Source: Candidatus Goldiibacteriota bacterium HGW-Goldbacteria-1 (GTDB taxonomy: Bacteria; Oederibacteriota; PGYV01). Taken from it: 64,000 bases of DNA. The notes under the pieces were generated by a model, which was given only the letters and a program-made list of their open reading frames with translations, ran no database searches and was not told where the DNA came from. This document shows, piece after piece, positions 1 to 64,000 of this stretch. The stretch covers positions 7,220 through 71,219 of the forward strand of contig PGYV01000009.1 in the NCBI GenBank assembly GCA_002839855.1, in the 5' to 3' direction. A program made the translations under genes and the position numbers. Numbering within the stretch: the first letter of the stretch is position 1; each line of letters starts with the position of its first letter.

Positions 1-1
1 A

Positions 2-616
2 TGTACCGCGCTCTTTTTCCCTGACAACAGTAAGCGATGTAAGCGTACCCGCGATAAGCATCATAAGAATTGCAATTAAACCCGGCACGATAAAATTTAC
101 GCTTTTCATCTGCGGGTTATACCAGACCCTTGGTTCTGCCATAACAGCCGGAATATTTTTTGGGTTTACACCGCGCATCTTTACCTTTTCAAGTATTATG
201 CCGCGCGAATATATAATCGTAATGGCAGAGACATAACCTATAGCCACTGTGGACGTATTTGGTTCTGACCCGTCGCAAATAAGCTGCACAGAGGTTTTTC
301 TATTGCTTTTTAAATCCGAAGAAAAACCTTTTGGCACTGAAAGTATTGCCCTTACTTTATTTACCCTTAAAGCCTCCACGCTTTTTTTCATGTCATTATA
401 CGCGGGTTCATACAGGGTAAAATATCCCGATGCTTCAAATTTTGACACGTACTGCCTGCTGTAAGCGGTGTTGTCATAATCAACCACCGATATGTTTATG
501 TTCTTTATGTCAAAAGTAACCGCGTAACCATAAAGGATAAGCAGCACCACGGGTGCTAAAAGCGCTATTCCAAGCGAGCGCGGATCCCGTTTTATCTGCA
601 AAAATTCCTTTCGCAT
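2..616 (-). CDS. ABC-2 family transporter permease (3' part lies outside the window start)
   Basis: The reverse-strand translation from ATG at 614-616 reads MRKEFLQIKRDPRSLGIALLAPVVLLILYGYAVTF... It has hydrophobic TM segments. It lies directly downstream of two ABC ATPase genes in the same orientation. Confidence 0.6.
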   Translation of the reverse strand, partial: MRKEFLQIKRDPRSLGIALLAPVVLLILYGYAVTFDIKNINISVVDYDNTAYSRQYVSKFEASGYFTLYEPAYNDMKKSVEALRVNKVRAILSVPKGFSSDLKSNRKTSVQLICDGSEPNTSTVAIGYVSAITIIYSRGIILEKVKMRGVNPKNIPAVMAEPRVWYNPQMKSVNFIVPGLIAILMMLIAGTLTSLTVVREKERGT

Positions 617-674
617 GACGGGAATTACCCTTTTTATGTCAAGCCTGCCCTGCCCTTTCACTTTTCACCTTCCA

Positions 675-1598
675 TTATTTTCTTACCAGCTTTACAAACA
701 CATCTTCCATAGTGGGTTGTGAAATACTCAGCCTGCCATGAATAATTCCGGCTTTGTTAAGAAGCCCGCTTATTTTATCCTGCAGGGTTTCCATTAAAAT
801 CCCGGAAATAACATGCAGCATGGCACCGTGCATTGAGACTTCTCCAATTTCTGCATCACCGGCCAGAAGTTTGTATGCTTTGCTTACATCCTCTGTTTCC
901 ATTTCATATACCGGCAGTTTAAACGCGTGATTTTTAAGCTCCCGTATATTTCCTTCGGCAATAATCTTTCCGCCGTCCATAAGGGATATTCTGCCGCAGT
1001 TTTCCACCTCGTCCATGTAATGGGTGGTCACAAATACGGTGGTACCCTGTTTTGAAATATTATCTATTATTTCCCAGAACTTTCTGCGCAGTATGGGGTC
1101 CACTCCCGCGGTTGGCTCGTCAAGAAATACAATTTCAGGCCTGTGCGCTATAGCGCAGGCAAGGGCTATTCTCTGCCTTATCCCGCCTGCAATACCGGAC
1201 ACAAGCCTGTCCGCTGTTTCATCAAGCCCCAGCTGGTGCATAACCTCTTTGCTGCGGACTTTTATGTCATCATCTTTCATTCCGTAAATACCGCCGTAAA
1301 ACTCAATGTTTTCAGCGGCGGTAAGGTTTGTATAAAGGGCAAATTTCTGCGACATATATCCAAGTTTTTTCTTTATCTCTTCCGGGTCTTTTTTTACGCT
1401 GTAACCCGCCACAATGGCGTCGCCTTTTGTGGGTTCAAGCAGCCCGCACAGGATACGTATAGTGGTGGTTTTTCCCGCGCCATTTGCACCCAAAAAACCG
1501 TATACTTCACCCTTTTTTACTTTAAAAGAAATATCATTAACGGCGGTAAAACTGCCGAAAATTTTTGTAAGATTTTGTGCTTCTACCGCAAAATTCAA
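675..1598 (-). CDS. ABC transporter ATP-binding protein
   Basis: Walker A GANGAGKTTT, signature LSGGIRQR-like and Walker B ...IVFLDEPT. The protein is 307 aa. Confidence 0.85.
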   Translation of the reverse strand: MNFAVEAQNLTKIFGSFTAVNDISFKVKKGEVYGFLGANGAGKTTTIRILCGLLEPTKGDAIVAGYSVKKDPEEIKKKLGYMSQKFALYTNLTAAENIEFYGGIYGMKDDDIKVRSKEVMHQLGLDETADRLVSGIAGGIRQRIALACAIAHRPEIVFLDEPTAGVDPILRRKFWEIIDNISKQGTTVFVTTHYMDEVENCGRISLMDGGKIIAEGNIRELKNHAFKLPVYEMETEDVSKAYKLLAGDAEIGEVSMHGAMLHVISGILMETLQDKISGLLNKAGIIHGRLSISQPTMEDVFVKLVRK

Positions 1599-1609
1599 AT
1601 TATTTCCCC

Positions 1610-2506
1610 TTAAGTTATTTTTTCTATGAATACATCCTCAATAGTCACGGCTGCTTTTCTTATTTGCGCGTCAGCGCCAATTCTCTGCCTGAAAATTTCC
1701 ATATCAGATTCATCACTTATCACAATCCTGTAATGGGCTCCCAGCGGCCGTAAGTCTTCAAGTGAAGCAAGCCCTTTTGCGGACTCCTTTATTTTTTCAC
1801 TGTTACCTGTCACTTCGTAAACCGAACTTTTAATGCTTTTTTTCAGTTCTACCGGGCTTCCGGACATCAGAAATTTTCCCGCGTACATAAGGCCCACCCT
1901 GGAACACCACTCGGCCTCGTCCATGTAAGGAGTGCTTACAATCAAAGTTACCCCTTCAGTTCTAATTTCCTGAAGTATTTCCCAGAACTCCCTGCGCGAC
2001 ACGGGGTCAACTCCCGTGGTGGGTTCGTCAAGTATTAGCAGCTTTGGCCTGTGAATAAGCGTGCACATCAAAGCAAGTTTTTGTTTCATTCCCCCGGATA
2101 AATTTCCGGCAAGCCTGTCCTTGAAAGGTTCCAGCCTGGTCATTTTTAACAACGGCTCCAGCCTTTTAGCAAGCGTCATCCTGTCTATGCTGAAAATATC
2201 GGCAAAAAATTCCATATTTTCCTGAACGGTCAGATCGGTATATAAAGAGAATTTTTGCGGCATGTATCCCATATGCTCTTTGGCGCCTTCCGCCTCTTTT
2301 GGAAGGCGATATCCCAGCACAGTGCATTCCCCTGAATCCTGGTGCATAATACCCGCAAGCATCCTTAGAGTGGTGGTTTTGCCGGCGCCATCCGGGCCTA
2401 TAAGCCCAAAAATTTCTCCGGAATTTATTTCAAAAGAACATCCGGACACCGCTTCCACTTTTCCAAAACTCTTTTTTAAATTATTTACAGATACTATGCT
2501 TCCCAT
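1610..2506 (-). CDS. ABC transporter ATP-binding protein
   Basis: Walker A GPDGAGKTTT, signature LSGGMKQK and Walker B LLILDEPT. It is a second ATPase of the same exporter. Confidence 0.85.
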   Translation of the reverse strand: MGSIVSVNNLKKSFGKVEAVSGCSFEINSGEIFGLIGPDGAGKTTTLRMLAGIMHQDSGECTVLGYRLPKEAEGAKEHMGYMPQKFSLYTDLTVQENMEFFADIFSIDRMTLAKRLEPLLKMTRLEPFKDRLAGNLSGGMKQKLALMCTLIHRPKLLILDEPTTGVDPVSRREFWEILQEIRTEGVTLIVSTPYMDEAEWCSRVGLMYAGKFLMSGSPVELKKSIKSSVYEVTGNSEKIKESAKGLASLEDLRPLGAHYRIVISDESDMEIFRQRIGADAQIRKAAVTIEDVFIEKIT

Positions 2507-2574
2507 TTTGCTCCTTTATTTATCCGTTCTCATCTTTCCTTTAATTTTAGTATTTATGGGCTGTGGCTTATACT

Positions 2575-3339
2575 TTATAAGTTAATAACCACATCAGCCG
2601 GTATTCCGGGCTTTAACATGCCTTCATCATTTTTGACGGTTATTTCAACGGCAAATACCTGTTTTACCCTTTCATCTTTTGTCTGGACATTTTTTGGCGT
2701 AAATTCCGCGTCCTGTGATATACGGGAAACACTTCCCTTAAACACTTTATCCTTATACGCGTCTATTTTTACAGAAGCCGTACTGCCCAGTTTTACCCTG
2801 CTCATATCAATAAGCGGGATGTAAATTGTAACCTTCGCGGTATTCATATCACCCAGAGTGAAAACCGGAGTGTTTGGAGATACAAGTTCGCCCTCTTCCA
2901 CATGTACTTCCATTATTAAACCATCCCACGGCGCCTTAACCTGCGCTTCTTTTAACATTTCATCCGCTGTAATGTAAGCTGACCTTGCCTGGTTATACTG
3001 CGCTTCCGATGCTTCAACCTGCTGCTTTGAAATTGAAGCGGAAGAATACAGCTCTTTAGCCCTGTCATAGGCGGCTTTTGCGGTATTATAGGAAGAATAC
3101 GCCCCCTGCTGCTGCGCCTGTACTATTACACTTTCAAGGACGGCAACAGTTTCACCGGCTTTTACGGTTTCCCCCGCATCCTTTAATTTTTTTATCACCC
3201 TTGCTGAAATTTTAGGCGCCACATCCACCTCTTTTATTTCAACAGTCCCGGAACCTGATATGGCCGTATTTTGTTTTGAACAGCCCGCAATTGCAAATAT
3301 GGAAAGTACAACAATTAGAAGCGCAGTATTTTTTTTCAT
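2575..3339 (-). CDS. HlyD-family / efflux periplasmic adaptor lipoprotein
   Basis: Signal peptide with lipobox (IAGCS). The protein has a coiled-coil-rich middle and a beta-barrel C-terminus. It sits between the TetR gene and the ABC ATPases. Confidence 0.75.
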   Translation of the reverse strand: MKKNTALLIVVLSIFAIAGCSKQNTAISGSGTVEIKEVDVAPKISARVIKKLKDAGETVKAGETVAVLESVIVQAQQQGAYSSYNTAKAAYDRAKELYSSASISKQQVEASEAQYNQARSAYITADEMLKEAQVKAPWDGLIMEVHVEEGELVSPNTPVFTLGDMNTAKVTIYIPLIDMSRVKLGSTASVKIDAYKDKVFKGSVSRISQDAEFTPKNVQTKDERVKQVFAVEITVKNDEGMLKPGIPADVVINL

Positions 3340-4068
3340 TTACTGTTTCCTCCTTTTATCTTCCGGCAGCATTGAGCTTTTAAAATTATCCATAATATAT
3401 TTTTTTCTGTCTTTTACGAATTTGCCTACTATTAACCTGTTAAATCCAATTTTGCCCGCAATATCTTCCGCCATAGGTTTAACCATATACACGGGTGCAA
3501 GCTGAACAATAAAACTGATTAAAAACTGATAGATATTTACTTTTTTCATTCTGCCTTCTTTCATCTCTTTACTAAGATACTTATACAGTTTTCCGTTTAC
3601 CGGATTAAAGGGTATTTTGCTGAAATTTTCAATTATTATCTTTGGCATATGTTTTGCACCGCTTATCACTTCATATACCATCAGTTTAAGATGGCTTCTG
3701 TATTCATCAAACATCCTTTCATAAACATTAAGTATTTCTTCCATAACTTTCTCTGTCTTCCCGCCATTTTCAAAATCAATCGCGTTTATCCTTTCTATCA
3801 ATATGCCAAAAACCGTCCTTAAAACCTGCTCATATATGTTTTCTTTTGATGAATAATAGTAATGAAGCAGCGCTTTATTCACTTTTGCCCTGTCTGCTAT
3901 CCTCTGCGTCCTTGCGCCGTAAAACCCGTATTCAACAAATTCATCAGACGCGGCTTTAAGTATTCTTTCTTTTGCCTTTAACTCTTTTTCCGGATCCTGT
4001 TTTTTTGACACTTTTAACCTCCGTATTCTTTCCGGCGAAAATAAAGTAAAAATTCCACTCCGGAACAA
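3340..4068 (-). CDS. TetR/AcrR family transcriptional regulator
   Basis: The N-terminal HTH (ARTQRIADRAKVNKALLHYYYSSKENIY) is typical of TetR. It is the first gene of the efflux operon. The true start may be internal. Confidence 0.8.
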   Translation of the reverse strand: MFRSGIFTLFSPERIRRLKVSKKQDPEKELKAKERILKAASDEFVEYGFYGARTQRIADRAKVNKALLHYYYSSKENIYEQVLRTVFGILIERINAIDFENGGKTEKVMEEILNVYERMFDEYRSHLKLMVYEVISGAKHMPKIIIENFSKIPFNPVNGKLYKYLSKEMKEGRMKKVNIYQFLISFIVQLAPVYMVKPMAEDIAGKIGFNRLIVGKFVKDRKKYIMDNFKSSMLPEDKRRKQ

Positions 4069-4092
4069 AAATTTTTATTTCAGCAGATTTTT

Positions 4093-5268
4093 TCATAGGA
4101 AATCAAAGTCCATATATAAAGGTTTAAGCAAAGGGAATGCCGCCTTTAATATTTTACTGTTACTTCCGGCCTTATATTTTATTCCAAGCACCATTTTCAT
4201 AAATATGCCTTCGTTAACTTGCGCTATTATTTTTTGATTGTAGTAAAACGTTATCTTTCCCCGCGGGCCTTTTTCTGTCCTTTTCATATCAAATGTACCG
4301 TTTATCCCGGCTTTTTTAAACCGCTTTAATATGAGAGGAACAATTACTTTTTTTAATCCTTCAAAATTGCCGATTCTGTACATTCTGATATATTTGGGAG
4401 TGATATATAAATCAATCTCTTTTTTTACAGGTTTTCTGGAACCTTCTATTTCTATCCCTTTGCCATTGTCATAATATATTTTATTTAAACCTTTTTGTTT
4501 TACATATTCAAATGCCTTTGCCGCAAGTGCTTTTGCGGCTTCTTCATGCCCCGGTAAATAACACAGCTCGGATATTTTTAGCGTATTTTTTTCAATATGA
4601 TTTACAGGGCCCATTAAAAGATAACCGCATGCTTTTTTATTTTTATATGCTATATAAGCCGGAGATATCCCGACTCCTTCCGACAATCCTTCTTTGTGAA
4701 TGTATTTACACCCCAGTACCCATGTATTAAGCGGCCTTACCACCGGGCCTGTTTTATCCGCGCAGAATTTTTCATGTATTTGTGCCATTGTTCTGATATT
4801 ATTTTTTTTCAACGGATCCGCTTTTTTTACAGCGTACCCGTATTGTATTTTTAGTTTGTCATCCAAATCCATAACTTTAAACGGAAACATAACCGGTGAA
4901 AACCCAAACTGCTTATAATAGGAGGTTTTGTAAGGATTAAGGTATGTAAGCGGATACCCTTCTTTTTTAATAAATTCCAGTGCGTCTCGTGTTATTACGG
5001 CAGCGTACCCTTTTCCCCTTTCATCCGGCGCGGTTGCCACTCCGGCTATACCTGCCGCTTTTACCTTTATACCGTCTATATATATTTCCCTTGGCAGAAC
5101 GCACGCCATGCTGACAAGTTTTTTACCTTCATATAACAACCTTATGTTTTTATATGAGAACTGTTCTTCTTTCATTATGGATGTATTAAGAAAAGATGAA
5201 TTAAAGACTTCAGCGCTTAATTTTACCGCGTCTTTGATGTTGATTTGATTTGCCTGTTTTATTTCCAT
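4093..5268 (-). CDS. GNAT family N-acetyltransferase, Eis-like (GNAT + SCP2-like C-terminal domain)
   Basis: It has an acetyl-CoA binding motif (GIAGVATAPDERGKGYAAV). Its ~390 aa length and architecture resemble Eis-type acetyltransferases. Confidence 0.55.
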   Translation of the reverse strand: MEIKQANQINIKDAVKLSAEVFNSSFLNTSIMKEEQFSYKNIRLLYEGKKLVSMACVLPREIYIDGIKVKAAGIAGVATAPDERGKGYAAVITRDALEFIKKEGYPLTYLNPYKTSYYKQFGFSPVMFPFKVMDLDDKLKIQYGYAVKKADPLKKNNIRTMAQIHEKFCADKTGPVVRPLNTWVLGCKYIHKEGLSEGVGISPAYIAYKNKKACGYLLMGPVNHIEKNTLKISELCYLPGHEEAAKALAAKAFEYVKQKGLNKIYYDNGKGIEIEGSRKPVKKEIDLYITPKYIRMYRIGNFEGLKKVIVPLILKRFKKAGINGTFDMKRTEKGPRGKITFYYNQKIIAQVNEGIFMKMVLGIKYKAGSNSKILKAAFPLLKPLYMDFDFL

Positions 5269-5375
5269 TACAGCCGCCTGTTTAATTTAACTGATTAGTT
5301 TAACCATCTGGTTAAATTATACAGTATTGACTTCAGAAATCAACAGCTTTTTTTAATTAAATTTGTCGGCTTGTT

Positions 5376-5567
5376 TTACTGTGCCCTGTAATTGCCGCAT
5401 TTAGCAAAACTATTTGTTTCGGCAAACCCGCAGCAGATATCTGTCTGATCCCCGCCTTTATTGCAGTTTTCTCTTTTTAAAGCGCATACCCTGCGGTTTT
5501 TTTCCACCCATCCCTGTTCATTAGCCGCTTCCGAATAATCAATTTCTTCTTCTAAAAATCTGCACAT
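5376..5567 (-). CDS. small Cys-rich hypothetical protein (63 aa)
   Basis: A strong RBS (AGGAGG) lies 6 nt upstream of the ATG. The product has six cysteines. Confidence 0.3.
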   Translation of the reverse strand: MCRFLEEEIDYSEAANEQGWVEKNRRVCALKRENCNKGGDQTDICCGFAETNSFAKCGNYRAQ

Positions 5568-5666
5568 GCCGCCCTCCTAAAATAGGTTTTTTTAGCCCGT
5601 TAGGATTGTCTTTAACACTAAAATCAATTTCCGCATATGCTGCCGTTTTAAATAACGGTTTGTTGT

Positions 5667-6221
5667 TCAGCGATTCTCTTTTTCCCCAAAAACCTGCGCT
5701 TCAAAGACATATATTTCGGTTTTAGGGTCAAGATACGCGTCCTTTGACAATCCGGCTTTTCCTTCACAAAGGTGTTCCATAAATTCTTTTTTACTCCACC
5801 CGGTTTCATCAGCCACCTGAGGAAGAAATACGCCTGCCGCAAAACCTTTTTTAACTATTACGCCGTGCCTGCCAAGTTCAATTTCATCAATACCGGACAC
5901 CCTTCGCTTGGGTGACAGTATGGATACTTCCACATCAATATCTTTAAGCTCCTCTTCATTTACAGGTTCAAACCTTGGATCCTGTGTTGCAGACTCTATT
6001 GCCATTTCTTCAACTGTTTTATGTATTGGTTCATTGCTTTCTATTGTTCCAATACAGCCCCTAAGCTGCCCATTATTATGAATAGTGACAAAAGCGCCGC
6101 CGGTCTGATTAAACTCCGGGTCAGTGGAATTAAACCGCGGAATAATACTTTTTGTTATATATTGCTCTATCGTATTTCTGGCAAGTTTTAAGATTTCATC
6201 CTGCTGCTGTTTATTCAGCAT
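5667..6221 (-). CDS. AMMECR1 domain protein
   Basis: The conserved LRGCIG motif and overall AMMECR1 pattern are present (GAFVTIHNNGQLRGCIGTIE...). Confidence 0.8.
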   Translation of the reverse strand: MLNKQQQDEILKLARNTIEQYITKSIIPRFNSTDPEFNQTGGAFVTIHNNGQLRGCIGTIESNEPIHKTVEEMAIESATQDPRFEPVNEEELKDIDVEVSILSPKRRVSGIDEIELGRHGVIVKKGFAAGVFLPQVADETGWSKKEFMEHLCEGKAGLSKDAYLDPKTEIYVFEAQVFGEKENR

Positions 6222-6954
6222 TTTTTACCTTCTTTTCTTCAGGTATAAATACCTTTATATTTTTATTTTTAATAAGTTTTTTAAATTCTTCCCCGTCATT
6301 TTTATTTCCCACAATAAGCCCGTAATGCATTGGAACCGCGATTTCAGGCTTTATCAAATCCACAGCTTCTGCCGCTTCTTTTGGTGTCATTACATAAGTG
6401 CCGGATACAGGCACAAGCGCCACTGATATTTTACCCAAACTCTTCATTTCGTCTATCAGGTCAGTGTCGCCCATATGGTATGTTCTTGTTCCTTCATAAT
6501 TCAGGATATACCCCACTTTGCCGTCTTTTTTTGGATGAAATGGTTTTTTATTATTATATGCCGCAACCGCTTCCACTTTTATATTGCCAAGCATGATAGA
6601 ATCCCCGGGTTTTACTATTTTAAGATTATAGCCTTTAAGTTTATCAGCGCATTTTTCCGTACATACTACTACTGTGTTTTTTGACGTGATTTTTTTTATA
6701 TCCTCAGGCGAACAGTGGTCATGATGTTCGTGGGTAATCAGGATATAATCTGCCGGTATCCCGGCATCAAGTTTAAAAGGGTCTATATAAATGATTTTTT
6801 TATCAAGTTTCAGCATAAATGAGTCGTGGTGAAACCATGTCATATTTTTTATTATCTGCTCTGCCGTCATATTGTTTTCCATGGCAAATCCCCCCGATAC
6901 TGAAATTAAAATGAATACCTGCAGCAGAAACAGTTTAATAATGCCTTTACCCAT
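6211..6954 (-). CDS. MBL-fold metallo-hydrolase, secreted
   Basis: An N-terminal signal peptide is present. The metallo-beta-lactamase fold motif is present as HEHHDHCS (the HxHxDH pattern). Confidence 0.75.
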   Translation of the reverse strand: MGKGIIKLFLLQVFILISVSGGFAMENNMTAEQIIKNMTWFHHDSFMLKLDKKIIYIDPFKLDAGIPADYILITHEHHDHCSPEDIKKITSKNTVVVCTEKCADKLKGYNLKIVKPGDSIMLGNIKVEAVAAYNNKKPFHPKKDGKVGYILNYEGTRTYHMGDTDLIDEMKSLGKISVALVPVSGTYVMTPKEAAEAVDLIKPEIAVPMHYGLIVGNKNDGEEFKKLIKNKNIKVFIPEEKKVKNAE

Positions 6955-7043
6955 AACAACCTCCCTGCATACTTCTTTATTATTCCCTTGACATTATACC
7001 TTAAAAAAATATAATATAAAACACTTTGAAATTAACAAAAAGT

Positions 7044-7120
7044 GGGCCCTTAGCTCAGTTGGTTAGAGCAGTAGACTCATAATCTATTGGTCGTAGGTTC
7101 AAGTCCTACAGGGCCCACCA
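7044..7120 (+). tRNA. tRNA-Met (anticodon CAT; elongator type, but tRNA-Ile2/lysidine cannot be excluded)
   Basis: A cloverleaf can be read. The acceptor stem is GGGCCCT/AGGGCCC. The D-arm is AGCTCAGTTGGTTAGAGC. The anticodon loop is CTCATAA. The T-arm is GGTTCAAGTCC. The 3' CCA is encoded. Confidence 0.9.
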
Positions 7121-7128
7121 TTTAAAAT

Positions 7129-7166
7129 AAAAAAAGCGTACCTTGTGTACGCTTTTTTTATTTTAT
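7129..7166 (+). terminator. rho-independent terminator after the tRNA
   Basis: Hairpin AGCGTAC-CTTGT-GTACGCT, followed by TTTTTTTATTTTAT. Confidence 0.75.
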
Positions 7167-7215
7167 GGCCCTGCAGGGCTTGAATGGTTTTGCCAAAGTA
7201 CTTTAAGTTCTTAAT

Positions 7216-7240
7216 GTAGAGACGCAATATATTGCGTCTC
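7216..7240. repeat. 22-bp perfect palindrome GAGACGCAATATATTGCGTCTC (copy 1), followed by a T-run
   Basis: Identical copies occur at 7338-7361 and 17975-17999. It forms a 9-bp stem with a TATA loop. Here it is followed by GTTTTTAT on the plus strand. Confidence 0.8.
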
Positions 7241-7337
7241 GTTTTTATACCCACCTTTAGCTTACACGGTTTATATGTAATATAGGAGTGTTTACAATTA
7301 GATACATTTTATCTCACAGATTTAAAAACAAAACCTT

Positions 7338-7361
7338 AGACGCAATATATTGCGTCTCTAC
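7338..7361. repeat. 22-bp palindrome family copy 2 (inverted relative to copy 1), immediately 3' of the CapA-like gene
   Basis: AGACGCAATATATTGCGTCTCTAC abuts the TAA stop (7363-7365). On the minus strand it is followed by a T-rich tract, so it is a likely terminator. Confidence 0.8.
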
Positions 7362-7362
7362 T

Positions 7363-8361
7363 TTATAAACCAAGTTCTTTTAAATCAATACCTTCAAACT
7401 TTAACGCGTCAATAAACGCCTTTATCTCTGCGGAGTCCTGCATTATTTCAGGCCTATAATTTACAAGTTTTACCGGTATAAACTTAACTTTTTTTATTAC
7501 TTTATTTTCTATTTCAAGATTTATTATGCCGCTTTTGTGTGTGTCTTCACGTTCAAGGTCAAATACAAAATTCCCAAGGCCATAAAATATATATTTACCG
7601 TTGTATTTTTCAACGTCCTGAAACAGGTGCGTATGAGAACCAAAAACAAAATCAACTCCGGAATCAATTAATTTTCTTGCGAATTTTTTCTGATAATTTT
7701 TTACCTCTTCATATTCCCTCCCCCAGTGAAGATAAACAATTAAAATATCACTCTCTTTTCTGTGGGCCTTTATGTCTTTTTGTATTTCATCCATAAGCGC
7801 GGGTATTGTACCGTATCTGTCTTTGCCCGCGAAAAAGGTTTCATGGGATACGTTTGAATAACATAAAAATGAGACCTTTGCTCCATTGACATACTTCACG
7901 CACGGAACATTTGGTTTCCAAAGGTTATTTTTTCTTATTCCGCAGTGGTCAATACCCGTTTTTTCAAGCGCCTGCACAGTCTGTGTAAGCCCATACTGCC
8001 CGTAATCCAAAATATGATTATTAGCAAGTGATACTATATTGATTCCAGCGTCTGCCAGTGCCCGGGCATCCCTTTCAAAACCATAAAGATGAACAGACTT
8101 ATCCTTTCCCTGCTTTTTTAAATTTAAAAGGCTTTCTTTATTTACTAAAGGGGCTTCCAGGTTCCCAAACACAACTGATGATTTTTTAAACAGTTCTTTA
8201 ACTTTTTCATATGGGTACCCAATTCCATTAACATCTATCAAAGGGGAAAGTTTTCTTCCCGGCATTATATCGCCCACAAGCGTTATAATATTTGAACCAT
8301 TTATGTTCTGCGTAATTACGCCTTTATCCTGCTGTAACTGCGCCTTATCTTCCGGCTTCAC
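7363..8361 (-). CDS. CapA/PgsA-family metallophosphatase-like protein (poly-gamma-glutamate synthesis-type), probably a lipoprotein with a longer N-terminus
   Basis: The LANNHILDYG motif typical of the CapA family is present. The in-frame upstream translation (8362-8421) reads KIASAAALLGLIGLSAGCAT, which is a lipobox. No canonical start codon precedes it. Confidence 0.7.
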   Translation of the reverse strand: MKPEDKAQLQQDKGVITQNINGSNIITLVGDIMPGRKLSPLIDVNGIGYPYEKVKELFKKSSVVFGNLEAPLVNKESLLNLKKQGKDKSVHLYGFERDARALADAGINIVSLANNHILDYGQYGLTQTVQALEKTGIDHCGIRKNNLWKPNVPCVKYVNGAKVSFLCYSNVSHETFFAGKDRYGTIPALMDEIQKDIKAHRKESDILIVYLHWGREYEEVKNYQKKFARKLIDSGVDFVFGSHTHLFQDVEKYNGKYIFYGLGNFVFDLEREDTHKSGIINLEIENKVIKKVKFIPVKLVNYRPEIMQDSAEIKAFIDALKFEGIDLKELGL

Positions 8362-8414
8362 CGTAGCGCATCCCGCAGATAACCCGATTAAACCAAGCAG
8401 TGCTGCCGCGGACG

Positions 8415-10568
8415 CTATTTTCCAAAAAGTTGTTTTATTAATTTTCCACCCTCTTTTTCCATGTACTTTTTGCCTTCTTCTTCGAGCTTTTTAGCAAGGT
8501 TCCTTTTTATATTATCCATCATCCTTGACTGTGAATAGTCGTACTTCTTCTGCGCTGTCGTGTTATATACACGGAAATCAAAAGGCATCCAGCCTTCTTT
8601 ATCATAAGCGTATCCCGCATCTTTTATTCCAAAATTCGCGGCAATATTTGCTTCAAACTGTTTTGCAAGTTTTGGGCTAATATCAGTTTCTGCTTTAAAA
8701 TCAAGAGCCCTGTCCACGGTTATCCATCCCGCGCCTTTCACTTTTATATCGCCTGCTTTTCCGTCAGCGCCTTTATCAAGGCGGAAGTTTTTTATGTCAA
8801 TTTTACCGGAAGCCATATTAAAACTGCCGCCCATAGTGTCAAATTCTATCGCATTTCCAAAATCTGTTATCCCCGTTTTTTTAGCAATATCTTTTCCCAT
8901 TTCCAGCGGCCCCACAAGGCCGTTTGACACATTAAAAAGACCGCTTCCTTTTACAGTATGTAAAACATCTTTAAATGTCACGCCTGAAAATTTTGCATTA
9001 ATGGCGGCTTTGCCCTGAACTTTTCCTTTTAAATCGTCAATAAACGTTTTCTTTGCAGGGTCTTTTCTTGGAAGCACCGCTATCACGTCATCTATAAGGC
9101 GGGTCATCTGTACTTTAGAAGTTATAAAGTCAAATGAGTATGTCTCTTTATTAATGTCAGAAACCGCGCTGCTGTTTATGTTTCCACTGTAAGCGGCAGC
9201 TGAAGCTTCCATATAAAATTTATTATTAACAAGCCTTACATTTGCTATTGTCTTTCCAATTTCTATTTCTTTAAAGGAAATTGCATCGGCTTTAATATTC
9301 AGATAAGCACCGGGTGCCTTTATGGCTTTTTTTGTTTTAGCAGCAGCTGTTTTTGTATTTACTAACTCTTTTTTTACAGCTGACTTTTCTTTTTTTGGTA
9401 TCAATGCCAGCAGGTATTCCACGGCAAGTTTGGGCGAGTATATATCAATATTAAAAACTCCGTTATCCAAGCTTGTAACATTGGTCCCGTTTATCTTTAC
9501 GTTTACATTGTTACCGGCAAGTTTAAAGTCCATGTCTGATTTTAAATTATATGCAGATGTTATTTCTGCCATGCCGTTAAAGTTTTCCACCGCTTTTTTT
9601 CCAAGATACAACACTTCCGCCTTTTCAATAGCGGCTGAATCCGAAAATGTAAATTTACCGTTCATAATAGAAAATTTTATATTATTTTTTACAACTCCGG
9701 AAAGAGTGACATCTTTCAACTTGGAAACAGTTGCTTCGGGCAGTATCTTTATTATACCGGGGATATCAGCAGTAGTTGTAATTTTACCTGTTACATCTTT
9801 AAAATTGGCAAGCTTTATATTCCCTTCACTTACCGTTCCCGCAATTACAAGTTTTCCCACGGCAATATCCGCGTCTTTTGATTTAAGGTCAAGCCTTACC
9901 TGTGATTTTAAATCCACCGGTATGTTATAAGAACCATAAACAGCGGTAAAATCAGATTTAATATCCACCGGAACCGCGGCGCTTAACAGCAGATTGCCTG
10001 TTGAAAAATTAAAATCTTTTAACTGCACGTTTACCGCTTTAACTTTTGAAACATCGGAATATATAAAATTTCCTTTTTTTACCGCCACCCCTGTAACTAT
10101 TATGTTATTAAATAAGGGTTTATCTGATTTTTTATCTTTCTTCAGGTTTTTCTTTTTTGCCGCTTTCTTTTCGCTGTTTAACATATCAGAAAAGTTAAAC
10201 TTACCGTCCGGCTTTTTAATTATTTTGGCGTAGGGTGAAACAAGTTCTATTCTGTTGATAATAAGATCTTTTTTTAGCAGGGCTAAAAGATTATACTTGA
10301 ATACAACACTTTCGGATTTAAGAAAGTTTTCCTTATTAGCGGCTCCGCCCTCTTTTATATAAACATTACTTATCTCTATACCTTTAAAAATATTAAATTT
10401 AAGTTCTCCAAGCCCTATTTCACGTCCCGTAGCTTCAGATGCTTCTTTTATTACAATCTGTTTTATCTTTTCCGGCGGAAACATAATGTAGACAGCTGCC
10501 GTGGCAGCGCCAAGCAATAAGACTATTATTCCTGTAATTATTAACACAACCTTTAAGAATTTTTTCAT
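8415..10568 (-). CDS. AsmA-family outer-membrane biogenesis protein
   Basis: An N-terminal TM anchor is followed by a long beta-rich periplasmic region (717 aa). The N-terminal region resembles the AsmA domain. Confidence 0.7.
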   Translation of the reverse strand: MKKFLKVVLIITGIIVLLLGAATAAVYIMFPPEKIKQIVIKEASEATGREIGLGELKFNIFKGIEISNVYIKEGGAANKENFLKSESVVFKYNLLALLKKDLIINRIELVSPYAKIIKKPDGKFNFSDMLNSEKKAAKKKNLKKDKKSDKPLFNNIIVTGVAVKKGNFIYSDVSKVKAVNVQLKDFNFSTGNLLLSAAVPVDIKSDFTAVYGSYNIPVDLKSQVRLDLKSKDADIAVGKLVIAGTVSEGNIKLANFKDVTGKITTTADIPGIIKILPEATVSKLKDVTLSGVVKNNIKFSIMNGKFTFSDSAAIEKAEVLYLGKKAVENFNGMAEITSAYNLKSDMDFKLAGNNVNVKINGTNVTSLDNGVFNIDIYSPKLAVEYLLALIPKKEKSAVKKELVNTKTAAAKTKKAIKAPGAYLNIKADAISFKEIEIGKTIANVRLVNNKFYMEASAAAYSGNINSSAVSDINKETYSFDFITSKVQMTRLIDDVIAVLPRKDPAKKTFIDDLKGKVQGKAAINAKFSGVTFKDVLHTVKGSGLFNVSNGLVGPLEMGKDIAKKTGITDFGNAIEFDTMGGSFNMASGKIDIKNFRLDKGADGKAGDIKVKGAGWITVDRALDFKAETDISPKLAKQFEANIAANFGIKDAGYAYDKEGWMPFDFRVYNTTAQKKYDYSQSRMMDNIKRNLAKKLEEEGKKYMEKEGGKLIKQLFGK

Positions 10569-10655
10569 TGTATTACCTCCTTACATTTGACGTCATTTTA
10601 GCAGAAAGGGTTGCATAATGCATATACAAAACTTATATATTCAGTTTTATACCCT

Positions 10656-10701
10656 ATAAAAACAAAATGGCCGGCGGGGCCTCACAGGGCCCGCGCCGGC
10701 C
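10656..10701 (-). terminator. GC-rich hairpin terminator downstream of the 4-helix-bundle gene
   Basis: GGCCGGCGGGGCC-TCACAG-GGCCCGCGCCGGCC. On the minus strand it is followed by a T-rich run. Confidence 0.65.
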
Positions 10702-10776
10702 GGAAAACAAAGGGCGTCAATAAACGGTTTATGGTTTTTGCCTTAAACCGTGATATATGCTAATGGGGTAACATTA

Positions 10777-11190
10777 TTATACAGCCGCCTTTAAGTTTTC
10801 CTTTTTGTTTTTATCTTTATAAGCGGTGAATTTTTCCCGCGTGGACTTTATTGCAGAACCGCAGATCTGGGAAATTGCACCAGCTTCTTTTACCAGTTCA
10901 TTAAACAAACCTTCCTTTTCAAGCCCGGCAAGCTGCAGGACTTCCATAAGATGCTTTGCCTCGTTTGAAAGCCTTTCTGTTTCTTCTAATCTTGAAAGAA
11001 AATCTTTTCCGGAACTGCTTTTACACGCCGCCCTGTAACTTGCGCCGGCCAAAGACGCGCATCTGACAATCATTTCTCCCAGAATGTCTGCCTCTGTCTT
11101 GTCCGGAAGTTTCGCGCACGCTGTTGCCGCGTCTGCCCCAAATTTCAAAGTCCTTTCACACATTTCTTTGCTGAACTGTTCTTTTTCCAT
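10777..11190 (-). CDS. four-helix-bundle protein (TIGR02436 / 23S rRNA IVS-like family), last gene of the SOS operon
   Basis: Its C-terminal half resembles the family consensus (SGKDFLSRLEETERLSNEAKHLMEVLQLAGL). It is 137 aa and all-helical. Confidence 0.5.
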   Translation of the reverse strand: MEKEQFSKEMCERTLKFGADAATACAKLPDKTEADILGEMIVRCASLAGASYRAACKSSSGKDFLSRLEETERLSNEAKHLMEVLQLAGLEKEGLFNELVKEAGAISQICGSAIKSTREKFTAYKDKNKKENLKAAV

Positions 11191-11238
11191 AGCTCTACCC
11201 CTCTTTTTTCGGGACTCCCTGTCCCATAAATTTAAAAC

Positions 11239-12378
11239 CTATTTCTTTTTTGCCCCTTTTTTAGGTTTTTCAGTTTCTTCCGCTTTTACTTCTTCAGTGC
11301 CTTCCAAGTCTTCTAAATCATCTTCTTCCTCTTCTTCAACCGGCTCCGGCGCCTGGCCTGCCGCTTTTGCAAAGAACTTTTCTTTTGTTTCTTCTTCTAT
11401 AGTTGTGGTAATTTCCGGATGTGCCGTCAGATAATTAACTGAATTTTCTTTGCCCTGCCCGATTTTTTCACCTTTGTATATGTACCAGCTTCCGCTTTTT
11501 TCCACCACTCCAAAATCTACAGCAGCTTCCAGCGTGGCAGGCTCCCTTAAAATTCCCTTGCCAAAGATGATGTCAAAGAAGGCTTCCCTGAAAGGGGGCG
11601 CGACTTTGTTTTTTACAATTTTTGCTTTTACCCTGTTGCCCACCATTTCTTCGCCCTTCTTTATTGTTTCCACCCTTCTAATATCTATTCTGATGGATGA
11701 GTAAAACTTAAGCGCGCGTCCGCCCGGTGTGGTTTCCGGATTGCCAAACATAACGCCTATTTTTTCCCTTATCTGGTTAATGAAAATGACGATACACTTT
11801 GATTTATTTATTATGCCCGTCAATTTTCTCATTGCCTGTGACATAAGGCGTGCCTGAAGCCCCATATGGCTGTCGCCCATATCGCCTTCAATTTCGGCTT
11901 TAGGTACAAGGGCTGCCACAGAGTCCACTACAATTATGTCAACAGCGCCGCTTCTTACAAGTTTTTCAACAATTTCAAGCCCCTGTTCCCCGGTATCCGG
12001 CTGGGAGATAAGAAGTTCGCCCACATCAACGCCCACTTTAGCCGCGTATTCCGCGTCCATGGCGTTTTCCGCGTCCACATAAGCGGCCACGCCGCCAAGT
12101 TTCTGCGCCTGCGCCACGATGTTAAGCGCAAGTGTGGATTTACCGGAAGATTCCGGCCCGAATACTTCAATTATTCTTCCCTTGGGTATACCGCCTCCAC
12201 CAAGCGCTAAATCTAAAGATAAAGCCCCGGTAGGTATTGATTCTATCTTTCCTGTCTGTGTCTGTCCCAGTTTCATAATGGACCCCTTGCCGAATTCCTT
12301 TTCAATCTGCGCTATTGCAAGGCTTAACGCTTTTTTCTTTTCACTTTTACTTTCTTCCCTTTTGCTCTCTTCGCTCAT
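11239..12378 (-). CDS. recA: recombinase RecA
   Basis: Walker [10 protein letters not shown] is present. L1/L2 loops are conserved. The acidic C-terminal tail is present. Confidence 0.95.
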
Positions 12379-12470
12379 TTCTGTTGCCTCCCTTTGTTTT
12401 CCTCTATGTTTTTTTGTACTGCGCCCTTTGTTTCCTTCTTGCCGGATAATTCTGCCGCTTTCCTATTATA

Positions 12471-12746
12471 TTAATTCAGATACTCGTTTAAGTTTCTGCC
12501 GTTCACGAATATTTCCGCCACAAGGTCTTTTCCCTTCACCTTTACAACCTTTCCAACATGTATTCTTTTTCCAAGCACAAGCGCGGTTAACATCTTTACG
12601 GCTTTTTCATAACCCGGATTGCCCTTTCTTGGCCCGTGATAATTGGCAAGCCTTATAAAAGCGCCGCTTCTGCTTCCCATTTTCCACCCGTACATTACCC
12701 TAAACGCGTCCACTTCACTTACAGCACTTACAATAAATGGCGACAT
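12471..12746 (-). CDS. hypothetical small protein (91 aa) between lexA and recA; weak resemblance to the C-terminal strand region of thermonuclease (SNase) fold
   Basis: The ORF lies in the operon. Only a VAEIFVNGRNLNEYL-like segment is reminiscent of SNase. Confidence 0.35.
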   Translation of the reverse strand: MSPFIVSAVSEVDAFRVMYGWKMGSRSGAFIRLANYHGPRKGNPGYEKAVKMLTALVLGKRIHVGKVVKVKGKDLVAEIFVNGRNLNEYLN

Positions 12747-12761
12747 ATTTTCATCCTCCTG

Positions 12762-13397
12762 TTATAGTCCCGGTATGGTTGTGACAACAATTCCCTGTAT
12801 CATGAAATCATTTGTCAGTATTATCGGTTTGTGTTTAAGGTTGCTTGATTTTGGTTTTAAAAGGACCATATCCCCGCTTTTGTTGAATTCCTTTATTGTG
12901 GCTTCGTCGTCAATAAGCGCCACCACAATTTCTTTGTTGCGGGCAGTGCCCTGCTGCCTTACAAGCACAGCGTCCCCGTCGTTGATTCCGGCAAGGTTCA
13001 TGGAATCGCCCTTTGCGCGCAGCATGTAATACCTGTATGGCGGCGACGCAATGCGCGTGGACACCGGTATCATCTGTTCTATGTTCTCTTCCGCCAGAAT
13101 GGGCGAACCGCACGCCACCTGCCCCACAAGCGGCACTTCAACGGTCTGGACCCTGCTTTCATCACCGGAAAAGTTTTCAATGATCTGCAGGCCGCCTTCC
13201 GCGTTTCTTCTTACATAGCCCTTTGCCGCGAGTTTTTTAATAAGCTCCGCGGTTGACCGCGGCGACTTATAACCAAGCTCCTCCATAAGCTCTCTCACGC
13301 TTGGGCTGTGCCCCTTCATCAGGGTGTTTCTTACAGCCTTAATCAACTCTGTTTCCTTTGAACTAAGTGTATGTTTCTTCATGGCACAAGTATACAC
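12762..13397 (-). CDS. lexA: LexA repressor (S24 peptidase)
   Basis: It has an N-terminal wHTH. The cleavage-site region reads VPLVGQVACG (the A-G scissile dipeptide context). The S24 Ser/Lys motifs are present as GDSM ... KEF-like. The track start is GTG at 13397, and an in-frame ATG at 13382 is also possible. Confidence 0.9.
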   Translation of the reverse strand: MYTCAMKKHTLSSKETELIKAVRNTLMKGHSPSVRELMEELGYKSPRSTAELIKKLAAKGYVRRNAEGGLQIIENFSGDESRVQTVEVPLVGQVACGSPILAEENIEQMIPVSTRIASPPYRYYMLRAKGDSMNLAGINDGDAVLVRQQGTARNKEIVVALIDDEATIKEFNKSGDMVLLKPKSSNLKHKPIILTNDFMIQGIVVTTIPGL

Positions 13398-13415
13398 AAT
13401 GTATACATTTGTGTC
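13395..13415. promoter_or_regulatory. candidate SOS/LexA operator (imperfect palindrome ACACAATGTATACATTTGTGT) overlapping the lexA start
   Basis: ACACAATGTAT // ATACATTTGTGT are near-inverse complements, placed at the lexA translation start. The LexA-box identity for this lineage is unknown. Confidence 0.35.
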
Positions 13416-13683
13416 AACAAAAATATACAGGTTATTTTAATTATTTTTATAGGGTATTTTTGTTAATTTGAATATGTTATTAATCACTTAAAAAAACCGG
13501 TTTATTTTAAAACCGTCATATTGCCTCTTTCTGCGCATCAAGTGGATAATAAAACCAGGATCCGGATCTGATTTCAGCATTTAACCCATTTTTTAATCGC
13601 AATAAATATAACACCTGATTTTAAGTTTTTTCAATAATTGCGCATATACATGCATCCCAAACAAATACTTGTTCAAACCGCTT

Positions 13684-13713
13684 GACAATTGTAATATTTA
13701 TATTACAATTGTC
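13684..13713. promoter_or_regulatory. 30-bp perfect palindromic operator overlapping a TTGACA -35 box, upstream of the nucleotidyltransferase/HEPN operon
   Basis: GACAATTGTAATAT-TT-ATATTACAATTGTC has 14-bp perfect arms. TTGACA is at 13682-13687. An RBS AGGTGG precedes the ATG at 13738. Confidence 0.75.
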
Positions 13714-13737
13714 ATATAAATCAAATATAGGTGGATT

Positions 13738-14355
13738 ATGAAACTAAACAGCAGCCTTTCAGAATTATTTAATACACAGTCAAAAATTACACTTATTAAT
13801 TATATACTTACATCCGGATTCAACATGACAGGCAGGGAACTTTCGCGTGTATCCGGAATTTCCCATTCACAGGTAATTCTTATATTAAAAATATTTGAAT
13901 CATATAATCTGGTACTTGGAAGGCGTGCCGGAAAATCAGTTGTATGGAGCGCAAAACCCGGCAGCTATGCATTCAAATCTTTAGTTCGCATCTTTAAAAA
14001 CAGTGAATTGCTGAATCCCGTTTCTGATTTAATAAAGCGGCTTCAGCAGTGGAGCCTGAATAACAGCAGCCTTATATACAAATCTATATTATTTGGGTCT
14101 GTATCATCAGGTTCTGAAAGATTATCAAGTGATATTGACTTTTATGTCCTTGCCGTTTCAACAGAAGCAAAAGACAAAACCTTAAAACAACTTGAAGAAT
14201 TATCCTTATCATTTGTTTACTTATACGGCAATACACTTAGCCCATACATATTGACCAAAAAAGAACGGTCAGCCATAAAAAATAAAGCATTATTAAAAAA
14301 CATAGACGGGGGGATAGTTATTTATGACAAGGAAGGTAAAAACAAAAGAAGTTGA
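13738..14355 (+). CDS. nucleotidyltransferase-domain protein with N-terminal wHTH (MntA-like antitoxin)
   Basis: The minimal NTase motif LFGSVSSGS...DIDF is present. An N-terminal HTH region is present. It overlaps the downstream HEPN gene by 32 nt. Confidence 0.75.
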   Translation: MKLNSSLSELFNTQSKITLINYILTSGFNMTGRELSRVSGISHSQVILILKIFESYNLVLGRRAGKSVVWSAKPGSYAFKSLVRIFKNSELLNPVSDLIKRLQQWSLNNSSLIYKSILFGSVSSGSERLSSDIDFYVLAVSTEAKDKTLKQLEELSLSFVYLYGNTLSPYILTKKERSAIKNKALLKNIDGGIVIYDKEGKNKRS

Positions 14356-14743
14356 AAAACATTTTTATATTAACTACCTGAAAAAGGCTTTTGAAAACTG
14401 TGATTCAGCCGGGAATGCTTTAAAAGAAAAAGCTTTCAACGCAGCGGCCGTAAGCGCTGTTCATTCAGCCATATCTTCAGCAGACACCTTATGTGTTTAT
14501 GGACTTGGCAAAAGATGCGCTTCAGAAGACCACAAGGACGTTATTTCATTAATTATGGATTCTTCACATGCAAAAAAAGAAAATTCCGAAATTGTTAAAC
14601 TTTTTGATACAATAATCAAAATGAAGAATATGGCGGAATATGAAGAACGCCTTATTAAACCCGGAGAAGCAGAAAAAGCCGTTTCTATAGCAACAGATTT
14701 GCTTAACCTTGTCATACTACAACTGCCAAAACAGCAGCAATAA
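14324..14743 (+). CDS. HEPN-domain protein (HepT-like toxin)
   Basis: The Rx4-6H motif is present (GKRCASEDH). It is all-helical and 139 aa. It is translationally coupled to the NTase gene. Confidence 0.7.
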   Translation: MTRKVKTKEVEKHFYINYLKKAFENCDSAGNALKEKAFNAAAVSAVHSAISSADTLCVYGLGKRCASEDHKDVISLIMDSSHAKKENSEIVKLFDTIIKMKNMAEYEERLIKPGEAEKAVSIATDLLNLVILQLPKQQQ

Positions 14744-14788
14744 AGTCACAAACCGGTACTTAGCCATATATTTTGCAGAAACAAATAA

Positions 14789-15409
14789 TTACAGGTATTT
14801 TACCACCACATCAAGTTCGTGTTTGGAAGGCTGAACGCCCGGCTTGGCCGGATAGCCGATTGGAATAATTGCCACAAATTCGCCTTCGGGCTCCCCAAGA
14901 AAACCAAGCACATCCTTCTGCATTAAAGCAAGCACGCCAAGCCACACAGTGCCCAGCCCCAGCGATGTTGCGGCAATCAGCATGTTCTGCACGCTGGCCG
15001 CGGAGCTTTGAACCTCCATTATCCTGAAAAAGTCGTGCGCTGTTTCTTTATCAATTTTAAAAAGCTCTGTACCTCTTCTAATCAGTTCGCCTGTGTTCAT
15101 TACACCCACCACTACCGGCGCGTTTATAATGCTGCGCGACGCCATCCTTAGAAGCACGGCGGAAGGCTTGGGAAAATTTGATGAACGTTCGGCCACCATT
15201 GCCGCAAGGTCGTTTTTTGCCTTATCTTTTAGAACAATAAATTTCCACGACTGCTGATTGTGGGCGGACGGCGCCTGATGAGCCGCGTGAAGTATTGTTA
15301 ACAGGTCATCATCACTGATATTCTTATCTAAAAACGTGCGTATGCTTCTTCTGTCCCTTATACTGCGCAGAGTTTCATTCCTATCAAGGTATTGATTTGA
15401 ATTTTGCAT
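14789..15409 (-). CDS. nitroreductase family protein
   Basis: The nitroreductase fold signature is present (RRSIRTF... LGTVWLG). Confidence 0.8.
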   Translation of the reverse strand: MQNSNQYLDRNETLRSIRDRRSIRTFLDKNISDDDLLTILHAAHQAPSAHNQQSWKFIVLKDKAKNDLAAMVAERSSNFPKPSAVLLRMASRSIINAPVVVGVMNTGELIRRGTELFKIDKETAHDFFRIMEVQSSAASVQNMLIAATSLGLGTVWLGVLALMQKDVLGFLGEPEGEFVAIIPIGYPAKPGVQPSKHELDVVVKYL

Positions 15410-15431
15410 TATTACCTCCTGAAATTTTGTT

Positions 15432-16196
15432 TTAAAACCCTATACCTGCCCTGAAAACTGTACGTTCTACCTTGTAATCTATCAGCCTTTCCCCATATCC
15501 ATGAAAAAACTGCAGAACTACAACCGGAAGAAACTGTTTCATGATAAACAAATTTCCGCGAAACGTTATTTCCTGCCCGCCTTTTAAAAGATCAACAGAT
15601 GACGGGCCGCCCGGGTATAACCTTATTGTAATGTCACTTCTGTCAAAAAATACTTTTGCAATATTATTTATAATAACCTGCAGTTCAAACGTGCCCCTGT
15701 AACGCTGCAAGTCAGGAGAAGTGGGGTCAGGCACATATGGATACCACACTTTAAATGTCCAGTGCAGCTCGTTCTCCTGCCCTATAAACATACCGTCTGT
15801 GTATCGCAGATAAAGTTTGTTCCAACTGCGCGAATCTTCACCCTGCATCCCGTTAGATTCATGGTCTAAAAGCCCTATGTCAAGCCAGGCAGAACGTTTG
15901 TTTTCAACAACTATCCTGAAAAACATGTCAGGGTTGTAATTAACGTCATACATGGGATGCGAATCTTCCCAAAGCCCCCAGTACATCTGCTGCGTGTAGG
16001 CGACAAAAAGCCCGCCATCCTGAACAGCGCGGAATTTTGTGCTTATCTGCATTTTGGAATCAGGCACGCCCAATATAAAATAATTTGAATTATAACCTTC
16101 CCCGGGCCAGTGCGGCGGATTGAATTCATTGGAATAGGAATATGCCGTCACAGGCAATAAAAGCATTATCAATATTTTCAGTATCTTCATGTTCAC
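15432..16196 (-). CDS. pldA: outer-membrane phospholipase A (OMPLA/PldA family)
   Basis: A signal peptide is present. The catalytic HxSNG motif is present (LDHESNG). The product is beta-barrel rich. Confidence 0.7.
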   Translation of the reverse strand: MNMKILKILIMLLLPVTAYSYSNEFNPPHWPGEGYNSNYFILGVPDSKMQISTKFRAVQDGGLFVAYTQQMYWGLWEDSHPMYDVNYNPDMFFRIVVENKRSAWLDIGLLDHESNGMQGEDSRSWNKLYLRYTDGMFIGQENELHWTFKVWYPYVPDPTSPDLQRYRGTFELQVIINNIAKVFFDRSDITIRLYPGGPSSVDLLKGGQEITFRGNLFIMKQFLPVVVLQFFHGYGERLIDYKVERTVFRAGIGF

Positions 16197-16265
16197 CGTC
16201 GTTTTTAAAACATTATACGCCCGTGCAGCGGCCTTTTCAAGGCACAGCTTTTATTTATAAATCCG

Positions 16266-16580
16266 TCATCCATGAATTGCGTGGCGCGGTTTTCTTAAAT
16301 CTTTTACAGTCCGGCACACGCTTTTCTTGTGCTTTGCCCACATCCCAAAAGCCGGATCTTCCAAAAGATTATATACCCCTTCCGGCACTAAATTAATAGG
16401 ATATATAACACCCTTTTCTTTTCCCCTGTGGGTAAGTATCACTTTTTCTTTTTTATCCATAGCGGATAAAATTAATTTCATTTTTCTTTTAACATTAAAA
16501 AAAGATACTTTCATTTTTTCTCCTTTAAGAAACCTGTAAAACTCCGGCAGATAAATTGAATATATAATTGTGTTTTTCAA
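16266..16580 (-). CDS. possible Phd/YefM-like antitoxin (orphan)
   Basis: The segment KVILTHRGKEKGVIYPI resembles the Phd/YefM V-ITRRGKP-AVLVP core. No toxin partner is seen. The start is probably the internal MKVSFF. Confidence 0.3.
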   Translation of the reverse strand: MKNTIIYSIYLPEFYRFLKGEKMKVSFFNVKRKMKLILSAMDKKEKVILTHRGKEKGVIYPINLVPEGVYNLLEDPAFGMWAKHKKSVCRTVKDLRKPRHAIHG

Positions 16581-16661
16581 CTTCTACCTGCGCTTTGTAC
16601 CTGAATTCAATCCCTCCACATTCCCCTGATAAACCTATTTTCTTCTATTTCATTAAATATC

Positions 16662-17171
16662 TTATTTAAATCCATATTTTTTTACACTTTCATCTTTTGG
16701 TTTTTCTATCATTCTTCTTAAAGTTTCAAAAATTGCGTATATGTTTTTTTCACCTTTTTCCATTCTCACTTCAATTTCCCTTATCTTTTTAAGAATCTCT
16801 TTATGTGATTCTATCATCTGCCTTAATTTCACAAATGTCCTCATAATAAGTATGTTTACCTGTACTGCCCTTTTGCTCCGAAGAATTCCGGACAACATAG
16901 CAACACCCTGTTCCGTGAATGCCCTTGGAAGTTTTCTTGTTCCTCCCCAACTTGATGTTCCAAAATGGAACTTCAAGTTTTGGAATTCTTCCTCTTTCAG
17001 TACAAACATAAAATCTTCCGGAAACCTATCAAGATTTCTTGATACAGCCTTATTTAGATTTTTAGTACTTACGCCATATAAGGATGCAATATCCTTATCC
17101 AAAATTACTTTATGCGAACGTATTACAAGTATTTTACTCTCTATCATTTCAACCGGAACAAGAGAATTCAT
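16662..17171 (-). CDS. ORF6N-domain (KilA-N-related, phage anti-repressor-like) protein
   Basis: N-terminal similarity to ORF6N domain proteins (ILVIRSHKVILDKDIASLYGVSTKNLNKAVSRN). Confidence 0.6.
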   Translation of the reverse strand: MNSLVPVEMIESKILVIRSHKVILDKDIASLYGVSTKNLNKAVSRNLDRFPEDFMFVLKEEEFQNLKFHFGTSSWGGTRKLPRAFTEQGVAMLSGILRSKRAVQVNILIMRTFVKLRQMIESHKEILKKIREIEVRMEKGEKNIYAIFETLRRMIEKPKDESVKKYGFK

Positions 17172-17305
17172 TGAATATAACCGAAAAAAAACAAGGACAT
17201 AATTTTATTCATAATACCCCTCTATGAGTTTTTATGAGATTTAAATACTTTGTAAGTATAATTCAGACTCTATTTTTGTCAATTAAAAAAAATACTTTTA
17301 ATATT

Positions 17306-17878
17306 TCATACGAATTTTCTTAATTTTAAACAGTAATTCTTTTTTGCTGCGGTTACATCAAGAACTTCATGCATTACTTTTGCCCTTTCTTTTATATCCA
17401 TCCCAGCGGAGTCATTTTTTGCCTTAACAATTACCTGCCGTAATTCTTCCGCAGTCATAACGGTGGCCGCGATACAGTAATAACTTTTAGAGCGGCCTTC
17501 ATTAAAATCATTCAGCATTTCTTTCAACAGTTTTTCTTTTACTTTCTGTCCCTTAATAAACTCTTTAACACCGTATTTTTGAACAAAAGCAATATCACCC
17601 TCAAGTGTCTGATAGCATTTAAAAGAGTCGTGCTTTTTCCCGGCTTCCCTGTGTTTTTTCCATTTACCGCACGTTTTATTTTCTTCACAATCCCAGCAGA
17701 ATTCAATCCCTTTATTTTTTACAGCACAGGTGATAAACGGGCATCCCGCGGACATTCTATAAGCGCTTTTACACCCCGGGCATCTGCTTTTTGCGTCTGT
17801 GTGATAATTGGGGCAAAGCCTGCACGATAACCCGCATATCCCCATTTCAGGATGTTTTATTTTCATAACATATCCCAT
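17306..17878 (-). CDS. Cys-rich DUF3795-like protein
   Basis: N-terminal cysteine cluster CGLSCRLCPNY...CPGCKS...CPFITC...CWDCEE. Confidence 0.45.
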   Translation of the reverse strand: MGYVMKIKHPEMGICGLSCRLCPNYHTDAKSRCPGCKSAYRMSAGCPFITCAVKNKGIEFCWDCEENKTCGKWKKHREAGKKHDSFKCYQTLEGDIAFVQKYGVKEFIKGQKVKEKLLKEMLNDFNEGRSKSYYCIAATVMTAEELRQVIVKAKNDSAGMDIKERAKVMHEVLDVTAAKKNYCLKLRKFV

Positions 17879-17923
17879 AATGAATTTTTAATTCCCGATA
17901 ACCGCTCCCGTTTAAAAACTAAA

Positions 17924-17950
17924 CCCGCGGGCTGAAGACCCGCGTCTACC
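17924..17950. repeat. GGTAG-hairpin repeat unit (reverse orientation): CCCGCGGGCTGAAGACCCGCGTCTACC
   Basis: It matches the units at 52236, 52338, 53254 and 63744. Confidence 0.75.
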
Positions 17951-17974
17951 ACTGCAAATTCAACTAATCAAAGC

Positions 17975-17999
17975 GAGACGCAATATATTGCGTCTCTAC
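17975..17999. repeat. 22-bp palindrome family copy 3 (GAGACGCAATATATTGCGTCTC+TAC)
   Basis: Identical to the copies at 7219-7240 and 7338-7361. It lies 3' of the gene at 18041-18418. Confidence 0.8.
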
Positions 18000-18040
18000 T
18001 ATAAAGAACGAATAATAACCGCGGACGGAGTTTATGGCAA

Positions 18041-18418
18041 TTACGGCGTATATGTTTTCTGCCTGACCACGCTTCCATTCCTATAATACTCTGACTTTAT
18101 CAGTTTGCCCTGTTTGTCATAATATTTAAATTCGCCGACGCGTTTGCCTTTTTTTATAACACCTTCGTGTTCTTTCACATTACCCTCGTAGTAAAAAACT
18201 ATCATGCCGTTGGCTGAGCCTTTTTTAACTTCCTGCGTTATCTTTATATCGCCGGATTCGTAATACCAGATAAGTTTGCCGTGCTTAAGCCCTTTGACAA
18301 TGGGTATTTCTGCCAGCAGCTTTCCTGAAGGATAAAATACCTTTTCTATTTTTTCAGGTTTGGCCGTACACGCCGCCATTAACAGCAGCGCTATAAAAAT
18401 TACCGAGATTTTTTTCAT
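18041..18418 (-). CDS. MORN-variant repeat lipoprotein (YwqK-like)
   Basis: A lipobox AACT is present. Repeated YYESG/YYEGN/YYDKQG/YYRNG motifs are present. Confidence 0.55.
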   Translation of the reverse strand: MKKISVIFIALLLMAACTAKPEKIEKVFYPSGKLLAEIPIVKGLKHGKLIWYYESGDIKITQEVKKGSANGMIVFYYEGNVKEHEGVIKKGKRVGEFKYYDKQGKLIKSEYYRNGSVVRQKTYTP

Positions 18419-18630
18419 CAGATTCGTTTCCCGTCCTTATATTTTGCCTTTGTATCAGGTTTTATTTCCTGCTGCTCTTTTTCAAGCACTTCTTTTTCTT
18501 TTTTAATAAGTTCTTCTTTAAAGTTTTTTTTATGCTTTCCTTTGTTGTGCGCGGGCTGGACTGCATTGTGCCTCTGGTCAATGCGCATTGACCTGTCAGT
18601 GTCAATAGGAGTCAGTTTTTCATCGCTCAT
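18418..18630 (-). CDS. small lysine-rich hypothetical protein
   Basis: An RBS AAGGGGG lies 8 nt upstream of the second ATG (MSDEKL...). The stop overlaps the start of the downstream gene. Confidence 0.35.
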   Translation of the reverse strand: MSDEKLTPIDTDRSMRIDQRHNAVQPAHNKGKHKKNFKEELIKKEKEVLEKEQQEIKPDTKAKYKDGKRI

Positions 18631-18653
18631 ACAACACACCCCCTTAAAACAAT

Positions 18654-19490
18654 TTATTTTTTATTAAAGTATTTATTAAGTTTCTCTTTTATAAGCGGAT
18701 AGTCGGATTTTTTTCCTGTCCATATTTTAAAAGATTCCATCCCCTGATAAATTAGCATATCCAGCCCGTTTATTATTTTCGCGCCCATCTTTTCCCCGCG
18801 CGCCAGAAACTCCGTTTTTTCGGGGTTGTAAATAATATCATAAACAACCGCGCCTTTTTTTAACTTTTCAATTTCATACACCACGTGATTGCCGTGCATG
18901 CCGACTGACGTGCAGTTAATTATAAAATCCGCGGAGGCAATAACTTTATCTTTTGCAGCGCTTTTTTTAATATCCCCTATCACGGCTTTTTTTAATCCCA
19001 GTTTCTTAACAAGATTTTTTGTCATTGGAATATCTATGTTATAAATATAAAAGTTGGAAGGTTTCTGTGTCATCAAAGCGTAGCCAATTGCATGCGCCGC
19101 GCCGCCGGCTCCCAGCATTACCGCTTTTTTGCCTTTAAGATTTATCTTTGCTTTTTTCAGAGTGGCAAGAAACCCCAGATAGTCCGTATTGTATCCCGTA
19201 AGCCTGCCATTGACGTTTTTAACGGTATTAACCGCACCTATTCGTTCTGCCGCTGCGTCAATTTCATCCAGCAGAGGCATTACAGCGTGCTTGTGCGGAA
19301 TTGTGACGTTAATACCCTTTATATTTTCTTTTCTTACGCGCTCTATCATGGCGGGTACATTTTCCGGTTCTGTTTCAAACACCCTGTATTCCCAGTTCAT
19401 TTTGTATTTTTTAAACACAGCGTTGTGCATTACAGGTGATAAGGTATGGGAAAGAGGAAACCCGATTATTCCGGTGATTGTTTTTTTCAT
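18654..19490 (-). CDS. aroE: shikimate dehydrogenase
   Basis: The N-terminal GIIGFPLSHTLSP motif is present. The NTDYLGF motif is present. The NADP-binding GAGGAAHA motif is present. Confidence 0.85.
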   Translation of the reverse strand: MKKTITGIIGFPLSHTLSPVMHNAVFKKYKMNWEYRVFETEPENVPAMIERVRKENIKGINVTIPHKHAVMPLLDEIDAAAERIGAVNTVKNVNGRLTGYNTDYLGFLATLKKAKINLKGKKAVMLGAGGAAHAIGYALMTQKPSNFYIYNIDIPMTKNLVKKLGLKKAVIGDIKKSAAKDKVIASADFIINCTSVGMHGNHVVYEIEKLKKGAVVYDIIYNPEKTEFLARGEKMGAKIINGLDMLIYQGMESFKIWTGKKSDYPLIKEKLNKYFNKK

Positions 19491-19510
19491 TATCTGCTCC
19501 TGATTATCTT

Positions 19511-20827
19511 TTATCTTCCTGCAGCTGTCATATCCCCTATTACAATTGTGGGGCTTCCATAATTAAAATAAAATACGCTGTCCTCACATACATCTTTCAC
19601 ATTCATTAACACGTCTTTTATATTGCCTGTTACAAGCATTTCCTTTACCGCCTGCTTTATTTCCCCTTTTTCCAGCAGCCACCCGTTTAAACCAAGCGAA
19701 AAATTACCGGACACAGGGTCAGCGGTATGAAGCCCCATTAAAGAGTTTATTATAAGGCCGCTGCCTTTCATTATTTTATCTTTCCTGGAATCCCCCGGCA
19801 CAATGTAGAAGTTGGACACCCCGCATTCCGGAAGCGTCTTAAAACTGCCGCGTATGCCGTTGCCGCCCGGCGTTTTTTTAAAGAAATCCGCGGATGATAT
19901 GTCATATAAAAATTCCATAAGCCTGCCGTGTTTAATAAGCATTTTATTGGCGCCGGCAGTCCCTTCGCCGTCTGTTCCAAAACTGCCCGCGCGAAAAGTC
20001 AGAAGCGCATCATCATTAATATTAAGTATGGACGAAGCAACCGTGTCGCCTTCTTTATTGGCGCCAAAAAGCGATTTGCCCTTGCGGATATTGGAAGCGT
20101 AAAATAACGGCGCAAGTATCTGCAAAAAATCCACAGCAGCCTGAGGCGGCAGTATAAGGTCGTATCTTCCTGTCTTTAACGCGCCGCCGCCTAAAAGCAT
20201 ATCCGCTTTTTGTGCGGCCTCACGGCCAAGCGCTTCAGCGTTAATATCCTTAAATACACACGAACCTGTCATAACCTCTGACGCTTCCTGAACGGCGCCG
20301 TCTGAAGATATTGCGGAAGTAAAACAGTAAAAATAAGTCTTGTCAGATGAAGAAACAGCGCCCTGCGTGTTCATGTAATGGGAGCTGCTTTTTACGTCTG
20401 TAAGATTTGTATCCCTTACAAACTTAACTTTTTTTCCGTATTTTTTTACCGCCGCTTCAGTTTCAAGCGCCTTGTCCTGCCTTATCTTTGAAGTGATACT
20501 GCTGTAATCAGGGTCAATGGTATCCGGAGGGGTGCATTTGCAGAAAGACGGCATTGTATATGTTTCATATCCTTCTATAAGGGCCGTGTCAGCGGCTTTA
20601 TGAACCGCATTCTTTGCCTCTGCCGCATCTTTAGCCGTGAAATATGAAAAACCCATTTTTCCGTTTTTAAAAACCCTTACAGCACACCCAAAAGAATCTG
20701 ACTGCCTTATCTGGTCAATTTCACCGTCGTTAACCATTGTTTCATTTTTAAGGTTTTCTTCGCAGTAAGCGTCGCCTTTTAACCCAAGCGCGTTTATTTC
20801 TGCAAGTACAGTTTTTAAGATTTCCAC
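19511..20827 (-). CDS. TldD/PmbA family metalloprotease
   Basis: The overall PmbA/TldD pattern is present, including a C-terminal GxC...HxxD-like region. The protein is 438 aa. Confidence 0.8.
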   Translation of the reverse strand: MEILKTVLAEINALGLKGDAYCEENLKNETMVNDGEIDQIRQSDSFGCAVRVFKNGKMGFSYFTAKDAAEAKNAVHKAADTALIEGYETYTMPSFCKCTPPDTIDPDYSSITSKIRQDKALETEAAVKKYGKKVKFVRDTNLTDVKSSSHYMNTQGAVSSSDKTYFYCFTSAISSDGAVQEASEVMTGSCVFKDINAEALGREAAQKADMLLGGGALKTGRYDLILPPQAAVDFLQILAPLFYASNIRKGKSLFGANKEGDTVASSILNINDDALLTFRAGSFGTDGEGTAGANKMLIKHGRLMEFLYDISSADFFKKTPGGNGIRGSFKTLPECGVSNFYIVPGDSRKDKIMKGSGLIINSLMGLHTADPVSGNFSLGLNGWLLEKGEIKQAVKEMLVTGNIKDVLMNVKDVCEDSVFYFNYGSPTIVIGDMTAAGR

Positions 20828-21564
20828 GTGCTTCTCCTTATCGCCTGCACCAGAACAGTTGCCGCCGCAATGGCCGCGGTTTCCGCCCTTAAAATGGTAT
20901 CGCCTATGCTGACCGGTATGAATTCTTTTTTTATCAGGATTTCCGCTTCTGATTCGTCAAAGCCGCCTTCGGGCCCTATTATAAAATATACCTTTTCTTC
21001 AAACCCTTCAAGTTTTACCGCTTCATCTATCAAAAAATTCTTTTCTTCTTTTTCATAAATAAAAAATTTAAGCGAATGTTCAGCAGTTTCAAGCGCGGAT
21101 ACGCTTTCAACAACCGGCAGTAATTTTGGTTTGTTCATTCTGCCGCACTGTTTTACGGCTGTATAAATTATCTTTTCCCACCTGTCATTCTTTTTTTCTT
21201 CATCCTTAATTTTTATTATAGTGCGGTTTGTTATTACGGGTATTATTTCATCCACGCCAAGTTCGGTTAATTTTTCAAGCATAAGTTCCATCTTATCTTT
21301 TTTAATAAGCGAAATTATGGCGCATATCTGCGCTGTGCTTTTCTTTCTGTCCCGTATTTTATTTAAGACTTTAATCCTTATTACCCCGTCGTGCCTGTCT
21401 ATTTCTTTTATTTCCGCTTCATATTCGCCGTGTTCATAGTTGAACACATTAACTTTCTCGCCCGGTTCCATCCGCAGCACGGTTACGGCGTGGTTGTAAT
21501 CATTTCCTGTTATTTCCGCGCTTTCTTGTGATATCTTATTTACAAAAAACCTGTGGCGTGCCAT
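20815..21564 (-). CDS. rsmE: 16S rRNA (uracil1498-N3)-methyltransferase RsmE
   Basis: The C-terminal SPOUT motif is present (GPEGGFDESE...LRAETAAIAA). The probable start is MARHRFFV, and the track ORF begins 16 codons earlier. Confidence 0.8.
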   Translation of the reverse strand: MARHRFFVNKISQESAEITGNDYNHAVTVLRMEPGEKVNVFNYEHGEYEAEIKEIDRHDGVIRIKVLNKIRDRKKSTAQICAIISLIKKDKMELMLEKLTELGVDEIIPVITNRTIIKIKDEEKKNDRWEKIIYTAVKQCGRMNKPKLLPVVESVSALETAEHSLKFFIYEKEEKNFLIDEAVKLEGFEEKVYFIIGPEGGFDESEAEILIKKEFIPVSIGDTILRAETAAIAAATVLVQAIRRSTWKS

Positions 21565-21601
21565 AAAACTCCTTATGCAGACAATCTTCCTTTTTTTCCA
21601 G

Positions 21602-22483
21602 TTACGGTTCAAATACCTTTATGCTTGCCGCGTTTTCAACATAAACAAAAGTGTTGTTTACATCTATTAAAGACGGTTTTATAACTTTACCGTTTCCTTC
21701 GCCGTAATCCGCCCACGTCTTTAATTTATTTCCGTTTGAACAGCTGTATTCCATTATCCCAGCTTCACAAGGCACATACAAAATTCCGTCTTTAACGTCT
21801 ATTCCTTTTATATCCGTACCGGGCTCTATTTTTCTTAAAAAACCGCCGCTTAGATTTAAAAACGATATCCTGTCAAGCTCTGAATCCGCGACTACTATTT
21901 CATTATTATAAAAACACATATCAGAAATTTCCATAAACTGCCCGTCAGCCGTCCCCGCGGAGCCAATAATAATATTTGTGGAATTCAGTTTGTTTAAAAT
22001 TATATCTTTATTGTACTTTTCAATATACGTCTCATAGGCTATATAAATAAAGCTGTCATCCACAATTACTTTATGGGCGTTAGCGGTAAGATTCACCGCA
22101 AAATCAGATAAAATACCCGATGTTGATATAACTGTTAAAGTATTTCCATCCGGCGCGCCCCACGCGTCAAGCACATAAATATATGAATTATTCAGATGTA
22201 CACTTTTGGGCGCTTTAAAAACATCCGGTTCTGTTTCCCATTTTTCATCGCCGTTTTTATCAAAACAATAAAGAAGCGCGGCGGTTTCATCAACAATAAA
22301 AATATCATTGCCATAAGCGTCAAAATCCGTCACTTCAGATAAATTGCCTATGCTTCCGGTATAGTGCATTCCGGCATAATTGGATGCTGCAGGGTCGGTG
22401 GGGTTAACACGTTTCATGTCCTTGCAGGATATTATAAATATAACTGCAATAACCATTACAATAATTTTTTTCATATTTACCAC
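21602..22483 (-). CDS. beta-propeller (NHL-like) lipoprotein, paralog A
   Basis: A lipobox IISCKD is present. It shares N- and C-terminal motifs with 23300-24166 (NP.DP..Y.G..Y.G ... W.DYGEG.G). Confidence 0.5.
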   Translation of the reverse strand: MVNMKKIIVMVIAVIFIISCKDMKRVNPTDPAASNYAGMHYTGSIGNLSEVTDFDAYGNDIFIVDETAALLYCFDKNGDEKWETEPDVFKAPKSVHLNNSYIYVLDAWGAPDGNTLTVISTSGILSDFAVNLTANAHKVIVDDSFIYIAYETYIEKYNKDIILNKLNSTNIIIGSAGTADGQFMEISDMCFYNNEIVVADSELDRISFLNLSGGFLRKIEPGTDIKGIDVKDGILYVPCEAGIMEYSCSNGNKLKTWADYGEGNGKVIKPSLIDVNNTFVYVENAASIKVFEP

Positions 22484-23292
22484 CTTATTTCCGCGGACGC
22501 CATAACCGCGCCGCTTTCATTTATATACACAACACCTCTGGCTTCGGGGCTGTTATAACTTAACCCCGCGTCCACAATGCCGGCGGCATAAAGCCCGCCC
22601 GCTACCAGCCCGAAAATAAGCGCGCTTGTCGCGGCTTCTTCCGCTTTTTTAAAAGCCGCTTCCTGGTTTTCATTTGTCTTTAAATACTTGTCATATTTTG
22701 TATGCTGGTCTGCCACATTGTAAATTGTAAGGGCTGTACTAAGGGCAAATGACGCGCCCACTAATACCCCTTTTAAATGCTGCCCATTATGCATCTGCCC
22801 GAACCCAGGCAGCACGGCTGAACGCCAGATAGAATCTATGGGTTCCCTTGGCTGCGTGGCTTTCTGCTTTTTTTCTATAAAAGAATTATAATATTCCATA
22901 AAATCTTTGGCATCTTTATCTTCGGGGTCAAGTTCCATCACTTTTCTGAAAAGCGGAAGCGCGTATTTATGCTGTTTCATCTGATAGTAGCAGAATCCCG
23001 TATTTTTCCACCCTTCTTTAAACGTGGGGTCTATTTTAACCGACGCGTAAAAAAACCTTGCAGCATTTTTATAATCTTTTGCCTTAAACAGAGCTTCTCC
23101 CTTTTTAAAATACAACATTGCCTTGTCGCGCACAGGGTTTTTCATTTTTTCGGATTCAGTTTGCACCTGCTGAAGAAATACAGACATGGCTTCATCTTCG
23201 CTCTGTGCTTTTTCTGTTTCTTCATAAAAAGCAGATGCCGCAGATGAAACGATTAAACAAATTATTATCATGAACAAAATACTTTTTTTCAT
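22477..23292 (-). CDS. TPR-repeat protein with conserved C-terminal WRSAV.PG.GQ domain, paralog A
   Basis: A signal peptide is present. TPR-like helices are present. The C-terminal motif is shared with 24168-24920. Confidence 0.55.
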   Translation of the reverse strand: MKKSILFMIIICLIVSSAASAFYEETEKAQSEDEAMSVFLQQVQTESEKMKNPVRDKAMLYFKKGEALFKAKDYKNAARFFYASVKIDPTFKEGWKNTGFCYYQMKQHKYALPLFRKVMELDPEDKDAKDFMEYYNSFIEKKQKATQPREPIDSIWRSAVLPGFGQMHNGQHLKGVLVGASFALSTALTIYNVADQHTKYDKYLKTNENQEAAFKKAEEAATSALIFGLVAGGLYAAGIVDAGLSYNSPEARGVVYINESGAVMASAEIRW

Positions 23293-23299
23293 CTTATTT

Positions 23300-24166
23300 T
23301 TACTCCCCGAATTTCTTTATAGTTGAACCGTCCTGGATATATATTAACCCGTCAGCGGCATTATAGGCAATACTTTTTCCGTTTAAAACCCTGCCCGGCC
23401 CTTCGCCAAAATCCCCCCACTTAAGCAAAACTTCAAGCGCGCCGTCTGTTTTGTAAACCGCGCTTTCCGACAATATTTGCAGCGCGCCTTCCTGAATACA
23501 TGCATCTATAATATTGGCGGTAAAATCAATTACCTGCGGATTGCTTAAATTCTGGTCGTATTTAATTACCTGTTTTTTATTAAGTTTGTTTACCACATAT
23601 ACGGAAGTGTTGAACTTAAAAATCTCCCCCGGAGTAAAGTAACCCTGCGCGGTCACGCTTACAGGTACAGTTAACTGCGCGCCGCCGGTGTCAGAAATAC
23701 GGTATATTTCATTGTCATATTCGTTGGAAATGTATAAATTGCCGTTCATCCATTCTATATATAAGCTGTCAATTCCCGAAGAAGCGGTAAAGGCAAGCGG
23801 GGTTATCGTATTAAACATATCATTCTGAATTTTCTGCACGTTTTCGGACCTGTCAACGCCATAAATATTTCCGCTGTCATCCGCGCATATATCAGAAATT
23901 CCGCTAAACAAACCAAGCGGCGTACCTGATGCCGTTTTTACAACGCAGCCGCCGTAATTTTCTTTTGTCACAGCGTAAGCAATATAGCCGCCGGCGTAAG
24001 CAATTGATTCTATCTGAAAATCTGCAGGATAAAGTTCTTCCCCTTTATAGGTAATTCCCCTGTAGTCTGCCGAAGACGGATCACACGGATTTTTCCGTGA
24101 AAGTTCGCTGCATCCGGAAAAAACAGCTGTTAAAATCAGTATGAAAAGAAGGTTAAATTTACGCAT
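23300..24166 (-). CDS. beta-propeller (NHL-like) lipoprotein, paralog B
   Basis: A lipobox FSGCSE is present. It is paralogous to 21602-22483. Confidence 0.5.
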   Translation of the reverse strand: MRKFNLLFILILTAVFSGCSELSRKNPCDPSSADYRGITYKGEELYPADFQIESIAYAGGYIAYAVTKENYGGCVVKTASGTPLGLFSGISDICADDSGNIYGVDRSENVQKIQNDMFNTITPLAFTASSGIDSLYIEWMNGNLYISNEYDNEIYRISDTGGAQLTVPVSVTAQGYFTPGEIFKFNTSVYVVNKLNKKQVIKYDQNLSNPQVIDFTANIIDACIQEGALQILSESAVYKTDGALEVLLKWGDFGEGPGRVLNGKSIAYNAADGLIYIQDGSTIKKFGE

Positions 24167-24167
24167 A

Positions 24168-24920
24168 TTAATACCTGTAGTTTATGATATTAAAGGCAAG
24201 CATATCGCCTTTTATTTCTATCATAGAATTCATTTTGTTCATATCCACACCGATTTTATCATACTCCGCGCCTGTCATGAAGCCGTCCACTATGGAAATA
24301 AGCCACACGGTTCCAAGCATGGCAAGCGGTATGATTACGCGGCTGTTAGCATCCTGCGCGGCCTTATATTTTAAATCAAAATCAGTATTGGCGTTGTAAT
24401 AAGCGTCCACAGCCTGCTGCTGATCAATTGTATATTTAATTACCGCAGCGGTGCTGGCAAGAAATGAGAGCGAGTATATGTACCCTTTTACAAGCTCGTC
24501 ATTGTAAAACTGCCCAAGGCCCGGAAACACCGCGGAGCGCCACATAATATCGCCTTTTAATTTCTTCTGCTTTTTTCCTGCTGCGGCTGTTTTGGAAGGC
24601 TCATTTATTTTGGGGTTTATCATATCCAGATATTTTTCAGCAGTTTTTTCGCCGGGTTTTATCATAAGCACGTATTTGAAAATAAGCTTGGCATTACGGT
24701 ACTTTTTCATGTTGTAATAGCACATTCCAAGCCCAAGCCACGCCTGCCACATTTTTTTATCTTTCTTGACTGCAGCATTATAATATTGAAGGGCCTTATT
24801 AAGGTCATTCTGCTTATGGTAGGTTATGGCATATTTGTAATATTTGACAGCCAGACTGTCAGCGGCAAAAACATTTGTGATAAAAACAGTAAGTAATACC
24901 GTTATTACAAGCCTTTTCAA
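24168..24920 (-). CDS. TPR-repeat protein with C-terminal WRSAV.PG.GQ domain, paralog B
   Basis: Paralogous to 22477-23292. Confidence 0.55.
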   Translation of the reverse strand: MKRLVITVLLTVFITNVFAADSLAVKYYKYAITYHKQNDLNKALQYYNAAVKKDKKMWQAWLGLGMCYYNMKKYRNAKLIFKYVLMIKPGEKTAEKYLDMINPKINEPSKTAAAGKKQKKLKGDIMWRSAVFPGLGQFYNDELVKGYIYSLSFLASTAAVIKYTIDQQQAVDAYYNANTDFDLKYKAAQDANSRVIIPLAMLGTVWLISIVDGFMTGAEYDKIGVDMNKMNSMIEIKGDMLAFNIINYRY

Positions 24921-25038
24921 CTCTTTGCCACCCCGTGATATTTTGTCGGTTATCTTAAATTTACCAAAAAATCTGGCAAAATGAAAGGTATATTTGGGTT
25001 TTTCAATACGGGACAGGTGTATTAAAAGTACCCGCCAA

Positions 25039-26619
25039 TTATAAAATTTTATATATAATTAATTCATTTTCTTTGCCTTCATTAAAAATTTTAACTGATA
25101 TAAATCCGTATTTTTCCGCTTCTTTTGGTGACATTAAAAATTTAAGGTTATTTCTTAATTGAAACATAAATCTTTTATCCGCAATTATATAATCCACTTC
25201 ATTTTCAGCAAAAAATCTTTTAATATCAGGTATCTTCGTATCAACAGATGGAAGTTTAACTTGCCAGGCATCGCAATAATAAATTACAAAACTTTTGCGT
25301 GAACTGATTCTTAAAGAAGCAGGCAAAATATGATTTTCTTTAAGCCATAAACCTGCATCTCTATGTTCAACAGGGTAGTTGTCTTTTATATAATCATAAT
25401 TAAAATGACTGGCCGTCAGCTTTATATTAAACAGCAGAAAAACCGGTATAACCAGCAATAACAATACAGCAGTTATATCAGTTGTTCTGGAATTTGAATT
25501 AAATAACGACATAATTAAACAAATCACCAAAAAAGAATAAGAATATAAATATCTTTCCTCCGCGTGAAAAATAAAATATACAAAAATTAACAGCAGAAAT
25601 ATGACTGTTGTTGCTAAAAAACGAATATTGATTTTCGGCTTTTCTTTAGTTAGCTTCGTCAAAATTAACAACAGTAAAATAATAATAAAAATATAACCTG
25701 CGCCGTTTTCTTTTAATAGAAAATTCAGCGTTCTGGCGCCGTGATATGAAACAATTTTAACAACCATAAAAGGATCCGAAATTATGTCAGAAAATAAAGT
25801 TGATTTATTTTTTTCTGTTTCTTCCCACGAATACTTATCAGAAACAAAAGATTTTGATTGCGAATAAACCAGATTGGATTTACCGGATATTTTAAACTCA
25901 CCCGTTTTAGATTTTATAAACATAATATATGGAGAAACAGTAATTAATACAAAAACAACAAGTAAAAAAGCATGTAATATTTTCTTTTTTAAAGACGATT
26001 GTTTTAAAAAAATAATTATAACAATGTATAACAGCAGCAGAAAGACAGCTTCCGGCCTTGCAAAATATAATAAACCTATTAAAAAACCTGAAAGTATAGT
26101 TTCATTAAAACCAAGAGATGTATTCTTTAATGATAATAAAAATAAAAGACATAATAAAAATGAAAACACAGCTTCACCAAGGGCGCTGCCCGATAAGAAA
26201 AATAAATGAGGATGAAACAGTAAAACCGATGACGAAGCAAATAGCACAAAAATATTTACTTTATCTTTTAGACTGACAAAAAGCAACAATGGGATAAGCG
26301 TTGTAACAACGCTGTTAAAAATTTTCGCCCATAAGAATACATCATTTGTAATCAGCGATATAAATCCAAGTATTGCGGGATAAAGAGGGCTTCTTAATAA
26401 ATTAAAACCTGTTCCGGTTTTAGGCGATTCGTAACCATACCCATGTAAAAGATTATAACCAAGCTCTTCCATTGCGATGTAGTCTGTAGGAGGAATTGGA
26501 ATATTAAAAACATATAACATTTTGTTAAAAAAAGATATCCCAAGTAAACTGAAAAAAATCCAATTTAAAGTTTTTACAGAGTAATTAACAGGCTCCATAA
26601 ACTTAAAAAGCTTCAACAT
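25039..26619 (-). CDS. large polytopic membrane protein, possible GT-C-type glycosyltransferase/polymerase
   Basis: It has more than 10 predicted TM helices in the N-terminal two thirds and a soluble C-terminal domain. It lies in the glycan locus. Confidence 0.4.
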   Translation of the reverse strand: MLKLFKFMEPVNYSVKTLNWIFFSLLGISFFNKMLYVFNIPIPPTDYIAMEELGYNLLHGYGYESPKTGTGFNLLRSPLYPAILGFISLITNDVFLWAKIFNSVVTTLIPLLLFVSLKDKVNIFVLFASSSVLLFHPHLFFLSGSALGEAVFSFLLCLLFLLSLKNTSLGFNETILSGFLIGLLYFARPEAVFLLLLYIVIIIFLKQSSLKKKILHAFLLVVFVLITVSPYIMFIKSKTGEFKISGKSNLVYSQSKSFVSDKYSWEETEKNKSTLFSDIISDPFMVVKIVSYHGARTLNFLLKENGAGYIFIIILLLLILTKLTKEKPKINIRFLATTVIFLLLIFVYFIFHAEERYLYSYSFLVICLIMSLFNSNSRTTDITAVLLLLVIPVFLLFNIKLTASHFNYDYIKDNYPVEHRDAGLWLKENHILPASLRISSRKSFVIYYCDAWQVKLPSVDTKIPDIKRFFAENEVDYIIADKRFMFQLRNNLKFLMSPKEAEKYGFISVKIFNEGKENELIIYKIL

Positions 26620-26854
26620 TCCCCCTTTTTACCCCAAAAATAGGCGCTATTTTCCATGCCGCCAGGAAAAAATTCACCATTAAAAGTTTTATCAAATATT
26701 TCGCCAAGGTTAACCCGGTCAAGGTTGTCATGAATAAGCACAACAGAATCTTTTCCCTTAATAATGTATCTTGTGAAAAAATTAAAAATGCCGCGGCTGT
26801 AAACAGTAACAATAGTTTTTTTGACGAAAGGTTAATAACGAATCCCCCCTGCAT
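26603..26854 (-). CDS. small membrane protein (possibly a split N-terminus of the downstream polytopic protein)
   Basis: It has two hydrophobic helices. It overlaps the next ORF by 17 nt in another frame. Confidence 0.25.
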   Translation of the reverse strand: MQGGFVINLSSKKLLLLFTAAAFLIFSQDTLLREKILLCLFMTTLTGLTLAKYLIKLLMVNFFLAAWKIAPIFGVKRGNVEAF

Positions 26855-26866
26855 ACTTTAATTATT

Positions 26867-27706
26867 TTATTCTCCGGTGTCTTTTCTGAAAGAAGCGATA
26901 ATGAATCCGGAAGTTATTGCAAAATCAATCATTATTTTAAAAAATAAAAATAACGGGCTTTTGAATTTCAATGATTTATATAATCCTATGGGAATTGACC
27001 TGAATATTGAATATTTTAAAAGCAATTTTATAACCGCGGCAGCGTTTTTTACGTGGTGTATTCTTCCTTTGCCGTATTTTTTTGCGTCATTATATGCCCT
27101 TTCAAGGGTATCGGGATTATAATGAAAAGCCACCGAATCCTTAACAATAAATGCCTTACGCCCCACCCTGTCCGCAATGACATCCTGTCCCTGAGCCCTT
27201 TCAACATGATTTCCGCCGCAATTTATAAATACATCTTTCTTAATGGCTCTGAATACGTCATAATACTCCGCATCAGCGCCTATCGGAAAAGCCTTTCTGT
27301 CAAAAGGTTCATTATGGGCTATGCTCCACAGCCTTGAAACTTTATTTTCAGGATTCGCAACCTTTTCAATCCCTATAAATGTACCCGCTTCTTTCCCGTC
27401 CAAAATAGGTTTAACCAGTTTCTCAATTGTATCTTCCTGCAAAAACATATCTCCGTCAATAAATACCAGTATCTGCCCCTTTGCTTCTTTGGCTCCCCAA
27501 TTTCTTGCCGTACCCGCCCCCTTATGTTCCTGGCGAAGAATTACAACATCTTCCTTTTTAAGGATTTCAAGGGTACTGTCTTTTGAACCGTCATCAATAA
27601 CAATAATTTCAATACCATGCGGATATGTCTGGTTTTTTATTGAATCAATACATTTTTTAATGTATTTTTCTTCATTATATACGGGAATAATCACGGAAAC
27701 CTGCAT
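26867..27706 (-). CDS. glycosyltransferase family 2
   Basis: GT2 hallmark N-terminus VSVIIPVYNEEKYI...DDGSKD. Confidence 0.8.
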   Translation of the reverse strand: MQVSVIIPVYNEEKYIKKCIDSIKNQTYPHGIEIIVIDDGSKDSTLEILKKEDVVILRQEHKGAGTARNWGAKEAKGQILVFIDGDMFLQEDTIEKLVKPILDGKEAGTFIGIEKVANPENKVSRLWSIAHNEPFDRKAFPIGADAEYYDVFRAIKKDVFINCGGNHVERAQGQDVIADRVGRKAFIVKDSVAFHYNPDTLERAYNDAKKYGKGRIHHVKNAAAVIKLLLKYSIFRSIPIGLYKSLKFKSPLFLFFKIMIDFAITSGFIIASFRKDTGE

Positions 27707-27821
27707 TAATTCCTCCTCTGCGGTTATTGTTCAGTATTGTAAACTACTTTTAAGTGGAAATCAATATTTACTTGTTGTATACTCATTTTACGCAGAAAAA
27801 ATATAATATTCCGGATAAAAA

Positions 27822-28877
27822 ATGAAAAAAACACTTAAAAACGCAGAGTATTTGGACCCTTATATTATTGCCGAAATCGGCGTTAATCACGGCGGCAGTA
27901 TGGATCTGGCTAAAAAAATAATACAACTGGCTGCCGCAGCAGGGGCTGATGCCGCAAAATTTCAAACTTACAAAGCCGATAAACTGGCATCAAAAGGACA
28001 TTCTCCTTATTATTGGGATATTAACGAAGAACCTGCTGAAAATCAGCACTCTCTTTTTTCAATGTATGACAAATTTGGAGAAACTGAATACAAAGAACTT
28101 AAAAAATGCTGTGATGAAAATAATATTGATTTTTTGTCCACCCCGTTTGACCTGGAATCAGCAGATATGATTGACCCGCTTGTGCCGTTTCACAAAATCG
28201 CATCGGCAGACATTACCAATATCCCATTATTGCGTAAAATAGCGTCAAAGAAAAAAACAATACTTCTTTCCACGGGAGCATCCACAAACAAAGAAATAAC
28301 AAACGCGATAAATACCTTATACAACCCGGACTTATCTGAAATATATCTGCTACACTGCGTTCTTAATTACCCCACCCCCAAAGAACACGCGCAATTGGCC
28401 CTTTTGACAAATCTTAAAGCGGATTTTAAAAACGTTTCGGGATTCGGCTATTCCGATCACGTTGCCCCAAACACAGACGGAACAATGCCGGCGCTTGAAA
28501 TGGCGGCGATTCAGGGCGCGGTTATTATAGAAAAACATTTTACCCATGACAAAAAACTTAAAGGCAACGATCATTATCACGCAATGGATGAAAAAGACCT
28601 GAAAGCTTTCAGGATAAAACTTTCAGAATATAAAGAAATTTACGGCAGCGGAAAAAGAAATCTTGAATGGGAAAAAAAAGCCGTAACAAATGCAAGAAGG
28701 CGCATTGTCGCATCCAAAAACATTAAAACCGGCGATGAAATCAATGAAGGCAACATTATTGCATTAAGGGCAAATACAGGAATAGAAGTATCTTTCTGGG
28801 ATAATATTATCGGAAAAAAAGCGGCAGCGGACATTCCTTCAGGAAAGCCGCTTGAAAACAATGATATTTCTGAATAA
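27822..28877 (+). CDS. N-acetylneuraminate/pseudaminate/legionaminate synthase (NeuB family) with C-terminal SAF domain
   Basis: IIAEIGVNHGGS... is typical of NeuB/PseI/LegI. A C-terminal antifreeze-like (SAF) domain is present. Confidence 0.85.
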   Translation: MKKTLKNAEYLDPYIIAEIGVNHGGSMDLAKKIIQLAAAAGADAAKFQTYKADKLASKGHSPYYWDINEEPAENQHSLFSMYDKFGETEYKELKKCCDENNIDFLSTPFDLESADMIDPLVPFHKIASADITNIPLLRKIASKKKTILLSTGASTNKEITNAINTLYNPDLSEIYLLHCVLNYPTPKEHAQLALLTNLKADFKNVSGFGYSDHVAPNTDGTMPALEMAAIQGAVIIEKHFTHDKKLKGNDHYHAMDEKDLKAFRIKLSEYKEIYGSGKRNLEWEKKAVTNARRRIVASKNIKTGDEINEGNIIALRANTGIEVSFWDNIIGKKAAADIPSGKPLENNDISE

Positions 28878-28898
28878 TTTTTTATCCCCGGTGCCTCT

Positions 28899-29900
28899 AT
28901 GATAATAACCATAACAGGCGCTTTTAGAAACGCGGGAGACCACCTGATTGTTGACCGCGCATTAACGCTTCTGCGGAAATATTCTGACAAAGACATAATA
29001 AACATTAACAGAAAACATATTAAAGAAACTGATTACCGGCTTTTTAATAAAGCAAAAGCCGTTATCCTGTGCGGCGGGCCCGCATATCAGGAAAATATTT
29101 ACCCTGAAATATATAACCTTGATTTAAACAGAATAAACGCCCCCGTCATTCCGCTTGGGCTTGGTTATAAACAAGCATCGGAAAAATTCAGTTTTTCAGA
29201 AAAAAGCCTTGATTTTATAAGGACTATACATAAAAAAATTAAAAATTCAAGCGCCAGGGATATAATGACAAAAGAAGTTTTAAAAAAGATTAAAATCAAC
29301 AACGTTATAATGACGGGATGCCCGGCTTGGTATAATATGGATAAGTTAAATAAAAATTTTACCTTTAAAAAAGAATCGCAGATTAATAAAGTTGCTTTTT
29401 CAGTACCCGCAAAAGTAACAGCGGATACAATTAAAATAATGAAGTATATATCAGAAAGATTTTCCGAAAAAAAACTTATATGCACTTTTCATCACGGTTT
29501 TTTCACCAGATTTGACAGGGACGGCATTAAAACCATGATTGGCTTTTTAAAATGCGCGTCTTACGCAAAAAAATACGGCTTTAAAACAGAAGATATGAAT
29601 TCAAGTTCTTCAAAATTTAAAATCTATGACGATGTGGACCTTCACATAGGTTACAGGGTTCATGCCCATATATTCTTCCTTTCAGAAAGAAAAGCCACAC
29701 TTCTTATTTCAGAAGACAGCAGGGCCAAAGGGCAGTCAGCCACCCTTGGCACCCCGGATATATGCGGAATTGATACGGTATCCGCCCTAAAAAAAGAAAT
29801 TGACGCCCACTTTCATACAAAAGGAACGGCAATTAAACGCGCCGTAAATAAAATGAAAAAAACATTTCCTGTCATGAAAAATTTTTTAAAGGGCATATAA
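28899..29900 (+). CDS. polysaccharide pyruvyl transferase family protein (tentative)
   Basis: The N-terminal pattern MIITITGAFRNAGDHLI resembles the PF04230 family. The call also rests on locus context. Confidence 0.4.
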   Translation: MIITITGAFRNAGDHLIVDRALTLLRKYSDKDIININRKHIKETDYRLFNKAKAVILCGGPAYQENIYPEIYNLDLNRINAPVIPLGLGYKQASEKFSFSEKSLDFIRTIHKKIKNSSARDIMTKEVLKKIKINNVIMTGCPAWYNMDKLNKNFTFKKESQINKVAFSVPAKVTADTIKIMKYISERFSEKKLICTFHHGFFTRFDRDGIKTMIGFLKCASYAKKYGFKTEDMNSSSSKFKIYDDVDLHIGYRVHAHIFFLSERKATLLISEDSRAKGQSATLGTPDICGIDTVSALKKEIDAHFHTKGTAIKRAVNKMKKTFPVMKNFLKGI

Positions 29901-31172
29901 TTGAAAAAAAATTCTTTATTAAACCATTTTACTTTTCATTTTGGAATATACTTTACTTCAACCATTATTTCAAAGATAATACCTTTTTTACTGCTTCCGG
30001 TAATTACAAAAATTCTTATACCGGCAGAATACGGAAAATGGTCGGTTTTTTCTTCAATACTGGTTTTTACCGTCCCCTTTGCCGGCTTAATGATGAGATA
30101 TCATATAGCAAGGTCATATTACAAATTATCCAGAGAAAAAATGGGGGAATTACTTTCTAATGTCATTTTTATAACCCTGATAAGCAGCATTTCCATTTTT
30201 CTTCTTTCTTTAATATTTTCATTGTTTTATAAAAACTTTTTTCTGGACTACCGTATATACCTGATTCCTTTATTGGCCTTTTTAACATGCATTTCCGAAT
30301 ATTTTACCACTATATTAAGATATGAAAAGAAACCCCTTCTTTACGCTGTTTTTGAATTAAGCGGCACCCTGATTCTTTGGACAATCGCGGTCGCGCTGAT
30401 TATATCGGATATTATGAAATGGGAAGGCATGCTTGCCGGTTCTGTCTTATCCGCCTTTTTAATAACCGTATTTTCGCTTATATATTTCAGAAAAAATGGT
30501 TTTCTTATTTTTAAATTTTCCAAAGAAGCGGTAAAATCAGCTGTAAAAATAGGAATACCTCTGCTTCCTCACGCGGCTGCCGCTTCAATAATCGCGATGA
30601 GCGACCGCCTTATTCTTGTAAAAATGACCACCACGGAAATAGTGGGTATATATTCCGTTGGATATGCCCTTGGAATGACTGTTAATATTTTTATTGAAGC
30701 CTTTAACAAAAATTGGGGCCCCTGGATATATGAAAAGCTTACGGAAATATCCGAAGAAATAAAAATTCTTATAGTAAAAAATACATACATTTTTATTGCG
30801 GTATTAACGGCCGCTTTTATCGCGGTCTGTGCCGGAGGCAGCCTTTATATTAATTTCTTCATAGATCCAAAATACCATTCAGCGGTGCCTGTCCTTTATT
30901 GGGCCGCTTTAGCGGCGTTTTTTAGAGGGCTTTACATAGCAATCTTTCCATATATGACTTATCTTGGAATAACTTACATCTATTCCGTAATTTCGGTAAT
31001 ATCAGGTGTTTTCAATGTAATACTTACCATTATCCTGGTTAAGTATTACGGAATGATAGGCGCCGCACAGGCGACAGCGGCGGCATTTTTTCTTATGTTT
31101 ATTTTGCTCTTTATATTCAGTAATTCCAGATTTCCGATGCCGTGGCTTTTCTTTTTAAAAAGGGTTAAATAA
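29901..31172 (+). CDS. oligosaccharide flippase (Wzx/MOP superfamily)
   Basis: The polytopic membrane protein has about 12 helices. It has the typical flippase size and N-terminal pattern. Confidence 0.65.
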   Translation: MKKNSLLNHFTFHFGIYFTSTIISKIIPFLLLPVITKILIPAEYGKWSVFSSILVFTVPFAGLMMRYHIARSYYKLSREKMGELLSNVIFITLISSISIFLLSLIFSLFYKNFFLDYRIYLIPLLAFLTCISEYFTTILRYEKKPLLYAVFELSGTLILWTIAVALIISDIMKWEGMLAGSVLSAFLITVFSLIYFRKNGFLIFKFSKEAVKSAVKIGIPLLPHAAAASIIAMSDRLILVKMTTTEIVGIYSVGYALGMTVNIFIEAFNKNWGPWIYEKLTEISEEIKILIVKNTYIFIAVLTAAFIAVCAGGSLYINFFIDPKYHSAVPVLYWAALAAFFRGLYIAIFPYMTYLGITYIYSVISVISGVFNVILTIILVKYYGMIGAAQATAAAFFLMFILLFIFSNSRFPMPWLFFLKRVK

Positions 31173-32534
31173 ATGGGAAAAAACCATTCCGTTAATGATG
31201 TATGCGGTTTTTTCTGGAACATAGAAAAAAAATATAACCTTTTAAACCGCAGCATTAACGGAATTTATATCTGGCAGGCTTTAAGAATAGACGTATATTA
31301 TAAATTAACCGCCAAAATAGGCCTTTTTACCCCTCCTGCTCCCCCTCGCAAGAAAACAATTATGGGAAGGGCTTTAAAATTATTGACAGAATTTTATTAT
31401 TTTGTATTTAATAACCCTTTCTTAAAAACAAAAAACACAGACACTGCTGTCCTTCTTCATCCAAGAAAAATATCCCGGCAGGACATATATTCTTCTTCAC
31501 TTCTAAAAGAATTTAAGAGAATTAACAAGGACATTTACATATTTGATGTTATGGGTTCTCCTGAAAATGATTACGTTACATTTGATCCATATAAAAAAGC
31601 CGCGCATATATGGGCGGTTATCAATAAAAAATATATTTCGCTTTCCCCTGCCGATTTGGAAGTAATTAAAAACATAGAACAGGAAATATATTCCGAATAC
31701 GCTGTCCGCCTTGACCTTTTACCGCTTATTAAATACAACATAATCAACTTTAAATTTCTTCTCGCCGTATATCGTAAATTTCTCAGGCAAAAAAAAGTTA
31801 AAAAACTTTATGTGGTCGTGGGGTATGTTAATACCCCTCTGATAGCCGCGGCTAAAAGCGTTAATACAGAAGTCATAGAACTTCAGCACGGTATAATTAC
31901 AAAATATCACCTTGGTTACAGTTATCCTGACAAAGGAAATATACACTACATGCCGGACAAGCTTTTGTGTTTTGGAAAATACTGGTATGAATCAACACCC
32001 CTTCCTTCAAATACAAAAACAGCGGTTTTAGGCGCCCCTTTTATCCTTGAACCGGGTAAAAAATACAGCGCACAAAAAGAAAAAAACTCCGTCCTTTTTG
32101 TTTCTCAGGGCGTTATTGGAGAAAAACTTTTCAATTTTGCCCTTCAAACCGCGAAAATACTGCCTTCTTATAACATCAAATTTAACCCGCATCCAAGTGA
32201 AAATTACAATGATTATGAAAAACTTTTTTCAGAAAATACTTTAAAGAATTTTTCATTAACAGAAAAAAAATACAACATATTTGAACTTCTGGCAATGTCA
32301 GAATATCAGGCGGGGGTCTTCTCAACCACCCTTTTTGAAGGAATGGTGCTTAATACAAAAATTATACTTATTGACATGGCAGGATCCGAATATATGGCGC
32401 CGGTTATTGAAAAAAAAGACGCCATTCTTGTAAAAACACCGGAAGAACTGGCTTTAAAAATAAACACAGCCGGATTAGCGGCAAATATTTCAGATTATTA
32501 CGCGCAGCCGGCCGATAAAATCACGGATTTATAA
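31173..32534 (+). CDS. hypothetical protein, possibly capsule-type (KpsC/KpsS-like) glycosyltransferase / nonulosonate transferase
   Basis: Context is the only strong evidence. Weak resemblance to Capsule_synth family. Confidence 0.3.
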   Translation: MGKNHSVNDVCGFFWNIEKKYNLLNRSINGIYIWQALRIDVYYKLTAKIGLFTPPAPPRKKTIMGRALKLLTEFYYFVFNNPFLKTKNTDTAVLLHPRKISRQDIYSSSLLKEFKRINKDIYIFDVMGSPENDYVTFDPYKKAAHIWAVINKKYISLSPADLEVIKNIEQEIYSEYAVRLDLLPLIKYNIINFKFLLAVYRKFLRQKKVKKLYVVVGYVNTPLIAAAKSVNTEVIELQHGIITKYHLGYSYPDKGNIHYMPDKLLCFGKYWYESTPLPSNTKTAVLGAPFILEPGKKYSAQKEKNSVLFVSQGVIGEKLFNFALQTAKILPSYNIKFNPHPSENYNDYEKLFSENTLKNFSLTEKKYNIFELLAMSEYQAGVFSTTLFEGMVLNTKIILIDMAGSEYMAPVIEKKDAILVKTPEELALKINTAGLAANISDYYAQPADKITDL

Positions 32535-34166
32535 TTCAACTTTTATTATATTGGATATTTTTCTGACTATTTCCCTGTTTGTCCGGCCTTTGACCGTTGT
32601 TTTGGCGTAAAAATGAAGTTTTTTCCTTAATTCATAGTTTTGTATCAGTTTATTTATCTCTTCAGATAATTTCTTATCGCTGATATCCGCGCCTAACCCC
32701 AGATTTATTACCCCGCATTCTTTTTTTGCGTGCGTGTGCGTGGTTTCCTTTTTATTCTGACACATACATAACACGGGAGTTCCCAGCGTCATAAGTTCCG
32801 TTATTGTCCTTCCGGCGCTTGAAAGCGCAATATCCGCTTCTTTCATTATTTTTGGCATATATTTTACATTGGTAAGCACTTCGCCTTTTAAACCGTATTC
32901 ATTTAAATCTATCTTTCTGTTTTTTCTGCCAAGTCCCTGTACTGCCCTGACAAACCCCTTATATTTAATTGCTTTAAGCGCGTTTAAGGCTTTTATTGTA
33001 AGATTTGAAGGATCTGTCCCTCCAAAAAGCAGCAGAATATTATCAACAGATTTATTTATTTTCTTATCCGGATTAACCCAAGTAAATGAGGGGTGTAAAA
33101 AAGCATTTTGGACTCCTGTCAGTTGTTTGGCGTCTTCCACTTCCGGGTTTTTATACAGGTCGCTTATAAGAAGATCCGCAATTTTAGCCCCGGGCCCCAT
33201 ATCCTCCAGTGTTATAACAACCGCACCCGTGGACTTCAACCGCTTTACATAATCATACCGTGTATCAAGCTGATCAAGAATAATTATGTCCGGCTTCATT
33301 CTTTGGGAAAGTTTTACAAATTCAGAATCACTTTTTACGCCTATAAAATTATGGGGCATATCCTTAAAAAAAGAGCTGCTTAATTTTTTATTTCCATAAA
33401 TATTTGAAACAATATACGTTTCATGTTCTGAAAGTTCATAAGCAATTGCGGAACTTCTGTACAGATGGCCCATGCCAATTTTCAGGCTTGAATCCGCTTT
33501 TATAAGTATTCTTTTCCTTTTTACTATATACTCTGCCGCGTACCAGTCTATATAATCATCGATATCCATGCCTTCAACTTTATCAACCGAAATAACAGCA
33601 ACCGGTTTTATTATTCTTGTTTTATGTTTTTGAATATCTTTTACCCTGGCTCCTATAATTGCGCCTGATTCAATGTAATTGGCAGGCAGTTCCTGCCTGT
33701 TTACCCTTTTTTTATACGCCGGAATCAGCTCCCCTTTGCTGTTCATTTTCCATGACAAAAACCTGTCATCCACAGCTGTCAAAATTGAACCATTATTTTT
33801 TATAAGCTTTTTTGCTTTAATTATGGTTTCGGTCTTTAAAAAAGGGCAGGTTGCCTGGACAGTAAAAAAATAATCATCCCCTTTTGCCCCTAATTTATAA
33901 AGTTCACTGAGTGTATTATAAGCCACATTATCAAGGGTTGCCTTGCCTGTTGTTTTTTCTTCCATTACAATATTAACTTCATAACCGCGGGCAATTTCAC
34001 TCAGTTCTGCATCATCAGTAACAACAACAACCTGTTTTTTATTTTCAACTTTCAAAATAGTTTCCAGAACATACGCCAAAAGGGGTTTGCCTCCAAGATT
34101 CCTGGCATTCTTTCTTAAAACATCTTTAGAACCGCCTCTGACGGGTATCATGTACCATGTTTTCAT
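32529..34166 (-). CDS. bifunctional acylneuraminate cytidylyltransferase (NeuA/PseF) fused to PseG-like UDP-sugar hydrolase/GT28-C domain
   Basis: The N-terminus MIPVRGGSKDVLRKNAR is the CMP-NeuAc synthetase signature. The C-terminal half resembles the PseG/MurG-like GT-B fold. The probable start is MKTWYM (34166), and the track ORF extends to 34253. Confidence 0.7.
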   Translation of the reverse strand: MKTWYMIPVRGGSKDVLRKNARNLGGKPLLAYVLETILKVENKKQVVVVTDDAELSEIARGYEVNIVMEEKTTGKATLDNVAYNTLSELYKLGAKGDDYFFTVQATCPFLKTETIIKAKKLIKNNGSILTAVDDRFLSWKMNSKGELIPAYKKRVNRQELPANYIESGAIIGARVKDIQKHKTRIIKPVAVISVDKVEGMDIDDYIDWYAAEYIVKRKRILIKADSSLKIGMGHLYRSSAIAYELSEHETYIVSNIYGNKKLSSSFFKDMPHNFIGVKSDSEFVKLSQRMKPDIIILDQLDTRYDYVKRLKSTGAVVITLEDMGPGAKIADLLISDLYKNPEVEDAKQLTGVQNAFLHPSFTWVNPDKKINKSVDNILLLFGGTDPSNLTIKALNALKAIKYKGFVRAVQGLGRKNRKIDLNEYGLKGEVLTNVKYMPKIMKEADIALSSAGRTITELMTLGTPVLCMCQNKKETTHTHAKKECGVINLGLGADISDKKLSEEINKLIQNYELRKKLHFYAKTTVKGRTNREIVRKISNIIKVEL

Positions 34167-34257
34167 GCAGTCGCTCCATTTTACGGCTGTAATTATTTTT
34201 ATTGATAAAATAACCTTATCTGACAGATTATTACACATTTTAATATAAATCAAACAA

Positions 34258-34296
34258 TAAAAAAAGGACGGCTTATAATAAGCCGTCCTTTTTTAC
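34258..34296 (-). terminator. bidirectional-looking hairpin terminator 3' of the ankyrin gene
   Basis: AAGGACGGCTTAT-AAT-AAGCCGTCCTT, flanked by A- and T-runs. Confidence 0.7.
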
Positions 34297-34309
34297 TTAA
34301 TAACTGTAT

Positions 34310-35200
34310 TTACTTATTCTTTTTTGCCCAGTCAGCTTCCGCCTGAACAAGCATTTCCTTAATATCCCACAATTTCAAATGATTCGCGTATGACCTGGCT
34401 ATTTTTCCGTTACTGTCCTTATAAGTGGGATCAGCGCCCATATCAAGAATAGTTTTAACCACGTCTATTTTTTTTGACTGAACCGCATAAATAAGAACTG
34501 AATTACCCTGTTTATCTTTTGCATTTGGATTGGCGACTTTCACTTTTCTTTTTTTATCGCCTTCAATTATGGCATTCAAAACATCTATTTTGCCTTTCCA
34601 TGCAGCTGCTAAAAAAGCATCTATTCCCTGCGAATTTTTTATTGTCACGTCAGCACCGGCTTCAACAAGCATCAGGCCTATCTTGCCGTCTCCCTTTCCG
34701 GTTGCAAGCGCAGTAATTAAGGCTGTATTTCCCTGGTTCTTTTCTTTTGCATTTAAATCAGCACCTGCTTCTATTAATAGAGGGAAAACATTCTTGTGTT
34801 TTTTAAACGCGGCATAAAGAAGAGGCGTTATTCCTTCTTTATCAACTATATTAACTTCTGCTCCGTTGGCTATAAGGCTTTTAACAATGTCAGCATTGCC
34901 GTCGGCTACGGCATAATAAAGCGCGCTTCTTCCGTCTTTATCCAGAACATTTATATCCCCTTTATAAGCAACAAGCGCTTTAAGAATTGCATTTACAATT
35001 TTTACCTGGCCTTTTGATGTAGCATACATAAGGGCTGTCCTTCCGCCGTCATCAACAGCATCCCTGTACTCTTTATCCTTCATTAAATCCATTACATTAC
35101 CTGTCTGCTCTGCCTGACTGAAAATCTTAATTAATTTATCATTTGCAATTAAAGATGAAGCAAAAACTAAAACAAACAAAACAAGAATGATTTTTTTCAT
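34310..35200 (-). CDS. secreted ankyrin-repeat protein
   Basis: A signal peptide is present. At least five ANK repeats are present (GRTALMYA..., GRSALYYAV..., GITPLLYAA..., GNTALITA...). Confidence 0.8.
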   Translation of the reverse strand: MKKIILVLFVLVFASSLIANDKLIKIFSQAEQTGNVMDLMKDKEYRDAVDDGGRTALMYATSKGQVKIVNAILKALVAYKGDINVLDKDGRSALYYAVADGNADIVKSLIANGAEVNIVDKEGITPLLYAAFKKHKNVFPLLIEAGADLNAKEKNQGNTALITALATGKGDGKIGLMLVEAGADVTIKNSQGIDAFLAAAWKGKIDVLNAIIEGDKKRKVKVANPNAKDKQGNSVLIYAVQSKKIDVVKTILDMGADPTYKDSNGKIARSYANHLKLWDIKEMLVQAEADWAKKNK

Positions 35201-35384
35201 TTAAACCTCCCATTTTTTTTTAAATTTTACCACTTCTATGGCTGTCTTTCAAGGAAAAATCACGGATATGTCAATGCTTTAAACCTGCAGGACTGTTCTG
35301 CGTCCAAAACTATATCAGTAAAAAGATAATACTTTTTCTTACTTTTCCGTTTATAGTGTCACGCAATCTGCCGTATTGAAAAAA

Positions 35385-36371
35385 TTATTTTTTTTGACTG
35401 TTAATTATGAAATTTTTATAGTACTCCATGGTCTCTTTCAGCCCCTGTTCAAGGGTATATTCGGTTTCAAAAGCAATTTTGTCCTTTGCCTTTTGATTAA
35501 GAGAACTTCTTCTCTCATAACCTTCCGGCCTTGAAGTATCATAAACAATCTTCACATTAAGCCCCGATATTTTAATTATTGTTTCTGCCACTTCTCTTAT
35601 TGTGTATTCCCTGTCATTGCCAAGGTTTACGGGGTCAGCTTCCGGATATTTTTCGGCAGCAAGCATCATGCCTTTAACAGCGTCTTTTACATATAAAAGA
35701 GCCCTTGTCTGATTGCCGCTTCCCCACACCTGTATTGTGCCGTCAGCCGCGCCGTACACTTTATTAATAAGCGCGGCAACAACATGCGAATGCTTTGGGT
35801 CAAATTTATCACGCGGCCCGTAGGCGTTATACGGCCTGACCACAGCCACATTTATTCCCTTATACTTTTTAAGGTACTTAGCGGAAAGTTCAAGCGCGCG
35901 TTTTGCCCAGCCATAGCCTTCGTTTGTTTCTTCCGGGTCAGAACGAAAACCTTCTGTTTCCGGCGTGGGGATTATGGCATCATGCGGATAAACGCAAGCG
36001 GAGCTTACAAAAAGCGCTTCTTTTATATTGTTTTCTATTATGGATTTTGTAACCGCGGACAGCATAAGCAGATTATCCGCGTAAACTTCAGCCATATATT
36101 TCATATTGTATTCAATTCCGCCTACCCTGGCCGCTAAGTGCATTACCATATCCTGCCCTTTAAAATTTTCAATAACCTGCTTATAGTCAAAAAGGTCTGT
36201 CTTTAAAAACCTGATTTTATTTTTATGCACGCTTTGCCCTATATGCCCTTCATTTATATCCGCTGATGTCACTATAGCGCCAGCTTCACACAAAGCTTCA
36301 CATAAATGTGACCCGATAAAACCCCCGCCGCCGGTGACTGTTACTTTTTTATCCTTCCAGAATGAAGACAT
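35385..36371 (-). CDS. NAD-dependent epimerase/dehydratase (GDP-sugar 4-reductase/epimerase candidate)
   Basis: The Rossmann motif VTGGGGFIGSHL is present. The YxxxK catalytic motif is present. Confidence 0.8.
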   Translation of the reverse strand: MSSFWKDKKVTVTGGGGFIGSHLCEALCEAGAIVTSADINEGHIGQSVHKNKIRFLKTDLFDYKQVIENFKGQDMVMHLAARVGGIEYNMKYMAEVYADNLLMLSAVTKSIIENNIKEALFVSSACVYPHDAIIPTPETEGFRSDPEETNEGYGWAKRALELSAKYLKKYKGINVAVVRPYNAYGPRDKFDPKHSHVVAALINKVYGAADGTIQVWGSGNQTRALLYVKDAVKGMMLAAEKYPEADPVNLGNDREYTIREVAETIIKISGLNVKIVYDTSRPEGYERRSSLNQKAKDKIAFETEYTLEQGLKETMEYYKNFIINSQKK

Positions 36372-36382
36372 ATCTGCCCCCG

Positions 36383-37576
36383 TTATTTTAAAGCCGCGTC
36401 AAACGCCGCTTCTATTATTTTGATATCCTCTTTTTCTATATACTGGTGGCAGCCGATGTAAAAACCATTAGTCCCTATAAATTCGGCCTCCGGTAATTTT
36501 CCCGCATATTCGTCTTTCAGATAGGAATAAGCAGGCTGCTGTGTCGGGATGCACCCAAACAGCGGGCGGCTTTCCACATTATTTTTTGCAAGTTTTATAC
36601 GCAGGTCACGCCTGCTGATTTTGGCTGATTTTTTTATAACCAAAGGATAAGCCAGATAGCTTACATTTTCCATGTATTCCGGCAGCCTGAATATATCTTC
36701 ATATTTTTTAAGCGCTTTGTTTATCGCCGCAATATTCTGCCTGCGTTTTTCCATTATTTCATCAAAACGCTTTAACTGCAAAAGCCCCAGCGCGGCAGTA
36801 AATTCCATTGTTTTGAAATTATACCCGATCAGATTATGCGTGAACCTTGGGTCCATATCGCGTTCATCTTCCGGTTCGTGCGGGCATATGCCGTCATTCC
36901 TGGTACATACAAGGCAGTCGCAGACCCTGCCATTTGCCTTTATCTGCCTTACCAGGCGCGCAAGAGCCATATCATTGGTTGTCACCGCGCCCATCTCGCC
37001 CACCTGAATATTGTGGGCTATATAGAATGAATAATCCGCGAGAATGGAAAAGTTACCCACGTTTACGCCGTTTATCTTTGTACCGTGTGCCTGCGCCGCG
37101 TCTTCAAAAATAAGCAGGCCATATTTAGCCGCGACTTCATTTATTTTAATCATGTCGCATGGGTATCCCATAAGGTGCACCGGAAGTATAAGCGAACACT
37201 TGTCCGCGCCTTCACGTTTTATCGCTTCTTCTATCTGACCGGGCCCAATGTTAAGCGTGCCGGGTTCAATATCCGCAAAAACAGGCTTTAACCCGGCAAG
37301 CACAATAGCGCTTACCGTGGAGATATACGTGACGGGGGTTGTAATAACACTGCTGCCTTTTTTTATTTTACCCGAATAAATCAGGGCAAGCAGCCCGGCT
37401 ACAAGCGCCGATGTGCCTGACGATACCGCTATGCCGTGGCGTACGCCTATTTTTTCGGCGAATTCTCGTTCAAACTGTTTTACATTTTTGCCTTCGGAAA
37501 TATGCCCTGAATCCAGAACCGCGTTTATCGCGGCTTTTTCTTCCGGCCCTATTTTCATGTCTCCTACGTGTATCAT
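36383..37576 (-). CDS. DegT/DnrJ/EryC1/StrS family sugar aminotransferase with a Cys-rich insertion
   Basis: The PLP-dependent fold is present, with Lys in a ...FYIAHN... context. An insertion CDCLVCTRNDGICPHE is present. Confidence 0.85.
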   Translation of the reverse strand: MIHVGDMKIGPEEKAAINAVLDSGHISEGKNVKQFEREFAEKIGVRHGIAVSSGTSALVAGLLALIYSGKIKKGSSVITTPVTYISTVSAIVLAGLKPVFADIEPGTLNIGPGQIEEAIKREGADKCSLILPVHLMGYPCDMIKINEVAAKYGLLIFEDAAQAHGTKINGVNVGNFSILADYSFYIAHNIQVGEMGAVTTNDMALARLVRQIKANGRVCDCLVCTRNDGICPHEPEDERDMDPRFTHNLIGYNFKTMEFTAALGLLQLKRFDEIMEKRRQNIAAINKALKKYEDIFRLPEYMENVSYLAYPLVIKKSAKISRRDLRIKLAKNNVESRPLFGCIPTQQPAYSYLKDEYAGKLPEAEFIGTNGFYIGCHQYIEKEDIKIIEAAFDAALK

Positions 37577-37589
37577 TATATGGCTCCTG

Positions 37590-38579
37590 TTATTTATTTA
37601 CACCGGCTTCCTTTAAATCGGCATCCACCATAATTTTCACAAGTTCCTTAAAATTTGTTTTTGGAACCCATCCAAGCTTTTCTTTAGCTTTTGTAGCATC
37701 GCCTATCAGAAGGTCCACTTCAGCCGGACGGAAATAACGCGGGTCTATTTCAACATATTTATTCCAGTCAAGCCCGGCATATGAAAAAGCTTCCTGCAAA
37801 AATTCTTTAACCGAATGGGTTTCCCCGGTTGCTATTACATAATCATCCGGTTTATCCTGCTGCAGCATAAGCCACATGGCTTCAACATAATCTTTCGCGT
37901 AACCCCAGTCCCTTTTGGCATCAAGGTTGCCTAAAAATAATTTATCCTGTTTTTTGGCTGCAATATTTGCCAGTGCCCTTGTTATTTTCTTGGTGACAAA
38001 GGTACCGCCCCTTCTGGGGCTTTCATGGTTGAACAATATTCCATTACACGCAAACATATTATAACTTTCCCTGTAATTTACCGCCATCCAGTAAGCGTAC
38101 AATTTTGCGGCGCCATACGGGCTGCGCGGATAAAAGGGCGTGGTCTCTTTCTGAGGAACCTCCTGGGCAAGGCCGTACAATTCGCTTGAAGACGCCTGAT
38201 AAAATTTTGTCTCTATCTGCGTTTCCCTTACGGCTTCAAGAAGCCTTGTGGTACCCATTCCTGTAATATCGCCTGTATAAACAGGAATATCAAAACTGAC
38301 CCTTACGTGGCTTTGCGCTCCCAGGTTATATATTTCATCCGGTTTTATTTTTTCAAGCAGGCGGGAAAGGTTTGTTCCATCAGCCAAATCACCGTAATAC
38401 ATAAAAAGTTTATTATTCATTATTTCTTTATTGTCCATAAGGTGGTCAATTCTTTCCGTGTTAAACGCGCTTGAACGCCTCATAATTCCATGAACTTCAT
38501 AACCCTTGGAAATAAGAAATTCCGTAAGATAAGAACCATCCTGCCCCGTAATGCCCGTAATAAAAGCTTTTTTATTCAT
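37590..38579 (-). CDS. gmd: GDP-mannose 4,6-dehydratase
   Basis: The N-terminus [34 protein letters not shown] is a near-canonical Gmd N-terminus. Confidence 0.9.
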
Positions 38580-38612
38580 TTTATCCCTCTCAGCTTTTTA
38601 TAATTTTATTAT

Positions 38613-39050
38613 TTAGGCGCGTTTTTTTGTCTTACCCTTTGACTTTGGCTTTACCTTAATTACTTTTGAACTTTTATTAAGCGTATTTACAAGCAGCTGT
38701 ATTTTATCCGTGCTTTCAGCGCTTATTAAGTGCTGTATTTTGGAGGCTTCTTCTTTTGCCCTGTTTTCACCTGTTTTTACAGTGTTTTGAAGGAAGTCCA
38801 ATAGTATTTCATATTTGCGGTTTATGGCTTCTGCCGCCTGTTTACCGCGCGGGGTCAGGGTGATAAACCCGTAGCGCTCGTGCTGAATAAGCTCCGCCCT
38901 TTTAAGGTAGTTGACGGCGGATACCACGCTTGCTTTTCTCACTTCCATTTTACGCCCAATATCCGAAACCCTGGCTACCTTTTTTTCCTTTTCAAGCAGG
39001 TATATTATCTTTAAATAATCCGCCATGGCGGCAGACAGCTTATTTTCCAT
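38613..39050 (-). CDS. DtxR/MntR-family metal-dependent transcriptional regulator
   Basis: An N-terminal HTH is followed by a metal-site region (ADYLKIIYLLEKEKKVARVSDIGRKMEV...). Confidence 0.7.
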   Translation of the reverse strand: MENKLSAAMADYLKIIYLLEKEKKVARVSDIGRKMEVRKASVVSAVNYLKRAELIQHERYGFITLTPRGKQAAEAINRKYEILLDFLQNTVKTGENRAKEEASKIQHLISAESTDKIQLLVNTLNKSSKVIKVKPKSKGKTKKRA

Positions 39051-39142
39051 TTAAACCACCCTTTATTTGTTATATGAACCTAACAAGATTATATAAGATT
39101 AATAGGTTTACGTCAATGCGATGCAAGCTAAATTAAATACTG

Positions 39143-39991
39143 TTACTTTTCTGTATTCCTATATGCGTAAAGCAAAATGTCCTGAAATGTATTTTTTTTA
39201 AAAACAGGCAGTATATTGGTGCTTATCTGATACTTAAAACCGGCTTTAACCGCCTGATCAAGTATCACAGATGTTATTTCTTTGCTCATATCAATATTAT
39301 GGTGTATTTCTATCACCATCTCTTTAATTTCATTTATCTTTTTACTCGCTGTAATTTCATTCATCACAGCATCTTCAGCGCCTTCAATATCCATTTTTAA
39401 AAAATCAATTTTTTCATTTATATACGAAGAAAGCATTGCGGTTTTTACAGGCAATTTATTGCCTTTGCTGTTTCTGTTTTCCGATATACTCATCTGCAGA
39501 CTGCCTTTATTTTTATCAGGAATATAAAAATCAATTGTCTTTTCACTGTCATATAAAGCGGCATTTACAATTGTTGCATTATTAATGCCATTTATTTCTA
39601 CATTTTCTTTAAGCAGTCTGAATGTTTCCGGATCAGGTTCAAATGCAGTTATTTTCGCGTTTTTATACAGGTATTTGAAGTATAGAACAGACATCCCCAT
39701 ATTGCTGCCGCAGTCAAGTATTTTTGGAGCAGCCTCTTGGGTTTCAAAATAATACTGTTTTGTAAGAAATATTTCTTCAAATAATCCATAAAATGTATAA
39801 AACTCAAAAAAATTAACTTTAAATCCAAGAAATTTGGTTTTTAAAATTTTCAACCGCAGAAGTTTAACAAAAAATATGTATTTTAAGAACAGCCCGGTAT
39901 AAGTTGATGCCATTACAACCCTTTCTTTCCCTTTATAATTGCTGATTAACCTTTTAAAGTAGTAAAAAAACTCTCTAAATGCATATATCAT
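39143..39991 (-). CDS. FkbM-family methyltransferase
   Basis: The SAM motif ILDCGSNMGMS is present. The family size fits. Confidence 0.6.
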   Translation of the reverse strand: MIYAFREFFYYFKRLISNYKGKERVVMASTYTGLFLKYIFFVKLLRLKILKTKFLGFKVNFFEFYTFYGLFEEIFLTKQYYFETQEAAPKILDCGSNMGMSVLYFKYLYKNAKITAFEPDPETFRLLKENVEINGINNATIVNAALYDSEKTIDFYIPDKNKGSLQMSISENRNSKGNKLPVKTAMLSSYINEKIDFLKMDIEGAEDAVMNEITASKKINEIKEMVIEIHHNIDMSKEITSVILDQAVKAGFKYQISTNILPVFKKNTFQDILLYAYRNTEK

Positions 39992-40110
39992 TTCTCACCC
40001 CTGTCATTTATTAATAAAACCTTACATAAAAGGAGATGTGAAGTAAATATCCGGTATTGCGTACAATAAACCTAAAAATATAAACCCCCCGGCAAATATC
40101 AGGTTTGCCG

Positions 40111-41706
40111 CTATTGCCATCTGCGCTCCATTTTATATATTACAGTGCCGTAATACTTTTTTGTCTCTTTTATATTAAACCGGTCTTTAACCCATTTAAT
40201 TTCTTCCGCGTTTAAAGGTGATTCAAATTTATTTTTGGAATGCCACACACTGCCTGCGGGCAGCCACGGCTGTTTGATTCCGATACTGTCATCATTTACA
40301 AACCACACTTCCCTGTAATTTCTGATAATACCGGCAAGTTCATTTTCTGTTATAAGGTTTTTGTCTTCCCCGCCGCGTATTTCAAGTTTAAACTTTTTTA
40401 CCAGAATTTCGTCCCTGAACTTTTCCCATTTTACCCTTATGTTATATCTTAACCCTTTTTTCTTTGTTTCAGTTACTTTGCCTATGTACCTGTTTTCAAA
40501 ATTACTTCTGTGTTTAACCCTGTTATAAAATTCAAAGGCAGAATAGGAATTTATGCTGCTGTGAACGACAAACGCGCCTTCTTTTGCGTCTTTAACAAAT
40601 TCAGAATACTGTTTTTTATAATCAATCTTCCTGTATTTTTCATTTCCGTAATAATTATAAAAAGCCACGCCATAAAATATGAACATCACCGACAGCGCCA
40701 GTATAATGCCTTCTCTTGATAAATAAGATATGCCTATTGCTAAAAGCACAAGTACAAGCGCGCATAAAAGGATAAGCCCGCTTTCCGGATATATGAACCT
40801 GCCAAAAGCAGCTGCCAGCCACGGTATGACAAAATAAAGAAGAGTAACCCAGGAGATAACCGAAATAATTTTCATGTTCTTATGCCTGTATGTGAAAACC
40901 GCCATTATAATAAGGTAAAGGACTCCCGCAAAACCTATTCCGGAAATAAAATTAAAATCAGCCGTAAAGCCAAACAGATAATCCTTAAGCGCTATAAACG
41001 GCGCCAGCAGGGTATTTGCCTTTAAAACCACCCCTGAAACACCCTTTAAAAGAAAAGGCAATGCCGGCAGAATAAGGATAAGTATTATCACCTGCGCCTT
41101 TATCCACAGGTTTATCCTGATTTCATCCCTGTATTTTATGAAAATAAGCAGGTTAAAAATAATAAGAAGCACAGCGGTAAGGCTGTGGGTATATATTCCC
41201 ACTACCGACCATAAGACAAAAGGTTTCAGCAGAAAACTGTTGTACTTTACCGACATCAGAAAATAATATGTCAGAAGAAGGGAAACAAATAAAAACATAC
41301 TGAAAACCGCGGCTTCCTGCGAGTAATAAACAAGGTACGGGTTTAAAGCAAACAGAAAGAAAGCTGTAAGGCTTATTGTCTCGCTGAAAAACGCGCGCAC
41401 AAGGCGGTAAAACACAAGCATTGAGGCAATTGAAAATAAAAGCGGCAGCAGCCTTAATGATGTTTCCGAGTACCCGAAAATATTACAGGTAATATGCTGC
41501 ATCATGTAAAACAGAGGCGGATGCGGCTGTGACGCGAAACTGTTCCAGAAAACCGTAATTAAATTTGAATCTGCCGCGAAACGCGCGGTTATAAATTCAT
41601 CCGGCCCTATGCTTTGGCCTGAAATGCCGATTACCCTTAAAGCCGTCCCTGCCAGAAATAAAAGCACAAGATACAGCCCGCTGTTTGCGTTAATGTTCAG
41701 TTTCAT
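40111..41706 (-). CDS. ArnT/PMT-like (GT39/GT83) GT-C membrane glycosyltransferase
   Basis: A first-loop GPDE motif follows TM1. About 12 TM helices are present. A C-terminal soluble domain is present. Confidence 0.65.
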   Translation of the reverse strand: MKLNINANSGLYLVLLFLAGTALRVIGISGQSIGPDEFITARFAADSNLITVFWNSFASQPHPPLFYMMQHITCNIFGYSETSLRLLPLLFSIASMLVFYRLVRAFFSETISLTAFFLFALNPYLVYYSQEAAVFSMFLFVSLLLTYYFLMSVKYNSFLLKPFVLWSVVGIYTHSLTAVLLIIFNLLIFIKYRDEIRINLWIKAQVIILILILPALPFLLKGVSGVVLKANTLLAPFIALKDYLFGFTADFNFISGIGFAGVLYLIIMAVFTYRHKNMKIISVISWVTLLYFVIPWLAAAFGRFIYPESGLILLCALVLVLLAIGISYLSREGIILALSVMFIFYGVAFYNYYGNEKYRKIDYKKQYSEFVKDAKEGAFVVHSSINSYSAFEFYNRVKHRSNFENRYIGKVTETKKKGLRYNIRVKWEKFRDEILVKKFKLEIRGGEDKNLITENELAGIIRNYREVWFVNDDSIGIKQPWLPAGSVWHSKNKFESPLNAEEIKWVKDRFNIKETKKYYGTVIYKMERRWQ

Positions 41707-42847
41707 TTTTCACCGCTGATAGGTATATTTTTAATGTCTCCTGTGCTGTTTCTTTCCAGGAAAAAGTTTTTACCCTTTCAAGTCCAAGTTCCGTTAACGC
41801 TTTTCTTTTTGCCTCGCTTTTTTCCAGTTCTGTCATTGCCCTTACCATGTCTTCGGCGGAAAAAGGGTCAATGAACATGGCCGCATCCCCCGCCACCTCT
41901 TTTAAAGAGGTGTTGTCGGATGTAATTACAGGCAGGCCGCACGCGAAAGCTTCAAGCACCTGCAGGCCAAACCCTTCCCACATCGACGGAAAAAAGAAAA
42001 ATAAAGCGTTATTATACAGCATTACCATGTCATCATCCCCGACATATTCAGTTATGATTACATATTTTTCAAGATTCTTTTCCTTTATTACTTTTTCTAT
42101 ATTTGTGGTCTGAAGTTCTTTTTTCCCTATGGACGTGATAACCAGCTGGTATTTATACTCGCATATGTTATTAAAAAGGTTAAAAGCGTGAAGCGCGCGT
42201 TCGGTATTTTTTCTTAAATCCGCGGCAGCGCTTATCATTACATAAGGCTTGGTAATTTTATATTTTGCTTTTACTTTTTCGCTTCTGTTTTTGTCATTTA
42301 CTATTTTATATTTTTTATCAACGCCTTCTTTTATTACCGCAATCTTTTCTGCTTTAACACCCGCGTGCTTTATTATGTCGTTTTTTGAATACTCAGATAC
42401 GGTTATCACCTTATCCGCCGTCTTTCCGGATATGGGTATTGAAATCTTATTGTAAATATCCACCAGCCTCTGTTTTAAACTGGGTTTTAAAATGGCTTTT
42501 GTTATGGGCCTTATGAACATTGTATCGTGAATGGTCACCACTTTTTTGCCACGAAACAGCGGCATCATATATGGGATTGTGTTGTCCGTGCCGTGCAGAA
42601 CGTCTATTTTATCTTTTGCCGCGGCAAGAGGCAGGTGAAACTGTTCATACATAAATGCGTTAGTTGTGTTTAATCTGCGGATGACGCAGTTTTTTGCGGT
42701 GATAAGGTCGGCCAGCACGGTATTACGGTCAAGGTAAATAAAATAATGATTTTCCCTGTCTTCGGCAAGCAGATGGCTGAACAGGTTTGCAATATAGCGG
42801 CCCACTCCCCGCCTGTACATTATTCTGGCGTCTATCCCTATGCGCAT
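41690..42847 (-). CDS. glycosyltransferase family 4
   Basis: The GT-B fold is present with a C-terminal EGFGLQVLEAFACGLPVI motif. Confidence 0.8.
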   Translation of the reverse strand: MRIGIDARIMYRRGVGRYIANLFSHLLAEDRENHYFIYLDRNTVLADLITAKNCVIRRLNTTNAFMYEQFHLPLAAAKDKIDVLHGTDNTIPYMMPLFRGKKVVTIHDTMFIRPITKAILKPSLKQRLVDIYNKISIPISGKTADKVITVSEYSKNDIIKHAGVKAEKIAVIKEGVDKKYKIVNDKNRSEKVKAKYKITKPYVMISAAADLRKNTERALHAFNLFNNICEYKYQLVITSIGKKELQTTNIEKVIKEKNLEKYVIITEYVGDDDMVMLYNNALFFFFPSMWEGFGLQVLEAFACGLPVITSDNTSLKEVAGDAAMFIDPFSAEDMVRAMTELEKSEAKRKALTELGLERVKTFSWKETAQETLKIYLSAVKNETEH

Positions 42848-42869
42848 ATAATAAAATCCCTGTTGGTTT

Positions 42870-43619
42870 TCATTTCTTTCCCGTCACTATGAAACTTCCG
42901 CCTTTTTTATTTAGCAAAAGCGAACCTACAGCATCTGTCAGGTTAAGAAGCCCAAACACAAAACCCTGCGGCATTTTGCCAAGCGCGTCTTCAAGGCCAT
43001 ACGGCAGCCTTAAATAATTGGTGTTTATTATTTTAACAGACTGAAAACCGGCGTTTTTAAAAAGTTCAGCCGTTTCATCCGGGCTGAAGTTAAACAGGTG
43101 GTCTTTGTGTTCTTCTTCCAGCTGCTTTGCCTTTTTCTTAAATAATGCCTTATAATAAGAATTTTTATTGGTTAAAGTGACTATAAGGGAGCCGCCTGTA
43201 TTAAGCGCGGTATAAGCGTTTTTTATCACTGTCTGCGGCTCATAACAGTGGTCAAGCACCTCTTTTATAAGAACCGCGTCAAATTCATCTTTATATGTTA
43301 TTTCTTCCCCTGTACCCCTTTTAAGCTGGTATTCTTCTTCATTTATGTCAAATTCAAGCATAGCTTCAGAAGGTTCTATACCCACATACCTTTTAACAAT
43401 ATCCTTTACTTCCCCAAAAAACTCTCCCCTGCCCGCCCCGATATCCAGCATTGTGATATATCCGTTCTGTTCCACAACTTCATCAGCAATAATACGGCAT
43501 ATTTTTTTATTAAGCCTTACCCACCTTTTTTTCATAAGGGCATTGGCTTTATATTTTAGAAAATCCTTATCATCCCATTTTAACTGCGTCTCTTCCCACT
43601 GCTTTTTTTTGTCTTCCAA
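42870..43619 (-). CDS. class I SAM-dependent methyltransferase
   Basis: DIGAGRGEF motif I is present. Confidence 0.6.
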   Translation of the reverse strand: MEDKKKQWEETQLKWDDKDFLKYKANALMKKRWVRLNKKICRIIADEVVEQNGYITMLDIGAGRGEFFGEVKDIVKRYVGIEPSEAMLEFDINEEEYQLKRGTGEEITYKDEFDAVLIKEVLDHCYEPQTVIKNAYTALNTGGSLIVTLTNKNSYYKALFKKKAKQLEEEHKDHLFNFSPDETAELFKNAGFQSVKIINTNYLRLPYGLEDALGKMPQGFVFGLLNLTDAVGSLLLNKKGGSFIVTGKK

Positions 43620-43655
43620 AAAGCCCTCCGCTTGTCATTTAAATTTTCTAAAAAA

Positions 43656-44552
43656 TTACCGCTTTTTACGCGCACCAACAAAAAAACCGTTGCTTAACCC
43701 GAAAAGTTTCCACGGCAGCTCCAGAAATTCCATTACCGGCCGCAGTATGTAAAAAAAACGGTATACCGCCTTCTTTTTTCCGCCCGCTGTATCCACAGGC
43801 GTTTTTTTAACATTATTACCTTTCATTTTATTCCTCACCATTTTAAACAATAACTCATCCGCAAGCAACGTAAAAAAAGAGTGAAGAAACCCTATTTTAA
43901 CATCAGGGCAGCCAAGTTTATATACGGCATGTGCTGTTTTGTATGGCTCGGCAAACTGCTCCCTGAAATGGCCGCCTTCGGTATCCTGTCCAAGTTTTCC
44001 AAAGGTAATTAAACGCAGGAACCAGTGCCATGTGAATATATCCCTTTTGGAAATTGCATAAATTAAAAGTTTTCCTCCGGGTTTTAATACCCTAACCATT
44101 TCTGATAAAACCTTTTCCTTGCTTTCCACATGTTCCAGTACATCAAAAGAAACAACGGCATCAAAATAGTTTTTATCAAAAGGCATTTTTTCAAGCACGG
44201 AATTTTTGTAAGTTATTTTTTTTGAACCCGCTTCTTTGGCGCGCTGAAGCGCAAGTTTGGACAGGTCACAGCCATACCCTTTTATTTTGTACATTGCTTC
44301 CAGCTGATTAATAAGGACTCCGGGGCCGCACCCCGCGTCCAAAACTTTCATACCCGGCTTTAATTCAAGTTTTTCAAGTTCTTTAATATTACGGGCGGCT
44401 TTAAAACTTACGCCCAGCATCCTGTTATCACGCGCGTCAGCAACGTGGGATTTCATATATTCAATAAAAAACTTTTTATCTTCATATATAGGCCTGTATT
44501 CTTTGTCTTTGCCGTCATACAGGTCTTTTTGAATTTTTGTAATTTTTTTCAT
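43656..44552 (-). CDS. class I SAM-dependent methyltransferase
   Basis: LDAGCGPGVL motif I is present. The post-I acidic residue is present. Confidence 0.7.
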   Translation of the reverse strand: MKKITKIQKDLYDGKDKEYRPIYEDKKFFIEYMKSHVADARDNRMLGVSFKAARNIKELEKLELKPGMKVLDAGCGPGVLINQLEAMYKIKGYGCDLSKLALQRAKEAGSKKITYKNSVLEKMPFDKNYFDAVVSFDVLEHVESKEKVLSEMVRVLKPGGKLLIYAISKRDIFTWHWFLRLITFGKLGQDTEGGHFREQFAEPYKTAHAVYKLGCPDVKIGFLHSFFTLLADELLFKMVRNKMKGNNVKKTPVDTAGGKKKAVYRFFYILRPVMEFLELPWKLFGLSNGFFVGARKKR

Positions 44553-44581
44553 GATTGCCTCTCATGTCATTTTCCTGCTGC

Positions 44582-45652
44582 CTAAAACAGTTCGTCCTCT
44601 TTTACATACTGTATTATATTGTGTTTCTGTTTGTTTTTTAATATCCTGTCCGCAATAGAATGGATGAATTCCGGGGGAATTTCAAGGCATATCTTTCCCC
44701 TGTCGCATTCTGCCTGCTGGCACTTAGCGCACGGCACGTCTTTTGTGACTATGTATGAATTTTTACCCAAAGCACCCCACTCTTTATAATCCGCCGCGCC
44801 GGAAAAAACGGTAAGTGATTTCACGTTAAAAGCGGATGCAATATGCACAGCCGCGGAGTCATTGCCTATCACTATCTGCGCGCGCTTTATAAGCGAACCC
44901 ATCTCCCTTACTGTTATTATTCCCGAAAGGTTGACTATATTTTTGCCTTTAATTGACATTATATCGCCGTCTGTTTTATTGCCCACCACCACCACGTTGA
45001 TTTTTTTTGCAAGCATGGCCGCAAGGTTTCTGTAATTATCAATCCCCCAGTCCTTTGAAGAATGGCCGGAAACCGGGTGCAATACGGCGAATTTTTCCAC
45101 TTCGCCTTTTTTTAAAAGCCTTGTGATATTTTCTTCGCTCTGTTTTGACAGCGCAAAACCAAGTTTTACCGGGTATTTTTTTCCGGTAATACGCTGCAAA
45201 AATAAAATATGTTTTTCAGTTTCATGAATGTTTCTTTTGGGAGATGCCATTTTTCTGTTAATGCCAAAACCCGCCCCGTTTACATCATACCCGTATTTAT
45301 CGCGGGCATTTGAAAATGACAGTATTAAGGAGCTTAACCTGTCCTGCCACCTAAGCGAAATAAGCGTGTCAAAATGGTGTTTGTTTACATGTTTTAAAAC
45401 AGATAAAGCAGAACCCCACCTTTCAAACAGTGATTTCTTTTCATATGACAGCCATAATGGATTTATTACCTCTATTTTATCAAACAACCCAAGCCCTTCA
45501 AGCGCTTCTTTGCCCGCGGGGCTTAAAAAAGCGGTAATGTGCGCGTGTTTATAGTGCTGCCTTAAACCGAAAAAAAACGGAGACGCAAGTACTGCGTCTC
45601 CGATTCCGTCTGCTTTAATCACGCCTATCCTGATTTTACGGTTTTTTTCCAT
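44582..45652 (-). CDS. glycosyltransferase family 9 (heptosyltransferase-like)
   Basis: The N-terminal pattern IRIGVIKADGIGDAVLASPF is typical of GT9. Confidence 0.75.
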   Translation of the reverse strand: MEKNRKIRIGVIKADGIGDAVLASPFFFGLRQHYKHAHITAFLSPAGKEALEGLGLFDKIEVINPLWLSYEKKSLFERWGSALSVLKHVNKHHFDTLISLRWQDRLSSLILSFSNARDKYGYDVNGAGFGINRKMASPKRNIHETEKHILFLQRITGKKYPVKLGFALSKQSEENITRLLKKGEVEKFAVLHPVSGHSSKDWGIDNYRNLAAMLAKKINVVVVGNKTDGDIMSIKGKNIVNLSGIITVREMGSLIKRAQIVIGNDSAAVHIASAFNVKSLTVFSGAADYKEWGALGKNSYIVTKDVPCAKCQQAECDRGKICLEIPPEFIHSIADRILKNKQKHNIIQYVKEDELF

Positions 45653-45784
45653 TATGCTCCGTTTAAAAAATAGCGCTTTAACGAATTAAGCATTTAAGCT
45701 ATAGCGAGAACACTGCTGCTTTTCATATTTTTCTTTGCTTATCTTAATTGCTTAACTGCTTATATGTTTAATACGCTATTTTTT

Positions 45785-47527
45785 TTAGTCCATGAACCCT
45801 TTTAAGTTTTTTGCCCTTGCAGGGTGCCTTAATTTTCTTAACGCTTTTGCCTCTATCTGCCTTACGCGTTCGCGCGTAACCTTGAATATTTTTCCCACTT
45901 CTTCAAGGGTGTGCGGCACTCCGTCGCCTATTCCAAAACGCAGGCGCAGGACTTCCGCTTCCCTTTCCTTTAATGTATGCAGCACTTTTTCAATCTGTTC
46001 TTTTAACAGTACGTTAACCGCCGCTGCTGCCGGCGATATTGCGTCTTTATCTTCAATGAAATCGCCAAGGTGAGAATCTTTTTCCTCGCCTATGGGTGTT
46101 TCAAGCGAAATAGGGTGCTGTGATATTTTAAGCACAGAACGCACTTTTTCCGCGGACATACCCATTTTTTTTGCTATTTCTTCCGGCTTTGGTTCGCGGC
46201 CATACTGCTGCACAAACTGGCGCGCCACTTTATTTAGTTTATTTATGGTCTCTATCATGTGCACTGGTATGCGGATTGTGCGCGCCTGATCCGCGATAGC
46301 CCTTGTAATTGCCTGCCTTATCCACCATGTGGCGTAAGTGGAGAACTTATAGCCGCGCTTGTATTCAAACCGCTCTACAGCGCGCATTAGCCCAATATTT
46401 CCTTCCTGAATAAGATCAAGGAAAGACAGCCCTTTATTGATATACTTTTTTGCGATGGATACAACAAGCCTTAAATTGGCCACAACAAGTTCTTTTCTTG
46501 TTATGCGCGCTTCAAGCATATTCTTTTTTATCTTGTAGGCAATGGACTTTAAATCTTCCTTTTTCATCCCTACAAAATCTTCTTCCCGTTTAATGCTGTT
46601 TTTTATATCCTTTACTTCTTTTAAAACATCCGTGAACCTTGCCTTGTTCATTCTTTTCTTTTTTAAAAATTCATTAAGCTGTTTTCCGCCCCTGCCAAGC
46701 GAAACAAATTCTTCCGCTGTCTTGCCGTACTTCTTTTCATATACAAGCAGGTCGCGTTCATCCTTGTTTATTTTTCCCACAATACCCATTATCTTTTTGG
46801 CAATAAGGTTAATCTGCTCGTTATTAAGCTTAAGCATGTGCAGATCATCAAGTTTTTTACGGATATGCCTGTCGCGTACTTTTTCAAGTTTTTCTTTTCT
46901 GGCCGGGGTTAACCCCTTCTTTTGAAGCGCTGCTTTTACTTTTGCCGCTTCTTTTTCTTTTTTATCCGCGCTTTTAATATACTTGCTGAAACGGTCTATA
47001 AGCCTGCTTTCCACCGACGGCGGGATTTCCCCTTCAAGCTTTGTCTTGATTATATCAACTATTTTTATCGTGCCTGAATGAAGGTCATCGTCAAGCTTCT
47101 TTATTTCGTCATACCCTATCTTTGTGTCAAATATAATATTCTTTACGTTTATTTCCGCTGTCTCTATTTTCTTTGCTATCCTGACTTCGTCCTCACGGCG
47201 CTCTAAAAGCGGCACCTTTCCCATCTCGTGAAGGTACATCTGCACGGGGTCAGCCGAAAAACCGTCCGTGTCAGCTTCAAGATAGTCCACATCTTCCGCT
47301 TTTTCCGCAGGTTTTTCCGCGTTAACCGGCTGCTTGCCGTCTTCCTTTATTTCTATGTCAAACTCTTCCATGATATTAAGCATGTTATCAATGTCTTCAA
47401 CAGACGTAAAATCATTGGGAAGCGAATCGTTTAACTCTTCATAAGTTAAGAAACCTTTTTCTTTTCCTTTTTTTATCAGTTCCTGTACTGCCGGCATATT
47501 CTTTAAATTCTTACTCAAGATGTTCAC
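45785..47527 (-). CDS. rpoD: RNA polymerase sigma-70 factor RpoD
   Basis: Regions 1.2 through 4.2 are recognisable ([27 protein letters not shown]... region 4.2 [30 protein letters not shown]). Confidence 0.95.
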
Positions 47528-49319
47528 CTCTTTGGCTTAGTATGTTCTGAATTTCCTGCTTTTCCTTTATATACTGCGTTACCCTATCAAAATCTTTTTC
47601 CAGCTCTGCCTGCTTTATCTTTGCCTGCAGTTCGGCCAACTTTACCGTTACCTTGTCGCCAAGAATCCTGGCTAAACAGTCGTCCATCATATTCTTAATG
47701 TCTTCTGTGGCCGACTTTGCGGTATCGCGGCTTAACGCTTCAGAGATAAAAGCAATGGCGTCATTGTCCTGCCCGAAATCAATCTGCAGGCGCGACATCA
47801 CGTTTTTTTCACCCAAAGCATAAAGCTCTTCCGTCTTTTTTAATACCGCGGAATAAAGAGCGTTTAAAAAATCATCGTGTGCGATGCCTAACAGTTCGCG
47901 CTTGTTTGTCAGATGCCTTAAAAGGACATCACGATCGTCGCGCTCAAAGGCGCAAAGCGCGTAAACGGTCAACAGCCGCTCCGCTGATTCTCTTCCTTTC
48001 TCTTTCATTCCCGCCGGTTTTTTTTCTTCCGGCGCCTTAATTATTTCCGGTTCCTGTTTTTCTTTTCCGGAAACATATCTATCAATTATACCTTCCGGAA
48101 TGTCAAAAAGCAAAGAAGCGCGCTTTACGCACTCCCGCCTGATAACGGGGCTGTCGGCTTTCGCGATTAGGGAGGCAATCTCCCTTGCTGCCGTTTCCTT
48201 ATAATAAGGATTTTTTATATCACCCGCTTCTATCAGGCGCTGTACCCTGAAATCAAAAAACGGAACGGCTGAATCAATTCGTTTTTTGAATTCTTCAGCT
48301 CCGAACTTTTTGATGAACTCATCAGGGTCCTTTGCACCTTCAAAACTTACCACACCCGCGTCTATTCCCGCTTCAAAAAGATTGTCGCCTCCGCGCACTG
48401 CTCCGGCTTTGCCGGCTTCATCCATATCATAGATAAGGTACGCTTTCTGAGTGTATCTTTTTAAAAGCCTGGCCTGGTCGGGCGTTAAAGCCGTGCCTAA
48501 AGACGCGGCTGTATTTTTAAACCCGGCAGTGTACATTGCAATCGCGTCCATATACCCTTCGGTAATGTTCACGGAACCTGCCGCGTGTTTTCTTGCGTTA
48601 TTTAAATTATATAAGTTCTTTCCTTTTGAATACGCCGGTGTCTCGGCGGAATTAATGTATTTTGGCAGCGAATCATCAAGCACCCTTGCGCCAAACGCCA
48701 CAGGGTCGTTGTAGACATTCAGAATGGGAAATATTATCCTGTTTCTGAATACGTCATATCCGCCGCCTGTGTCGCCTTTCTTGCAAATCCAGGCTTTGTA
48801 TATAAGTTCTTCTGAATACCCTTTTGATTTTAACAGGCCGAATAATCCCGAACCCGGGGGCGCGTAGCCAAGCATAAATTCATCCACAGTTTCCTGTGAA
48901 ATACCGCGCGCCTTGATATATTCTTTGGCGGCAGGATTTTTTTCCAGGTTTTCCCTGAAATAATCCAAAGCTGCTTTATTGATGGCTATTATTTTTTCAC
49001 GCTCATCAAACTTTCCGCCCGTGTACTGCTGTTCTTCAATCTGTATGCCGGAGCGCCTTGCAAGAAGCCTTACCGCTTCCACAAAGTTCAGGTTCTCCTG
49101 TTTTTGAATGAACGTAAATACGTTTCCGCCGGCGCCGCAGCCAAAGCAGTGATATATCTGCTTGTCAGGGCTGACCATAAACGACGCGGTCTTTTCGCCG
49201 TGAAAAGGGCACCTTGCCTTAAAATTGCTCCCGGATTTCTTAAGTTCCAGATATTCGGAAAGCACTTCAACTATGTCGCTTGCGCTTTTTATGTCCTCTA
49301 TCTTTTCGGGCGGTATCAT
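47511..49319 (-). CDS. dnaG: DNA primase DnaG
   Basis: The zinc finger [13 protein letters not shown]...[14 protein letters not shown] is present. The TOPRIM motifs are present. Confidence 0.95.
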
Positions 49320-49768
49320 ATGTGTGAACCCGTTATTGCCTTTTCTACAGCGGTTAAAAGCCTGTTTTTATCCTCATCCGTAAAAGCATGCGGCCCTTTA
49401 ATTCTTATTTTTCCTGTTTTCTTTCTGCGCGACTTTTTTGCTTTTGACGCGGCTTCCATGGCGCCGCGCGCCGTGTCCGCGTCAAGCAGAAACCCGCGGC
49501 TGTTTATCGTAATTACGCCTTTGCCCTGCAGCACGTATGCCAGCGGGCTGTCCTGCGTTATGGCTATGTCGCCCGGCTGCGCTATGTTCATTATTTTTAT
49601 GTCCGCCGCCTGAGGCTCGCTTTCAACATTTATAATCTCTTCGCCGTCTTCTTTTTCCGTGTGGTGCGCAAAGCTCATTACCGACACCGCTTTTATTCCG
49701 CGCGCTTTGGCAAGTTTTATGATTTCTTTCCTGCAGGGCTGCGCGTCCGCGTCTATTACTATTTTCAC
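49316..49768 (-). CDS. YaiI/YqgV family protein (UPF0178)
   Basis: The N-terminal pattern MKIVIDADAQPCRKEII is characteristic. Confidence 0.7.
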   Translation of the reverse strand: MKIVIDADAQPCRKEIIKLAKARGIKAVSVMSFAHHTEKEDGEEIINVESEPQAADIKIMNIAQPGDIAITQDSPLAYVLQGKGVITINSRGFLLDADTARGAMEAASKAKKSRRKKTGKIRIKGPHAFTDEDKNRLLTAVEKAITGSHI

Positions 49769-50721
49769 TTACGTTTAAACCTTATAAAACCGGAGCTGTC
49801 CACCACATTAAGCTTTCCGCATTTCTTTTCTATAGCATCCAGCACAATGTTCATTCCAACCACGTCAGAAGAAATATGCCCGGCTATGACAACGTTCAAA
49901 TTTGCTTTTTCAAGTTCTTTCTTGTGGTCAGCCGAAAAATGCATGCCCACTATTGTGTCCACGCCCGCGGCCGCTATTTTTTCATAAATTTCCTTGGGGC
50001 CTTCCGTGCCGCCTGTCATATCCACCATTACTTTCTTAACAGAGCGGTCCTTATTGCCTACAAGTATTTCCGGGCCGTTGCCCCTTTTCGCGTATTCCTT
50101 ATATTCAGGTTCTTCCATCAGCATGTCTATAATATCGGATACTTTTTTTGGTTTTTCGGAATCAAACCTTTTCTGCAGGTACTTTACAACGCTATTATCA
50201 GCCGGCGTGTGCATGTTCATCATGGATATATTCAGGAGCTTTGCCGCGTCCTGTACCCTGTAATGGTTGCCGGCGCTTACGCGCTCTCCCACTTCTTTTT
50301 TTCTTTTATCAAGCAGCGCTTCAGAGGCGGCTATGTTTACCCCGAAACTGTTAAAGATATCCGCCTGCATGGACATTACCTCATAAAAGTTCACCATGGC
50401 GCACCCTTCGGGGTGGTGGGCGATAACCGCGTCTATCTTCATCCCTTTTTCATTAAGCCTGTCCATTAAAAGCAGTTCGGGAACTTCCATATCTATTCCC
50501 ACAAGCACGGTCTTTATATTGTTGCCCGCGTCGTGAAGTATCCTGGAATCGGCGTAAGGGTTATACAGTTTTTGCGTATCATAGTATTTTTTACGGTCAG
50601 GGCTTAAGCCGGAATATTTTTTTGAAGTTTCTTTTAATATCGCATTTACAGCTGCAGCGCCGCGTGGGTCATTGTTTATCCCTGTTTCCACAGCTGCTTT
50701 ATATATTTCGGTAAGTTTCAT
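49765..50721 (-). CDS. hypothetical protein, possibly Nif3-like metal-centre protein
   Basis: There is a weak resemblance (AHHPEG, and a C-terminal GHISSD). The N-terminus is atypical. Confidence 0.3.
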   Translation of the reverse strand: MKLTEIYKAAVETGINNDPRGAAAVNAILKETSKKYSGLSPDRKKYYDTQKLYNPYADSRILHDAGNNIKTVLVGIDMEVPELLLMDRLNEKGMKIDAVIAHHPEGCAMVNFYEVMSMQADIFNSFGVNIAASEALLDKRKKEVGERVSAGNHYRVQDAAKLLNISMMNMHTPADNSVVKYLQKRFDSEKPKKVSDIIDMLMEEPEYKEYAKRGNGPEILVGNKDRSVKKVMVDMTGGTEGPKEIYEKIAAAGVDTIVGMHFSADHKKELEKANLNVVIAGHISSDVVGMNIVLDAIEKKCGKLNVVDSSGFIRFKRK

Positions 50722-50734
50722 AGGTCCCTCCGCG

Positions 50735-51343
50735 TCATGGTTTTGAAACGTAACTGTTTCCCTTTATGTAAAATCTCCACTTTAAATTCAGCCCGGTCTT
50801 TATGCCTATTCTGCTTTTGGCTGCAACGCTGAACTTTTCTTTTGGCCCGTCGCATACATATATTTCATTTTTCATCAAATCCGCTTTATTCTGTTCTTTT
50901 CCTATTGCCATTGCCTGCGTAAACTTTGCCGGCCCGTTGGTAAGATTTATGCCTTCGGCATTTCTGTTCTTCTTCATTTCTTTTATTCCGCTTACAGGTT
51001 CTACCGCCCTGATAAGGACAGCTGCCGCAATACCTTCAGGCTCCGTGACTATGTTAAAAAGGTGGTGATTTCCGTAACAGAAGTAAACGTAAGCCCGCCC
51101 CGGTGGACCAAACATAACTTCGTTTCTTGGCGTTCTTTTTTTAAACGCGTGGCTTCCGGGATCTTTTTTCCCCCTGTACGCTTCGGTTTCAACTATTTTC
51201 GCGGCCATAATAACCGCTCCCTGTCTGCGCACCAGATATTTTCCAAGAAGCGCTTTGGCTGCGCTTACAGAATTCTGAAGATAAAAACCGGCTTTAATTT
51301 TTCTTAACTTCAATTTATTTAAGAAACTCTTTGACAATAACAC
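50735..51343 (-). CDS. mpg: DNA-3-methyladenine glycosylase (Mpg/AAG family)
   Basis: The ...IVETEAYRG...DPGSHAF... motif of the AAG family is present. Confidence 0.8.
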   Translation of the reverse strand: MLLSKSFLNKLKLRKIKAGFYLQNSVSAAKALLGKYLVRRQGAVIMAAKIVETEAYRGKKDPGSHAFKKRTPRNEVMFGPPGRAYVYFCYGNHHLFNIVTEPEGIAAAVLIRAVEPVSGIKEMKKNRNAEGINLTNGPAKFTQAMAIGKEQNKADLMKNEIYVCDGPKEKFSVAAKSRIGIKTGLNLKWRFYIKGNSYVSKP

Positions 51344-51758
51344 CTATTTTAGTGCCGTCTGCCCTGCCTTTTACCTTTGGCATTACGGCGCCCATTACTT
51401 TTCCCATTTCCTTGGCTGACTGCGCGTTTACCGCGGTAATTGTCTCTTTGACAATTTCCCTTAATTCATCATCGGTAAGCTGCTTGGGAAGGTATCCCAT
51501 TATGATTTCAAGTTCCTGTTTTTCTTTTTCCGCCAGTTCCGGCCTGTTGCCTTTTGTGAAGCTTTCAATGGATTCGTTGTGGGCTTTGGATAAAGAAAAG
51601 ATGACGGAGACGATATCGTCATCCGTCATCTCTTTTTTTAACTTTATCTCTGCGTTCATGACAGCGGTCTTTATCTGCCTTATTACGGCAGTTTTAGTTT
51701 CGTCTTTCGCTTTCATGGACGCTTTTAAATCTTCTGACAGTTTTTCGTTTAAGCTCAT
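51315..51758 (-). CDS. yqeY: GatB/YqeY domain protein
   Basis: The typical MSLNEKLSEDLKASMKAKDE start and the helical YqeY pattern are present. The track ORF has a 15-codon upstream extension that overlaps rpsU. Confidence 0.7.
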   Translation of the reverse strand: MSLNEKLSEDLKASMKAKDETKTAVIRQIKTAVMNAEIKLKKEMTDDDIVSVIFSLSKAHNESIESFTKGNRPELAEKEKQELEIIMGYLPKQLTDDELREIVKETITAVNAQSAKEMGKVMGAVMPKVKGRADGTKIGVIVKEFLK

Positions 51759-51949
51759 TTCTTTATGGGCCTTTTTTTCTTGCGTTTTTTGCTGGCAGCC
51801 CACATTTTCTGTTTCTTTCTTACTGACGGCGGTTCGTAATACTCCCTTTTCTTCATTTCCTGAAGAATACCGGCGTCCTGCACTTTTTTCTTAAAGCGCT
51901 TCATTGCGTCGTCTAAGCTTTCATTTTCCTTTATTGAAATCTCAGCCAT
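51755..51949 (-). CDS. rpsU: 30S ribosomal protein S21
   Basis: The sequence MAEISIKENESLDDAMKRFKKKVQDAGILQEMKKREYYEPPS... with a basic tail matches S21. The true start is the ATG at 51949. Confidence 0.9.
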   Translation of the reverse strand: MAEISIKENESLDDAMKRFKKKVQDAGILQEMKKREYYEPPSVRKKQKMWAASKKRKKKRPIKK

Positions 51950-52052
51950 GTAAAATAATCCCTCCAAACTGTTCTGGAATAAAATTTTTCCCTGTATTTA
52001 CAGCAATTAACATAAATACAAAGTCAAAAAAAAGCAAAAATTGCTTTGAACA

Positions 52053-52081
52053 ATTATACAGATTATGCGACGGAAAGTCAA
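52053..52081 (-). promoter_or_regulatory. near-consensus sigma70 promoter of the rpsU-dnaG-rpoD operon
   Basis: The minus strand reads TTGACT-17nt-TATAAT. A hairpin AAGCAA-TTT-TTGCTT plus T7 follows directly in the leader. Confidence 0.7.
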
Positions 52082-52235
52082 TAAATAGATAAAGCCCATA
52101 CATAAGCCCATAGATAATAAGCCATATCCCATAAATAATGATTAAATGCCTATTTTGGGATTATTTAATAGATAAATAATGCCTTTTCATCTAACTACAC
52201 GGCATGTATTGCGCCTTATTCTTATGTTCAGCCTT

Positions 52236-52264
52236 GGTAGACGCGGGTCTTCAGCCCGCGGTAG
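52236..52264. repeat. GGTAG-hairpin repeat unit (A-type, forward): GGTAGACGCGGGTCTTCAGCCCGCGGTAG
   Basis: 6-bp stem CGCGGG/CCCGCG with a 7-nt loop. It is a member of the dispersed family. Confidence 0.75.
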
Positions 52265-52285
52265 TTTGTTTTGGATTTAAGTACT

Positions 52286-52316
52286 GGTAGGCGCGCCTTT
52301 TAAGGCGCGGCAGTTG
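52286..52316. repeat. GGTAG-hairpin repeat unit (B-type, forward): GGTAGGCGCGCCTTTTAAGGCGCGGCAGTTG
   Basis: It has the same flanks as the A-type, with a different self-complementary stem. Confidence 0.75.
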
Positions 52317-52337
52317 CTTTAAAAATTATTAAAAAAA

Positions 52338-52408
52338 CGCGCGGGCTAAAGACCCGCGTCTACCAAACCACTCTCACGAGCTGCTTCTTTTACCCGATTT
52401 TGCTTATC
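52338..52408. repeat. reverse-orientation hairpin unit plus conserved ~45-bp tail (TACCAAACCACTCTC...GCTGCTTCTTTTACCCGATTTTGCTTATC); copy 1 of the direct repeat flanking higBA
   Basis: About 85% identical to 53254-53331. Confidence 0.75.
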
Positions 52409-52453
52409 AAATTATGAAACTGTATTTGTTTGTATTATAAAAACCGGCGTATT

Positions 52454-52753
52454 TTATATCAATTTTAGAACAAGGCGTTTATTAACGCCATGGGCTATTT
52501 TTGAGAGCGTGGCAACTTCCGCGTTTTCCCCATTGTCAAAAACCCGCGATACCACCTGTGGTTTTAAACCCGCCTTTTTTGCCAGAGCGTATTTGGTCAT
52601 ATGTTTTTTATCAAGTTCTTTTTCAACGCTTGATAAAAAATCACACAAAGCCAATTCATCTTTAAATTCGCTCTGCGAAACATTAATATTATCAAAAAAA
52701 TTCTTAACATTTTCTTTCTTTGCGGTTGTAACCTGTTTTTTTGTAAGTTTCAT
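52454..52753 (-). CDS. higA: HigA-like antitoxin (XRE-family HTH)
   Basis: The C-terminal HTH is MTKYALAKKAGLKPQVVSRVFDNGENAEVATLSKIA. It lies immediately downstream of the toxin gene, which is the HigBA order. Confidence 0.7.
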   Translation of the reverse strand: MKLTKKQVTTAKKENVKNFFDNINVSQSEFKDELALCDFLSSVEKELDKKHMTKYALAKKAGLKPQVVSRVFDNGENAEVATLSKIAHGVNKRLVLKLI

Positions 52754-52754
52754 A

Positions 52755-53093
52755 TCATTTTCTCCCTTCTCTTGCTATTCTTATTTTTTCTGCCGTTTCA
52801 TACTCTCTTTGGTTTGTCTTTTTGTTTCCGCGTTCATAAAAAGTATGTATTATCTGCGCAGACTTGCCTTTCCAATAAAACAACATCCTGAATTCAATAT
52901 TGTGAAAATGCGGCCTTAATTCAAATAAGCCCTTGTATCCTTCCACCTTGTCCATATATTGCGAAGGAAGATTAAAACCGCGCAATTCAAGCAGCTCAAT
53001 ATATACTTTAATCTTCTTTTTAAGCCCTTCTTCTTTTATTTCCTGTACCGCTTCTAAAACCGCTTCGGTCATGTCATAAGAAAACAGATTCAT
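52755..53093 (-). CDS. higB: HigB/Gp49-family (RelE/ParE superfamily) toxin
   Basis: Gp49-like motifs are present (YIELLELRGFNLPSQY...GLFELRPHF). An RBS AAGGAG lies 7 nt upstream of the ATG at 53093. The track ORF starts at an upstream TTG. Confidence 0.7.
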   Translation of the reverse strand: MNLFSYDMTEAVLEAVQEIKEEGLKKKIKVYIELLELRGFNLPSQYMDKVEGYKGLFELRPHFHNIEFRMLFYWKGKSAQIIHTFYERGNKKTNQREYETAEKIRIAREGRK

Positions 53094-53110
53094 GTTAACT
53101 CCTTTCAAAG

Positions 53111-53130
53111 TATACAATTTAAATTGTATA
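53111..53130. promoter_or_regulatory. perfect 20-bp palindrome TATACAATTTAAATTGTATA just upstream of the higB RBS (HigA operator candidate)
   Basis: 9-bp arms separated by 2 bp, in the classic TA autoregulatory position. Confidence 0.65.
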
Positions 53131-53202
53131 GTGTCAAGTTATTATGATTTAAAGCGTGATTTTTTACCAAACCCTCCCACAGGGCATTGCATAAATCTAA
53201 AA

Positions 53203-53230
53203 CCACGCGCCCTAAAAGGACGCGGCTACC
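53203..53230. repeat. GGTAG-hairpin repeat unit (B-like, reverse; stem with one G.T position)
   Basis: CCACGCGCCCTAAAAGGACGCGGCTACC. Confidence 0.6.
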
Positions 53231-53253
53231 AAATCTTACATTTAAATTCACTT

Positions 53254-53331
53254 CCGTGGGCTGAAGACCCGCGTGTACCAAACCACTCTCTTTAACTGCC
53301 GAGCTGATTCTTTTACCCGCTTCTGCTTATC
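53254..53331. repeat. reverse-orientation hairpin unit plus conserved tail; copy 2 of the direct repeat flanking higBA
   Basis: CCGTGGGCTGAAGACCCGCGTGTACCAAACCACTCTC...GAGCTGATTCTTTTACCCGCTTCTGCTTATC. Confidence 0.75.
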
Positions 53332-53421
53332 TGCTTATTGCTTAACCCTCTATTCTTTTCATTCCCCGGCACCGACATCAGAACTCCATTATCTTTATAT
53401 AACAACATCATAAATAATTAA

Positions 53422-54408
53422 TTAAAATAAAAATTTAATGCTATTATTCTCTCTGTTCTTCATCATTTTCCTTCCTATATCCATCCATACAGATGTATCC
53501 TCTTTATTAAAAAATACAAAATCATTTATAATAGAAGTTATTAATTTGTTTAACCATGAAACAAGCTGTTTTTTTCTTAAACGAAACATTCTTCCAGTTC
53601 TTAAAAAATCATAATTCTTTTTATATTCCTGGTATACATTCCAACTAAGCCATTTATTATTATCACTTGAACCAACCGGAAATTTTCCAAGCTTCGATTT
53701 GATTATTATCATACCCAGCCTCTTACTTTCTTCGTCAAACTCAATTTTTAATATTCTCGATTGATTGTTGGTAAAATATATCTCAAAATTAAAGTATTTT
53801 TTTTGCTTATATAAGTAACTGTAAGAATTATTTTTTAAAAACACATTCATTTCTTTTAAACAGATACTGACAAATTCATTAAAACCAACAAAAGGATTTT
53901 TCTTGTTGTTAATTTGCAGGCGTATCATCAAACGCTTAGATATATTGACACCATCAAAAGAACCTTCTTCAATAGCATTCTTCAATATTTTTCTATTTTC
54001 AATAAATTTAATTATATTTGTATTTGTATTTTTTATACATTCTTTAATTAAAATAAAATTATTATTATCGTATTTTAAAATTAACTCATTAATTAATTCC
54101 CTGTATTCGAAATATTTACCAACATCCTCCCCTATTTGAAACCAAATATCAAATTTTTTAACGCCGATAGCAGTTCTCTTAATGTCTTTTAAACAATTAA
54201 TTCCTATCTTTATACTTGCAGAACCATCTTTTTTTGATACATTTAGAAAAAAAACAATCACACCAGAGGGTAAATATTTAATAAACTTATTTCGATTTTG
54301 CTTATAACCCAATTTTTCAAAAATTAAGTATAATTTTTTAATAAACAGATTATTATCCATAGTGTTTTTTATTCTCCCGTTCAGATACAAAATATCTCCC
54401 TTAAACAA
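53422..54408 (-). CDS. hypothetical protein in a sharply AT-rich segment (candidate horizontally acquired defence/Abi-like gene)
   Basis: A 328-aa ORF with Lys/Asn/Ile-rich composition. The GC content is far below the flanking regions. No recognisable domain was found by eye. Confidence 0.5.
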   Translation of the reverse strand: MFKGDILYLNGRIKNTMDNNLFIKKLYLIFEKLGYKQNRNKFIKYLPSGVIVFFLNVSKKDGSASIKIGINCLKDIKRTAIGVKKFDIWFQIGEDVGKYFEYRELINELILKYDNNNFILIKECIKNTNTNIIKFIENRKILKNAIEEGSFDGVNISKRLMIRLQINNKKNPFVGFNEFVSICLKEMNVFLKNNSYSYLYKQKKYFNFEIYFTNNQSRILKIEFDEESKRLGMIIIKSKLGKFPVGSSDNNKWLSWNVYQEYKKNYDFLRTGRMFRLRKKQLVSWLNKLITSIINDFVFFNKEDTSVWMDIGRKMMKNRENNSIKFLF

Positions 54409-54461
54409 ACGTTAAATTTCCACTACATTTATATATTAAATCAAATAACAAAACCGCAAGG

Positions 54462-55835
54462 TTAATATATAAACGACGCTTTTTCTACCTTTTCTATATG
54501 CGGGTAGGAGGAGTATGTGGCCATGACCCTTATATTGGTGTTATAGGTCATTCCCGGCAGAAATAACGGCACATATTCCAGCGGTATTTCCCATGAAATT
54601 GAATTTTCGCCCTGTTCCAGTTGTATGTTTTTGCATACAGTGACTTTCTTGTCCTTATCCAGTTCTATTTCCATTGTCACAAAACTCTTTTCCGTCAGGA
54701 AAAAATCAAACTGCATGGCGTTCACCGGCGGCACCGCCTGTATCCTGCCCACGCGGAAATTTGTCACATCGCTTCCTATCCAGAAATACTGCGCCGATTC
54801 TTTATCTGATACTATTACCTGCCCATAATGCCTGTATATGGAAATTCCGGTTGGTTTTTCAAATTTATAGTCATCCGTGCCGTAGGAGCCGTAAGAGGTA
54901 ATATACGCAAGGTCAGGCGAGAATTTATGTATCTGGGAATTAAAATAATCCACAAGGTAAATATTGCCGTAATAATCATAATCAAGGGTGGTTAAAACCA
55001 CTTTTCTTCCCAGCTTTTCGTCCACCCTTACGCCGCGGACAATATTCCCGTTTAAATCAAATTTCTGCAGCCTGTTAAAATTTCCGTCTATCACATACAT
55101 ATAATTCTGTTTGTATCCCAGATATCGCTGTCCGTCGTCAATAACGCAGATGCCGCGCGGGTTGGAAATGCCTTTTGTCTGGTCAATTGAATATAAATAT
55201 CCGCCGGACTTGGAAAAAACCTGTATTCTGTTATTGCCGTTATCCGACACATACAGTTTTCCGCCGGAATCAAGCTTTACATATAACGGCCTGTTGAATT
55301 CCCCGTCGCCGCTTCCCCCTTTTCCTATATTTCTTATAAACCTAAGTTTTCCATCTTTATAAAACAGCCTTACTATCCTGTTATTGCCGGTATCGGCCAC
55401 ATAAACGTCGCCGTATTCATTACACGAAATGCCCGTAGGCCTGTTGAATTCGCCGTCGCCCGTGCCCACGTTTCCATACACGGCAAGACCGCTCATTGAT
55501 ACATTATAAATTATTTCCCCGCGCCCTGAATTAACACCAAATGCCGTAAGCTGCCAGTCGTCCTTGCCGGGGTTTATTCCGCCGTAATCTGAAAGCATCT
55601 TTGTGGTCGCCACATCCTGCGGGTCTGAAAAATATGTTTTGTTGCCCAGAAAAACTTTAAGCCAGAAAGCCGTGCCGCGGTGCACCCCAAACGGGGTGTG
55701 CCAGAAACTTGGATAGACAAGCGTGGACGGCACATTTGTAAGGGTTACAAGTTCATCTTCTTTTTTACTCTCCGCGAAAGAAAAAGATGAAAGTAATAAT
55801 ATGAATGCTGTAAGGAGCACAAACTTTTTTTTCAT
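54462..55835 (-). CDS. secreted NHL-repeat beta-propeller protein
   Basis: A signal peptide is present. Repeated NHL motifs are present (GDGEFNRPTGISCNEYGDVYVADTGNNRIVRL, GDGEFNRPLYVKLDSGGKLYVSDNGNNRIQVF). Confidence 0.7.
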   Translation of the reverse strand: MKKKFVLLTAFILLLSSFSFAESKKEDELVTLTNVPSTLVYPSFWHTPFGVHRGTAFWLKVFLGNKTYFSDPQDVATTKMLSDYGGINPGKDDWQLTAFGVNSGRGEIIYNVSMSGLAVYGNVGTGDGEFNRPTGISCNEYGDVYVADTGNNRIVRLFYKDGKLRFIRNIGKGGSGDGEFNRPLYVKLDSGGKLYVSDNGNNRIQVFSKSGGYLYSIDQTKGISNPRGICVIDDGQRYLGYKQNYMYVIDGNFNRLQKFDLNGNIVRGVRVDEKLGRKVVLTTLDYDYYGNIYLVDYFNSQIHKFSPDLAYITSYGSYGTDDYKFEKPTGISIYRHYGQVIVSDKESAQYFWIGSDVTNFRVGRIQAVPPVNAMQFDFFLTEKSFVTMEIELDKDKKVTVCKNIQLEQGENSISWEIPLEYVPLFLPGMTYNTNIRVMATYSSYPHIEKVEKASFIY

Positions 55836-55854
55836 CTTTTATCCTTATACTTTT

Positions 55855-56619
55855 TTAAAAACGGTACTTAACAGTCATATAATCCATTCCATACCCGCTT
55901 TCAACGGATAGTTCCGCCTTCAGCCTGTCGTGCAGTTCATCCACCACAAAAGCGGAAAATATGCCAAGCGCGGCGCCTGCAAACACATCAGACACCCAGT
56001 GCTTATCTTTATAGACGCGCGCCGCAGCCACTGTGATGGCGGCGGGGTAAGTGATAAAATACAGCCAGCGGTTGTAATGTTCCGGTATCATTGTCGCCCA
56101 CATAAAAGCGGTGGACGTGTGCCCCGACGGAAATGACATGTCCGAAAATGACACGTGCCAAAAGCTGAACTGATTATCTGTCTGCGAAGGCCTTTGCCTT
56201 CCTGTAACTGTTTTTACAACGTATCCGGTAAGCCCGGATAAGGCAAGCCCTTCAAGCAGTTTGGCGCCGAATTCTTTTTCACGCGGGCTGTCCAGCGCGT
56301 AAAACACCGCCGCGCCTGCCATTACAACCATTCCATCCCCTGCATAGTTGGCTATATCAAATATTGTGTCTTTTGTTTTGTCGTGATATTTGCTTATCCC
56401 ATTACTTAACCATAAATCATTATTTATAAGCAGCGCGGTTGCCCCCGCAATACCGCCAAGAATTAAAGTTGTTTTTAACGGGTTTTCAATTATTGCCCCG
56501 CCCATGGCAGGGTAATCTTTAAATATAATATGTTCCAATACCGGCTCCGGCTGTTCTGCCGCGTAACAAAACGCGATTGCCGTAAGGATAAGCGATATGA
56601 TAAATATAATCCTTTTCAT
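55855..56619 (-). CDS. PAP2-family phosphatase
   Basis: The KxxxxxxRP...PSGH...SRxxxxxHxxxD motif set is present (PSGHTSTAF, ARVYKDKHWVSDV). Confidence 0.8.
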   Translation of the reverse strand: MKRIIFIISLILTAIAFCYAAEQPEPVLEHIIFKDYPAMGGAIIENPLKTTLILGGIAGATALLINNDLWLSNGISKYHDKTKDTIFDIANYAGDGMVVMAGAAVFYALDSPREKEFGAKLLEGLALSGLTGYVVKTVTGRQRPSQTDNQFSFWHVSFSDMSFPSGHTSTAFMWATMIPEHYNRWLYFITYPAAITVAAARVYKDKHWVSDVFAGAALGIFSAFVVDELHDRLKAELSVESGYGMDYMTVKYRF

Positions 56620-56652
56620 CCTGCCTCCGCTTATTATTAAAACTGCCTGTTT

Positions 56653-57249
56653 CTATTTGTACAGCTGATTTTTATTGATGTATTCCCACACCGCAGCGCC
56701 CACTTCTTCGCGGATATTATTGCCGTACTTTATGCGCGTCCTTAATTCTGACGCTGACAGGTCAATTAAGTGCGGGTTTGCCCAAAACATATCCGCGGCT
56801 TCGGGGTGTTTTTTTATGACTTTTTCCCTGGAAAAATCCGTGCGTTCAAATATTATGAATTTTATAAGCTTAAGAAGTTCTTTATAATCTTTCCATGTTT
56901 CAATAAAATAAAACGCGTCTGACCCTGTGATAAAATAAAATTCCTTGCCCGGAAATTCCGTCATAAAATATTTTATGGTATTGATTGAATAAGATATCCC
57001 CTGCTTTTTAATTTCATATTCCGACAGGATAAAATCCGGGTCGCCGGATATTAAAAGCTGCGTCATTTTTTCCCTGTGCCCGGAATCTATTATTCCCGCG
57101 TGGTCCTTGTGCGGCGGAAGGTATGAAGGCACAAAAAATATTTTGTCCAGCCCGAATTGTTTTTTTACATCCTTTGCCAGCAGGTAATGCCCGACGTGAG
57201 GGGGGTTAAACGTACCGCCGAAAATCCCCACCTTTTTTGCTTTATCCAC
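56653..57249 (-). CDS. nadD: nicotinate-nucleotide adenylyltransferase
   Basis: The GIFGGTFNPPHVGH (HxGH) motif is present. The protein is 198 aa. Confidence 0.85.
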   Translation of the reverse strand: MDKAKKVGIFGGTFNPPHVGHYLLAKDVKKQFGLDKIFFVPSYLPPHKDHAGIIDSGHREKMTQLLISGDPDFILSEYEIKKQGISYSINTIKYFMTEFPGKEFYFITGSDAFYFIETWKDYKELLKLIKFIIFERTDFSREKVIKKHPEAADMFWANPHLIDLSASELRTRIKYGNNIREEVGAAVWEYINKNQLYK

Positions 57250-58498
57250 GTATCTGCCCGCTGCCCGTAATTATGTATTTTTCAGACGTAAGCCCCAAAA
57301 GCGCCAAAGGCCCCCTGACGTGCAGTTTCTGGTTGGAAATGCCCATTTCCGCGCCAAGGCCAAATTCGTTGCCGTCCGTGAACCTTGTGGAAGCGTTTAC
57401 ATAAACCGCGGCTGAATCCACTTCATTTAAAAAACGTGATGAAGCTGTTTTATCCTGCGTTATTATCGCGTCGGAATGGTGAGAGCTGTATGTGTTGATG
57501 TGCTCTATTGCTTCATCAAGGTTGTCCACTATTTTAATAGAAAGTATTAAATCATTATATTCGGTTATCCAGTCCTGCTCTGTGGCTTCTTTTATATTTT
57601 TAAGTATGGTTCTTGTCCTGTCATCGCCTCGAAGTTCTACTTTTACCTTTGCATATTCCGCAGCCATTACAGGCAGAAACTTATCCGCTATCTTTGAATT
57701 AACAAGCAATGTTTCCATTGCGTTGCATGTGCTTGGCCTTTGCACCTTGGCGTTAAAACAAACCTTTACCGCCATGTCCATGTCAGTTGATGAGTCCACA
57801 TACGTATGGCATATGCCCGCGTCGTGCCTTATAACGGGGATAAGGGAGTTTTCTTCTATAAATTTAATAAGCCCGTAACCGCCGCGGGGGATTATGACAT
57901 CCACGTACTCTTTCATCTTTACAAGGTGGGCGGCAGCTTCCCTGCTTGTGGATTCTATGACTTCAACAGCGCCTTCAGGAAGGCCGGCATTTTTAATACC
58001 TTCTTTAATTATTCCGGTAAGGCAGATGTTTGAATTAATAGCGTCAGAACCGCCTTTTAGAATAACCGCGTTTCCGGATTTTAAAGTTAAAGACGCCGCT
58101 TCCACGCAGACATTGGGGCGGGATTCAAAAATAATCCCTATTACGCCAAGGGGCATTCTTATTTTTTGTATCTTTAAACCGTTGGGCCTTATTTCAGTGT
58201 GCGTTATTTCGCCGACAGGGTCTGGTAATTGTATTACGTCTTTTAATGCCTTTATCATTTCATCTATTCTTTTATCGTTTAAAGCAAGCCTGTCAAGAAA
58301 CGCTTCTGACAGCCCTTTTGTTTTGCCGTTGGCCAAATCAATATTATTCTGCTCTTTAATAGCAGCGCGATTTTTATCCAGCCCTTCAGCGATAAGTGAA
58401 AGCGCGCGGTTTTTGTCAGCTGTGCTGAATTTTACAAGTTCTCTGGAAGCTTTTTTGACGCTTTTACATTTTAAAAGCACCGCTTCTTTTTCATCCAC
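57242..58498 (-). CDS. proA: glutamate-5-semialdehyde dehydrogenase (gamma-glutamyl phosphate reductase)
   Basis: The aldehyde dehydrogenase fold is present, with the catalytic Cys in a ...STRFTDGNEFGLGAE... context. The start was moved to GTG at 58498. The track ORF's extra 34 N-terminal codons run through a structured intergenic element. Confidence 0.85.
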   Translation of the reverse strand: MDEKEAVLLKCKSVKKASRELVKFSTADKNRALSLIAEGLDKNRAAIKEQNNIDLANGKTKGLSEAFLDRLALNDKRIDEMIKALKDVIQLPDPVGEITHTEIRPNGLKIQKIRMPLGVIGIIFESRPNVCVEAASLTLKSGNAVILKGGSDAINSNICLTGIIKEGIKNAGLPEGAVEVIESTSREAAAHLVKMKEYVDVIIPRGGYGLIKFIEENSLIPVIRHDAGICHTYVDSSTDMDMAVKVCFNAKVQRPSTCNAMETLLVNSKIADKFLPVMAAEYAKVKVELRGDDRTRTILKNIKEATEQDWITEYNDLILSIKIVDNLDEAIEHINTYSSHHSDAIITQDKTASSRFLNEVDSAAVYVNASTRFTDGNEFGLGAEMGISNQKLHVRGPLALLGLTSEKYIITGSGQIRG

Positions 58499-58549
58499 TG
58501 TTAAACCCCTTTTTTTTATCAAACCACTATTTGTTCTGTACTTGCTCTC

Positions 58550-58657
58550 GTAGGGACAGCGCTCCCGCGCTGTCCGGTTCTTGTTCTTTTGTAAATTCAA
58601 CTACGCGGACAGCGTGAATGCCATGGCAACGCCCGCATTCAAGCAGCTGTCCCTACA
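58550..58657. repeat. GC-rich structured element between hemW and proA (nested inverted repeats built on GGACAGCG)
   Basis: Perfect 9-bp hairpin GGACAGCGC-TCCC-GCGCTGTCC. The outer pairing is GTAGGGACAGC ... GCTGTCCCTAC. A third copy CGGACAGCG is present. Confidence 0.6.
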
Positions 58658-58672
58658 AAATCTAATGTTTAC

Positions 58673-59806
58673 TTAAAAAAATAAAGCAATTACCGTGTTA
58701 GAAACCATCATGCCTTTTCTTGTAAGCGCTATAACTTCCGGGTTATCTGTCAAAAGCCCGCCTTTAAGGGGCCTTTCAATGATTTTACCAAACCGCCCGT
58801 CAAAATCATAACCAAATCTTTCCTTAAAATCCGTTTTATTTATCCCCGCCACTGTCCTTAATTTAAGCATTATAAATTCTTTAAGTTCCATGTCAGGCGT
58901 TATTTTTTCGCTTGTCTCTGCGGGGTCTTCATTCTTTTTTAACCGCTTTATGTACTCTTCTATGTTTTTTACATTTACATACCTTAACCCGTCAAAATAA
59001 GAAGCTGCGGCAGTGCCGATGCCTATATATTTTCCGGAATCCCAGTAATTCAGATTATGAAGACACTCTTTGCCGTCTTTGCAGAAATTGGCAATTTCAT
59101 ACTGCCTGTAATCATTACCTTCCAGAAAACCCGCGCCTGTTATGAACATATCGGTTATGTCATCGTCAGACGGCAGTTTTAACGCGCCGCTTTCAATCAA
59201 TTTTCCTGTGGGCGTTTCGGGATACGGCGTGAACATATAAAAAGAAATATGCTCCGCGCCTATGGATGACGCCTCTTCAATATCGGATATAACCATTGAT
59301 ACATTCTGCCCGGGAATACCGTACATAAGATCAAGGTTGATATTAGTGATATTATTTTCCCGCAGTAAGGTAAAAGCTTCTTTTATCTTTTCTGCGTTAT
59401 GCACGCGGCCAAGAGTTTTCAGGATATTATCATCAAAACTCTGCGCGCCCATGCTTACCCTGTTTACGTTTGCCGCAAGCACCTTCGCGGTTTTGTCGGT
59501 TATTGTTTCCGGGTTTGCCTCTATGGTTATTTCCTTAAAGTTCTTTTTTGGATAAAGTGAATATATTCCCGTGAAAAGAGAGTCCAGCTGTTTTTCAGTA
59601 AGGACAGTGGGTGTCCCGCCGCCGATGAAAAGGGTTGAAAATTCAATTTCATATTTGTTCTTATAATATTTTAACTCTTTTATCGCCGCTTCTATATAAT
59701 CGTCAATATAATAAAATTTATCGTCACAGGAATAAAAGTCGCAGTAGCCGCATTTTTGAACGCAGAAAGGAATGTGAATATACAGCCCGGTATTATTGTT
59801 TATCAT
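58673..59806 (-). CDS. hemW: radical SAM heme chaperone HemW (HemN-like, oxygen-independent coproporphyrinogen oxidase family)
   Basis: The CxxxCxxC motif is present as IPFCVQKCGYCDF. The protein is 377 aa. Confidence 0.85.
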   Translation of the reverse strand: MINNNTGLYIHIPFCVQKCGYCDFYSCDDKFYYIDDYIEAAIKELKYYKNKYEIEFSTLFIGGGTPTVLTEKQLDSLFTGIYSLYPKKNFKEITIEANPETITDKTAKVLAANVNRVSMGAQSFDDNILKTLGRVHNAEKIKEAFTLLRENNITNINLDLMYGIPGQNVSMVISDIEEASSIGAEHISFYMFTPYPETPTGKLIESGALKLPSDDDITDMFITGAGFLEGNDYRQYEIANFCKDGKECLHNLNYWDSGKYIGIGTAAASYFDGLRYVNVKNIEEYIKRLKKNEDPAETSEKITPDMELKEFIMLKLRTVAGINKTDFKERFGYDFDGRFGKIIERPLKGGLLTDNPEVIALTRKGMMVSNTVIALFF

Positions 59807-59838
59807 AGTATCCCGCTTTCAGGCTTTTACGCGGCTGA

Positions 59839-60588
59839 TTATTTTACCGCAGCTGCCGGCGCCGCGGCTTCATCCGCTTTTACCGGTTTATCAAGTTTAA
59901 GGTGTTTAATCGCCTTCCACCTTGTGGGCGGCCAGTAAACTATCCACGCCTTGCCCCTGATATTTTTACGGGGTAAAAAGCCCCAGAACCTGCTGTCAGA
60001 TGAATTGTCCCTGTTATCACCCATCATAAAATAACTGTCCGGCGGGACTGTCACAGGCCCAAAGTTATCGCGCGGGGCTATAGAGCCGGGGAAAATTCTC
60101 ATATCCTTATGAAAAGTAAAACTTTCATCCAGTTTTTTTCCGTTTATAAAAAGAACTTTATCTTTCATCTCTATTTTATCCCCCGGCAGCCCCATGCACC
60201 TTTTGATAAACATAAAACGCGGGTCTTCGGGATACCTGAAAATAAGCACATCGCCCCTTTTAGGGTCGGCAAAACGCAGCACAGTATCTTCCTTCCACGG
60301 CAGGTACGTGCCGTAAACAAATTTATTGGCAATGATATGGTCGCCTATTAATAAATTGTCTTCCATGGAAGAGGACGGGATACGAAAAGCCTGGATAAAA
60401 AGCGTGCGGATGATAATGGCTATTATAATGGCTTCAAATGCGGGTTCCACCCAGTCGCGCACCACGTTTTCTTTTGAAAGTTTAAAAACAAAAACTACAA
60501 GTATTTCCCCTATTGTAAGCAGTACAAAAAGCGCCCAAAATATGAATTCTGTGGTTTCTATACCAAAAATTGTAGCACCGGGTGGCAT
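59839..60588 (-). CDS. lepB: signal peptidase I
   Basis: The catalytic Ser is in box B of the S26 peptidase family (PSSSMEDNLLIGDHII). A catalytic Lys region is present. An N-terminal TM is present. Confidence 0.85.
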   Translation of the reverse strand: MPPGATIFGIETTEFIFWALFVLLTIGEILVVFVFKLSKENVVRDWVEPAFEAIIIAIIIRTLFIQAFRIPSSSMEDNLLIGDHIIANKFVYGTYLPWKEDTVLRFADPKRGDVLIFRYPEDPRFMFIKRCMGLPGDKIEMKDKVLFINGKKLDESFTFHKDMRIFPGSIAPRDNFGPVTVPPDSYFMMGDNRDNSSDSRFWGFLPRKNIRGKAWIVYWPPTRWKAIKHLKLDKPVKADEAAAPAAAVK

Positions 60589-60664
60589 GTTTTTTCCTCC
60601 ATTAAATTAAAAGATGGTTTAAATTATATGCCAAAAGAGGAAAAAAGCAAGAACTTTAAGGGCG

Positions 60665-60968
60665 GAAGCTGGGCGGCTTGGCAGCTGGGAAGCTGGGAAG
60701 TAACAACACGAGGGACAGATGCACGGAGGGACGAAAGGAATGGCTGTAAAGGCGCGGCTGGGCGGCTAAGCAGCTGGGCAAAGGCGAAAGGCCGGAAGAT
60801 CGGTTTGGATCTGGTAGGCGCACCTTTTAAGGTGCGGCAGTTGATTTAGGTTTAGGTGTAGATGTTTACCAAAATGAAATGAAAAAAACCAACTGCCCCG
60901 GGCTAAAGCCCGCGCCTACCAATACCAAACCATGTTACCCAGTTACCCAGCTGCCTAGCTGCCTAGCC
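60665..60968. mobile_element. MITE-like composite repeat (imperfect ~35-bp terminal inverted repeats made of CAGCTG-containing units, enclosing two GGTAG-hairpin units)
   Basis: The left inverted repeat is GAAGCTGGGCGGCTTGGCAGCTGGGAAGCTGGGAAGTAAC. The right inverted repeat is GTTACCCAGTTACCCAGCTGCCTAGCTGCCTAGCC. The internal units are at 60814-60848 (B-type) and 60888-60920 (reverse). No ORF with a credible start is present. Confidence 0.5.
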
Positions 60969-60978
60969 TCCGTTCCCC

Positions 60979-61007
60979 TTGACACCCTATTTTAAAAGTG
61001 TTATAAA
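60979..61007 (+). promoter_or_regulatory. sigma70-type promoter for the inositol-lipid operon
   Basis: TTGACA-17nt-TATAAA lies 37 bp upstream of the ATG at 61044. An RBS GGAGGG follows. Confidence 0.65.
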
Positions 61008-61043
61008 TCATATGTTTTATATAATTGGAGGGAAATTGTAAAA

Positions 61044-61643
61044 ATGGGATACAAAACAGCCAGAGACGGCCTGAAAAAGTTCTTTGAAAACGCAATGGTG
61101 CCTTTACTTGTACTTTTAAATAAATTGCATATTACACCCAATTTTGTAACATGGGTTGGGCTTATTATTAATTTAGCAGGCGCTTTTCTTATATATAAGG
61201 GGCAATTTGTTGCAGGCGCAATTGTTATCATATTCGCAAGCATTTTTGACATGATAGACGGCTCCCTTGCCAGATATACAAACCAGAAATCAAAATTCGG
61301 CGGGTTTCTTGATTCCGTAACCGACAGGATATCAGAAGGCGCCCTTTACCTGGCTATTCTGATTTATTACCTGAACCTTGAGATACCAAATAAAACCGCG
61401 GTTGTTTTATGTTATGTGGTTATGTTTTCATCATTTCTTGTCAGCTATTTAAGGGCGCGCGCGGGCGGACTTAAAATAGACTGTTCCGGCGGAATCTTTA
61501 CCCGCCCGGAGCGGATGGTGGTTATTTTACTTGGGCTTTTAATTAATCAGGCAGTCCCGGCGCTTTGGATTATGGCAGTATTATCCATAGTAACGGTTAT
61601 TCAGCGGTTTTTGCTTGTCAACGAACAGGCAAAACATATTTAA
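61044..61643 (+). CDS. CDP-alcohol phosphatidyltransferase (phosphatidylinositol-phosphate synthase-like)
   Basis: The D(x2)DG(x2)AR...G(x3)D(x3)D motif is present as DMIDGSLARYTNQKSKFGGFLDSVTD. About 6 TM helices are present. Confidence 0.8.
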   Translation: MGYKTARDGLKKFFENAMVPLLVLLNKLHITPNFVTWVGLIINLAGAFLIYKGQFVAGAIVIIFASIFDMIDGSLARYTNQKSKFGGFLDSVTDRISEGALYLAILIYYLNLEIPNKTAVVLCYVVMFSSFLVSYLRARAGGLKIDCSGGIFTRPERMVVILLGLLINQAVPALWIMAVLSIVTVIQRFLLVNEQAKHI

Positions 61644-61670
61644 ATTCATAGAAATTTCAGGAGGAGAAAG

Positions 61671-62801
61671 ATGGCAAAGATTAGAATGGCAATTGCAGGT
61701 TTAGGCAACTGCGCCTGGTCCCTGATGCAGGGGCTGGAGTTTTACAAGGACGTACAGGACAGCACGTTTATCCCCGGACTTATGAACGCCAACCTTGGGG
61801 GATACAGGGTGCGCGACATTGAACTTGTCGCGGCTTTTGACGTGGACAGCAATAAGGTTGGAAAAGACGTAAAGGACGCGCTGGAAGCCCTGCCTAACAA
61901 CACGATTGAATTCGCTAAAATGAAAAAGACCGGCGTGAAATGCATGAGGGGCCCGACACTGGACGGCCTTGGCAAGTATTACAGGGAAGTTGTAACAGAG
62001 TCAGACGAGATTCCGGTTGACGTGGCAAAAGTATTAAAGGAAAAGAAAGTGGACGTGTTTGTAAGCTACATGCCTGTAGGGTCAGAAGAAGCGGTTCAGT
62101 ATTACGCTTCGTGCGCCCTTGAAGCAAAATGCGCTTTTGTAAATGCCATCCCGGTCTTTATCGCGTCAAAGCCGGAATGGGCGGCAAAGTTTAAAAAAGC
62201 GGGGCTTCCTATTATCGGGGATGACATCAAATCGCAGGTAGGCGCCACGATAGTGCACAGGGTTTTAACCCAGCTTTTTGGAGACAGGGGCGTAAAAATA
62301 CTGCGCACCTATCAGATTAACTTTGGCGGTAACATGGACTTTAAAAACATGCTGGAACGCGAACGCCTGTATTCAAAAAAGATTTCCAAAACCAACGCGG
62401 TTCTGTCCGCGATGCAGAATGACATTGACAGCAAAGAAGACGTTCACGTAGGGCCGTCTGACCACATCCCATGGCTTAAAGACCGCAAATGGTGCCACAT
62501 AAGGATGGAAGGCGAAAACTTTGGAGGTGTCCCTTTAAACCTTGAATTAAAGCTGGAAGTATGGGATTCACCCAACAGCGCCGGCGTTATTATTGACGCG
62601 GTACGCTGCGCCAAGATAGCCCTTGATAAAAAAATAGGCGGAATACTGGAAGGGCCTTCGGCTTACTTTATGAAGACGCCCCCTATCCAGTACGATGACA
62701 ACCTTGCCAAGACAATGGTTCAGAAATTTGTGGACAGCAAACAAACACCTGTTAAAAAATCCGCTAAAAAAGCGGTAAAAAAATCTTCAAAGAAGAAATA
62801 A
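61671..62801 (+). CDS. myo-inositol-1-phosphate synthase (short bacterial/archaeal type)
   Basis: The N-terminal Rossmann region is [22 protein letters not shown]. Conserved central motifs are present. The length matches short-type MIPS. An RBS AGGAGG is present. Confidence 0.85.
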
Positions 62802-63650
62802 ATGTACCGCCTGCTTAAATTTACAGGCATGCTGTTAAAAAATATCCCGCGTACAGCGGGATATTTTTTTTTCAGCGCCATCTCTCTTATTTTATTTGCA
62901 CTGGACGGCAATAAAAAGAAAATACTTCAAGACAATTTAAAACATGTCCTTAGCAAATTACCTGACAACAGGACGCTTAAAAAAAATTATTACAATTATG
63001 CAAGGTACTATTTTGACCTTTTTAAAAATACGTCTGAACTTTCAAAAAGTTTTAACCGCGAATCTTTTAAACCCATGGCAGATACCGTAAAAAGATACCT
63101 TGATAGCGGCAAAAGCATGATAATTACCACAATGCACTACGGCAACTGGGATTTAGGCGGCGCGATTTTAGCATCGTACTTTCCGGGTAAAGTAACAGCA
63201 GTGGTGGAAGAATTATCAGACGGAGCTTTTAAATGGTTTACCGAAACAAGAAGCAGCTGGGGTATGAATGTTATAAAATCCACGGATTTAAAAGCCATGT
63301 TAAAAGTCTTAAAATCAGGAAACCTTCTTGTACTTGTCTCTGACAGGGATTTGGAAAAAACAGGTTTTAATCCTTTATTTTTTGGCAAAAAAGCGTACAT
63401 CCCTTCCGGGCCCGCGAAACTGTCGCTTTTATCGGGGGCTCCGGTGCTTTTTGCTGTTTTTAAAAGAAATGAAACTGACCTATTTAAATATGAACTTTCC
63501 TGGGATAACACTCTTATAAACAGTGAAAATCTTCCCCGCACCCCGGAAAACGAGGAAAAAATTACTAAAGAACTTGTATCAAAATTTGAAACTGTATTGA
63601 AACAGGATGCGTCACAGTGGTGCATGCTGCAGAAGGTTTGGCTGGAATAG
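62802..63650 (+). CDS. LpxL/HtrB (LABLAT)-family lipid acyltransferase (PatA-like)
   Basis: An N-terminal TM is present. The catalytic-region motif HYGNWDLGG is present (the H-x4-D family signature context). Confidence 0.7.
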   Translation: MYRLLKFTGMLLKNIPRTAGYFFFSAISLILFALDGNKKKILQDNLKHVLSKLPDNRTLKKNYYNYARYYFDLFKNTSELSKSFNRESFKPMADTVKRYLDSGKSMIITTMHYGNWDLGGAILASYFPGKVTAVVEELSDGAFKWFTETRSSWGMNVIKSTDLKAMLKVLKSGNLLVLVSDRDLEKTGFNPLFFGKKAYIPSGPAKLSLLSGAPVLFAVFKRNETDLFKYELSWDNTLINSENLPRTPENEEKITKELVSKFETVLKQDASQWCMLQKVWLE

Positions 63651-63743
63651 TTTTGGACGCTTGGATGGTTAGAGGCTTAGAGGCTTGGCTGGAGCGAGCC
63701 TGCGAAGTTAAAATCCCCGGGCTTACGCGGATTATTTGGCTTT

Positions 63744-63779
63744 GGTAGACGCGGGTCTTTAGCCCGCGGCAGTTGATTT
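63744..63779. repeat. GGTAG-hairpin repeat unit (A-type, forward): GGTAGACGCGGGTCTTTAGCCCGCGGCAGTTGATTT
   Basis: Same unit as 52236. It is preceded by AGGCTT-type tandem units resembling the left arm of the 60665 element. Confidence 0.7.
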
Positions 63780-63866
63780 TTTTGGTGCATTAAAAACAAA
63801 ACCTATACATAAATATTTATTTTATTTATAATAAACCGCTGTTAAAAATATTACAAAAAGAGAATA

Positions 63867-64000
63867 TATGCCTGATACTTTTAAAAAAATAGCCATAGTG
63901 ACGCCGTATTATTACCCGCTTTACGGCGGCGTACAGGAATACGTCTATCACCTTAAAAAAGAGTATCAAAAACTTGGATATTTTATAAAAGTAATCACTT
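63867..64000 (+). CDS. GT4 glycosyltransferase, N-terminal fragment (PimA-like by context); continues beyond the window
   Basis: The ATG at 63867 gives MPDTFKKIAIVTPYYYPLYGGVQEYVYHLKKEY, the canonical GT4 N-terminus. This ORF is absent from the supplied track because it is truncated. Confidence 0.5.

Follow-up and report, generated by a model that had tools for sequence, protein, structure and literature searches.

GTAG-type REPs have been defined as palindromes of 20–50 nt that carry an unpaired GT(A/G)G on their 5′ side, lie outside genes and form dimers or clusters, and the repeats described here match these published definitions in their features (Nunvar 2010, PMC2817692; Di Nocera 2013, PMC3733652; Corneloup 2021, PMC8266576). 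A high copy number across the genome is a further criterion for such REPs. Head-to-tail dimers are rare in most of the described GTAG families (Di Nocera 2013, PMC3733652). Activity of a REPtron is recognized by binding and GTAG-dependent cleavage of single-stranded REPs by the RAYT, as followed in a cleavage and strand-transfer assay (Corneloup 2021, PMC8266576). In the GTAG REPs and BIMEs of Proteobacteria, such as the y, z1 and z2 types of E. coli, GTAGGGTGGGCTTYAGCCCACC of H. influenzae and GGTAGCGCCGGGCCATGCCCGGCG of S. maltophilia, the unpaired GTAG precedes a GC-rich palindrome, the repeats are extragenic and occur in dimers or clusters, subfamilies differ by complementary stem substitutions, G.T pairs are tolerated, and REPs stand on both sides of the cognate rayT gene (REPtron). 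In REPIN-RAYT systems, reportedly present in Pseudomonas fluorescens SBW25 (Bertels & Rainey 2011; Bertels et al. 2017), the replicative unit is the inverted doublet, the RAYT resembles a housekeeping gene with its own repeat type at its flanks, and repeat families are kept across related species.

How does the present locus compare? In the window, that is the whole stretch of 64 kb analysed here, a 32-nt unit occurs nine times, consisting of a (G)GTAG head, one nucleotide, a GC stem of 6–7 bp, a loop of 4–7 nt, the complementary stem strand and, often, GCAGTTG. Coordinates and bit scores of the copies come from a covariance model, R1, under which they score 36–50 bits (E 7e-9 to 9e-6). As the runner-up site in the 64 kb reaches only 13.7 bits (E 0.6), the list given in the earlier note, which had spoken of at least nine copies, is complete: there are exactly nine, within a few nucleotides of where it had placed them. 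A degenerate pattern of head and stem produced eight matches at seven sites versus none in 100 dinucleotide shuffles. Conservation of the flanks, also claimed there, holds for the head, which reads GGTAG in eight of the nine copies and GGTAC in one (53279), GGTA being invariant across 36 distinct variants from the window and relatives. The tail is conserved in only about half of the copies, with GCAGTTG in four and GTAGTTTG in a fifth; the other four read GGTTTAG, CGTTTTT, TGGTTTT and GAAGTGA. The loop CTTYAG, including its C/T dimorphism, resembles that of the Haemophilus REP (Nunvar 2010, PMC2817692).

Eight of the nine copies lie within 11.6 kb. A type A copy, GGTAG-A-CGCGGG-TCTTCAG-CCCGCG-GGTTTAG, is located at 17919–17950 (minus strand, 42.4 bits), in sense orientation and 91 nt 3′ of the stop of a MORN-repeat gene. 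At 52234–52366 three REPs are clustered (A+, B+, A−): a type A copy with the tail GTAGTTTG at 52236–52267 (plus, 47.1 bits) forms the outer left arm, a type B copy, GGTAG-G-CGCGCC-TTTTAA-GGCGCG-GCAGTTG, lies at 52286–52316 (plus, 47.1 bits; fold dG −11.7, z −3.2), and a type A copy with the tail CGTTTTT at 52333–52364 (minus, 41.6 bits) is the inverted partner of the first. The outer A copies provide 27-nt arms that are 96% complementary and are able to form one long hairpin, and the cluster folds at −45.8 kcal/mol (z −8.2). A type C copy, GGTAG-C-CGCGTCC-TTTTA-GGGCGCG-TGGTTTT, at 53199–53230 (minus, 40.8 bits, fold computed) stands in tandem with a decayed type A copy at 53248–53279 (minus, 36.1 bits), which carries the GGTAC head and one C.A mismatch in the stem. 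The REPIN/BIME-like inverted doublet at 60802–60931, GGTTTGGATCT leaders included, has a type B copy with the stem CGCACC/GGTGCG as left arm (60813–60843, plus, 45.7 bits, z −4.8) and a degenerate copy, GGTAG-G-CGCGGG-CTTTAG-CCCGGG-GCAGTTG, as right arm (60890–60920, minus, 44.2 bits); its 46-nt arms are 72% complementary around a 38-nt spacer, and as single-stranded DNA it folds at −30.9 kcal/mol (z −6.0). Finally, a type A copy that has a complete GCAGTTG tail and also a run of T occupies 63744–63775 (plus, 50.4 bits, z −3.6), 94 nt 3′ of the stop of an acyltransferase gene, and is followed by GCAGTTGATTTTTTT.

The claim that the stems vary and nevertheless remain complementary is borne out. 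Across the 36 distinct variants 96.8% of the stem cells are paired versus 78.8% in shuffles, both sides change in four of the seven stem pairs (G-C/A-T, C-G/G-C), the covariation score is reached by none of 500 shuffles, and in slid controls pairing amounts to only 22–52%. That the stems of types A, B and C differ yet stay complementary is explained by selection on hairpin formation. It should be noted that the covariation is located between these subfamilies and thus counts few founding events, not many copies or independent substitutions. The GTAG strand tolerates G.T pairs. Folded as single-stranded DNA, five of six single copies yield −7 to −12 kcal/mol (z −2.5 to −4.8), and the 6–7 bp stems are those of a short palindrome as in GTAG-type REPs, with the decayed copy at 53248–53279 folding no better than shuffles (z +0.25). 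The earlier note had one copy use a G.T position; in the decayed copy the GTAG strand reads C.A and the other strand G.T.

Each of the nine copies is extragenic, like described REPs, with Pfam-supported genes on either side, and together they occupy five of the larger intergenic gaps of the window; the sole ORF overlapping a copy is a dubious call of 73 aa (60628–60849). The four adjacent pairs in the window comprise two inverted ones with the GTAG outside and two tandem ones, which does not agree with the proposal that pairs are mainly of opposite orientation. Moreover, the repeat unit is extended by a 5′ leader, GGTTTRGATYT, and by the 3′ tail GCAGTTG, and copies frequently adjoin a conserved linker module of 45 nt and period-8 micro-arrays. 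In the window the linker, GGAGCGAGCCTGCGAAG..AAATCCCCGGGCTTACGCGGATT, is found at 63691–63735 (plus), directly 5′ of the REP at 63744; it adjoins REPs in relatives too. A second GTAG-headed palindrome, GTAG-AGACGCAATATATTGCGTCT, at 17976–17999 (minus) lies 25 nt upstream of the REP at 17919–17950 on the same strand. The search for insertion polymorphism found none: a 97%-identical strain (L078) retains both copies at 60.8 kb, and identical contigs from other samples retain the rest. A toxin-antitoxin (TA) module between two REP clusters (Gp49/HigB-like plus HTH, 52454–53117) was considered as a possible RAYT or REP-bounded cassette and rejected, neither protein being a Y1 transposase; its layout is the same on the identical contigs from other samples and therefore offers no presence/absence evidence.

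The count of nine refers to 64 kb of the source genome, which lies outside the scanned collections. Among the GTDB species representatives searched with the head/stem/tail pattern one was heavily matched, MAG USDV_metabat.159, with about 55 strict matches genome-wide. Its housekeeping DNA shares only about 70% identity with that of the window, and the RecA of the host lineage is 80% identical to that of a Goldiibacteriota MAG. R1 detects 83 copies in 282 kb of loci fetched from this MAG, types A, B and C all being present, together with 14 copies of the linker, and the tandem of the second palindrome with a REP recurs in two of the loci (L014, L030). The earlier note had allowed that a genome-wide count might reveal just these few copies; this related genome holds at least 80 that are structurally conserved. 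Its adjacent pairs are 11 tandem, 7 HH and 2 TT, and 44 of 77 copies are singletons. Matches in Rhodobacteraceae turned out to be one conserved coding sequence (GGTAGACGCGGGTYTCRTCCTGCGGCAGTTGCTTCCAGAT) and not the REP family, and the other matches of the genome scan were a few isolated chance hits. A scan of viral contigs for the repeat gave no match, and when the literature was searched for its sequence, only unrelated primers came up.

A further tie to the REP/RAYT systems comes from what the repeats bracket in relatives. In the MAG a gene at 4286–4747 of locus L072 encodes a 154-aa Y1/HUH protein with the HUH motif DHMHM and YYDH..R..YxxxNPVRKGLV. The protein matches Pfam Y1_Tnp (1e-8), passes the NCBIfam model NF047646 'REP-associated tyrosine transposase' (95.1 bits, cut-off 80) and fails the IS200 model NF033573 (26.9 bits, cut-off 55); its sole PDB match, a remote one, is E. 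coli TnpA-REP (4ER8, group 2; E 9e-8). The gene sits between inverted type A REPs at 4214–4244 (plus) and 4781–4811 (minus), and eight RAYT loci of this kind have type A flanks (L072, L081, L082, L085–L089). A second RAYT lineage, 63–64% identical and found on Goldbacteria-like contigs (L083, L084, L094), is flanked by type B or C. The repeats around the two lineages share head and tail and show compensated differences at stem positions 4–6. Among strain variants one, three or five tandem REPs stand upstream of rayT with a 47-bp period, and in one variant (P0122) a REP replaces the last codons of rayT; such variation in tandem number and at the gene end suggests activity. A tblastn search with the RAYT found no homologue in the 64-kb window, and a metagenome scan with a RAYT alignment yielded 25 loci, none of them on a contig of the source sample Ga0246094.

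Taken as a whole, the nine repeats are very probably GTAG-type REPs, partly arranged in BIME/REPIN-like clusters, of a family common to uncultured bacteria that form a small Goldiibacteriota-like clade. This reading draws on direct observations of anatomy, extragenic position, covariation, abundance in a related genome, REP-bracketed RAYTs in relatives and the matching of RAYT lineage to stem type. The family is previously uncatalogued, while the kind of element is already well known; no new kind of element is revealed. How could the copies have arisen? By analogy with E. coli, Stenotrophomonas and Marinomonas, in single-stranded DNA the GTAG strand would fold into the 6–7 bp GC hairpin, whose unpaired GTAG head would be recognized together with the hairpin by a single-copy domesticated Y1/HUH transposase (RAYT, i.e. 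TnpA-REP). As in those systems, the RAYT would then cleave and rejoin beside the hairpin, and intergenic copies might thereby be seeded, tandemly duplicated or deleted. A cognate RAYT is presumably present in the window's own genome and would act on these copies.

Like the proteobacterial REPs, the repeats have GTAG unpaired before a GC-rich palindrome, an extragenic location, dimers and clusters (in the window, in the MAG and with the recurrent linker, as in BIMEs), complementary substitutions between subfamilies with G.T pairs tolerated, and a REP-bracketed rayT, here in relatives. They differ in their host, an uncultured Goldiibacteriota-like lineage, in the conserved tail and leader, the 45-nt linker and the period-8 micro-arrays that are added, and in that inverted dimers are outnumbered by singletons and head-to-tail tandems; this last point speaks against the REP reading, as it is unlike most described GTAG families, and so do the negative searches for a RAYT in the window and the source metagenome and for insertion polymorphism. 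REPIN-RAYT systems are approached in that some inverted doublets fold into long hairpins, two RAYT lineages are matched by two repeat types, repeat families are shared among related species, and a RAYT resembling a housekeeping gene has its own repeat type at its flanks. However, whereas the inverted doublet is the REPIN unit, inverted pairs are a minority here, with only two of the nine window copies and, of the 77 in the MAG, about 18 belonging to them; doublets do not outnumber singlets, though two of them fold well (z −6.0 and −8.2). With the IS200/IS605 elements (IS608, ISDra2), which have subterminal hairpins, the system shares a Y1 HUH transposase of the Y1_Tnp fold family, which here, too, would act on single-stranded DNA hairpins. 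In contrast to these, the hairpins are dispersed far from the transposase and outnumber it tens to one, asymmetric left and right ends are absent, and there is no tnpB. As ends of such elements the repeats were rejected, the RAYT scoring under the IS200 cut-off and all nine window copies being without an adjacent transposase.

Could the REP be part of something larger? A lineage-specific modular system in which the 32-nt REP forms the core, namely a hairpin with fixed leader and tail, the 45-nt linker and short period-8 tandem arrays with a unit that varies between sites, is conceivable, albeit we regard it as rather unlikely.

Less probable still is that the hairpins act primarily at the RNA level, as intrinsic terminators or 3′ mRNA-stabilizing stem-loops maintained by selection on expression, their likeness to REPs being incidental. 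GC hairpins 3′ of genes with T-rich sequence after some copies are indeed what Rho-independent terminators look like: seven of the nine copies lie 90–220 nt 3′ of a gene stop (90–143 nt for the copy that comes first in its cluster), six have the sense orientation, the GTAG strand admits G.T pairs, GCAGTTGATTTTTTT follows the copy at 63744, and three of nine (53224−, 52242+, 52358−) pass a scan for a hairpin plus T-run. Antisense copies exist, however (52236+, 52286+), in which G.T becomes a C.A mismatch in RNA, one doublet lies between divergently transcribed genes (60589–61043), and most copies lack the adjacent U-tract of an intrinsic terminator. Termination needs neither an invariant unpaired GTAG head nor a conserved tail, and, unlike terminators, the repeats occur in both orientations, in tandem arrays and in inverted doublets, have a sequence conserved across sites and species, and bracket RAYT genes in relatives. 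Since three copies pass the terminator scan, an RNA-level role is not separable from a DNA-level one, and some REPs may plausibly have been co-opted as 3′-end RNA hairpins (terminators or mRNA stabilizers).

It is very improbable that the repeats derive from a MITE, whether as its terminal inverted repeats or as pieces of it, and were mobilized by a conventional DDE transposase instead of a RAYT. The two inverted doublets at 60802–60931 and 52234–52366 are MITE-like with arms of 27–46 nt, and contigs of other assemblies break at the repeats; yet most copies in the related MAG are singletons (44/77) or tandems, each arm is a GTAG-headed, self-complementary hairpin in its own right, none of the copies was seen to have a DDE transposase beside it, the only bracketed transposase being the Y1 RAYT, and a target-site duplication is not evident at the 60.8-kb doublet.

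The earlier note had offered a structured RNA motif side by side with REP/BIME elements; the latter stands on anatomy and RAYT bracketing in relatives, but a small structured non-coding RNA family or cis-regulatory RNA motif, although in keeping with stem covariation and conserved flanks, is the least probable reading of all, given a paired core of only about 19 nt, the occurrence on both strands, in tandem arrays and inverted doublets, the RAYT association and the absence of any Rfam match to a REP site, whether the gathering threshold or E≤1 is applied. Assignment to a known Rfam element, against which the note had asked for a comparison by covariance model, thus did not occur: in the whole window only a tRNA (7044–7117) reaches the gathering score, with a few chance-level matches elsewhere. 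CRISPR and integron attC sites were rejected by inspection, spacing being irregular, orientations mixed and housekeeping genes lying between the sites, with no cas or intI among the Pfam-checked neighbours. A replication origin at the skew and gene-orientation switch at 60.6–61.0 kb was likewise discarded, as there is no DnaA-box cluster and skew tracks the gene strand elsewhere too.

As GTAG-type REPs, the repeats extend the REP/RAYT system, best studied in γ-proteobacteria, to uncultured bacteria of a Goldiibacteriota-like lineage. Types A and B form a pair of cognate RAYT/REP types whose only differences are compensated changes in the stem, and this pair could help to show how perfect-palindrome REPs are recognized by TnpA-REP. 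If the period-8 arrays were RAYT by-products, or if the stem switch set RAYT specificity, this would constitute a natural experiment on TnpA-REP substrate choice in a candidate phylum without any previously studied example. In practical terms, the repeats break metagenome assemblies of the clade and give rise to spurious calls of small ORFs; R1 is of use for binning, for annotation and for strain typing.

The nine dispersed hairpins of the window belong to a GTAG-type REP/BIME family, found together with its cognate RAYTs (REP-associated tyrosine transposases, TnpA-REP, of the Y1/HUH type) in an uncultured Goldiibacteriota-like clade. The repeat unit consists of (G)GTAG, one variable base, a GC-rich stem of 6-7 bp, a T-rich loop of 4-7 nt, the complementary stem strand and often GCAGTTG, and is extended by a conserved leader, GGTTTRGATYT, and by GCAGTTG as conserved tail. 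A degenerate pattern of head and stem yielded 8 matches, representing 7 sites in the window, versus 0 in 100 dinucleotide shuffles. The covariance model R1, built from an alignment of 36 distinct variants from the window and its relatives (A3) and run on the window with filters off, detected just nine sites across the 64 kb at 36-50 bits, located at 17919-17950(-), 52236-52267(+), 52286-52316(+), 52333-52364(-), 53199-53230(-), 53248-53279(-), 60813-60843(+), 60890-60920(-) and 63744-63775(+). As the next-best match reaches only 13.7 bits, the nine positions listed in the earlier note are accurate and complete; its description of the GCAGTTG tail as conserved holds in part, the tail being often present and absent from some of the copies. 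Rfam gave no match at the REP sites of the window, neither at gathering thresholds nor at E<=1.

The stems fall into subfamilies with different complementary sequences, type A (GGTAG-A-CGCGGG-TCTTYAG-CCCGCG-G), type B (GGTAG-G-CGC(G/A)CC-(C/T)TTTA(A)-GG(C/T)GCG-G) and type C (GGTAG-C-CGC(G/A)(T/C)CC-…-GG(G/A)(C/T)GCG-T). When A3 was analyzed as a 7-pair helix, standard pairs occupied 96.8% of the cells versus 78.8% in column shuffles and 22-52% with the 3' partner slid, and the covariation score was reached by 0 of 500 shuffles, which bears out the compensatory stem substitutions proposed earlier. Four of the seven stem pairs have changed on both sides, including G-C/A-T at 10-22 and C-G/G-C at 11-21 and 12-20. 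Such double changes represent few events, since they separate subfamilies that were each amplified. Folded as single-stranded DNA, five of six single copies are more stable than their own shuffles (z -2.5 to -4.8), and inverted sets are able to form long hairpins (60802-60931, z -6.0; 52234-52366, z -8.2). With its GGTAC head, a C.A mismatch and a fold no better than that of its shuffles (z +0.25), the copy at 53248-53279 looks like a decaying one.

Each of the nine copies is intergenic, flanked by Pfam-supported ORFs, and seven of them are downstream of a stop codon. After the stops of the MORN-repeat gene, the HTH antitoxin, the 328-aa gene at 53422-54408 and the gene for lipid A acyltransferase, the first copy follows at 90-143 nt. 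Both (+) copies in the 52.2-kb cluster are farther from the stop, and the doublet at 60.8 kb is located between divergent signal-peptidase and CDP-alcohol phosphatidyltransferase genes. Three copies passed a simple scan for a hairpin followed by a T-run. A co-opted secondary role of sense-oriented copies as 3' RNA hairpins is plausible, and superfluous for explaining the family. The proposed pairing in opposite orientation applies to two of the four adjacent pairs, which are inverted with GTAG outside (52286+/52364- and 60813+/60920-), whereas the other two are head-to-tail tandems (52236+/52286+ and 53279-/53230-).

How widespread is this family? A pattern scan with head, stem and tail over one genome per GTDB species returned 76 loci, about half of which are conserved Rhodobacteraceae coding sequence unrelated to the REP family; nearly all others belong to a single MAG, 'bacterium USDV_metabat.159' (JAKQNO01). 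Another two contigs, binned elsewhere, match contigs of this MAG exactly, and the few remaining loci are isolated chance matches. The viral contigs scanned contained no match. A genome-wide search of the kind suggested in the earlier note found repeats in quantity in this relative, with about 55 strict pattern matches in USDV_metabat.159 and 83 copies detected by R1 in 282 kb of its fetched loci. Between window and MAG, alignment is limited to the repeats and a few genes, the genes with about 67-72% DNA identity, which rules out that the window is part of USDV_metabat.159. The window was placed on contig Ga0246094_000320 (126.5 kb) of JGI metagenome 3300038334; its RecA shares 80% identity with the RecA of a Candidatus Goldiibacteriota MAG. 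Different species within a single uncultured clade thus have this family in common. Contigs with exactly the REP loci of USDV_metabat.159 (L015, part of L073; L051, part of L053) have also been filed under 'Firmicutes bacterium ADurb.Bin300' and 'Spirochaetes bacterium UR.bin61', and the RAYT under 'Candidatus Aerophobetes ADurb.Bin490', which suggests mis-binning or inconsistent taxonomy of the clade.

Locus L072 of the MAG encodes, at 4286-4747(-), a 154-aa protein with the HUH motif PDHMHMI and YYDHIIRSEQELCKHIKYVFENLVRKGLV. Pfam assigns it to Y1_Tnp (1.2e-8). With 95.1 bits it exceeds the cut-off of 80 for NF047646, the NCBIfam equivalog 'REP-associated tyrosine transposase', and with 26.9 bits it stays below the cut-off of 55 for the IS200 model; its sole PDB relative by sequence is E. 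coli TnpA-REP (4ER8). The gene is bracketed by inverted type-A repeats at 4214-4244(+) and 4781-4811(-), and homologues from other samples with 95-100% identity have the same type-A bracket (L081, L082, L085-L089). Strain variants carry 1, 3 or 5 head-to-tail REPs with a 47-bp period upstream of the rayT start codon (L085-L087), and in the protein variant P0122 the 3' end of rayT runs into an inverted REP, which supplies the gene's last codons (…TAAG*) and changes the C-terminus from DIKD to NNKTAAG; both are signs of recent REP turnover. A second RAYT lineage, which includes P0003 and P0002 (the latter annotated as Candidatus Goldbacteria) and is 63-64% identical to the first, has repeats of types B and C on its flanks (L083, L084, L094), including a 95-bp-period array of the type-B lineage at L094 1999-2350. 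With type A flanking the first lineage and B/C the second, RAYT lineage tracks stem type, head and tail being common to both. More distant homologues with 35-50% identity carry the JGI annotation 'REP element-mobilizing transposase RayT'. The 64-kb window encodes no RAYT, and none of the contigs recovered by scanning metagenomes with the RAYT alignment came from the window's source sample; the link of the nine copies to such an enzyme rests on sequences of relatives, and REPs would be abundant throughout the genome of the source organism. Exact-protein look-ups led to the same strain or to a 97%-identical strain with the same REPs in place, and thus no insertion polymorphism was found among these contigs.

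By analogy with systems reportedly characterised by Messing 2012 and Ton-Hoang 2012, the GTAG strand would fold when single-stranded, and RAYT would read the GTAG head and the hairpin, cut, and rejoin nearby. Repeats could in this way be maintained and gain copies between genes, whether singly, in tandem or as inverted pairs, and the stems would be compensated because selection preserves hairpin integrity. The analogy also draws on a further characterised system (Corneloup 2021, PMC8266576). The window repeats show the features by which REPs are recognised (Di Nocera 2013, PMC3733652): they have a GTAG head and a short palindrome, lie outside genes, form clusters and fall into subfamilies that differ by complementary changes; as the relatives' rayT genes are in addition bracketed by these repeats, the original REP/BIME reading is upheld, with REPtrons seen in relatives only. 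In contrast to typical REP families, which in most genomes are described as having few head-to-tail dimers (PMC3733652), this one has more singletons (44 of 77 in the MAG) and more head-to-tail tandems (11) than inverted dimers (9), so that the inverted doublet of REPINs is not the unit as a rule. The leader and tail, and the frequent junction to a linker and to micro-arrays, likewise set the family apart. The loop CTTYAG resembles that of Haemophilus REPs (Nunvar 2010, PMC2817692, table), a lead for RAYT group assignment, as the Haemophilus RAYT belongs to group 4 of the groups 1-5 of Bertels 2017.

Several side features deserve mention, namely the two specificity pairs of RAYT and REP, a linker and period-8 arrays. 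The conserved linker, GRAGCGAGCNTGYGNAG…AAATCC…, is often joined to REP copies; as a module of about 45 nt (GGAGCGAGCCTGCGAAG…AAATCCCCGGGCTTRCGCGGATT) it occurs at 63691-63735 of the window, at L083 2290-2335 and at 14 sites in the MAG loci, in place of the GCAGTTG tail or upstream of the head. A fold test on the module revealed no significant fold, and it is reminiscent of BIME linker motifs. A second GTAG-headed family, GTAG-AGACGCAATATATTGCGTCT, is a perfect 20-nt AT-centred palindrome with three exact copies versus 0 expected: 7216-7240(+) and 7338-7361(-), about 97 nt apart, make up a pair with GTAG outside that closely follows the tRNA at 7044-7117 on its downstream side, and 17976-17999(-) lies 25 nt upstream of the 17919-17950 REP, an arrangement also seen in the MAG loci L014 and L030.

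The toxin-antitoxin pair at 52454-53117(-), a Gp49/HigB-like protein (112-120 aa) with an HTH_3 antitoxin (99 aa), lies upstream of rpsU and yqeY and exactly between the densest REP clusters (52236-52364 and 53199-53279), a layout identical in contigs from other samples. At about 60.5-61.0 kb, in the intergenic region of the REP doublet, GC skew sign and gene orientation switch (- before, + after); no DnaA-box cluster was found there, and weaker skew is also seen in the block of + strand genes at 27.3-32.5 kb, so that a gene-strand effect is more probable than a replication origin.

Tandem micro-arrays with a period of exactly 8 adjoin many REPs, at 60664-60700, 60754-60779, 60934-60967, 53322-53344 and 63669-63686 and also at 45743-45762, with units that vary by site (GGAAGCTG, GCGGCTGG, GTTACCCA, AGCTGCCT, TCTGCTTA, TTAGAGGC). 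Other periods, 5-12, are not enriched in REP flanks; a period-8 run is present in 15 of 224 flanks versus 2 of 560 random segments (window and relatives' loci). The publicly annotated 73-aa ORF at 60628-60849(+), for which Pfam gave no match, spans low-complexity and period-8 arrays, ends inside the REP at 60813 and is probably a spurious gene call caused by the repeats.

Follow-up and report, generated by a model that had tools for sequence, protein, structure and literature searches.

The stretch of DNA analysed here, referred to as the window, is a 64-kb part of a Candidatus Goldbacteria genome, and it was compared with about ten metagenome-derived loci of relatives. In the window, a variable segment of 2.3 kb extends from the stop codon of an NHL-repeat protein gene (54462) to the -35 box of the rpsU promoter (52081) and contains an orphan gene, higB and higA; these three genes, the NHL gene and rpsU are all located on the minus strand. 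The locus is a real HigB/HigA operon plus a lineage-specific orphan gene in a strain-variable gap upstream of the rpsU promoter. It contains the following features:

54462..55835, minus strand: NHL-repeat protein gene (Pfam NHL, E 5.5e-18), the conserved left flank of the hotspot
53422..54408, minus strand: AT-rich orphan gene, 328 aa from TTG 54408, G+C 24%
53322..53344, minus strand: octamer tandem array (TAAGCAGA x3; Tandem Repeats Finder period 8, 3.0 copies), which runs into the tail of copy B
53254..53331, minus strand: repeat copy B, with a tail of ~50 nt (53281-53331) and a degenerate F1 REP hairpin (53255-53280)
53206..53229, minus strand: F2 REP hairpin GTAGCCGCGTCCTTTTAGGGCGCG followed by UGGUUUUAGA, from a terminator scan
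53109..53137, minus strand: higBA promoter TTGACA-17-TATACT, containing a 20-bp palindrome (53111-53130)
52755..53093, minus strand: higB, 112 aa, Gp49/HigB family (PF05973)
52454..52753, minus strand: higA, 99 aa, HTH_3/XRE family (PF01381)
52325..52408, minus strand: repeat copy A, with a 43-nt tail (52366-52408), F1 REP hairpin GTAGACGCGGGTCTTTAGCCCGCG (52340-52363) and a T-run (52325-52339)
52237..52309, plus strand: two REP hairpins in the orientation opposite to copy A (F1, 52237-52260; F3, 52287-52309)
52085..52165, minus strand: short TATGGGCT-type repeats with a 12-nt tandem at 52092-52117, the right edge of the variable region
52053..52081, minus strand: rpsU promoter TTGACT-17-TATAAT, kept in all relatives, where the conserved right flank starts
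51755..51949, minus strand: rpsU (ribosomal protein S21; PF01165, E 6e-20), first gene of a conserved rpsU-yqeY-...-dnaG-rpoD block

An earlier reading made from the letters alone (the sequence-only reading) had described higB and higA as a HigBA toxin-antitoxin (TA) pair in toxin-first order, and domain matches and gene spacing support a HigBA type II TA operon. HigB matched Pfam PF05973 (Gp49) with E 2e-11 and 44.2 bits (cutoff 23.9) and HigA matched PF01381 (HTH_3) with 24.1 bits (cutoff 23); the match of HigB to the solved HigB structure 6af3 was weak (E 0.003). The toxin gene comes first, higA begins 1 nt past the higB stop codon, and the pairing of the two genes was kept in every homologue context examined. 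Both genes evidently evolve under purifying selection, with 15 synonymous and 3 non-synonymous codon differences from the relative L088 in higB and 12 and 3, respectively, in higA. A phage or plasmid origin of HigB was also considered and set aside, no relative of the protein being found among IMG/VR contigs or PLSDB plasmids.

The perfect 20-bp palindromic operator that had been proposed at 53111-53130 was recovered as TATACAATTTAAATTGTATA, spanning the spacer between the -35 box TTGACA (53137-53132) and the -10 box TATACT (53114-53109), which together match the consensus at 11 of 12 positions. An identical palindrome is located upstream of a 72% identical HigB in an unrelated genome (L091) and a symmetric variant, TATACATTTATAAATGTATA, upstream of a 68% identical homologue (L230); conservation of the putative operator extends to both of these HigB homologues. 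Through this palindrome HigA, by itself or together with HigB, would repress its own promoter. Free HigB would act as a ribosome-dependent mRNase and would arrest growth once the labile antitoxin is lost. Indirect indications of this predicted toxicity are the purifying selection and the retention of the antitoxin gene in L223, where the toxin gene is lost.

The neighbouring 328-aa reading frame in AT-rich DNA was likewise found as described: its G+C content is 24%, below the 40% of the window as a whole and the 43% of the NHL gene, and a start at TTG 54390 (322 aa), after the ribosome-binding site AGGGAG, is more likely than the one at TTG 54408. The orphan had no match in Pfam, PADLOC or NCBIfam. 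A word-indexed search of 5.8e9 proteins returned nothing beyond its own two clusters, and a full HMMER search of 1.84e9 representatives returned no relative. Compared with the 80% identical copy in L005, the frame is intact over 313 codons with no indel, and the differences are distributed 40/32/63 over the codon positions. The orphan is thus a real gene, AT-rich and restricted to its lineage. AlphaFold2 prediction from an alignment of three sequences gave a mean pLDDT of 32. The F2 REP hairpin at 53206-53229 probably serves as the terminator of this gene.

Across the window and the relatives, ten different states were observed between the NHL gene and rpsU:

window: orphan and higBA
L217 (flank 98% identical, a strain of the same species): seven other genes, among them SLFN_AlbA_2 and one for a partial protein that gave CARF/Csa3-like and SIR2-PNTD-like matches
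L223: type I restriction enzyme, eroded higB, higA and AbiE
L219: gene of a 299-aa family and a 44-nt higB remnant
L005: orphan only
L085/L088: two other ORFs, higBA and a DUF6880 protein
L222: 298-aa gene and AbiE
L226: one other ORF
L220: one other ORF
L006: empty

A PDC-S62-like protein and AbiEi/AbiEii are also among the occupants. The notion of an accessory islet amid housekeeping genes is in good agreement with these states, as the NHL gene is directly followed by rpsU in the distant L006 and the closer L005 has the orphan without higBA. The term 'defence islet' is likewise apt, because AbiE, a type I restriction enzyme and a Schlafen/AlbA_2 cluster occupy the same spot in other strains. 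On the NHL side of the variable segment, homology to L219, L220 and L222 stops exactly at the stop codon 54462. On the rpsU side it begins again 3 nt ahead of the -35 box; in clade-B relatives it resumes at 52084 or 52103. Altogether, comparison of these loci indicates that the gap between NHL and rpsU is a hypervariable defence hotspot flanked by core genes.

The loci fall into two clades that are 85-88% identical to each other, with 84-88% identity in the flanks of higBA. Across the clades, the higBA module (53274-52435) shows 94.5-95.2% nucleotide identity, and AbiE has a tract of ~1.3 kb with 100% identity, which stops inside the module and not in the flank. From these identities, both modules appear to have been exchanged between the clades. 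The borders of shared modules vary, lying at 53274-52435 for L088, whose homology begins within the hairpin of copy B, and at 53149-53109 plus 52775-52327 for L223, while homology to L217 runs from 52321 onward, starting just beyond the T-run of copy A. In some strains higBA has evidently decayed via loss of the toxin gene: in L223 higB is eroded and the antitoxin gene higA retained, and in L219 the 44-nt remnant of higB is all that is left. The content of the hotspot would turn over by recombination between lineages and by deletion.

Repeat copies A (52338-52408) and B (53254-53331) have the same orientation and lie on either side of higBA, as had been noted from the letters at ~85% identity; precise alignment gave two gap-free stretches, one of 45 nt at 84% identity and one of 39 nt at 85%, with an 8-nt indel between them. 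A 25-nt core pattern matched at the A and B sites only and had 0 matches in 100 shuffles. Each copy is composed of a GTAG-tagged REP-like palindrome preceded by a ~45-nt tail, and the hairpin of copy B is degenerate, with a GTAC head for GTAG and one stem mismatch. The two copies of this hairpin-plus-tail repeat are thus real, but the hairpin part is not confined to them, as seven occur in the window. The tail of A has its closest relative in that of B and vice versa (score 28 in local alignment vs at most 22 for at least 140 other hairpin contexts). A fuzzy search of the full 2.16 Mb fetched found the tail at this locus and in L223 only, where that of copy A is present 3' of higA. The junction of tail and hairpin, GAGAGTGGTTTGGTANACGCGGG, had 0 matches in the metagenome scan, a collection in which relatives are at most 87% identical. 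The whole tail-plus-hairpin unit seems to have been duplicated locally by something, and a genome-wide subfamily carrying the tail may exist beyond the 64 kb searched in this genome.

RNA folding of A and B gave just a short (7-bp) local hairpin with z-scores of -1.2 and -0.6; therefore the tail is not an obvious structured RNA or attC site. No credible RNA family was found by Rfam at 51000-55500. A tRNA-Met at 7044 is the sole gathering-level Rfam match of the entire window, so the repeat corresponds to no known RNA and the islet is not targeted to a tRNA. The hairpin of copy A with its T-run probably serves as the terminator of higBA.

The F1 element has the form GTAG-ACGCGGGTCTTYAGCCCGCG, a short palindrome with an unpaired GTAG tag. 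A detector for perfect stems of at least 7 bp misses F1, whose stem consists of 6 bp and a G-U pair, and was therefore left out of the counts. The window holds 7 copies of the F1 hairpin against 0.02 expected by chance, five of them in a 1.1-kb stretch of the locus and two directly 3' of unrelated genes (17926, 63743). In metagenome contigs, an exact-match scan revealed at least 120 stretches with the hairpin; 131 of 146 distinct copies lie outside frames of at least 120 codons, although such frames cover 83% of the sampled bases, and 90 of the 146 are directly 3' of a co-directional ORF. A GTAG head was present in five palindrome families (F1, 135/146; F2, 19/22; the others, 13/17, 25/~31 and 13/15), and about 12 REPs of these families occur in the 64-kb window. 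By these counts the hairpin represents a genus-wide, high-copy, extragenic REP-like family with four sister families, and the palindromes fit the published definition of GTAG REPs (PMC3733652).

The F1 hairpin at 52237-52260 (plus strand) and that of copy A at 52340-52363 (minus strand) form an inverted pair, 79 nt apart and 96% complementary. Copy A and the two plus-strand hairpins (52237-52309) are a BIME/REPIN-like cluster. A second close REP pair in the window is formed by 7211-7248 and 7338-7370, and many paired REP matches within single loci were seen among the metagenome matches listed. The two hairpins at 52237-52309 are conserved in L217 and L219, and the F2 hairpin upstream of higBA in L088. 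No Y1/RAYT homologue was detected in the ~2.1 Mb fetched when E. coli RayT (NC_000913) and an IS200 TnpA sequence were used as phmmer queries, nor was any RAYT-like gene found among the ORFs flanked by REPs in this sequence. Membership in a REP/RAYT system is therefore incomplete, because no RAYT transposase was found.

According to the sequence-only reading, the cassette had been inserted by recombination between the repeat copies. This is not supported, as both observations that the reading had named as refuting it were made: the relatives L085-L090 carry higBA at 94.5-95% identity without either ~45-nt tail, and the hairpin, as the counts given above indicate, is a ubiquitous intergenic element rather than a mark of cassette boundaries. 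In L085-L090 the hairpin lies only upstream of higBA and no repeat is present downstream. Specificity for cassette borders does not apply to the hairpin, which is found at ordinary gene ends genome-wide, whereas the tail is found solely at this locus. Other cassettes occupy the site with no intact REP in L220, L222, L223, L226 and L227, and all that L217 and L219 have is a decayed hairpin with a different element ahead of it. The empty site that had been expected in relatives exists in L006, but none of the genomes compared has an empty site that keeps a single repeat copy; in L005, with the orphan and no higBA, the position is taken by 297 unrelated bp with no tail copy. The two repeats are not attachment sites of a discrete cassette. 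As dispersed homologous sequences, the hairpins may sometimes serve as recombination joints.

The best explanation overall (probability about 0.7) is that two independent transcription units lie in an accessory hotspot, that the repeats are REP-based 3'-end modules and that the content turns over by recombination and deletion. The gap in the window strain would then hold a fast-evolving orphan gene followed by the higBA operon, with B and A being the 3'-end modules of the orphan and higBA units. The modules most likely act as terminators or 3'-end stabilisers.

A Campbell-type insertion, in which a resident 75-bp tail-plus-hairpin unit recombined with a copy on incoming circular DNA and left higBA between direct repeats, is rather unlikely. 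It would account for A and B being direct repeats of 84-85% identity and each other's closest relatives, for a tail confined to this locus, for homology breakpoints with L088 (53274) and L217 (52321) in or beside the two copies, and for copy A accompanying higA in L223. However, L223 has nothing like copy B upstream of the promoter, in L085-L090 the tail is missing on both sides of the module, whose right border (52435) falls before copy A, and L005 has the orphan with neither higBA nor a tail copy. Moreover, ~15% divergence and an 8-nt indel between A and B mean low identity for a recent recombination product, and no circular or plasmid relative was found among IMG/VR contigs or PLSDB plasmids.

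A compact combinatorial hotspot is also improbable. There, the AT-rich genes (the 328-aa orphan, the 299-aa secreted family and ORFs of 131, 170, 187 and 228 aa) would be new anti-phage/anti-MGE genes, the REP hairpins with octamer arrays would be shuffling joints, and higBA would have been inserted by REP-to-REP recombination or RAYT-type single-strand transfer.

Transfer of the segment from hairpin B to hairpin A as REP-bounded cargo is very unlikely; here two directly oriented GTAG hairpins on one strand would bound it like the ends of IS200/IS605 elements, and a REP-associated tyrosine transposase (RAYT) would move it as single-stranded DNA, even though GTAG-tagged hairpins are RAYT substrates in published work (PMC3733652, PMC2817692). 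Both hairpins are on the coding strand and the insertion point in L088 and L217 is directly 3' of a homologous hairpin, but hairpin B is degenerate, the module borders differ among genomes, and neither the ~2.1 Mb searched nor the REP-flanked ORFs yielded a Y1/RAYT candidate. We know of no precedent for cargo-carrying REP units. The view of the locus as an array of integron-like cassettes, or as what is left of an island that targets tRNA genes, with the repeats as attC or att sites, is effectively refuted: direct repeats do lie 3' of two co-oriented, apparently promoter-independent units and toxin-antitoxin cassettes are known in chromosomal integrons, but none of the loci has an integrase in the 8-10 kb to either side, the sole tRNA of the window is at 7044, the R''/R' GTTRRRY cores are absent from the repeat, and the short local hairpin (z -1.2, -0.6) is not the long imperfect hairpin of attC type.

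A TA cassette with att-like repeats, as first stated, thus does not hold up; what the locus adds is the record of a small defence hotspot between core genes from a phylum without cultivated members. Because half of its occupants are without known function, the hotspot is a cheap source of candidate defence genes. The locus is also a clean natural example of a TA system acquired across lineages, followed by erosion that starts at the toxin gene. Candidatus Goldbacteria possesses at least five GTAG-tagged REP families together with 8-nt tandem arrays, which widens the known range of REPs and raises the question of RAYT presence.

Integron cassettes resemble the locus in having direct repeats 3' of successive co-oriented units, one of them a TA pair, and HigBA cassettes occur in Vibrio superintegrons with attC sites. 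In contrast to these, the locus has no integrase, attC architecture or conserved cassette borders, and its repeat hairpin is dispersed genome-wide at ordinary gene ends. The minimal mobile elements of Neisseria are cassettes between conserved genes that are exchanged by recombination in the flanks. Like them, the hotspot holds alternative cassettes at one site, has no mobility genes and shows exchange between lineages; unlike them, its tract of 100% identity in AbiE ends in the module and not in the flank.

Compared with known HigBA type II TA systems (e.g. complex 6af3/6af4), the locus HigB is only weakly similar to characterised HigB (E 0.003 to 6af3) and comes from an uncultivated phylum. 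Shared with these systems are the toxin-first order with a 1-nt gap, the Gp49 and HTH_3 families, a palindromic putative operator inside a sigma-70-type promoter and purifying selection on both genes. The toxin was lost in some strains as described for the erosion of chromosomal TA systems (PMC13617665).

The GTAG REPs with their BIME/REPIN clusters (Di Nocera et al. 2013, PMC3733652; Nunvar et al. 2010, PMC2817692) are likewise G+C-rich palindromes, 20-26 nt long, whose GTAG head is unpaired; they are present in high copy, extragenic, mostly 3' of ORFs and in several families per genome, and nearby copies lie in opposite orientation with other short motifs between them. The Goldbacteria copies differ in that no RAYT gene was found in the sampled sequence, in their association with arrays of 8-nt tandem motifs, and in the ~45-nt tail that copies A and B share at this locus only. 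In the 2013 survey GTAG REPs were predominantly found in Gammaproteobacteria (PMC3733652); here they occur in Candidatus Goldbacteria.

The site in Goldbacteria differs from core defence hotspots (P. aeruginosa cDHS1/2, PMC10250203; E. coli, PMC10121019) in being very small (0.3-5 kb or more), in abutting the promoter of the rpsU-dnaG-rpoD block and in being described from ~10 metagenome-derived loci vs hundreds of isolates. In common with them it has a fixed position between core genes, is sometimes empty and otherwise carries, depending on the strain, varied immune and TA systems (here HigBA, AbiE, a type I restriction enzyme and Schlafen/AlbA_2), along with many genes that have no known function. 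Altogether, the locus is a fairly ordinary TA operon in a variable defence hotspot, a known kind of system in a new phylum, and it reads as ordinary because a genome-wide REP-type terminator hairpin, and not a cassette attachment site, is at the core of the 'flanking repeats'.

Every gene in the segment lies on the minus strand, in the layout that the sequence-only reading had described:

55835-54462, minus strand, NHL-repeat gene
54408-53422, minus strand, 328-aa AT-rich orphan ORF
53254-53331, copy B of the direct repeat
53137-53109, higBA promoter TTGACA-17-TATACT, enclosing a palindrome
53093-52755, minus strand, higB (Pfam Gp49, E 2e-11)
52753-52454, minus strand, higA (Pfam HTH_3, barely over threshold)
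52338-52408, copy A of the direct repeat
51949-51755, minus strand, rpsU

The claims of a HigBA operon with a putative operator hold, given the Gp49 and HTH_3 matches and the perfect palindrome TATACAATTTAAATTGTATA (53111-53130) inside the promoter. The higB start codon is preceded by the ribosome-binding site AAGGAG, and PADLOC and NCBIfam added at most weak matches for HigB and HigA. The identical 20-bp palindrome was found between the -35 and -10 boxes 5' of a 72%-identical HigB in an unrelated genome (L091), with lepA adjacent, and a symmetric variant, TATACATTTATAAATGTATA, occupies the equivalent promoter position upstream of a 68% HigB homologue (L230). This conservation upstream of both homologues supports the palindrome as a putative HigA binding site. 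When compared across clades, both higB and higA showed a predominance of synonymous changes. A phage or plasmid origin of HigB was rejected, as IMG/VR contigs and PLSDB plasmids contained no relative. At L230 (586-2138) the 68% homologue and its HigA lie directly 3' of an ArdC-N/antirestriction-type gene, a neighbour which suggests that relatives of the pair travel on conjugative elements.

The orphan protein shows 100% identity to one from Candidatus Goldiibacteriota bacterium HGW-Goldbacteria-1, and contigs L001-L004 belong to the strain of the window. NHL/rpsU junctions of relatives (loci denoted by L numbers) were gathered with three anchors: the NHL protein, the exact rpsU protein, and HigB plus orphan homologues. 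The flanks fall into two clades, A (L217, L223, L219; 94-98% identity to the window) and B (L005/L227, L085, L222, L226, L220; 85-88% to the window, 94-100% among themselves). The content of the gap differed in nearly every genome compared:

Gene content between the NHL-repeat gene and rpsU
Window, clade A: orphan and higBA
L217, clade A (98%): seven other genes, SLFN_AlbA_2 among them
L223, clade A: partial type I restriction enzyme, eroded higB, intact higA, AbiEii/AbiEi
L219, clade A: 299-aa secreted-protein gene and a 44-nt higB 3'-end remnant
L005, clade B: orphan alone, 80% identical
L085/L088, clade B, NHL gene 99% identical to that of L005: two other ORFs, higBA, DUF6880/PDC-S62-like gene
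L222, clade B: 298-aa gene and AbiE
L226, clade B: 300-aa ORF, member of the 299-aa family
L220, clade B: unrelated 187-aa ORF
L006, distant: NHL to rpsU spacing of 320 bp

Conserved sequence stops at the NHL stop codon (54462) on one side and resumes 3-20 nt 5' of the rpsU -35 box (52084-52103) on the other. The gap is a hotspot with core-gene flanks, and the earlier description of an accessory or defence islet is upheld by AbiE, the type I restriction enzyme and SLFN_AlbA_2 in other strains. At L217, whose rpsU flank is 98% identical to the window, a Schlafen/AlbA_2 protein (1227-1865) adjoins a partial gene (3-1007) with PADLOC matches to SIR2-PNTD (pAgo-associated) and CARF/Csa3-like models; together these may form a candidate defence system. 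At L005, where higBA is absent, the space before the rpsU promoter (10600-10725) is filled by octamer-like motifs rich in C and T, CCTCCGAC and CCGTCCCT among them. They are the reverse complement of GGAGGGTC/GGGACGGA arrays found elsewhere.

Lineages share modules of the hotspot through exchange. For higBA (window 53274-52435), identity to the module in clade-B loci L085-L090 is 94.5-95.2%, whereas neighbouring housekeeping DNA reaches just 84%. The AbiEii/AbiEi modules of L222 (clade B; 3486-4786) and L223 (clade A; about 3327-4627) are 100% identical across ~1.3 kb with flanks of 88-89%, a difference that points to very recent inter-clade recombination. The identity tract terminates within the 3' end of abiEi, outside the flank. 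Erosion of higBA begins with the toxin: in L223 (2650-3171) higB is down to short fragments, whereas higA is intact and both promoter and operator are retained, and at L219 (4448-4487) higB survives as 44 nt of its 3' end.

The DNA of the orphan ORF has 22-26% G+C vs 41-49% on both sides. Homologues beyond its own two clusters were not found among 5.8e9 proteins and 1.84e9 representatives, and AlphaFold2 returned a pLDDT of 32. Compared with the 80%-identical copy, the frame is kept through 313 codons with zero indels, and differences by codon position are 40/32/63. Since the frame is preserved and the third-position excess is just modest, the orphan is a real, fast-evolving gene, in line with its earlier description as an AT-rich gene. 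In the NHL-proximal slot it alternates with the unrelated 299-aa family, each being found in both clades, so that the two resemble long-lived 'alleles' of this slot. Members of that family (298-300 aa; L217 2858-3757, L219 3483-4382, L222 2325-3221, L226 729-1631) are likewise AT-rich (29-30% G+C), with a signal-peptide-like N-terminus.

The sequence-only reading had further proposed that higBA was inserted by recombination between two repeat copies. The direct copies A and B do exist, 84-85% identical in two blocks with an 8-nt indel between them, but they are not cassette borders. In gene direction, a ~45-nt tail comes first in each copy and a 24-26-nt hairpin, (T)GGTAG-ACGCGGGTCTTYAGCCCGCG, comes second. 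Copy A, just 3' of higA, carries a T-run after the hairpin and scores as an intrinsic terminator. The hairpin of copy B, 3' of the orphan, is slightly degenerate (GTAC head, one stem mismatch) and is followed by a second hairpin of different sequence, GTAGCCGCGTCCTTTTAGGGCGCG plus UGGUUUUAGA. Folding of both copies gave the short hairpin and no further structure, and Rfam had no credible match for the repeat region. The A/B core pattern matched nothing in the rest of the window or in shuffled sequence (0 matches).

Two other origins were dismissed: an integron by the absence of both an attC fold and an integrase within 8-10 kb on either side, and a tRNA-targeting island by the window's sole tRNA being 45 kb distant. 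Insertion mediated by the repeats, which their position on either side of higBA had suggested, was contradicted at several loci. Genes without flanking repeats were found at L088, where higBA has the upstream hairpin, neither tail and no repeat after higA; homology there stops ~20 nt beyond the higA stop codon, short of copy A. In L223, higA is followed by the copy A tail with a decayed hairpin, and copy B-like sequence is absent upstream (homology from 53149). At L005, with the orphan and without higBA, 297 unrelated bp stand where a single repeat copy was expected. The variable regions of L220, L222, L223, L226 and L227 hold other cassettes without an intact REP. The hairpin is also dispersed. 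Ubiquitous intergenic filler, the other alternative, fits this genus-wide hairpin. Across the fetched sequence, the centre of the tail (CGGGTAAAAGAA...GAGAGTGG) was confined to copies A and B, plus a copy A counterpart in L223. The repeats are best described as genus-wide REP-type elements, predicted terminators, with a locally duplicated tail.

The confinement of the tail centre shows that the tail-plus-hairpin unit was duplicated locally, whether by tandem duplication later split by higBA, by gene conversion between neighbouring terminators or by Campbell-type insertion. Two homology breakpoints, one within hairpin B (53274) and one where the T-run of copy A ends (52321), would fit a possible role of REPs as joints for recombination now and then. 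In relatives, a different dispersed element, ~60-90 nt long (GGTGTCAGAGCC...GGCTCTGA, with a longer hairpin), lies immediately 5' of the F1 hairpin, the position of the tail in the window (L088 1181-1272; L217 2577-2648, 4449-4511, 4522-4617; L219 4476-4560; weaker in L223 near 3255). The window lacks this element.

The hairpin alone occurs 7 times in the window vs 0.02 expected. Copies at 17926 and 63743 stand immediately 3' of unrelated genes in terminator orientation, and two more, in opposite orientation, lie beside copy A. In the BIME/REPIN-like cluster at 52237-52363, three REPs alternate in orientation. Scanned for exact matches, metagenome contigs gave at least 120 stretches, with 133 distinct contexts among the matches listed. 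Allowing up to 2 mismatches gave 146 distinct copies in the sampled sequence; 131 lie outside frames of at least 120 codons, which hold 83% of the sampled bases, and 90 come shortly after the 3' end of a co-directional ORF. Five families were distinguished:

REP palindrome families and copies preceded by GTAG
F1, ACGCGGGTCTTYAGCCCGCG, 135/146
F2, CCGCGTCCCTTTAGGGCGCG, 19/22
F3, GCGCGCCTTTTAAGGCGCG, 13/17
F4, AGACGCAATATATTGCGTCTC, 25 of about 31
F5, GGACAGCGCTCCCGCGCTGTCC, 13/15

Elsewhere in the window, an inverted F4 pair (7211-7248 and 7338-7370, 98 nt apart) lies just 3' of tRNA-Met (7044-7120), a single F4 (17967-18004) stands beside the F1 at 17926, and 58554-58575 and 60819-60836 are F5 and F3-like. 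Same-sample short-read assemblies break exactly at the REP hairpins that flank the 52260-52340 cluster (L002 ends at 6241, REP 6213-6237; L225 starts at window position 52260, REP 1-27), the behaviour expected of a high-copy repeat. A gene for a REP-associated tyrosine transposase (RAYT) was not found in ~2.1 Mb of fetched sequence, which covers partial genomes.

Many REPs are preceded on their 5' side by arrays of 8-nt motifs, e.g. GGAGGGTC, GGCAGCTC, GGATGCTT, GGGACGGA and AAGCAKAAGCG. Period-8 arrays are present within the window too, all intergenic:

Octamer arrays in the window
60664-60700
60754-60779
60934-60967
63669-63686
45743-45762
53322-53344

The repeat tail has AAGCAGATAAGCAGAAGCGG and CAGCTCGGCAG in common with these arrays, and the 8-nt indel between copies A and B equals one array-type octamer unit. 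Further intergenic units are GGAAGCTG, GCGGCTGG and TTAGAGGC, with arrays often directly upstream of REP hairpins, and arrays occur at many metagenome loci (e.g. L125, L128, L145, L216). To our knowledge, no counterpart has been described in this phylum.

Altogether, higBA, the GTAG REPs and the core-flanked defence hotspot are of known kinds, with new members here, and the significance of the locus is modest. Like hotspots of P. aeruginosa and E. coli, the NHL/rpsU gap has core genes on each side (PMC10250203, PMC10121019). The state of higBA in L223 and L219 matches the acquisition and subsequent erosion reported for chromosomal toxin-antitoxin systems (PMC13617665). The Goldbacteria palindromes resemble published GTAG REPs in being short, G+C-rich and high-copy with an unpaired GTAG tag, and in being extragenic, mostly 3' of ORFs; in both, a genome carries several families, and oppositely oriented copies lie close together (PMC3733652, PMC2817692).

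Follow-up and report, generated by a model that had tools for sequence, protein, structure and literature searches.

The window analysed here, a 64,000-nucleotide stretch of DNA from Candidatus Goldbacteria, an uncultured phylum, ends in genes of the families which make phosphatidylinositol (PI) and phosphatidylinositol mannosides (PIMs) in mycobacteria. The question is whether acylated inositol glycolipids are produced in a cell with an LPS-type outer membrane. We propose, with a probability of roughly two in three, that a six-gene operon makes an acylated glycosyl-PI in such a cell, most likely a PIM of the AcPIM1/Ac2PIM1 kind. All assignments are based on homology and gene context, and the lipid is presumed to reside in the cell envelope.

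Operon structure and genomic setting

The open reading frames of the preliminary description were found exactly where it had placed them, and Pfam scan confirmed PF01066, PF01658 and PF03279 in genes 1 to 3. It had proposed a four-gene operon; the four co-oriented genes are present, but the total is six. The fourth gene runs off the window and was followed in the JGI contig Ga0246094_000320 (here L001), a 126-kb metagenome contig with 100% identity to the window across 12,330 nt. Past the window end, L001 supplies the remainder of the GT4 gene, a second PatA-like acyltransferase gene and a gene for a PHP-family phosphoesterase, which gives the order PIPS-MIPS-LAB-GT4-LAB-PHP.

A sigma-70-like promoter candidate is located at 60979..61007 on the plus strand, in the intergenic stretch that separates the operon from the divergently oriented lepB gene (59839-60588, minus strand). 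It is composed of TTGACA (60979-60984), a spacer of 17 nt and TATAAA (61002-61007), matching 11 of 12 consensus positions, in agreement with the near-consensus promoter described earlier. It was absent from the list of the consensus scanner because its -10 hexamer ends in A and thus lacks the conserved T at position 6. A Shine-Dalgarno motif, GGAGG, was read from the sequence at 61027..61031 (plus strand), 12 nt 5' of the first ATG. From gene 1 to gene 6 the junctions are gaps of 27, 0 and 217 nt, a 1-nt overlap and 31 nt, suggesting co-transcription of the six genes. The 217-nt gap between genes 3 and 4 (63651..63867, plus strand) contains a copy of a GC-rich palindromic repeat found genome-wide (about 63742-63783) together with another promoter-like site, TATACA-17-TATAAT (63804-63832); transcription as a strictly single unit is thus not certain here. 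The same junction ranges from a short overlap up to about 100 nt in related Goldbacteria, suggesting that the repeat was inserted locally.

The window also encodes OMPLA (15432-16196, PF02253), AsmA (8415-10568) and a GT9 heptosyltransferase (44582-45652). The neighbours of OMPLA, AsmA and LPS type noticed in the preliminary description are thus real, and they support a diderm setting.

Inositol phosphate and phosphatidylinositol phosphate synthesis

Gene 2 (61671..62801, plus strand) encodes a putative myo-inositol-1(3)-phosphate synthase (MIPS) of the short bacterial/archaeal type, with 376 aa, a PF01658 score of 121 bits and a C-terminal tail rich in lysine. It matched the inositol-3-phosphate synthase model TIGR03450 over the full length (1-355 of 355) with 551 bits, below the cut-off of 638 of this model, which is an actinobacterial/mycothiol equivalog. 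Identity was 75-79% in other Goldbacteria and 56-68% in clusters of Chloroflexota and Dormibacterota. As the first step of the proposed pathway, the enzyme would convert glucose-6-phosphate to inositol-3-phosphate.

Gene 1 (61044..61643, plus strand) encodes a CDP-alcohol phosphatidyltransferase of the PgsA1/PIPS type (199 aa; PF01066, 73.7 bits), a multi-pass membrane protein whose hydrophobic segments were seen in the membrane-segment analysis. The top NCBIfam model was PIPSynth NF045883, with 165.3 bits just under its equivalog cut-off of 170, followed by AIP synthase (155), the BT_1523 type (117) and IPCT/DIPP synthase (67). M. tuberculosis PgsA1 (6h53) was the best PDB match with an E-value of 6e-28 and 33.5% identity, and Renibacterium PIPS was also among the best. 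The signature motif D1xxD2GxxAR...GxxxD3xxxD4 is complete (D69xxD72G..AR77...D90xxxD94), and D69, D72, G73, R77, D90 and D94 correspond to D68, D71, G72, R76, D89 and D93 of M. tuberculosis PgsA1. The inositol-phosphate pocket would be formed by R95, S134, Y135, R137, R139, R154, R157 and R188. The PgsA1 pocket residues R94, S132, K135, R137, R152, R155 and R195 are identical in gene 1 except K135, which is replaced by Arg (R137). Gene 1 is thus a candidate PIP synthase, which would join inositol-3-phosphate and CDP-diacylglycerol to PIP in the second step.

MIPS is also paired with a CDP-alcohol transferase of the same superfamily in the case of the archaeal and bacterial IPCT/DIPP synthases, and such a pair along with a glycosyltransferase superficially fits the pathways for DIP and mannosyl-DIP. 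The product could then be a soluble compatible solute, di-myo-inositol phosphate or a mannosylated form as in hyperthermophiles, instead of a membrane lipid. We consider this very improbable. Pfam and NCBIfam scans found no cytidylyltransferase (IPCT) domain in gene 1, which has PF01066 alone in its 199 aa, and the DIPP synthase model NF041135 remained far below its cut-off of 580 bits. The solved DIPP synthases were much weaker matches (E 1e-9 and 9e-7, the latter for 4mnd) than PgsA1, the acceptor pocket is PgsA1-like, and the two acyltransferases of the operon have no role in solute synthesis. A GC content of about 40% and the origin of the MAG in groundwater or sediment also give no hint of hyperthermophily. 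The preliminary description had read gene 1 as a PIP synthase and named a DIPP synthase as the finding that would overturn it; the scores and the conserved pocket favour the PIP synthase.

A diderm precedent for these steps is the cluster BT_1522-BT_1526 of Bacteroides thetaiotaomicron, in which MIPS, PIP synthase and then PIP phosphatase, which together yield PI, are encoded side by side (PMC9246714). There, BT_1522 leads on to inositol sphingolipids and genes of PimA/PatA type are absent (PMC9246714). The general PIPSynth model also fitted gene 1 better (165 bits) than the BT_1523-type model did (117 bits).

Glycosylation and acylation

Gene 4 starts with ATG at 63868, and its first 44 codons lie in the window (63868..64000, plus strand). 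The full-length gene (L001:12198-13352, ending at window-equivalent 65022) encodes a protein of 384 aa with PF13439 and PF00534, confirming the earlier call of a GT4 as the fourth gene. The best PDB match was PimA (2gej/4n9w) with 143 bits and an E-value of 1e-40, while the next GT4 reached 61 bits; identity to M. smegmatis PimA was 29%. Of ten residues critical in PimA mutants (Y9, Q18, Y62, N63, R68, H118, R196, E199, R201 and E274), nine are identical in the Goldbacteria protein, and the sole exception is Y62, which is V69. The conserved PimA positions, with the residue number of the Goldbacteria protein in brackets, are Y9 (Y14), G15/G16, Q18 (Q23), N63 (N70), R68 (R75), H118 (H124), R196 (R204), E199 (E206), R201 (R208), K202 (K209), E274 (E283), S275 (S284) and E282 (E291). 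Three features which discriminate PimA from PimB' are of PimA type: Y14 (Asp in PimB'), S284 (Gly in PimB') and the extended beta3-alpha3 inositol-phosphate-binding loop, PITVNGSTGRII, which is present without deletion. An unrelated GT4, which would have counted against the PimA-like reading, was therefore not what was found. In the fourth step, this enzyme would work at the cytoplasmic face and attach a hexose at the 2-OH of inositol, and by analogy the donor would be GDP-mannose. No second mannosyltransferase of PimB' type was found in the six-gene operon.

The nature of the sugar is predicted with more reserve. Donor specificity of GT4 enzymes is not readable from sequence, and the PimA guanine contacts D252, D253 and K256 align to S261, T262 and L265 in the HMMER alignment. 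A shift of 2 residues would recover DD..K in this protein, and the stretch is variable among Goldbacteria homologues; these contacts are not positionally conserved among them, so that GDP-mannose is only a presumptive donor. With this and the low identity to PimA, the acceptor and the architecture could be unchanged while a non-mannose sugar (glucose, GlcNAc or galactose from a UDP-sugar) is transferred, giving an acylated glycosyl-PI which is not a strict PIM. This alternative appears unlikely, as the residues contacting mannose and phosphate in PimA (E274, S275, F276, I278, R196 and K202) are all kept and PimA leads the other solved matches by about 80 bits. A GDP-mannose 4,6-dehydratase encoded in the window (37590-38579) implies a pool of GDP-mannose and hence an available donor. 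Mannose thus remains the preferred sugar.

Two acyltransferases flank the GT4 gene. Gene 3 (62802..63650, plus strand) encodes LAB1, a PatA-like acyl-CoA acyltransferase of the LABLAT/LpxL superfamily with 282 aa and a PF03279 score of 108 bits. Gene 5 (L001:13352-14212, window-equivalent 65022-65882, outside the window) encodes LAB2, a PatA-like acyltransferase of 286 aa with an N-terminal hydrophobic segment. For both, the top NCBIfam model was the PIM acyltransferase PRK07920 (142 and 116.5 bits), below the equivalog cut-off of 209 bits, and the best lipid A acyltransferase model gave 93 bits for LAB1 and 109 bits for LAB2, all below cut-offs. All four specific NCBIfam equivalog cut-offs are thus missed in this operon (PIPSynth 165/170, INO1 551/638, PatA 142 and 116 vs 209). 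Both proteins retain the catalytic His, LAB1 in HYGNWD (H126/W130/D131 in PatA) and LAB2 in HFSNWD. In PatA, a block-3 carboxylate (E200) takes over from the aspartate of the HX4D motif. This block-3 acid is Asp in both proteins (SDRD in LAB1, VDRP in LAB2); Asp is listed as allowed at this position for HtrB/MsbB/PatA (PMC4792965). By sequence, LAB1 and LAB2 are closer to PatA than to the lipid A acyltransferases. In the fifth step, acyl-CoA would serve them as the donor of one or two additional acyl chains.

The resemblance to LpxL brings in another reading, that PI is made by genes 1, 2 and perhaps 6 only, while the LpxL-family pair and the GT4 are LPS enzymes for late lipid A acylation and core glycosylation. 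PF03279 is named for lipid A acyltransferases, both proteins are under the PatA cut-off, the hydrophobic segment of LAB2 is typical of LpxL, and the organism has the GT9 heptosyltransferase, AsmA and OMPLA. The solved structures point the other way: PatA matched LAB1 with an E-value of 8e-17 and LAB2 with 5e-13, far better than the lipid A lauroyl acyltransferase 5kn7 (3e-4 and 4.5e-7). The GT4 also keeps the PI-acceptor residues Y9, Q18, N63 and R68 along with the PimA inositol-phosphate loop. In addition, Chloroflexota and Dormibacterota, which are generally held to lack LPS, have the acyltransferase pair and the GT4 clustered with PIPS and MIPS. An LPS function of these three proteins is therefore judged quite improbable, and the PatA-like and PimA-like assignments are retained.

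The families for PgsA1-type PIP synthase, PatA and GT4 PimA are clustered and co-oriented as in the mycobacterial PI/PIM pathway, with the catalytic and pocket residues kept. We take the mycobacterial operon to be pgsA1-patA-pimA (Rv2612c-Rv2610c), with ino1 elsewhere and a Nudix gene in the layout. In contrast, the Goldbacteria host is not an actinobacterium and has LPS-type envelope genes, the MIPS gene is part of the operon, PatA has two paralogues where mycobacteria have one protein, and a PHP phosphoesterase gene presumably takes the place of the Nudix gene. Identities are only 29-34%, and there is no adjacent PimB' gene.

The PHP phosphoesterase and the occurrence of the module

Gene 6 (L001:14244-15029, window-equivalent 65914-66699, outside the window) encodes a PHP phosphoesterase of 261 aa with PF02811 and PF13263. 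The AF2 model (pLDDT 92.8) has a PHP fold, and Foldseek matched it to PHP phosphoesterases with a probability of 1.0. D38, H40, H42, D72, H73, E100, H107, H141, D204 and H206 are invariant, and these Asp, His and Glu residues are of the kind which binds metals in PHP enzymes. In the third step, the protein would take the phosphate off PIP to give PI. This candidate role is suggested by gene context, because PHP homologues directly adjoin PIPS genes even in minimal two-gene loci. A PIPS-type gene was within a few genes in three of four loci found from PHP homologues, and in two loci of Ktedonobacteria type it was the only pathway gene nearby. The step is needed by the pathway. The PIP phosphatase of mycobacteria is not identified (PMC6506517), and the PgpA-type BT_1525 is the only one known in bacteria (PMC9246714). 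Deletion of BT_1525 reportedly makes PIP accumulate. The operon differs in this respect from the Bacteroides cluster, as Pfam and NCBIfam scans found no PgpA domain among its six proteins.

Gene 6 may also have another role, as a nucleotide or pAp phosphatase, an RNase AM-like enzyme or a hydrolase tuning sugar-nucleotide supply, with PIP being handled by the PAP2-family phosphatase at 55855-56619 or by a PgpA elsewhere. The closest structural relatives found by Foldseek are uncharacterised phosphoesterases, RNase AM and pAp phosphatases, with no lipid phosphatase among them, and those characterised act on nucleotides or RNA. The Nudix gene adjoining pimA in M. tuberculosis has reportedly been proposed to tune sugar-nucleotide supply. 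No membrane segment was predicted in the PHP protein, its gene is missing from many clusters of Dehalococcoidia and Dormibacterota (12 Dehalococcoidia-type clusters had none in the flank examined), and one homologue, from Roseiflexaceae, has no inositol genes nearby. The PAP2-family gene lies upstream with similar synteny in the loci L085 and L087. Against this, PHP is linked to PIPS even without an adjacent GT4 or MIPS gene, it was present in 33 of 51 clusters across phyla, and the named members of its subfamily come only from module-carrying lineages, Goldbacteria and Chloroflexota. PAP2 active sites are normally periplasmic, while PIPS and PimA act at the cytoplasmic face. The PAP2 gene is also on the strand opposite to the operon, belongs to a separate operon and is missing from the locus L086. 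A different role for gene 6 is a real possibility, on balance a doubtful one, and the PHP protein is kept as the candidate PIP phosphatase.

Four other Goldbacteria-type contigs carry the same six genes in identical order, including L086, in which the upstream neighbours are different. The six families are also widely clustered in Chloroflexota. Among 51 loci with enough flank, PIPS was present in 49 and PHP in 33, and 22 showed the order PIPS-MIPS-LAB-LAB-PHP-GT4. Clusters of Chloroflexota and Dormibacterota (such as L008, L011 and, from Thermogemmatispora tikiterensis, L058) possess the same families, with PHP in most, and a GT4 identity of 37-46%. They differ from the Goldbacteria operon in this order or in a reduced MIPS-GT4-PIPS arrangement, and in hosts generally regarded as being without LPS. 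No published description of these clusters was found in a literature search. By homology, the module is thus not unique to this organism: other Goldbacteria conserve it, and Chloroflexota and Dormibacterota carry it widely.

The preliminary description had regarded the full set as uncommon in a non-actinobacterial diderm. Inositol lipids as such are known in the diderms Bacteroidetes, Treponema and Myxococcus (PMC9246714); what is unusual here is the part for glycosylation and acylation of the PimA/PatA type. More tentatively, the PHP protein may represent a second, non-orthologous type of bacterial PIP phosphatase and the extra PatA paralogue a cytoplasmic second acyltransferase, with tri- or tetra-acylated PIM-like glycolipids being made in Goldbacteria and many Chloroflexota. 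If so, the PHP protein would fill the phosphatase step of the PgsA1 pathway outside Bacteroidetes, and PIM-like glycolipids, held to be a hallmark of actinobacteria, would be made by an LPS-bearing diderm and by many Chloroflexota.

Organization of the operon and its upstream region

The region from 60979 to 64000 of the window was described in a preliminary description as a four-gene operon for phosphatidylinositol (PI) or phosphatidylinositol mannoside (PIM)-like lipids in a diderm bacterium. The ORF list and Pfam searches confirmed co-oriented genes of the claimed families, three complete and one cut by the window end. All lie on the + strand. PIPS, the candidate phosphatidylinositol phosphate (PIP) synthase gene (61044-61643, 199 aa; CDP-OH_P_transf, 73.7 bits), is followed by MIPS, the inositol-phosphate synthase gene (61671-62801, 376 aa; Inos-1-P_synth, 121 bits), by the LABLAT acyltransferase gene LAB1 (62802-63650, 282 aa; Lip_A_acyltrans, 108 bits) and by the GT4 glycosyltransferase gene, which starts with the ATG at 63868 and continues past the window end. 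Exact-sequence look-up of the MIPS protein identified a 126-kb JGI contig (Ga0246094_000320) and a 124-kb ENA contig. The JGI contig is identical to the window across all 12,330 bases in common. On it GT4 is complete and encodes a 384-aa glycosyltransferase, a second Lip_A_acyltrans gene (LAB2, 286 aa) shares one base with the end of the GT4 gene, and a gene for a PHP-domain protein (261 aa, PF02811 and PF13263) begins 31 nt after LAB2; beyond it lie unrelated, convergent genes. Because this contig carries the complete GT4, LAB2 and PHP past the window end, the operon consists of six genes, PIPS-MIPS-LAB1-GT4-LAB2-PHP, of which the four described earlier are a part.

The near-consensus promoter reported ahead of the operon was placed by direct reading only and was found as described, with TTGACA (60979-60984), a spacer of 17 nt and TATAAA (61002-61007), matching the consensus at 11 of 12 positions. 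GGAGG is located 3' of it, 12 nt ahead of the first ATG. A consensus promoter scan did not recover this site, because the scan needs T at -7 and the -10 hexamer is without the conserved last T. An Rfam scan of the whole window detected neither leaders nor riboswitches close to the operon or in the palindrome 5' of it. This palindrome, long and imperfect, occupies about 310-330 nt (fold energy z-score -7.9) and is made of copies of a GC-rich palindromic, REP-like repeat. The repeat family is intergenic, both in the window (60663-60972, 17925-17951, 52234-52367, 53258-53282 and 63742-63783) and on the JGI contig (about 15034-15153, 16067-16103 and 19175-19666). The copy at 63742-63783 lies in the LAB1-GT4 gap, which also contains a promoter-like TATACA-17-TATAAT and measures 217 nt in the window; in relatives the two genes overlap slightly or lie up to about 100 nt apart. 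A 73-aa ORF called at 60628-60849 in the JGI and ENA records sits within the upstream repeat and is probably spurious. The interval 59839-61044 is a divergent intergenic region and a strand switch, nearly all upstream genes being on the - strand and the operon on the + strand. The sign of the GC skew flips at ~60 kb, from about -0.10 to +0.08, which probably reflects coding-strand bias and not a replication landmark.

Relationship of the encoded proteins to PI and PIM enzymes

The best NCBIfam model for PIPS was PIP synthase (165.3 bits, under the cut-off of 170), followed by archaetidylinositol-phosphate synthase (155), the Bacteroides BT_1523 type (117) and bifunctional IPCT/DIPP synthase (67). 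Its best solved relatives were M. tuberculosis PgsA1 (E 6e-28; 33.5% identity) and Renibacterium PIPS, while DIPP-synthase-type structures matched at E 1e-9 and 9e-7. The D..DG..AR...D...D motif is present. All seven positions of the inositol-phosphate pocket of PgsA1, R94, S132, K135, R137, R152, R155 and R195 (PMC6506517), are kept, the sole change being Lys135 to Arg, and no cytidylyltransferase domain was found in the protein. On the basis of model scores, structure matches, motif, pocket and the missing cytidylyltransferase domain, PIPS groups with PgsA1-type PIP synthases and not with the DIPP synthase/IPCT type, the grouping that would have spoken against the PI/PIM reading. A pathway to di-myo-inositol phosphate (DIP) as compatible solute was rejected because of domain content and model scores.

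The MIPS protein ends in a lysine-rich tail (residues about 355-376; 62735-62801) which is missing from the Goldbacteria relatives examined (358-363 aa, compared with 376 aa). It may serve to bind membranes or nucleic acids, or be a low-complexity extension.

Among solved structures, the GT4 protein was closest to PimA of M. smegmatis (143 bits, E 1e-40, 29% identity); the second-ranked GT4 enzyme reached 61 bits. Residues of PimA critical by mutagenesis include Y9, Q18, Y62, N63, R68, H118, R196, E199, R201 and E274 (PMC9202250). All of these are identical in GT4 except Y62, which is replaced by Val, and K202, E282, G15 and G16 are likewise identical. PimA is distinguished from PimB' by Tyr9 in place of Asp, Ser275 in place of Gly and a long beta3-alpha3 loop which binds inositol phosphate (PMC2988379). 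GT4 is of PimA type in all three features. The possibility that it is unrelated to PimA-like mannosyltransferases is not supported, with PimA the top match and the discriminating features kept. The guanine-contacting positions D252/D253/K256 are out of register in GT4 and variable among Goldbacteria homologues, a caveat for the donor nucleotide. The protein is 100% identical to an entry of 'Candidatus Goldiibacteriota bacterium HGW-Goldbacteria-1' annotated as hypothetical.

For both acyltransferases, the top NCBIfam model was the PIM acyltransferase PatA (LAB1 142 bits, LAB2 116.5 bits; cut-off 209), and PatA was also the best solved relative (LAB1 E 8e-17, LAB2 E 5e-13). The catalytic His is kept within H-x-x-N-W-D in both. 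At the position of the charge-relay Glu200 of PatA both have Asp; the PatA structure paper gives either acid in block 3 as the family solution (PMC4792965). A hydrophobic N-terminal segment was detected in LAB2, and LAB1 stayed below the same threshold. The pair might instead act as lipid A acyltransferases, and a solved lipid A lauroyl acyltransferase (5kn7) does match them (E 3e-4 for LAB1, 4.5e-7 for LAB2); this reading is given low weight, as both proteins score better against PatA and their genes cluster with pathway genes in Chloroflexota.

The PHP protein and the proposed pathway

The PgsA1 route gives PIP, which needs dephosphorylation, and in mycobacteria the enzyme is described as a 'yet-unidentified phosphatase' (PMC6506517). 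In bacteria, the sole PIP phosphatase described is BT_1525 from Bacteroides, a member of the PgpA family (PMC9246714), and no PgpA domain was found in the six operon proteins. AlphaFold modelling of P0121, a cluster representative 97% identical to the operon PHP protein, gave a confident model (pLDDT 92.8). The closest solved folds found by Foldseek were PHP phosphoesterases, namely uncharacterised TM0559, RNase AM, BVU_3505, PsfC and pAp phosphatases. The fold was thereby confirmed, and Asp, His and Glu residues typical of a PHP metal site are among the invariant columns of the family, so that the model identifies the protein as a metal-dependent phosphoesterase by fold. Since Foldseek gave no lipid-phosphatase relative, the fold does not allow a substrate call. 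The closest of these folds, TM0559, is a PHP phosphoesterase of Thermotoga maritima. This organism makes DIP via a phosphorylated intermediate, and the phosphatase acting on it is not known to have been firmly assigned, a lead which hints at a wider link of this PHP subgroup to inositol-phosphate headgroups.

The PHP subfamily was found among Goldbacteria-type sequences (60-97% identity) and in Chloroflexota (37-50%). Among four distant homologues whose contexts were inspected, one lies within LAB-LAB-PHP-GT4-PIPS, and two (one from a Dictyobacter MAG) lie directly upstream of a lone CDP-alcohol transferase which scores as PIP/AIP synthase type; the fourth, from Roseiflexaceae (P0227), has no related neighbour and an unrelated context. 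If the operon makes PI, this context slightly favours the PHP protein as the PIP phosphatase. A weaker candidate for this step is a PAP2-family protein (254 aa; 55855-56619, - strand), which might act as a lipid phosphatase on PIP; its gene is 4.4 kb upstream of the operon on the other strand. It is accompanied by nadD, proA, hemN-like and lepB genes, an upstream gene set common to the Goldbacteria-type contigs L085 and L087 and not found in L086.

In the proposed pathway, MIPS would convert glucose-6-P to inositol-3-P, PIPS would then yield PIP, and the PHP protein would dephosphorylate PIP to PI. The PimA-like GT4 would convert PI to hexosyl-PI, to which LAB1 and LAB2 would attach a first acyl group, at the 6-OH of the sugar by analogy with PatA, and perhaps a second. 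As no PimB'-type gene is adjacent, the product is most simply predicted to be monoglycosylated. The reading of the operon as a variant of the known PI/PIM pathway is given a probability of roughly 0.68; all four specific NCBIfam equivalog cut-offs were missed, and identity to characterised enzymes is about 30%. The identity of the sugar and the assignment of the phosphatase are held with lower confidence.

Distribution, envelope setting and significance

Four more Goldbacteria-type contigs carry all six genes in unchanged order, with 62-69% identity for GT4 and 75-79% for MIPS. These are L005 (a Goldbacteria MAG), L085 and L086 (from contigs of 1.2 Mb and 0.9 Mb, respectively; L086 has upstream neighbours unlike those of the window) and L087 (GCA_021372235.1, JAJFUW010000149.1; labelled Spirochaetia, with upstream flanks as in the window). 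GT4 relatives were scanned in one genome per GTDB species and the best 80 of 576 were retained, which makes the distribution a minimum estimate, with Actinobacteria outside the sample. Among these best 80, identity falls to 37-46% past a single Goldbacteria match, and the hosts are almost all Chloroflexota and Dormibacterota, the former including Limnocylindria, 'Chloroflexia' MAGs, Dehalococcoidia and Thermogemmatispora. A cultured bacterium with the module is Thermogemmatispora tikiterensis T81 (L058). The Chloroflexota GT4 proteins are intermediate, with 35-36% identity to PimA and about 43% to their Goldbacteria counterpart.

The six proteins were compared by tblastn with the loci of the best 80 of 576, 51 of which had enough flank. 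PIPS was detected in 49, MIPS in 45 and PHP in 33 of the 51; at least one LABLAT gene was present in 33 and two in 28. The commonest layout in this sample was PIPS-MIPS-LAB-LAB-PHP-GT4 (22/51), and a reduced MIPS-GT4-PIPS arrangement, often in Dehalococcoidia, occurred in 12/51. The acyltransferase genes thus cluster with the pathway genes in Chloroflexota. Chloroflexota and Dormibacterota are generally regarded as lacking LPS. The chief objection to a lipid A or core role for the acyltransferase pair and GT4 is that they accompany PIPS and MIPS in such lineages.

More distant PIPS-like homologues (P0311, P0318 and P0299) stand alone and are uninformative on distribution because they have no pathway neighbours. 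Matches labelled Steroidobacteraceae, Zixibacteria, Binatia, Acidobacteria, Proteobacteria, Spirochaetia and Firmicutes were not counted for other phyla; their loci resemble Chloroflexota or Goldbacteria types, and the binning or labelling of these MAGs may be wrong. P0250, P0277 and L087, labelled Spirochaetia, Firmicutes or Spirochaetota, have Goldbacteria-like operon genes and are likely mislabelled Goldbacteria MAGs. Chloroflexota-type clusters are found on short contigs labelled Steroidobacteraceae, Zixibacteria and Acidobacteria, which may be mis-binned. In two 'Chloroflexia' MAG loci (L009, 4008-5064; L076, 4025-5081) MIPS appears as two consecutive tblastn segments, which suggests a frameshift from sequencing error or a pseudogene. 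Public names are generic or misleading: PIPS homologues are called CDP-diacylglycerol--glycerol-3-phosphate 3-phosphatidyltransferase (PgsA) and PHP 'TrpH-like phosphoesterase'.

The diderm, LPS-type setting claimed for the operon is supported by genes for an outer-membrane phospholipase A (15432-16196, PF02253), an AsmA-family protein (8415-10568), a GT9 heptosyltransferase (44582-45652) and surface-polysaccharide synthesis. The large surface-polysaccharide or LPS-type cluster (about 26867-45652) comprises GT2, NeuB, pyruvyl transferase, a Wzx-like flippase, epimerase, DegT aminotransferase, methyltransferases, a GT4, a CMP-sugar cytidylyltransferase fused to a GT28 C-terminal domain, an ankyrin-repeat protein (34310-35200), GDP-mannose 4,6-dehydratase (37590-38579), an ArnT/PMT-like GT-C enzyme (40111-41706) and the GT9 enzyme. 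Production of GDP-mannose is implied by the 4,6-dehydratase. Elsewhere the window carries recA (11239-12378, - strand) with lexA nearby (12762-13397, - strand), and rpoD (45785-47527), which slightly overlaps dnaG (47511-49319); tRNA-Met (7044-7120) was the sole RNA gene found.

Inositol phospholipids are known in diderm Bacteroidetes, Treponema and Myxococcus (PMC9246714), so the PI part is not new in kind. The main Goldbacteria genome paper mentions neither inositol nor outer membrane nor LPS. In the open-access literature, no description was found of PimA/PatA-type modules or PIMs in Goldbacteria, Chloroflexi or Ktedonobacteria, nor of a PHP-type PIP phosphatase. The second PIM acyltransferase has 'not been identified' (PMC9490103). 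LAB2 is not an obvious orthologue of this mycobacterial activity. Within the conserved gene set are candidates, open to testing, for two mycobacterial steps, the PIP phosphatase and the second PIM acyltransferase. PIMs, regarded as an actinobacterial signature, have a central place in the mycobacterial envelope and in host recognition. With a complete and conserved PIM-like module in an LPS-type diderm candidate phylum and widely in Chloroflexota and Dormibacterota, these glycolipids would have an origin and a distribution reaching well beyond Actinobacteria, and inositol glycolipids would join the possible envelope components of uncultured lineages.
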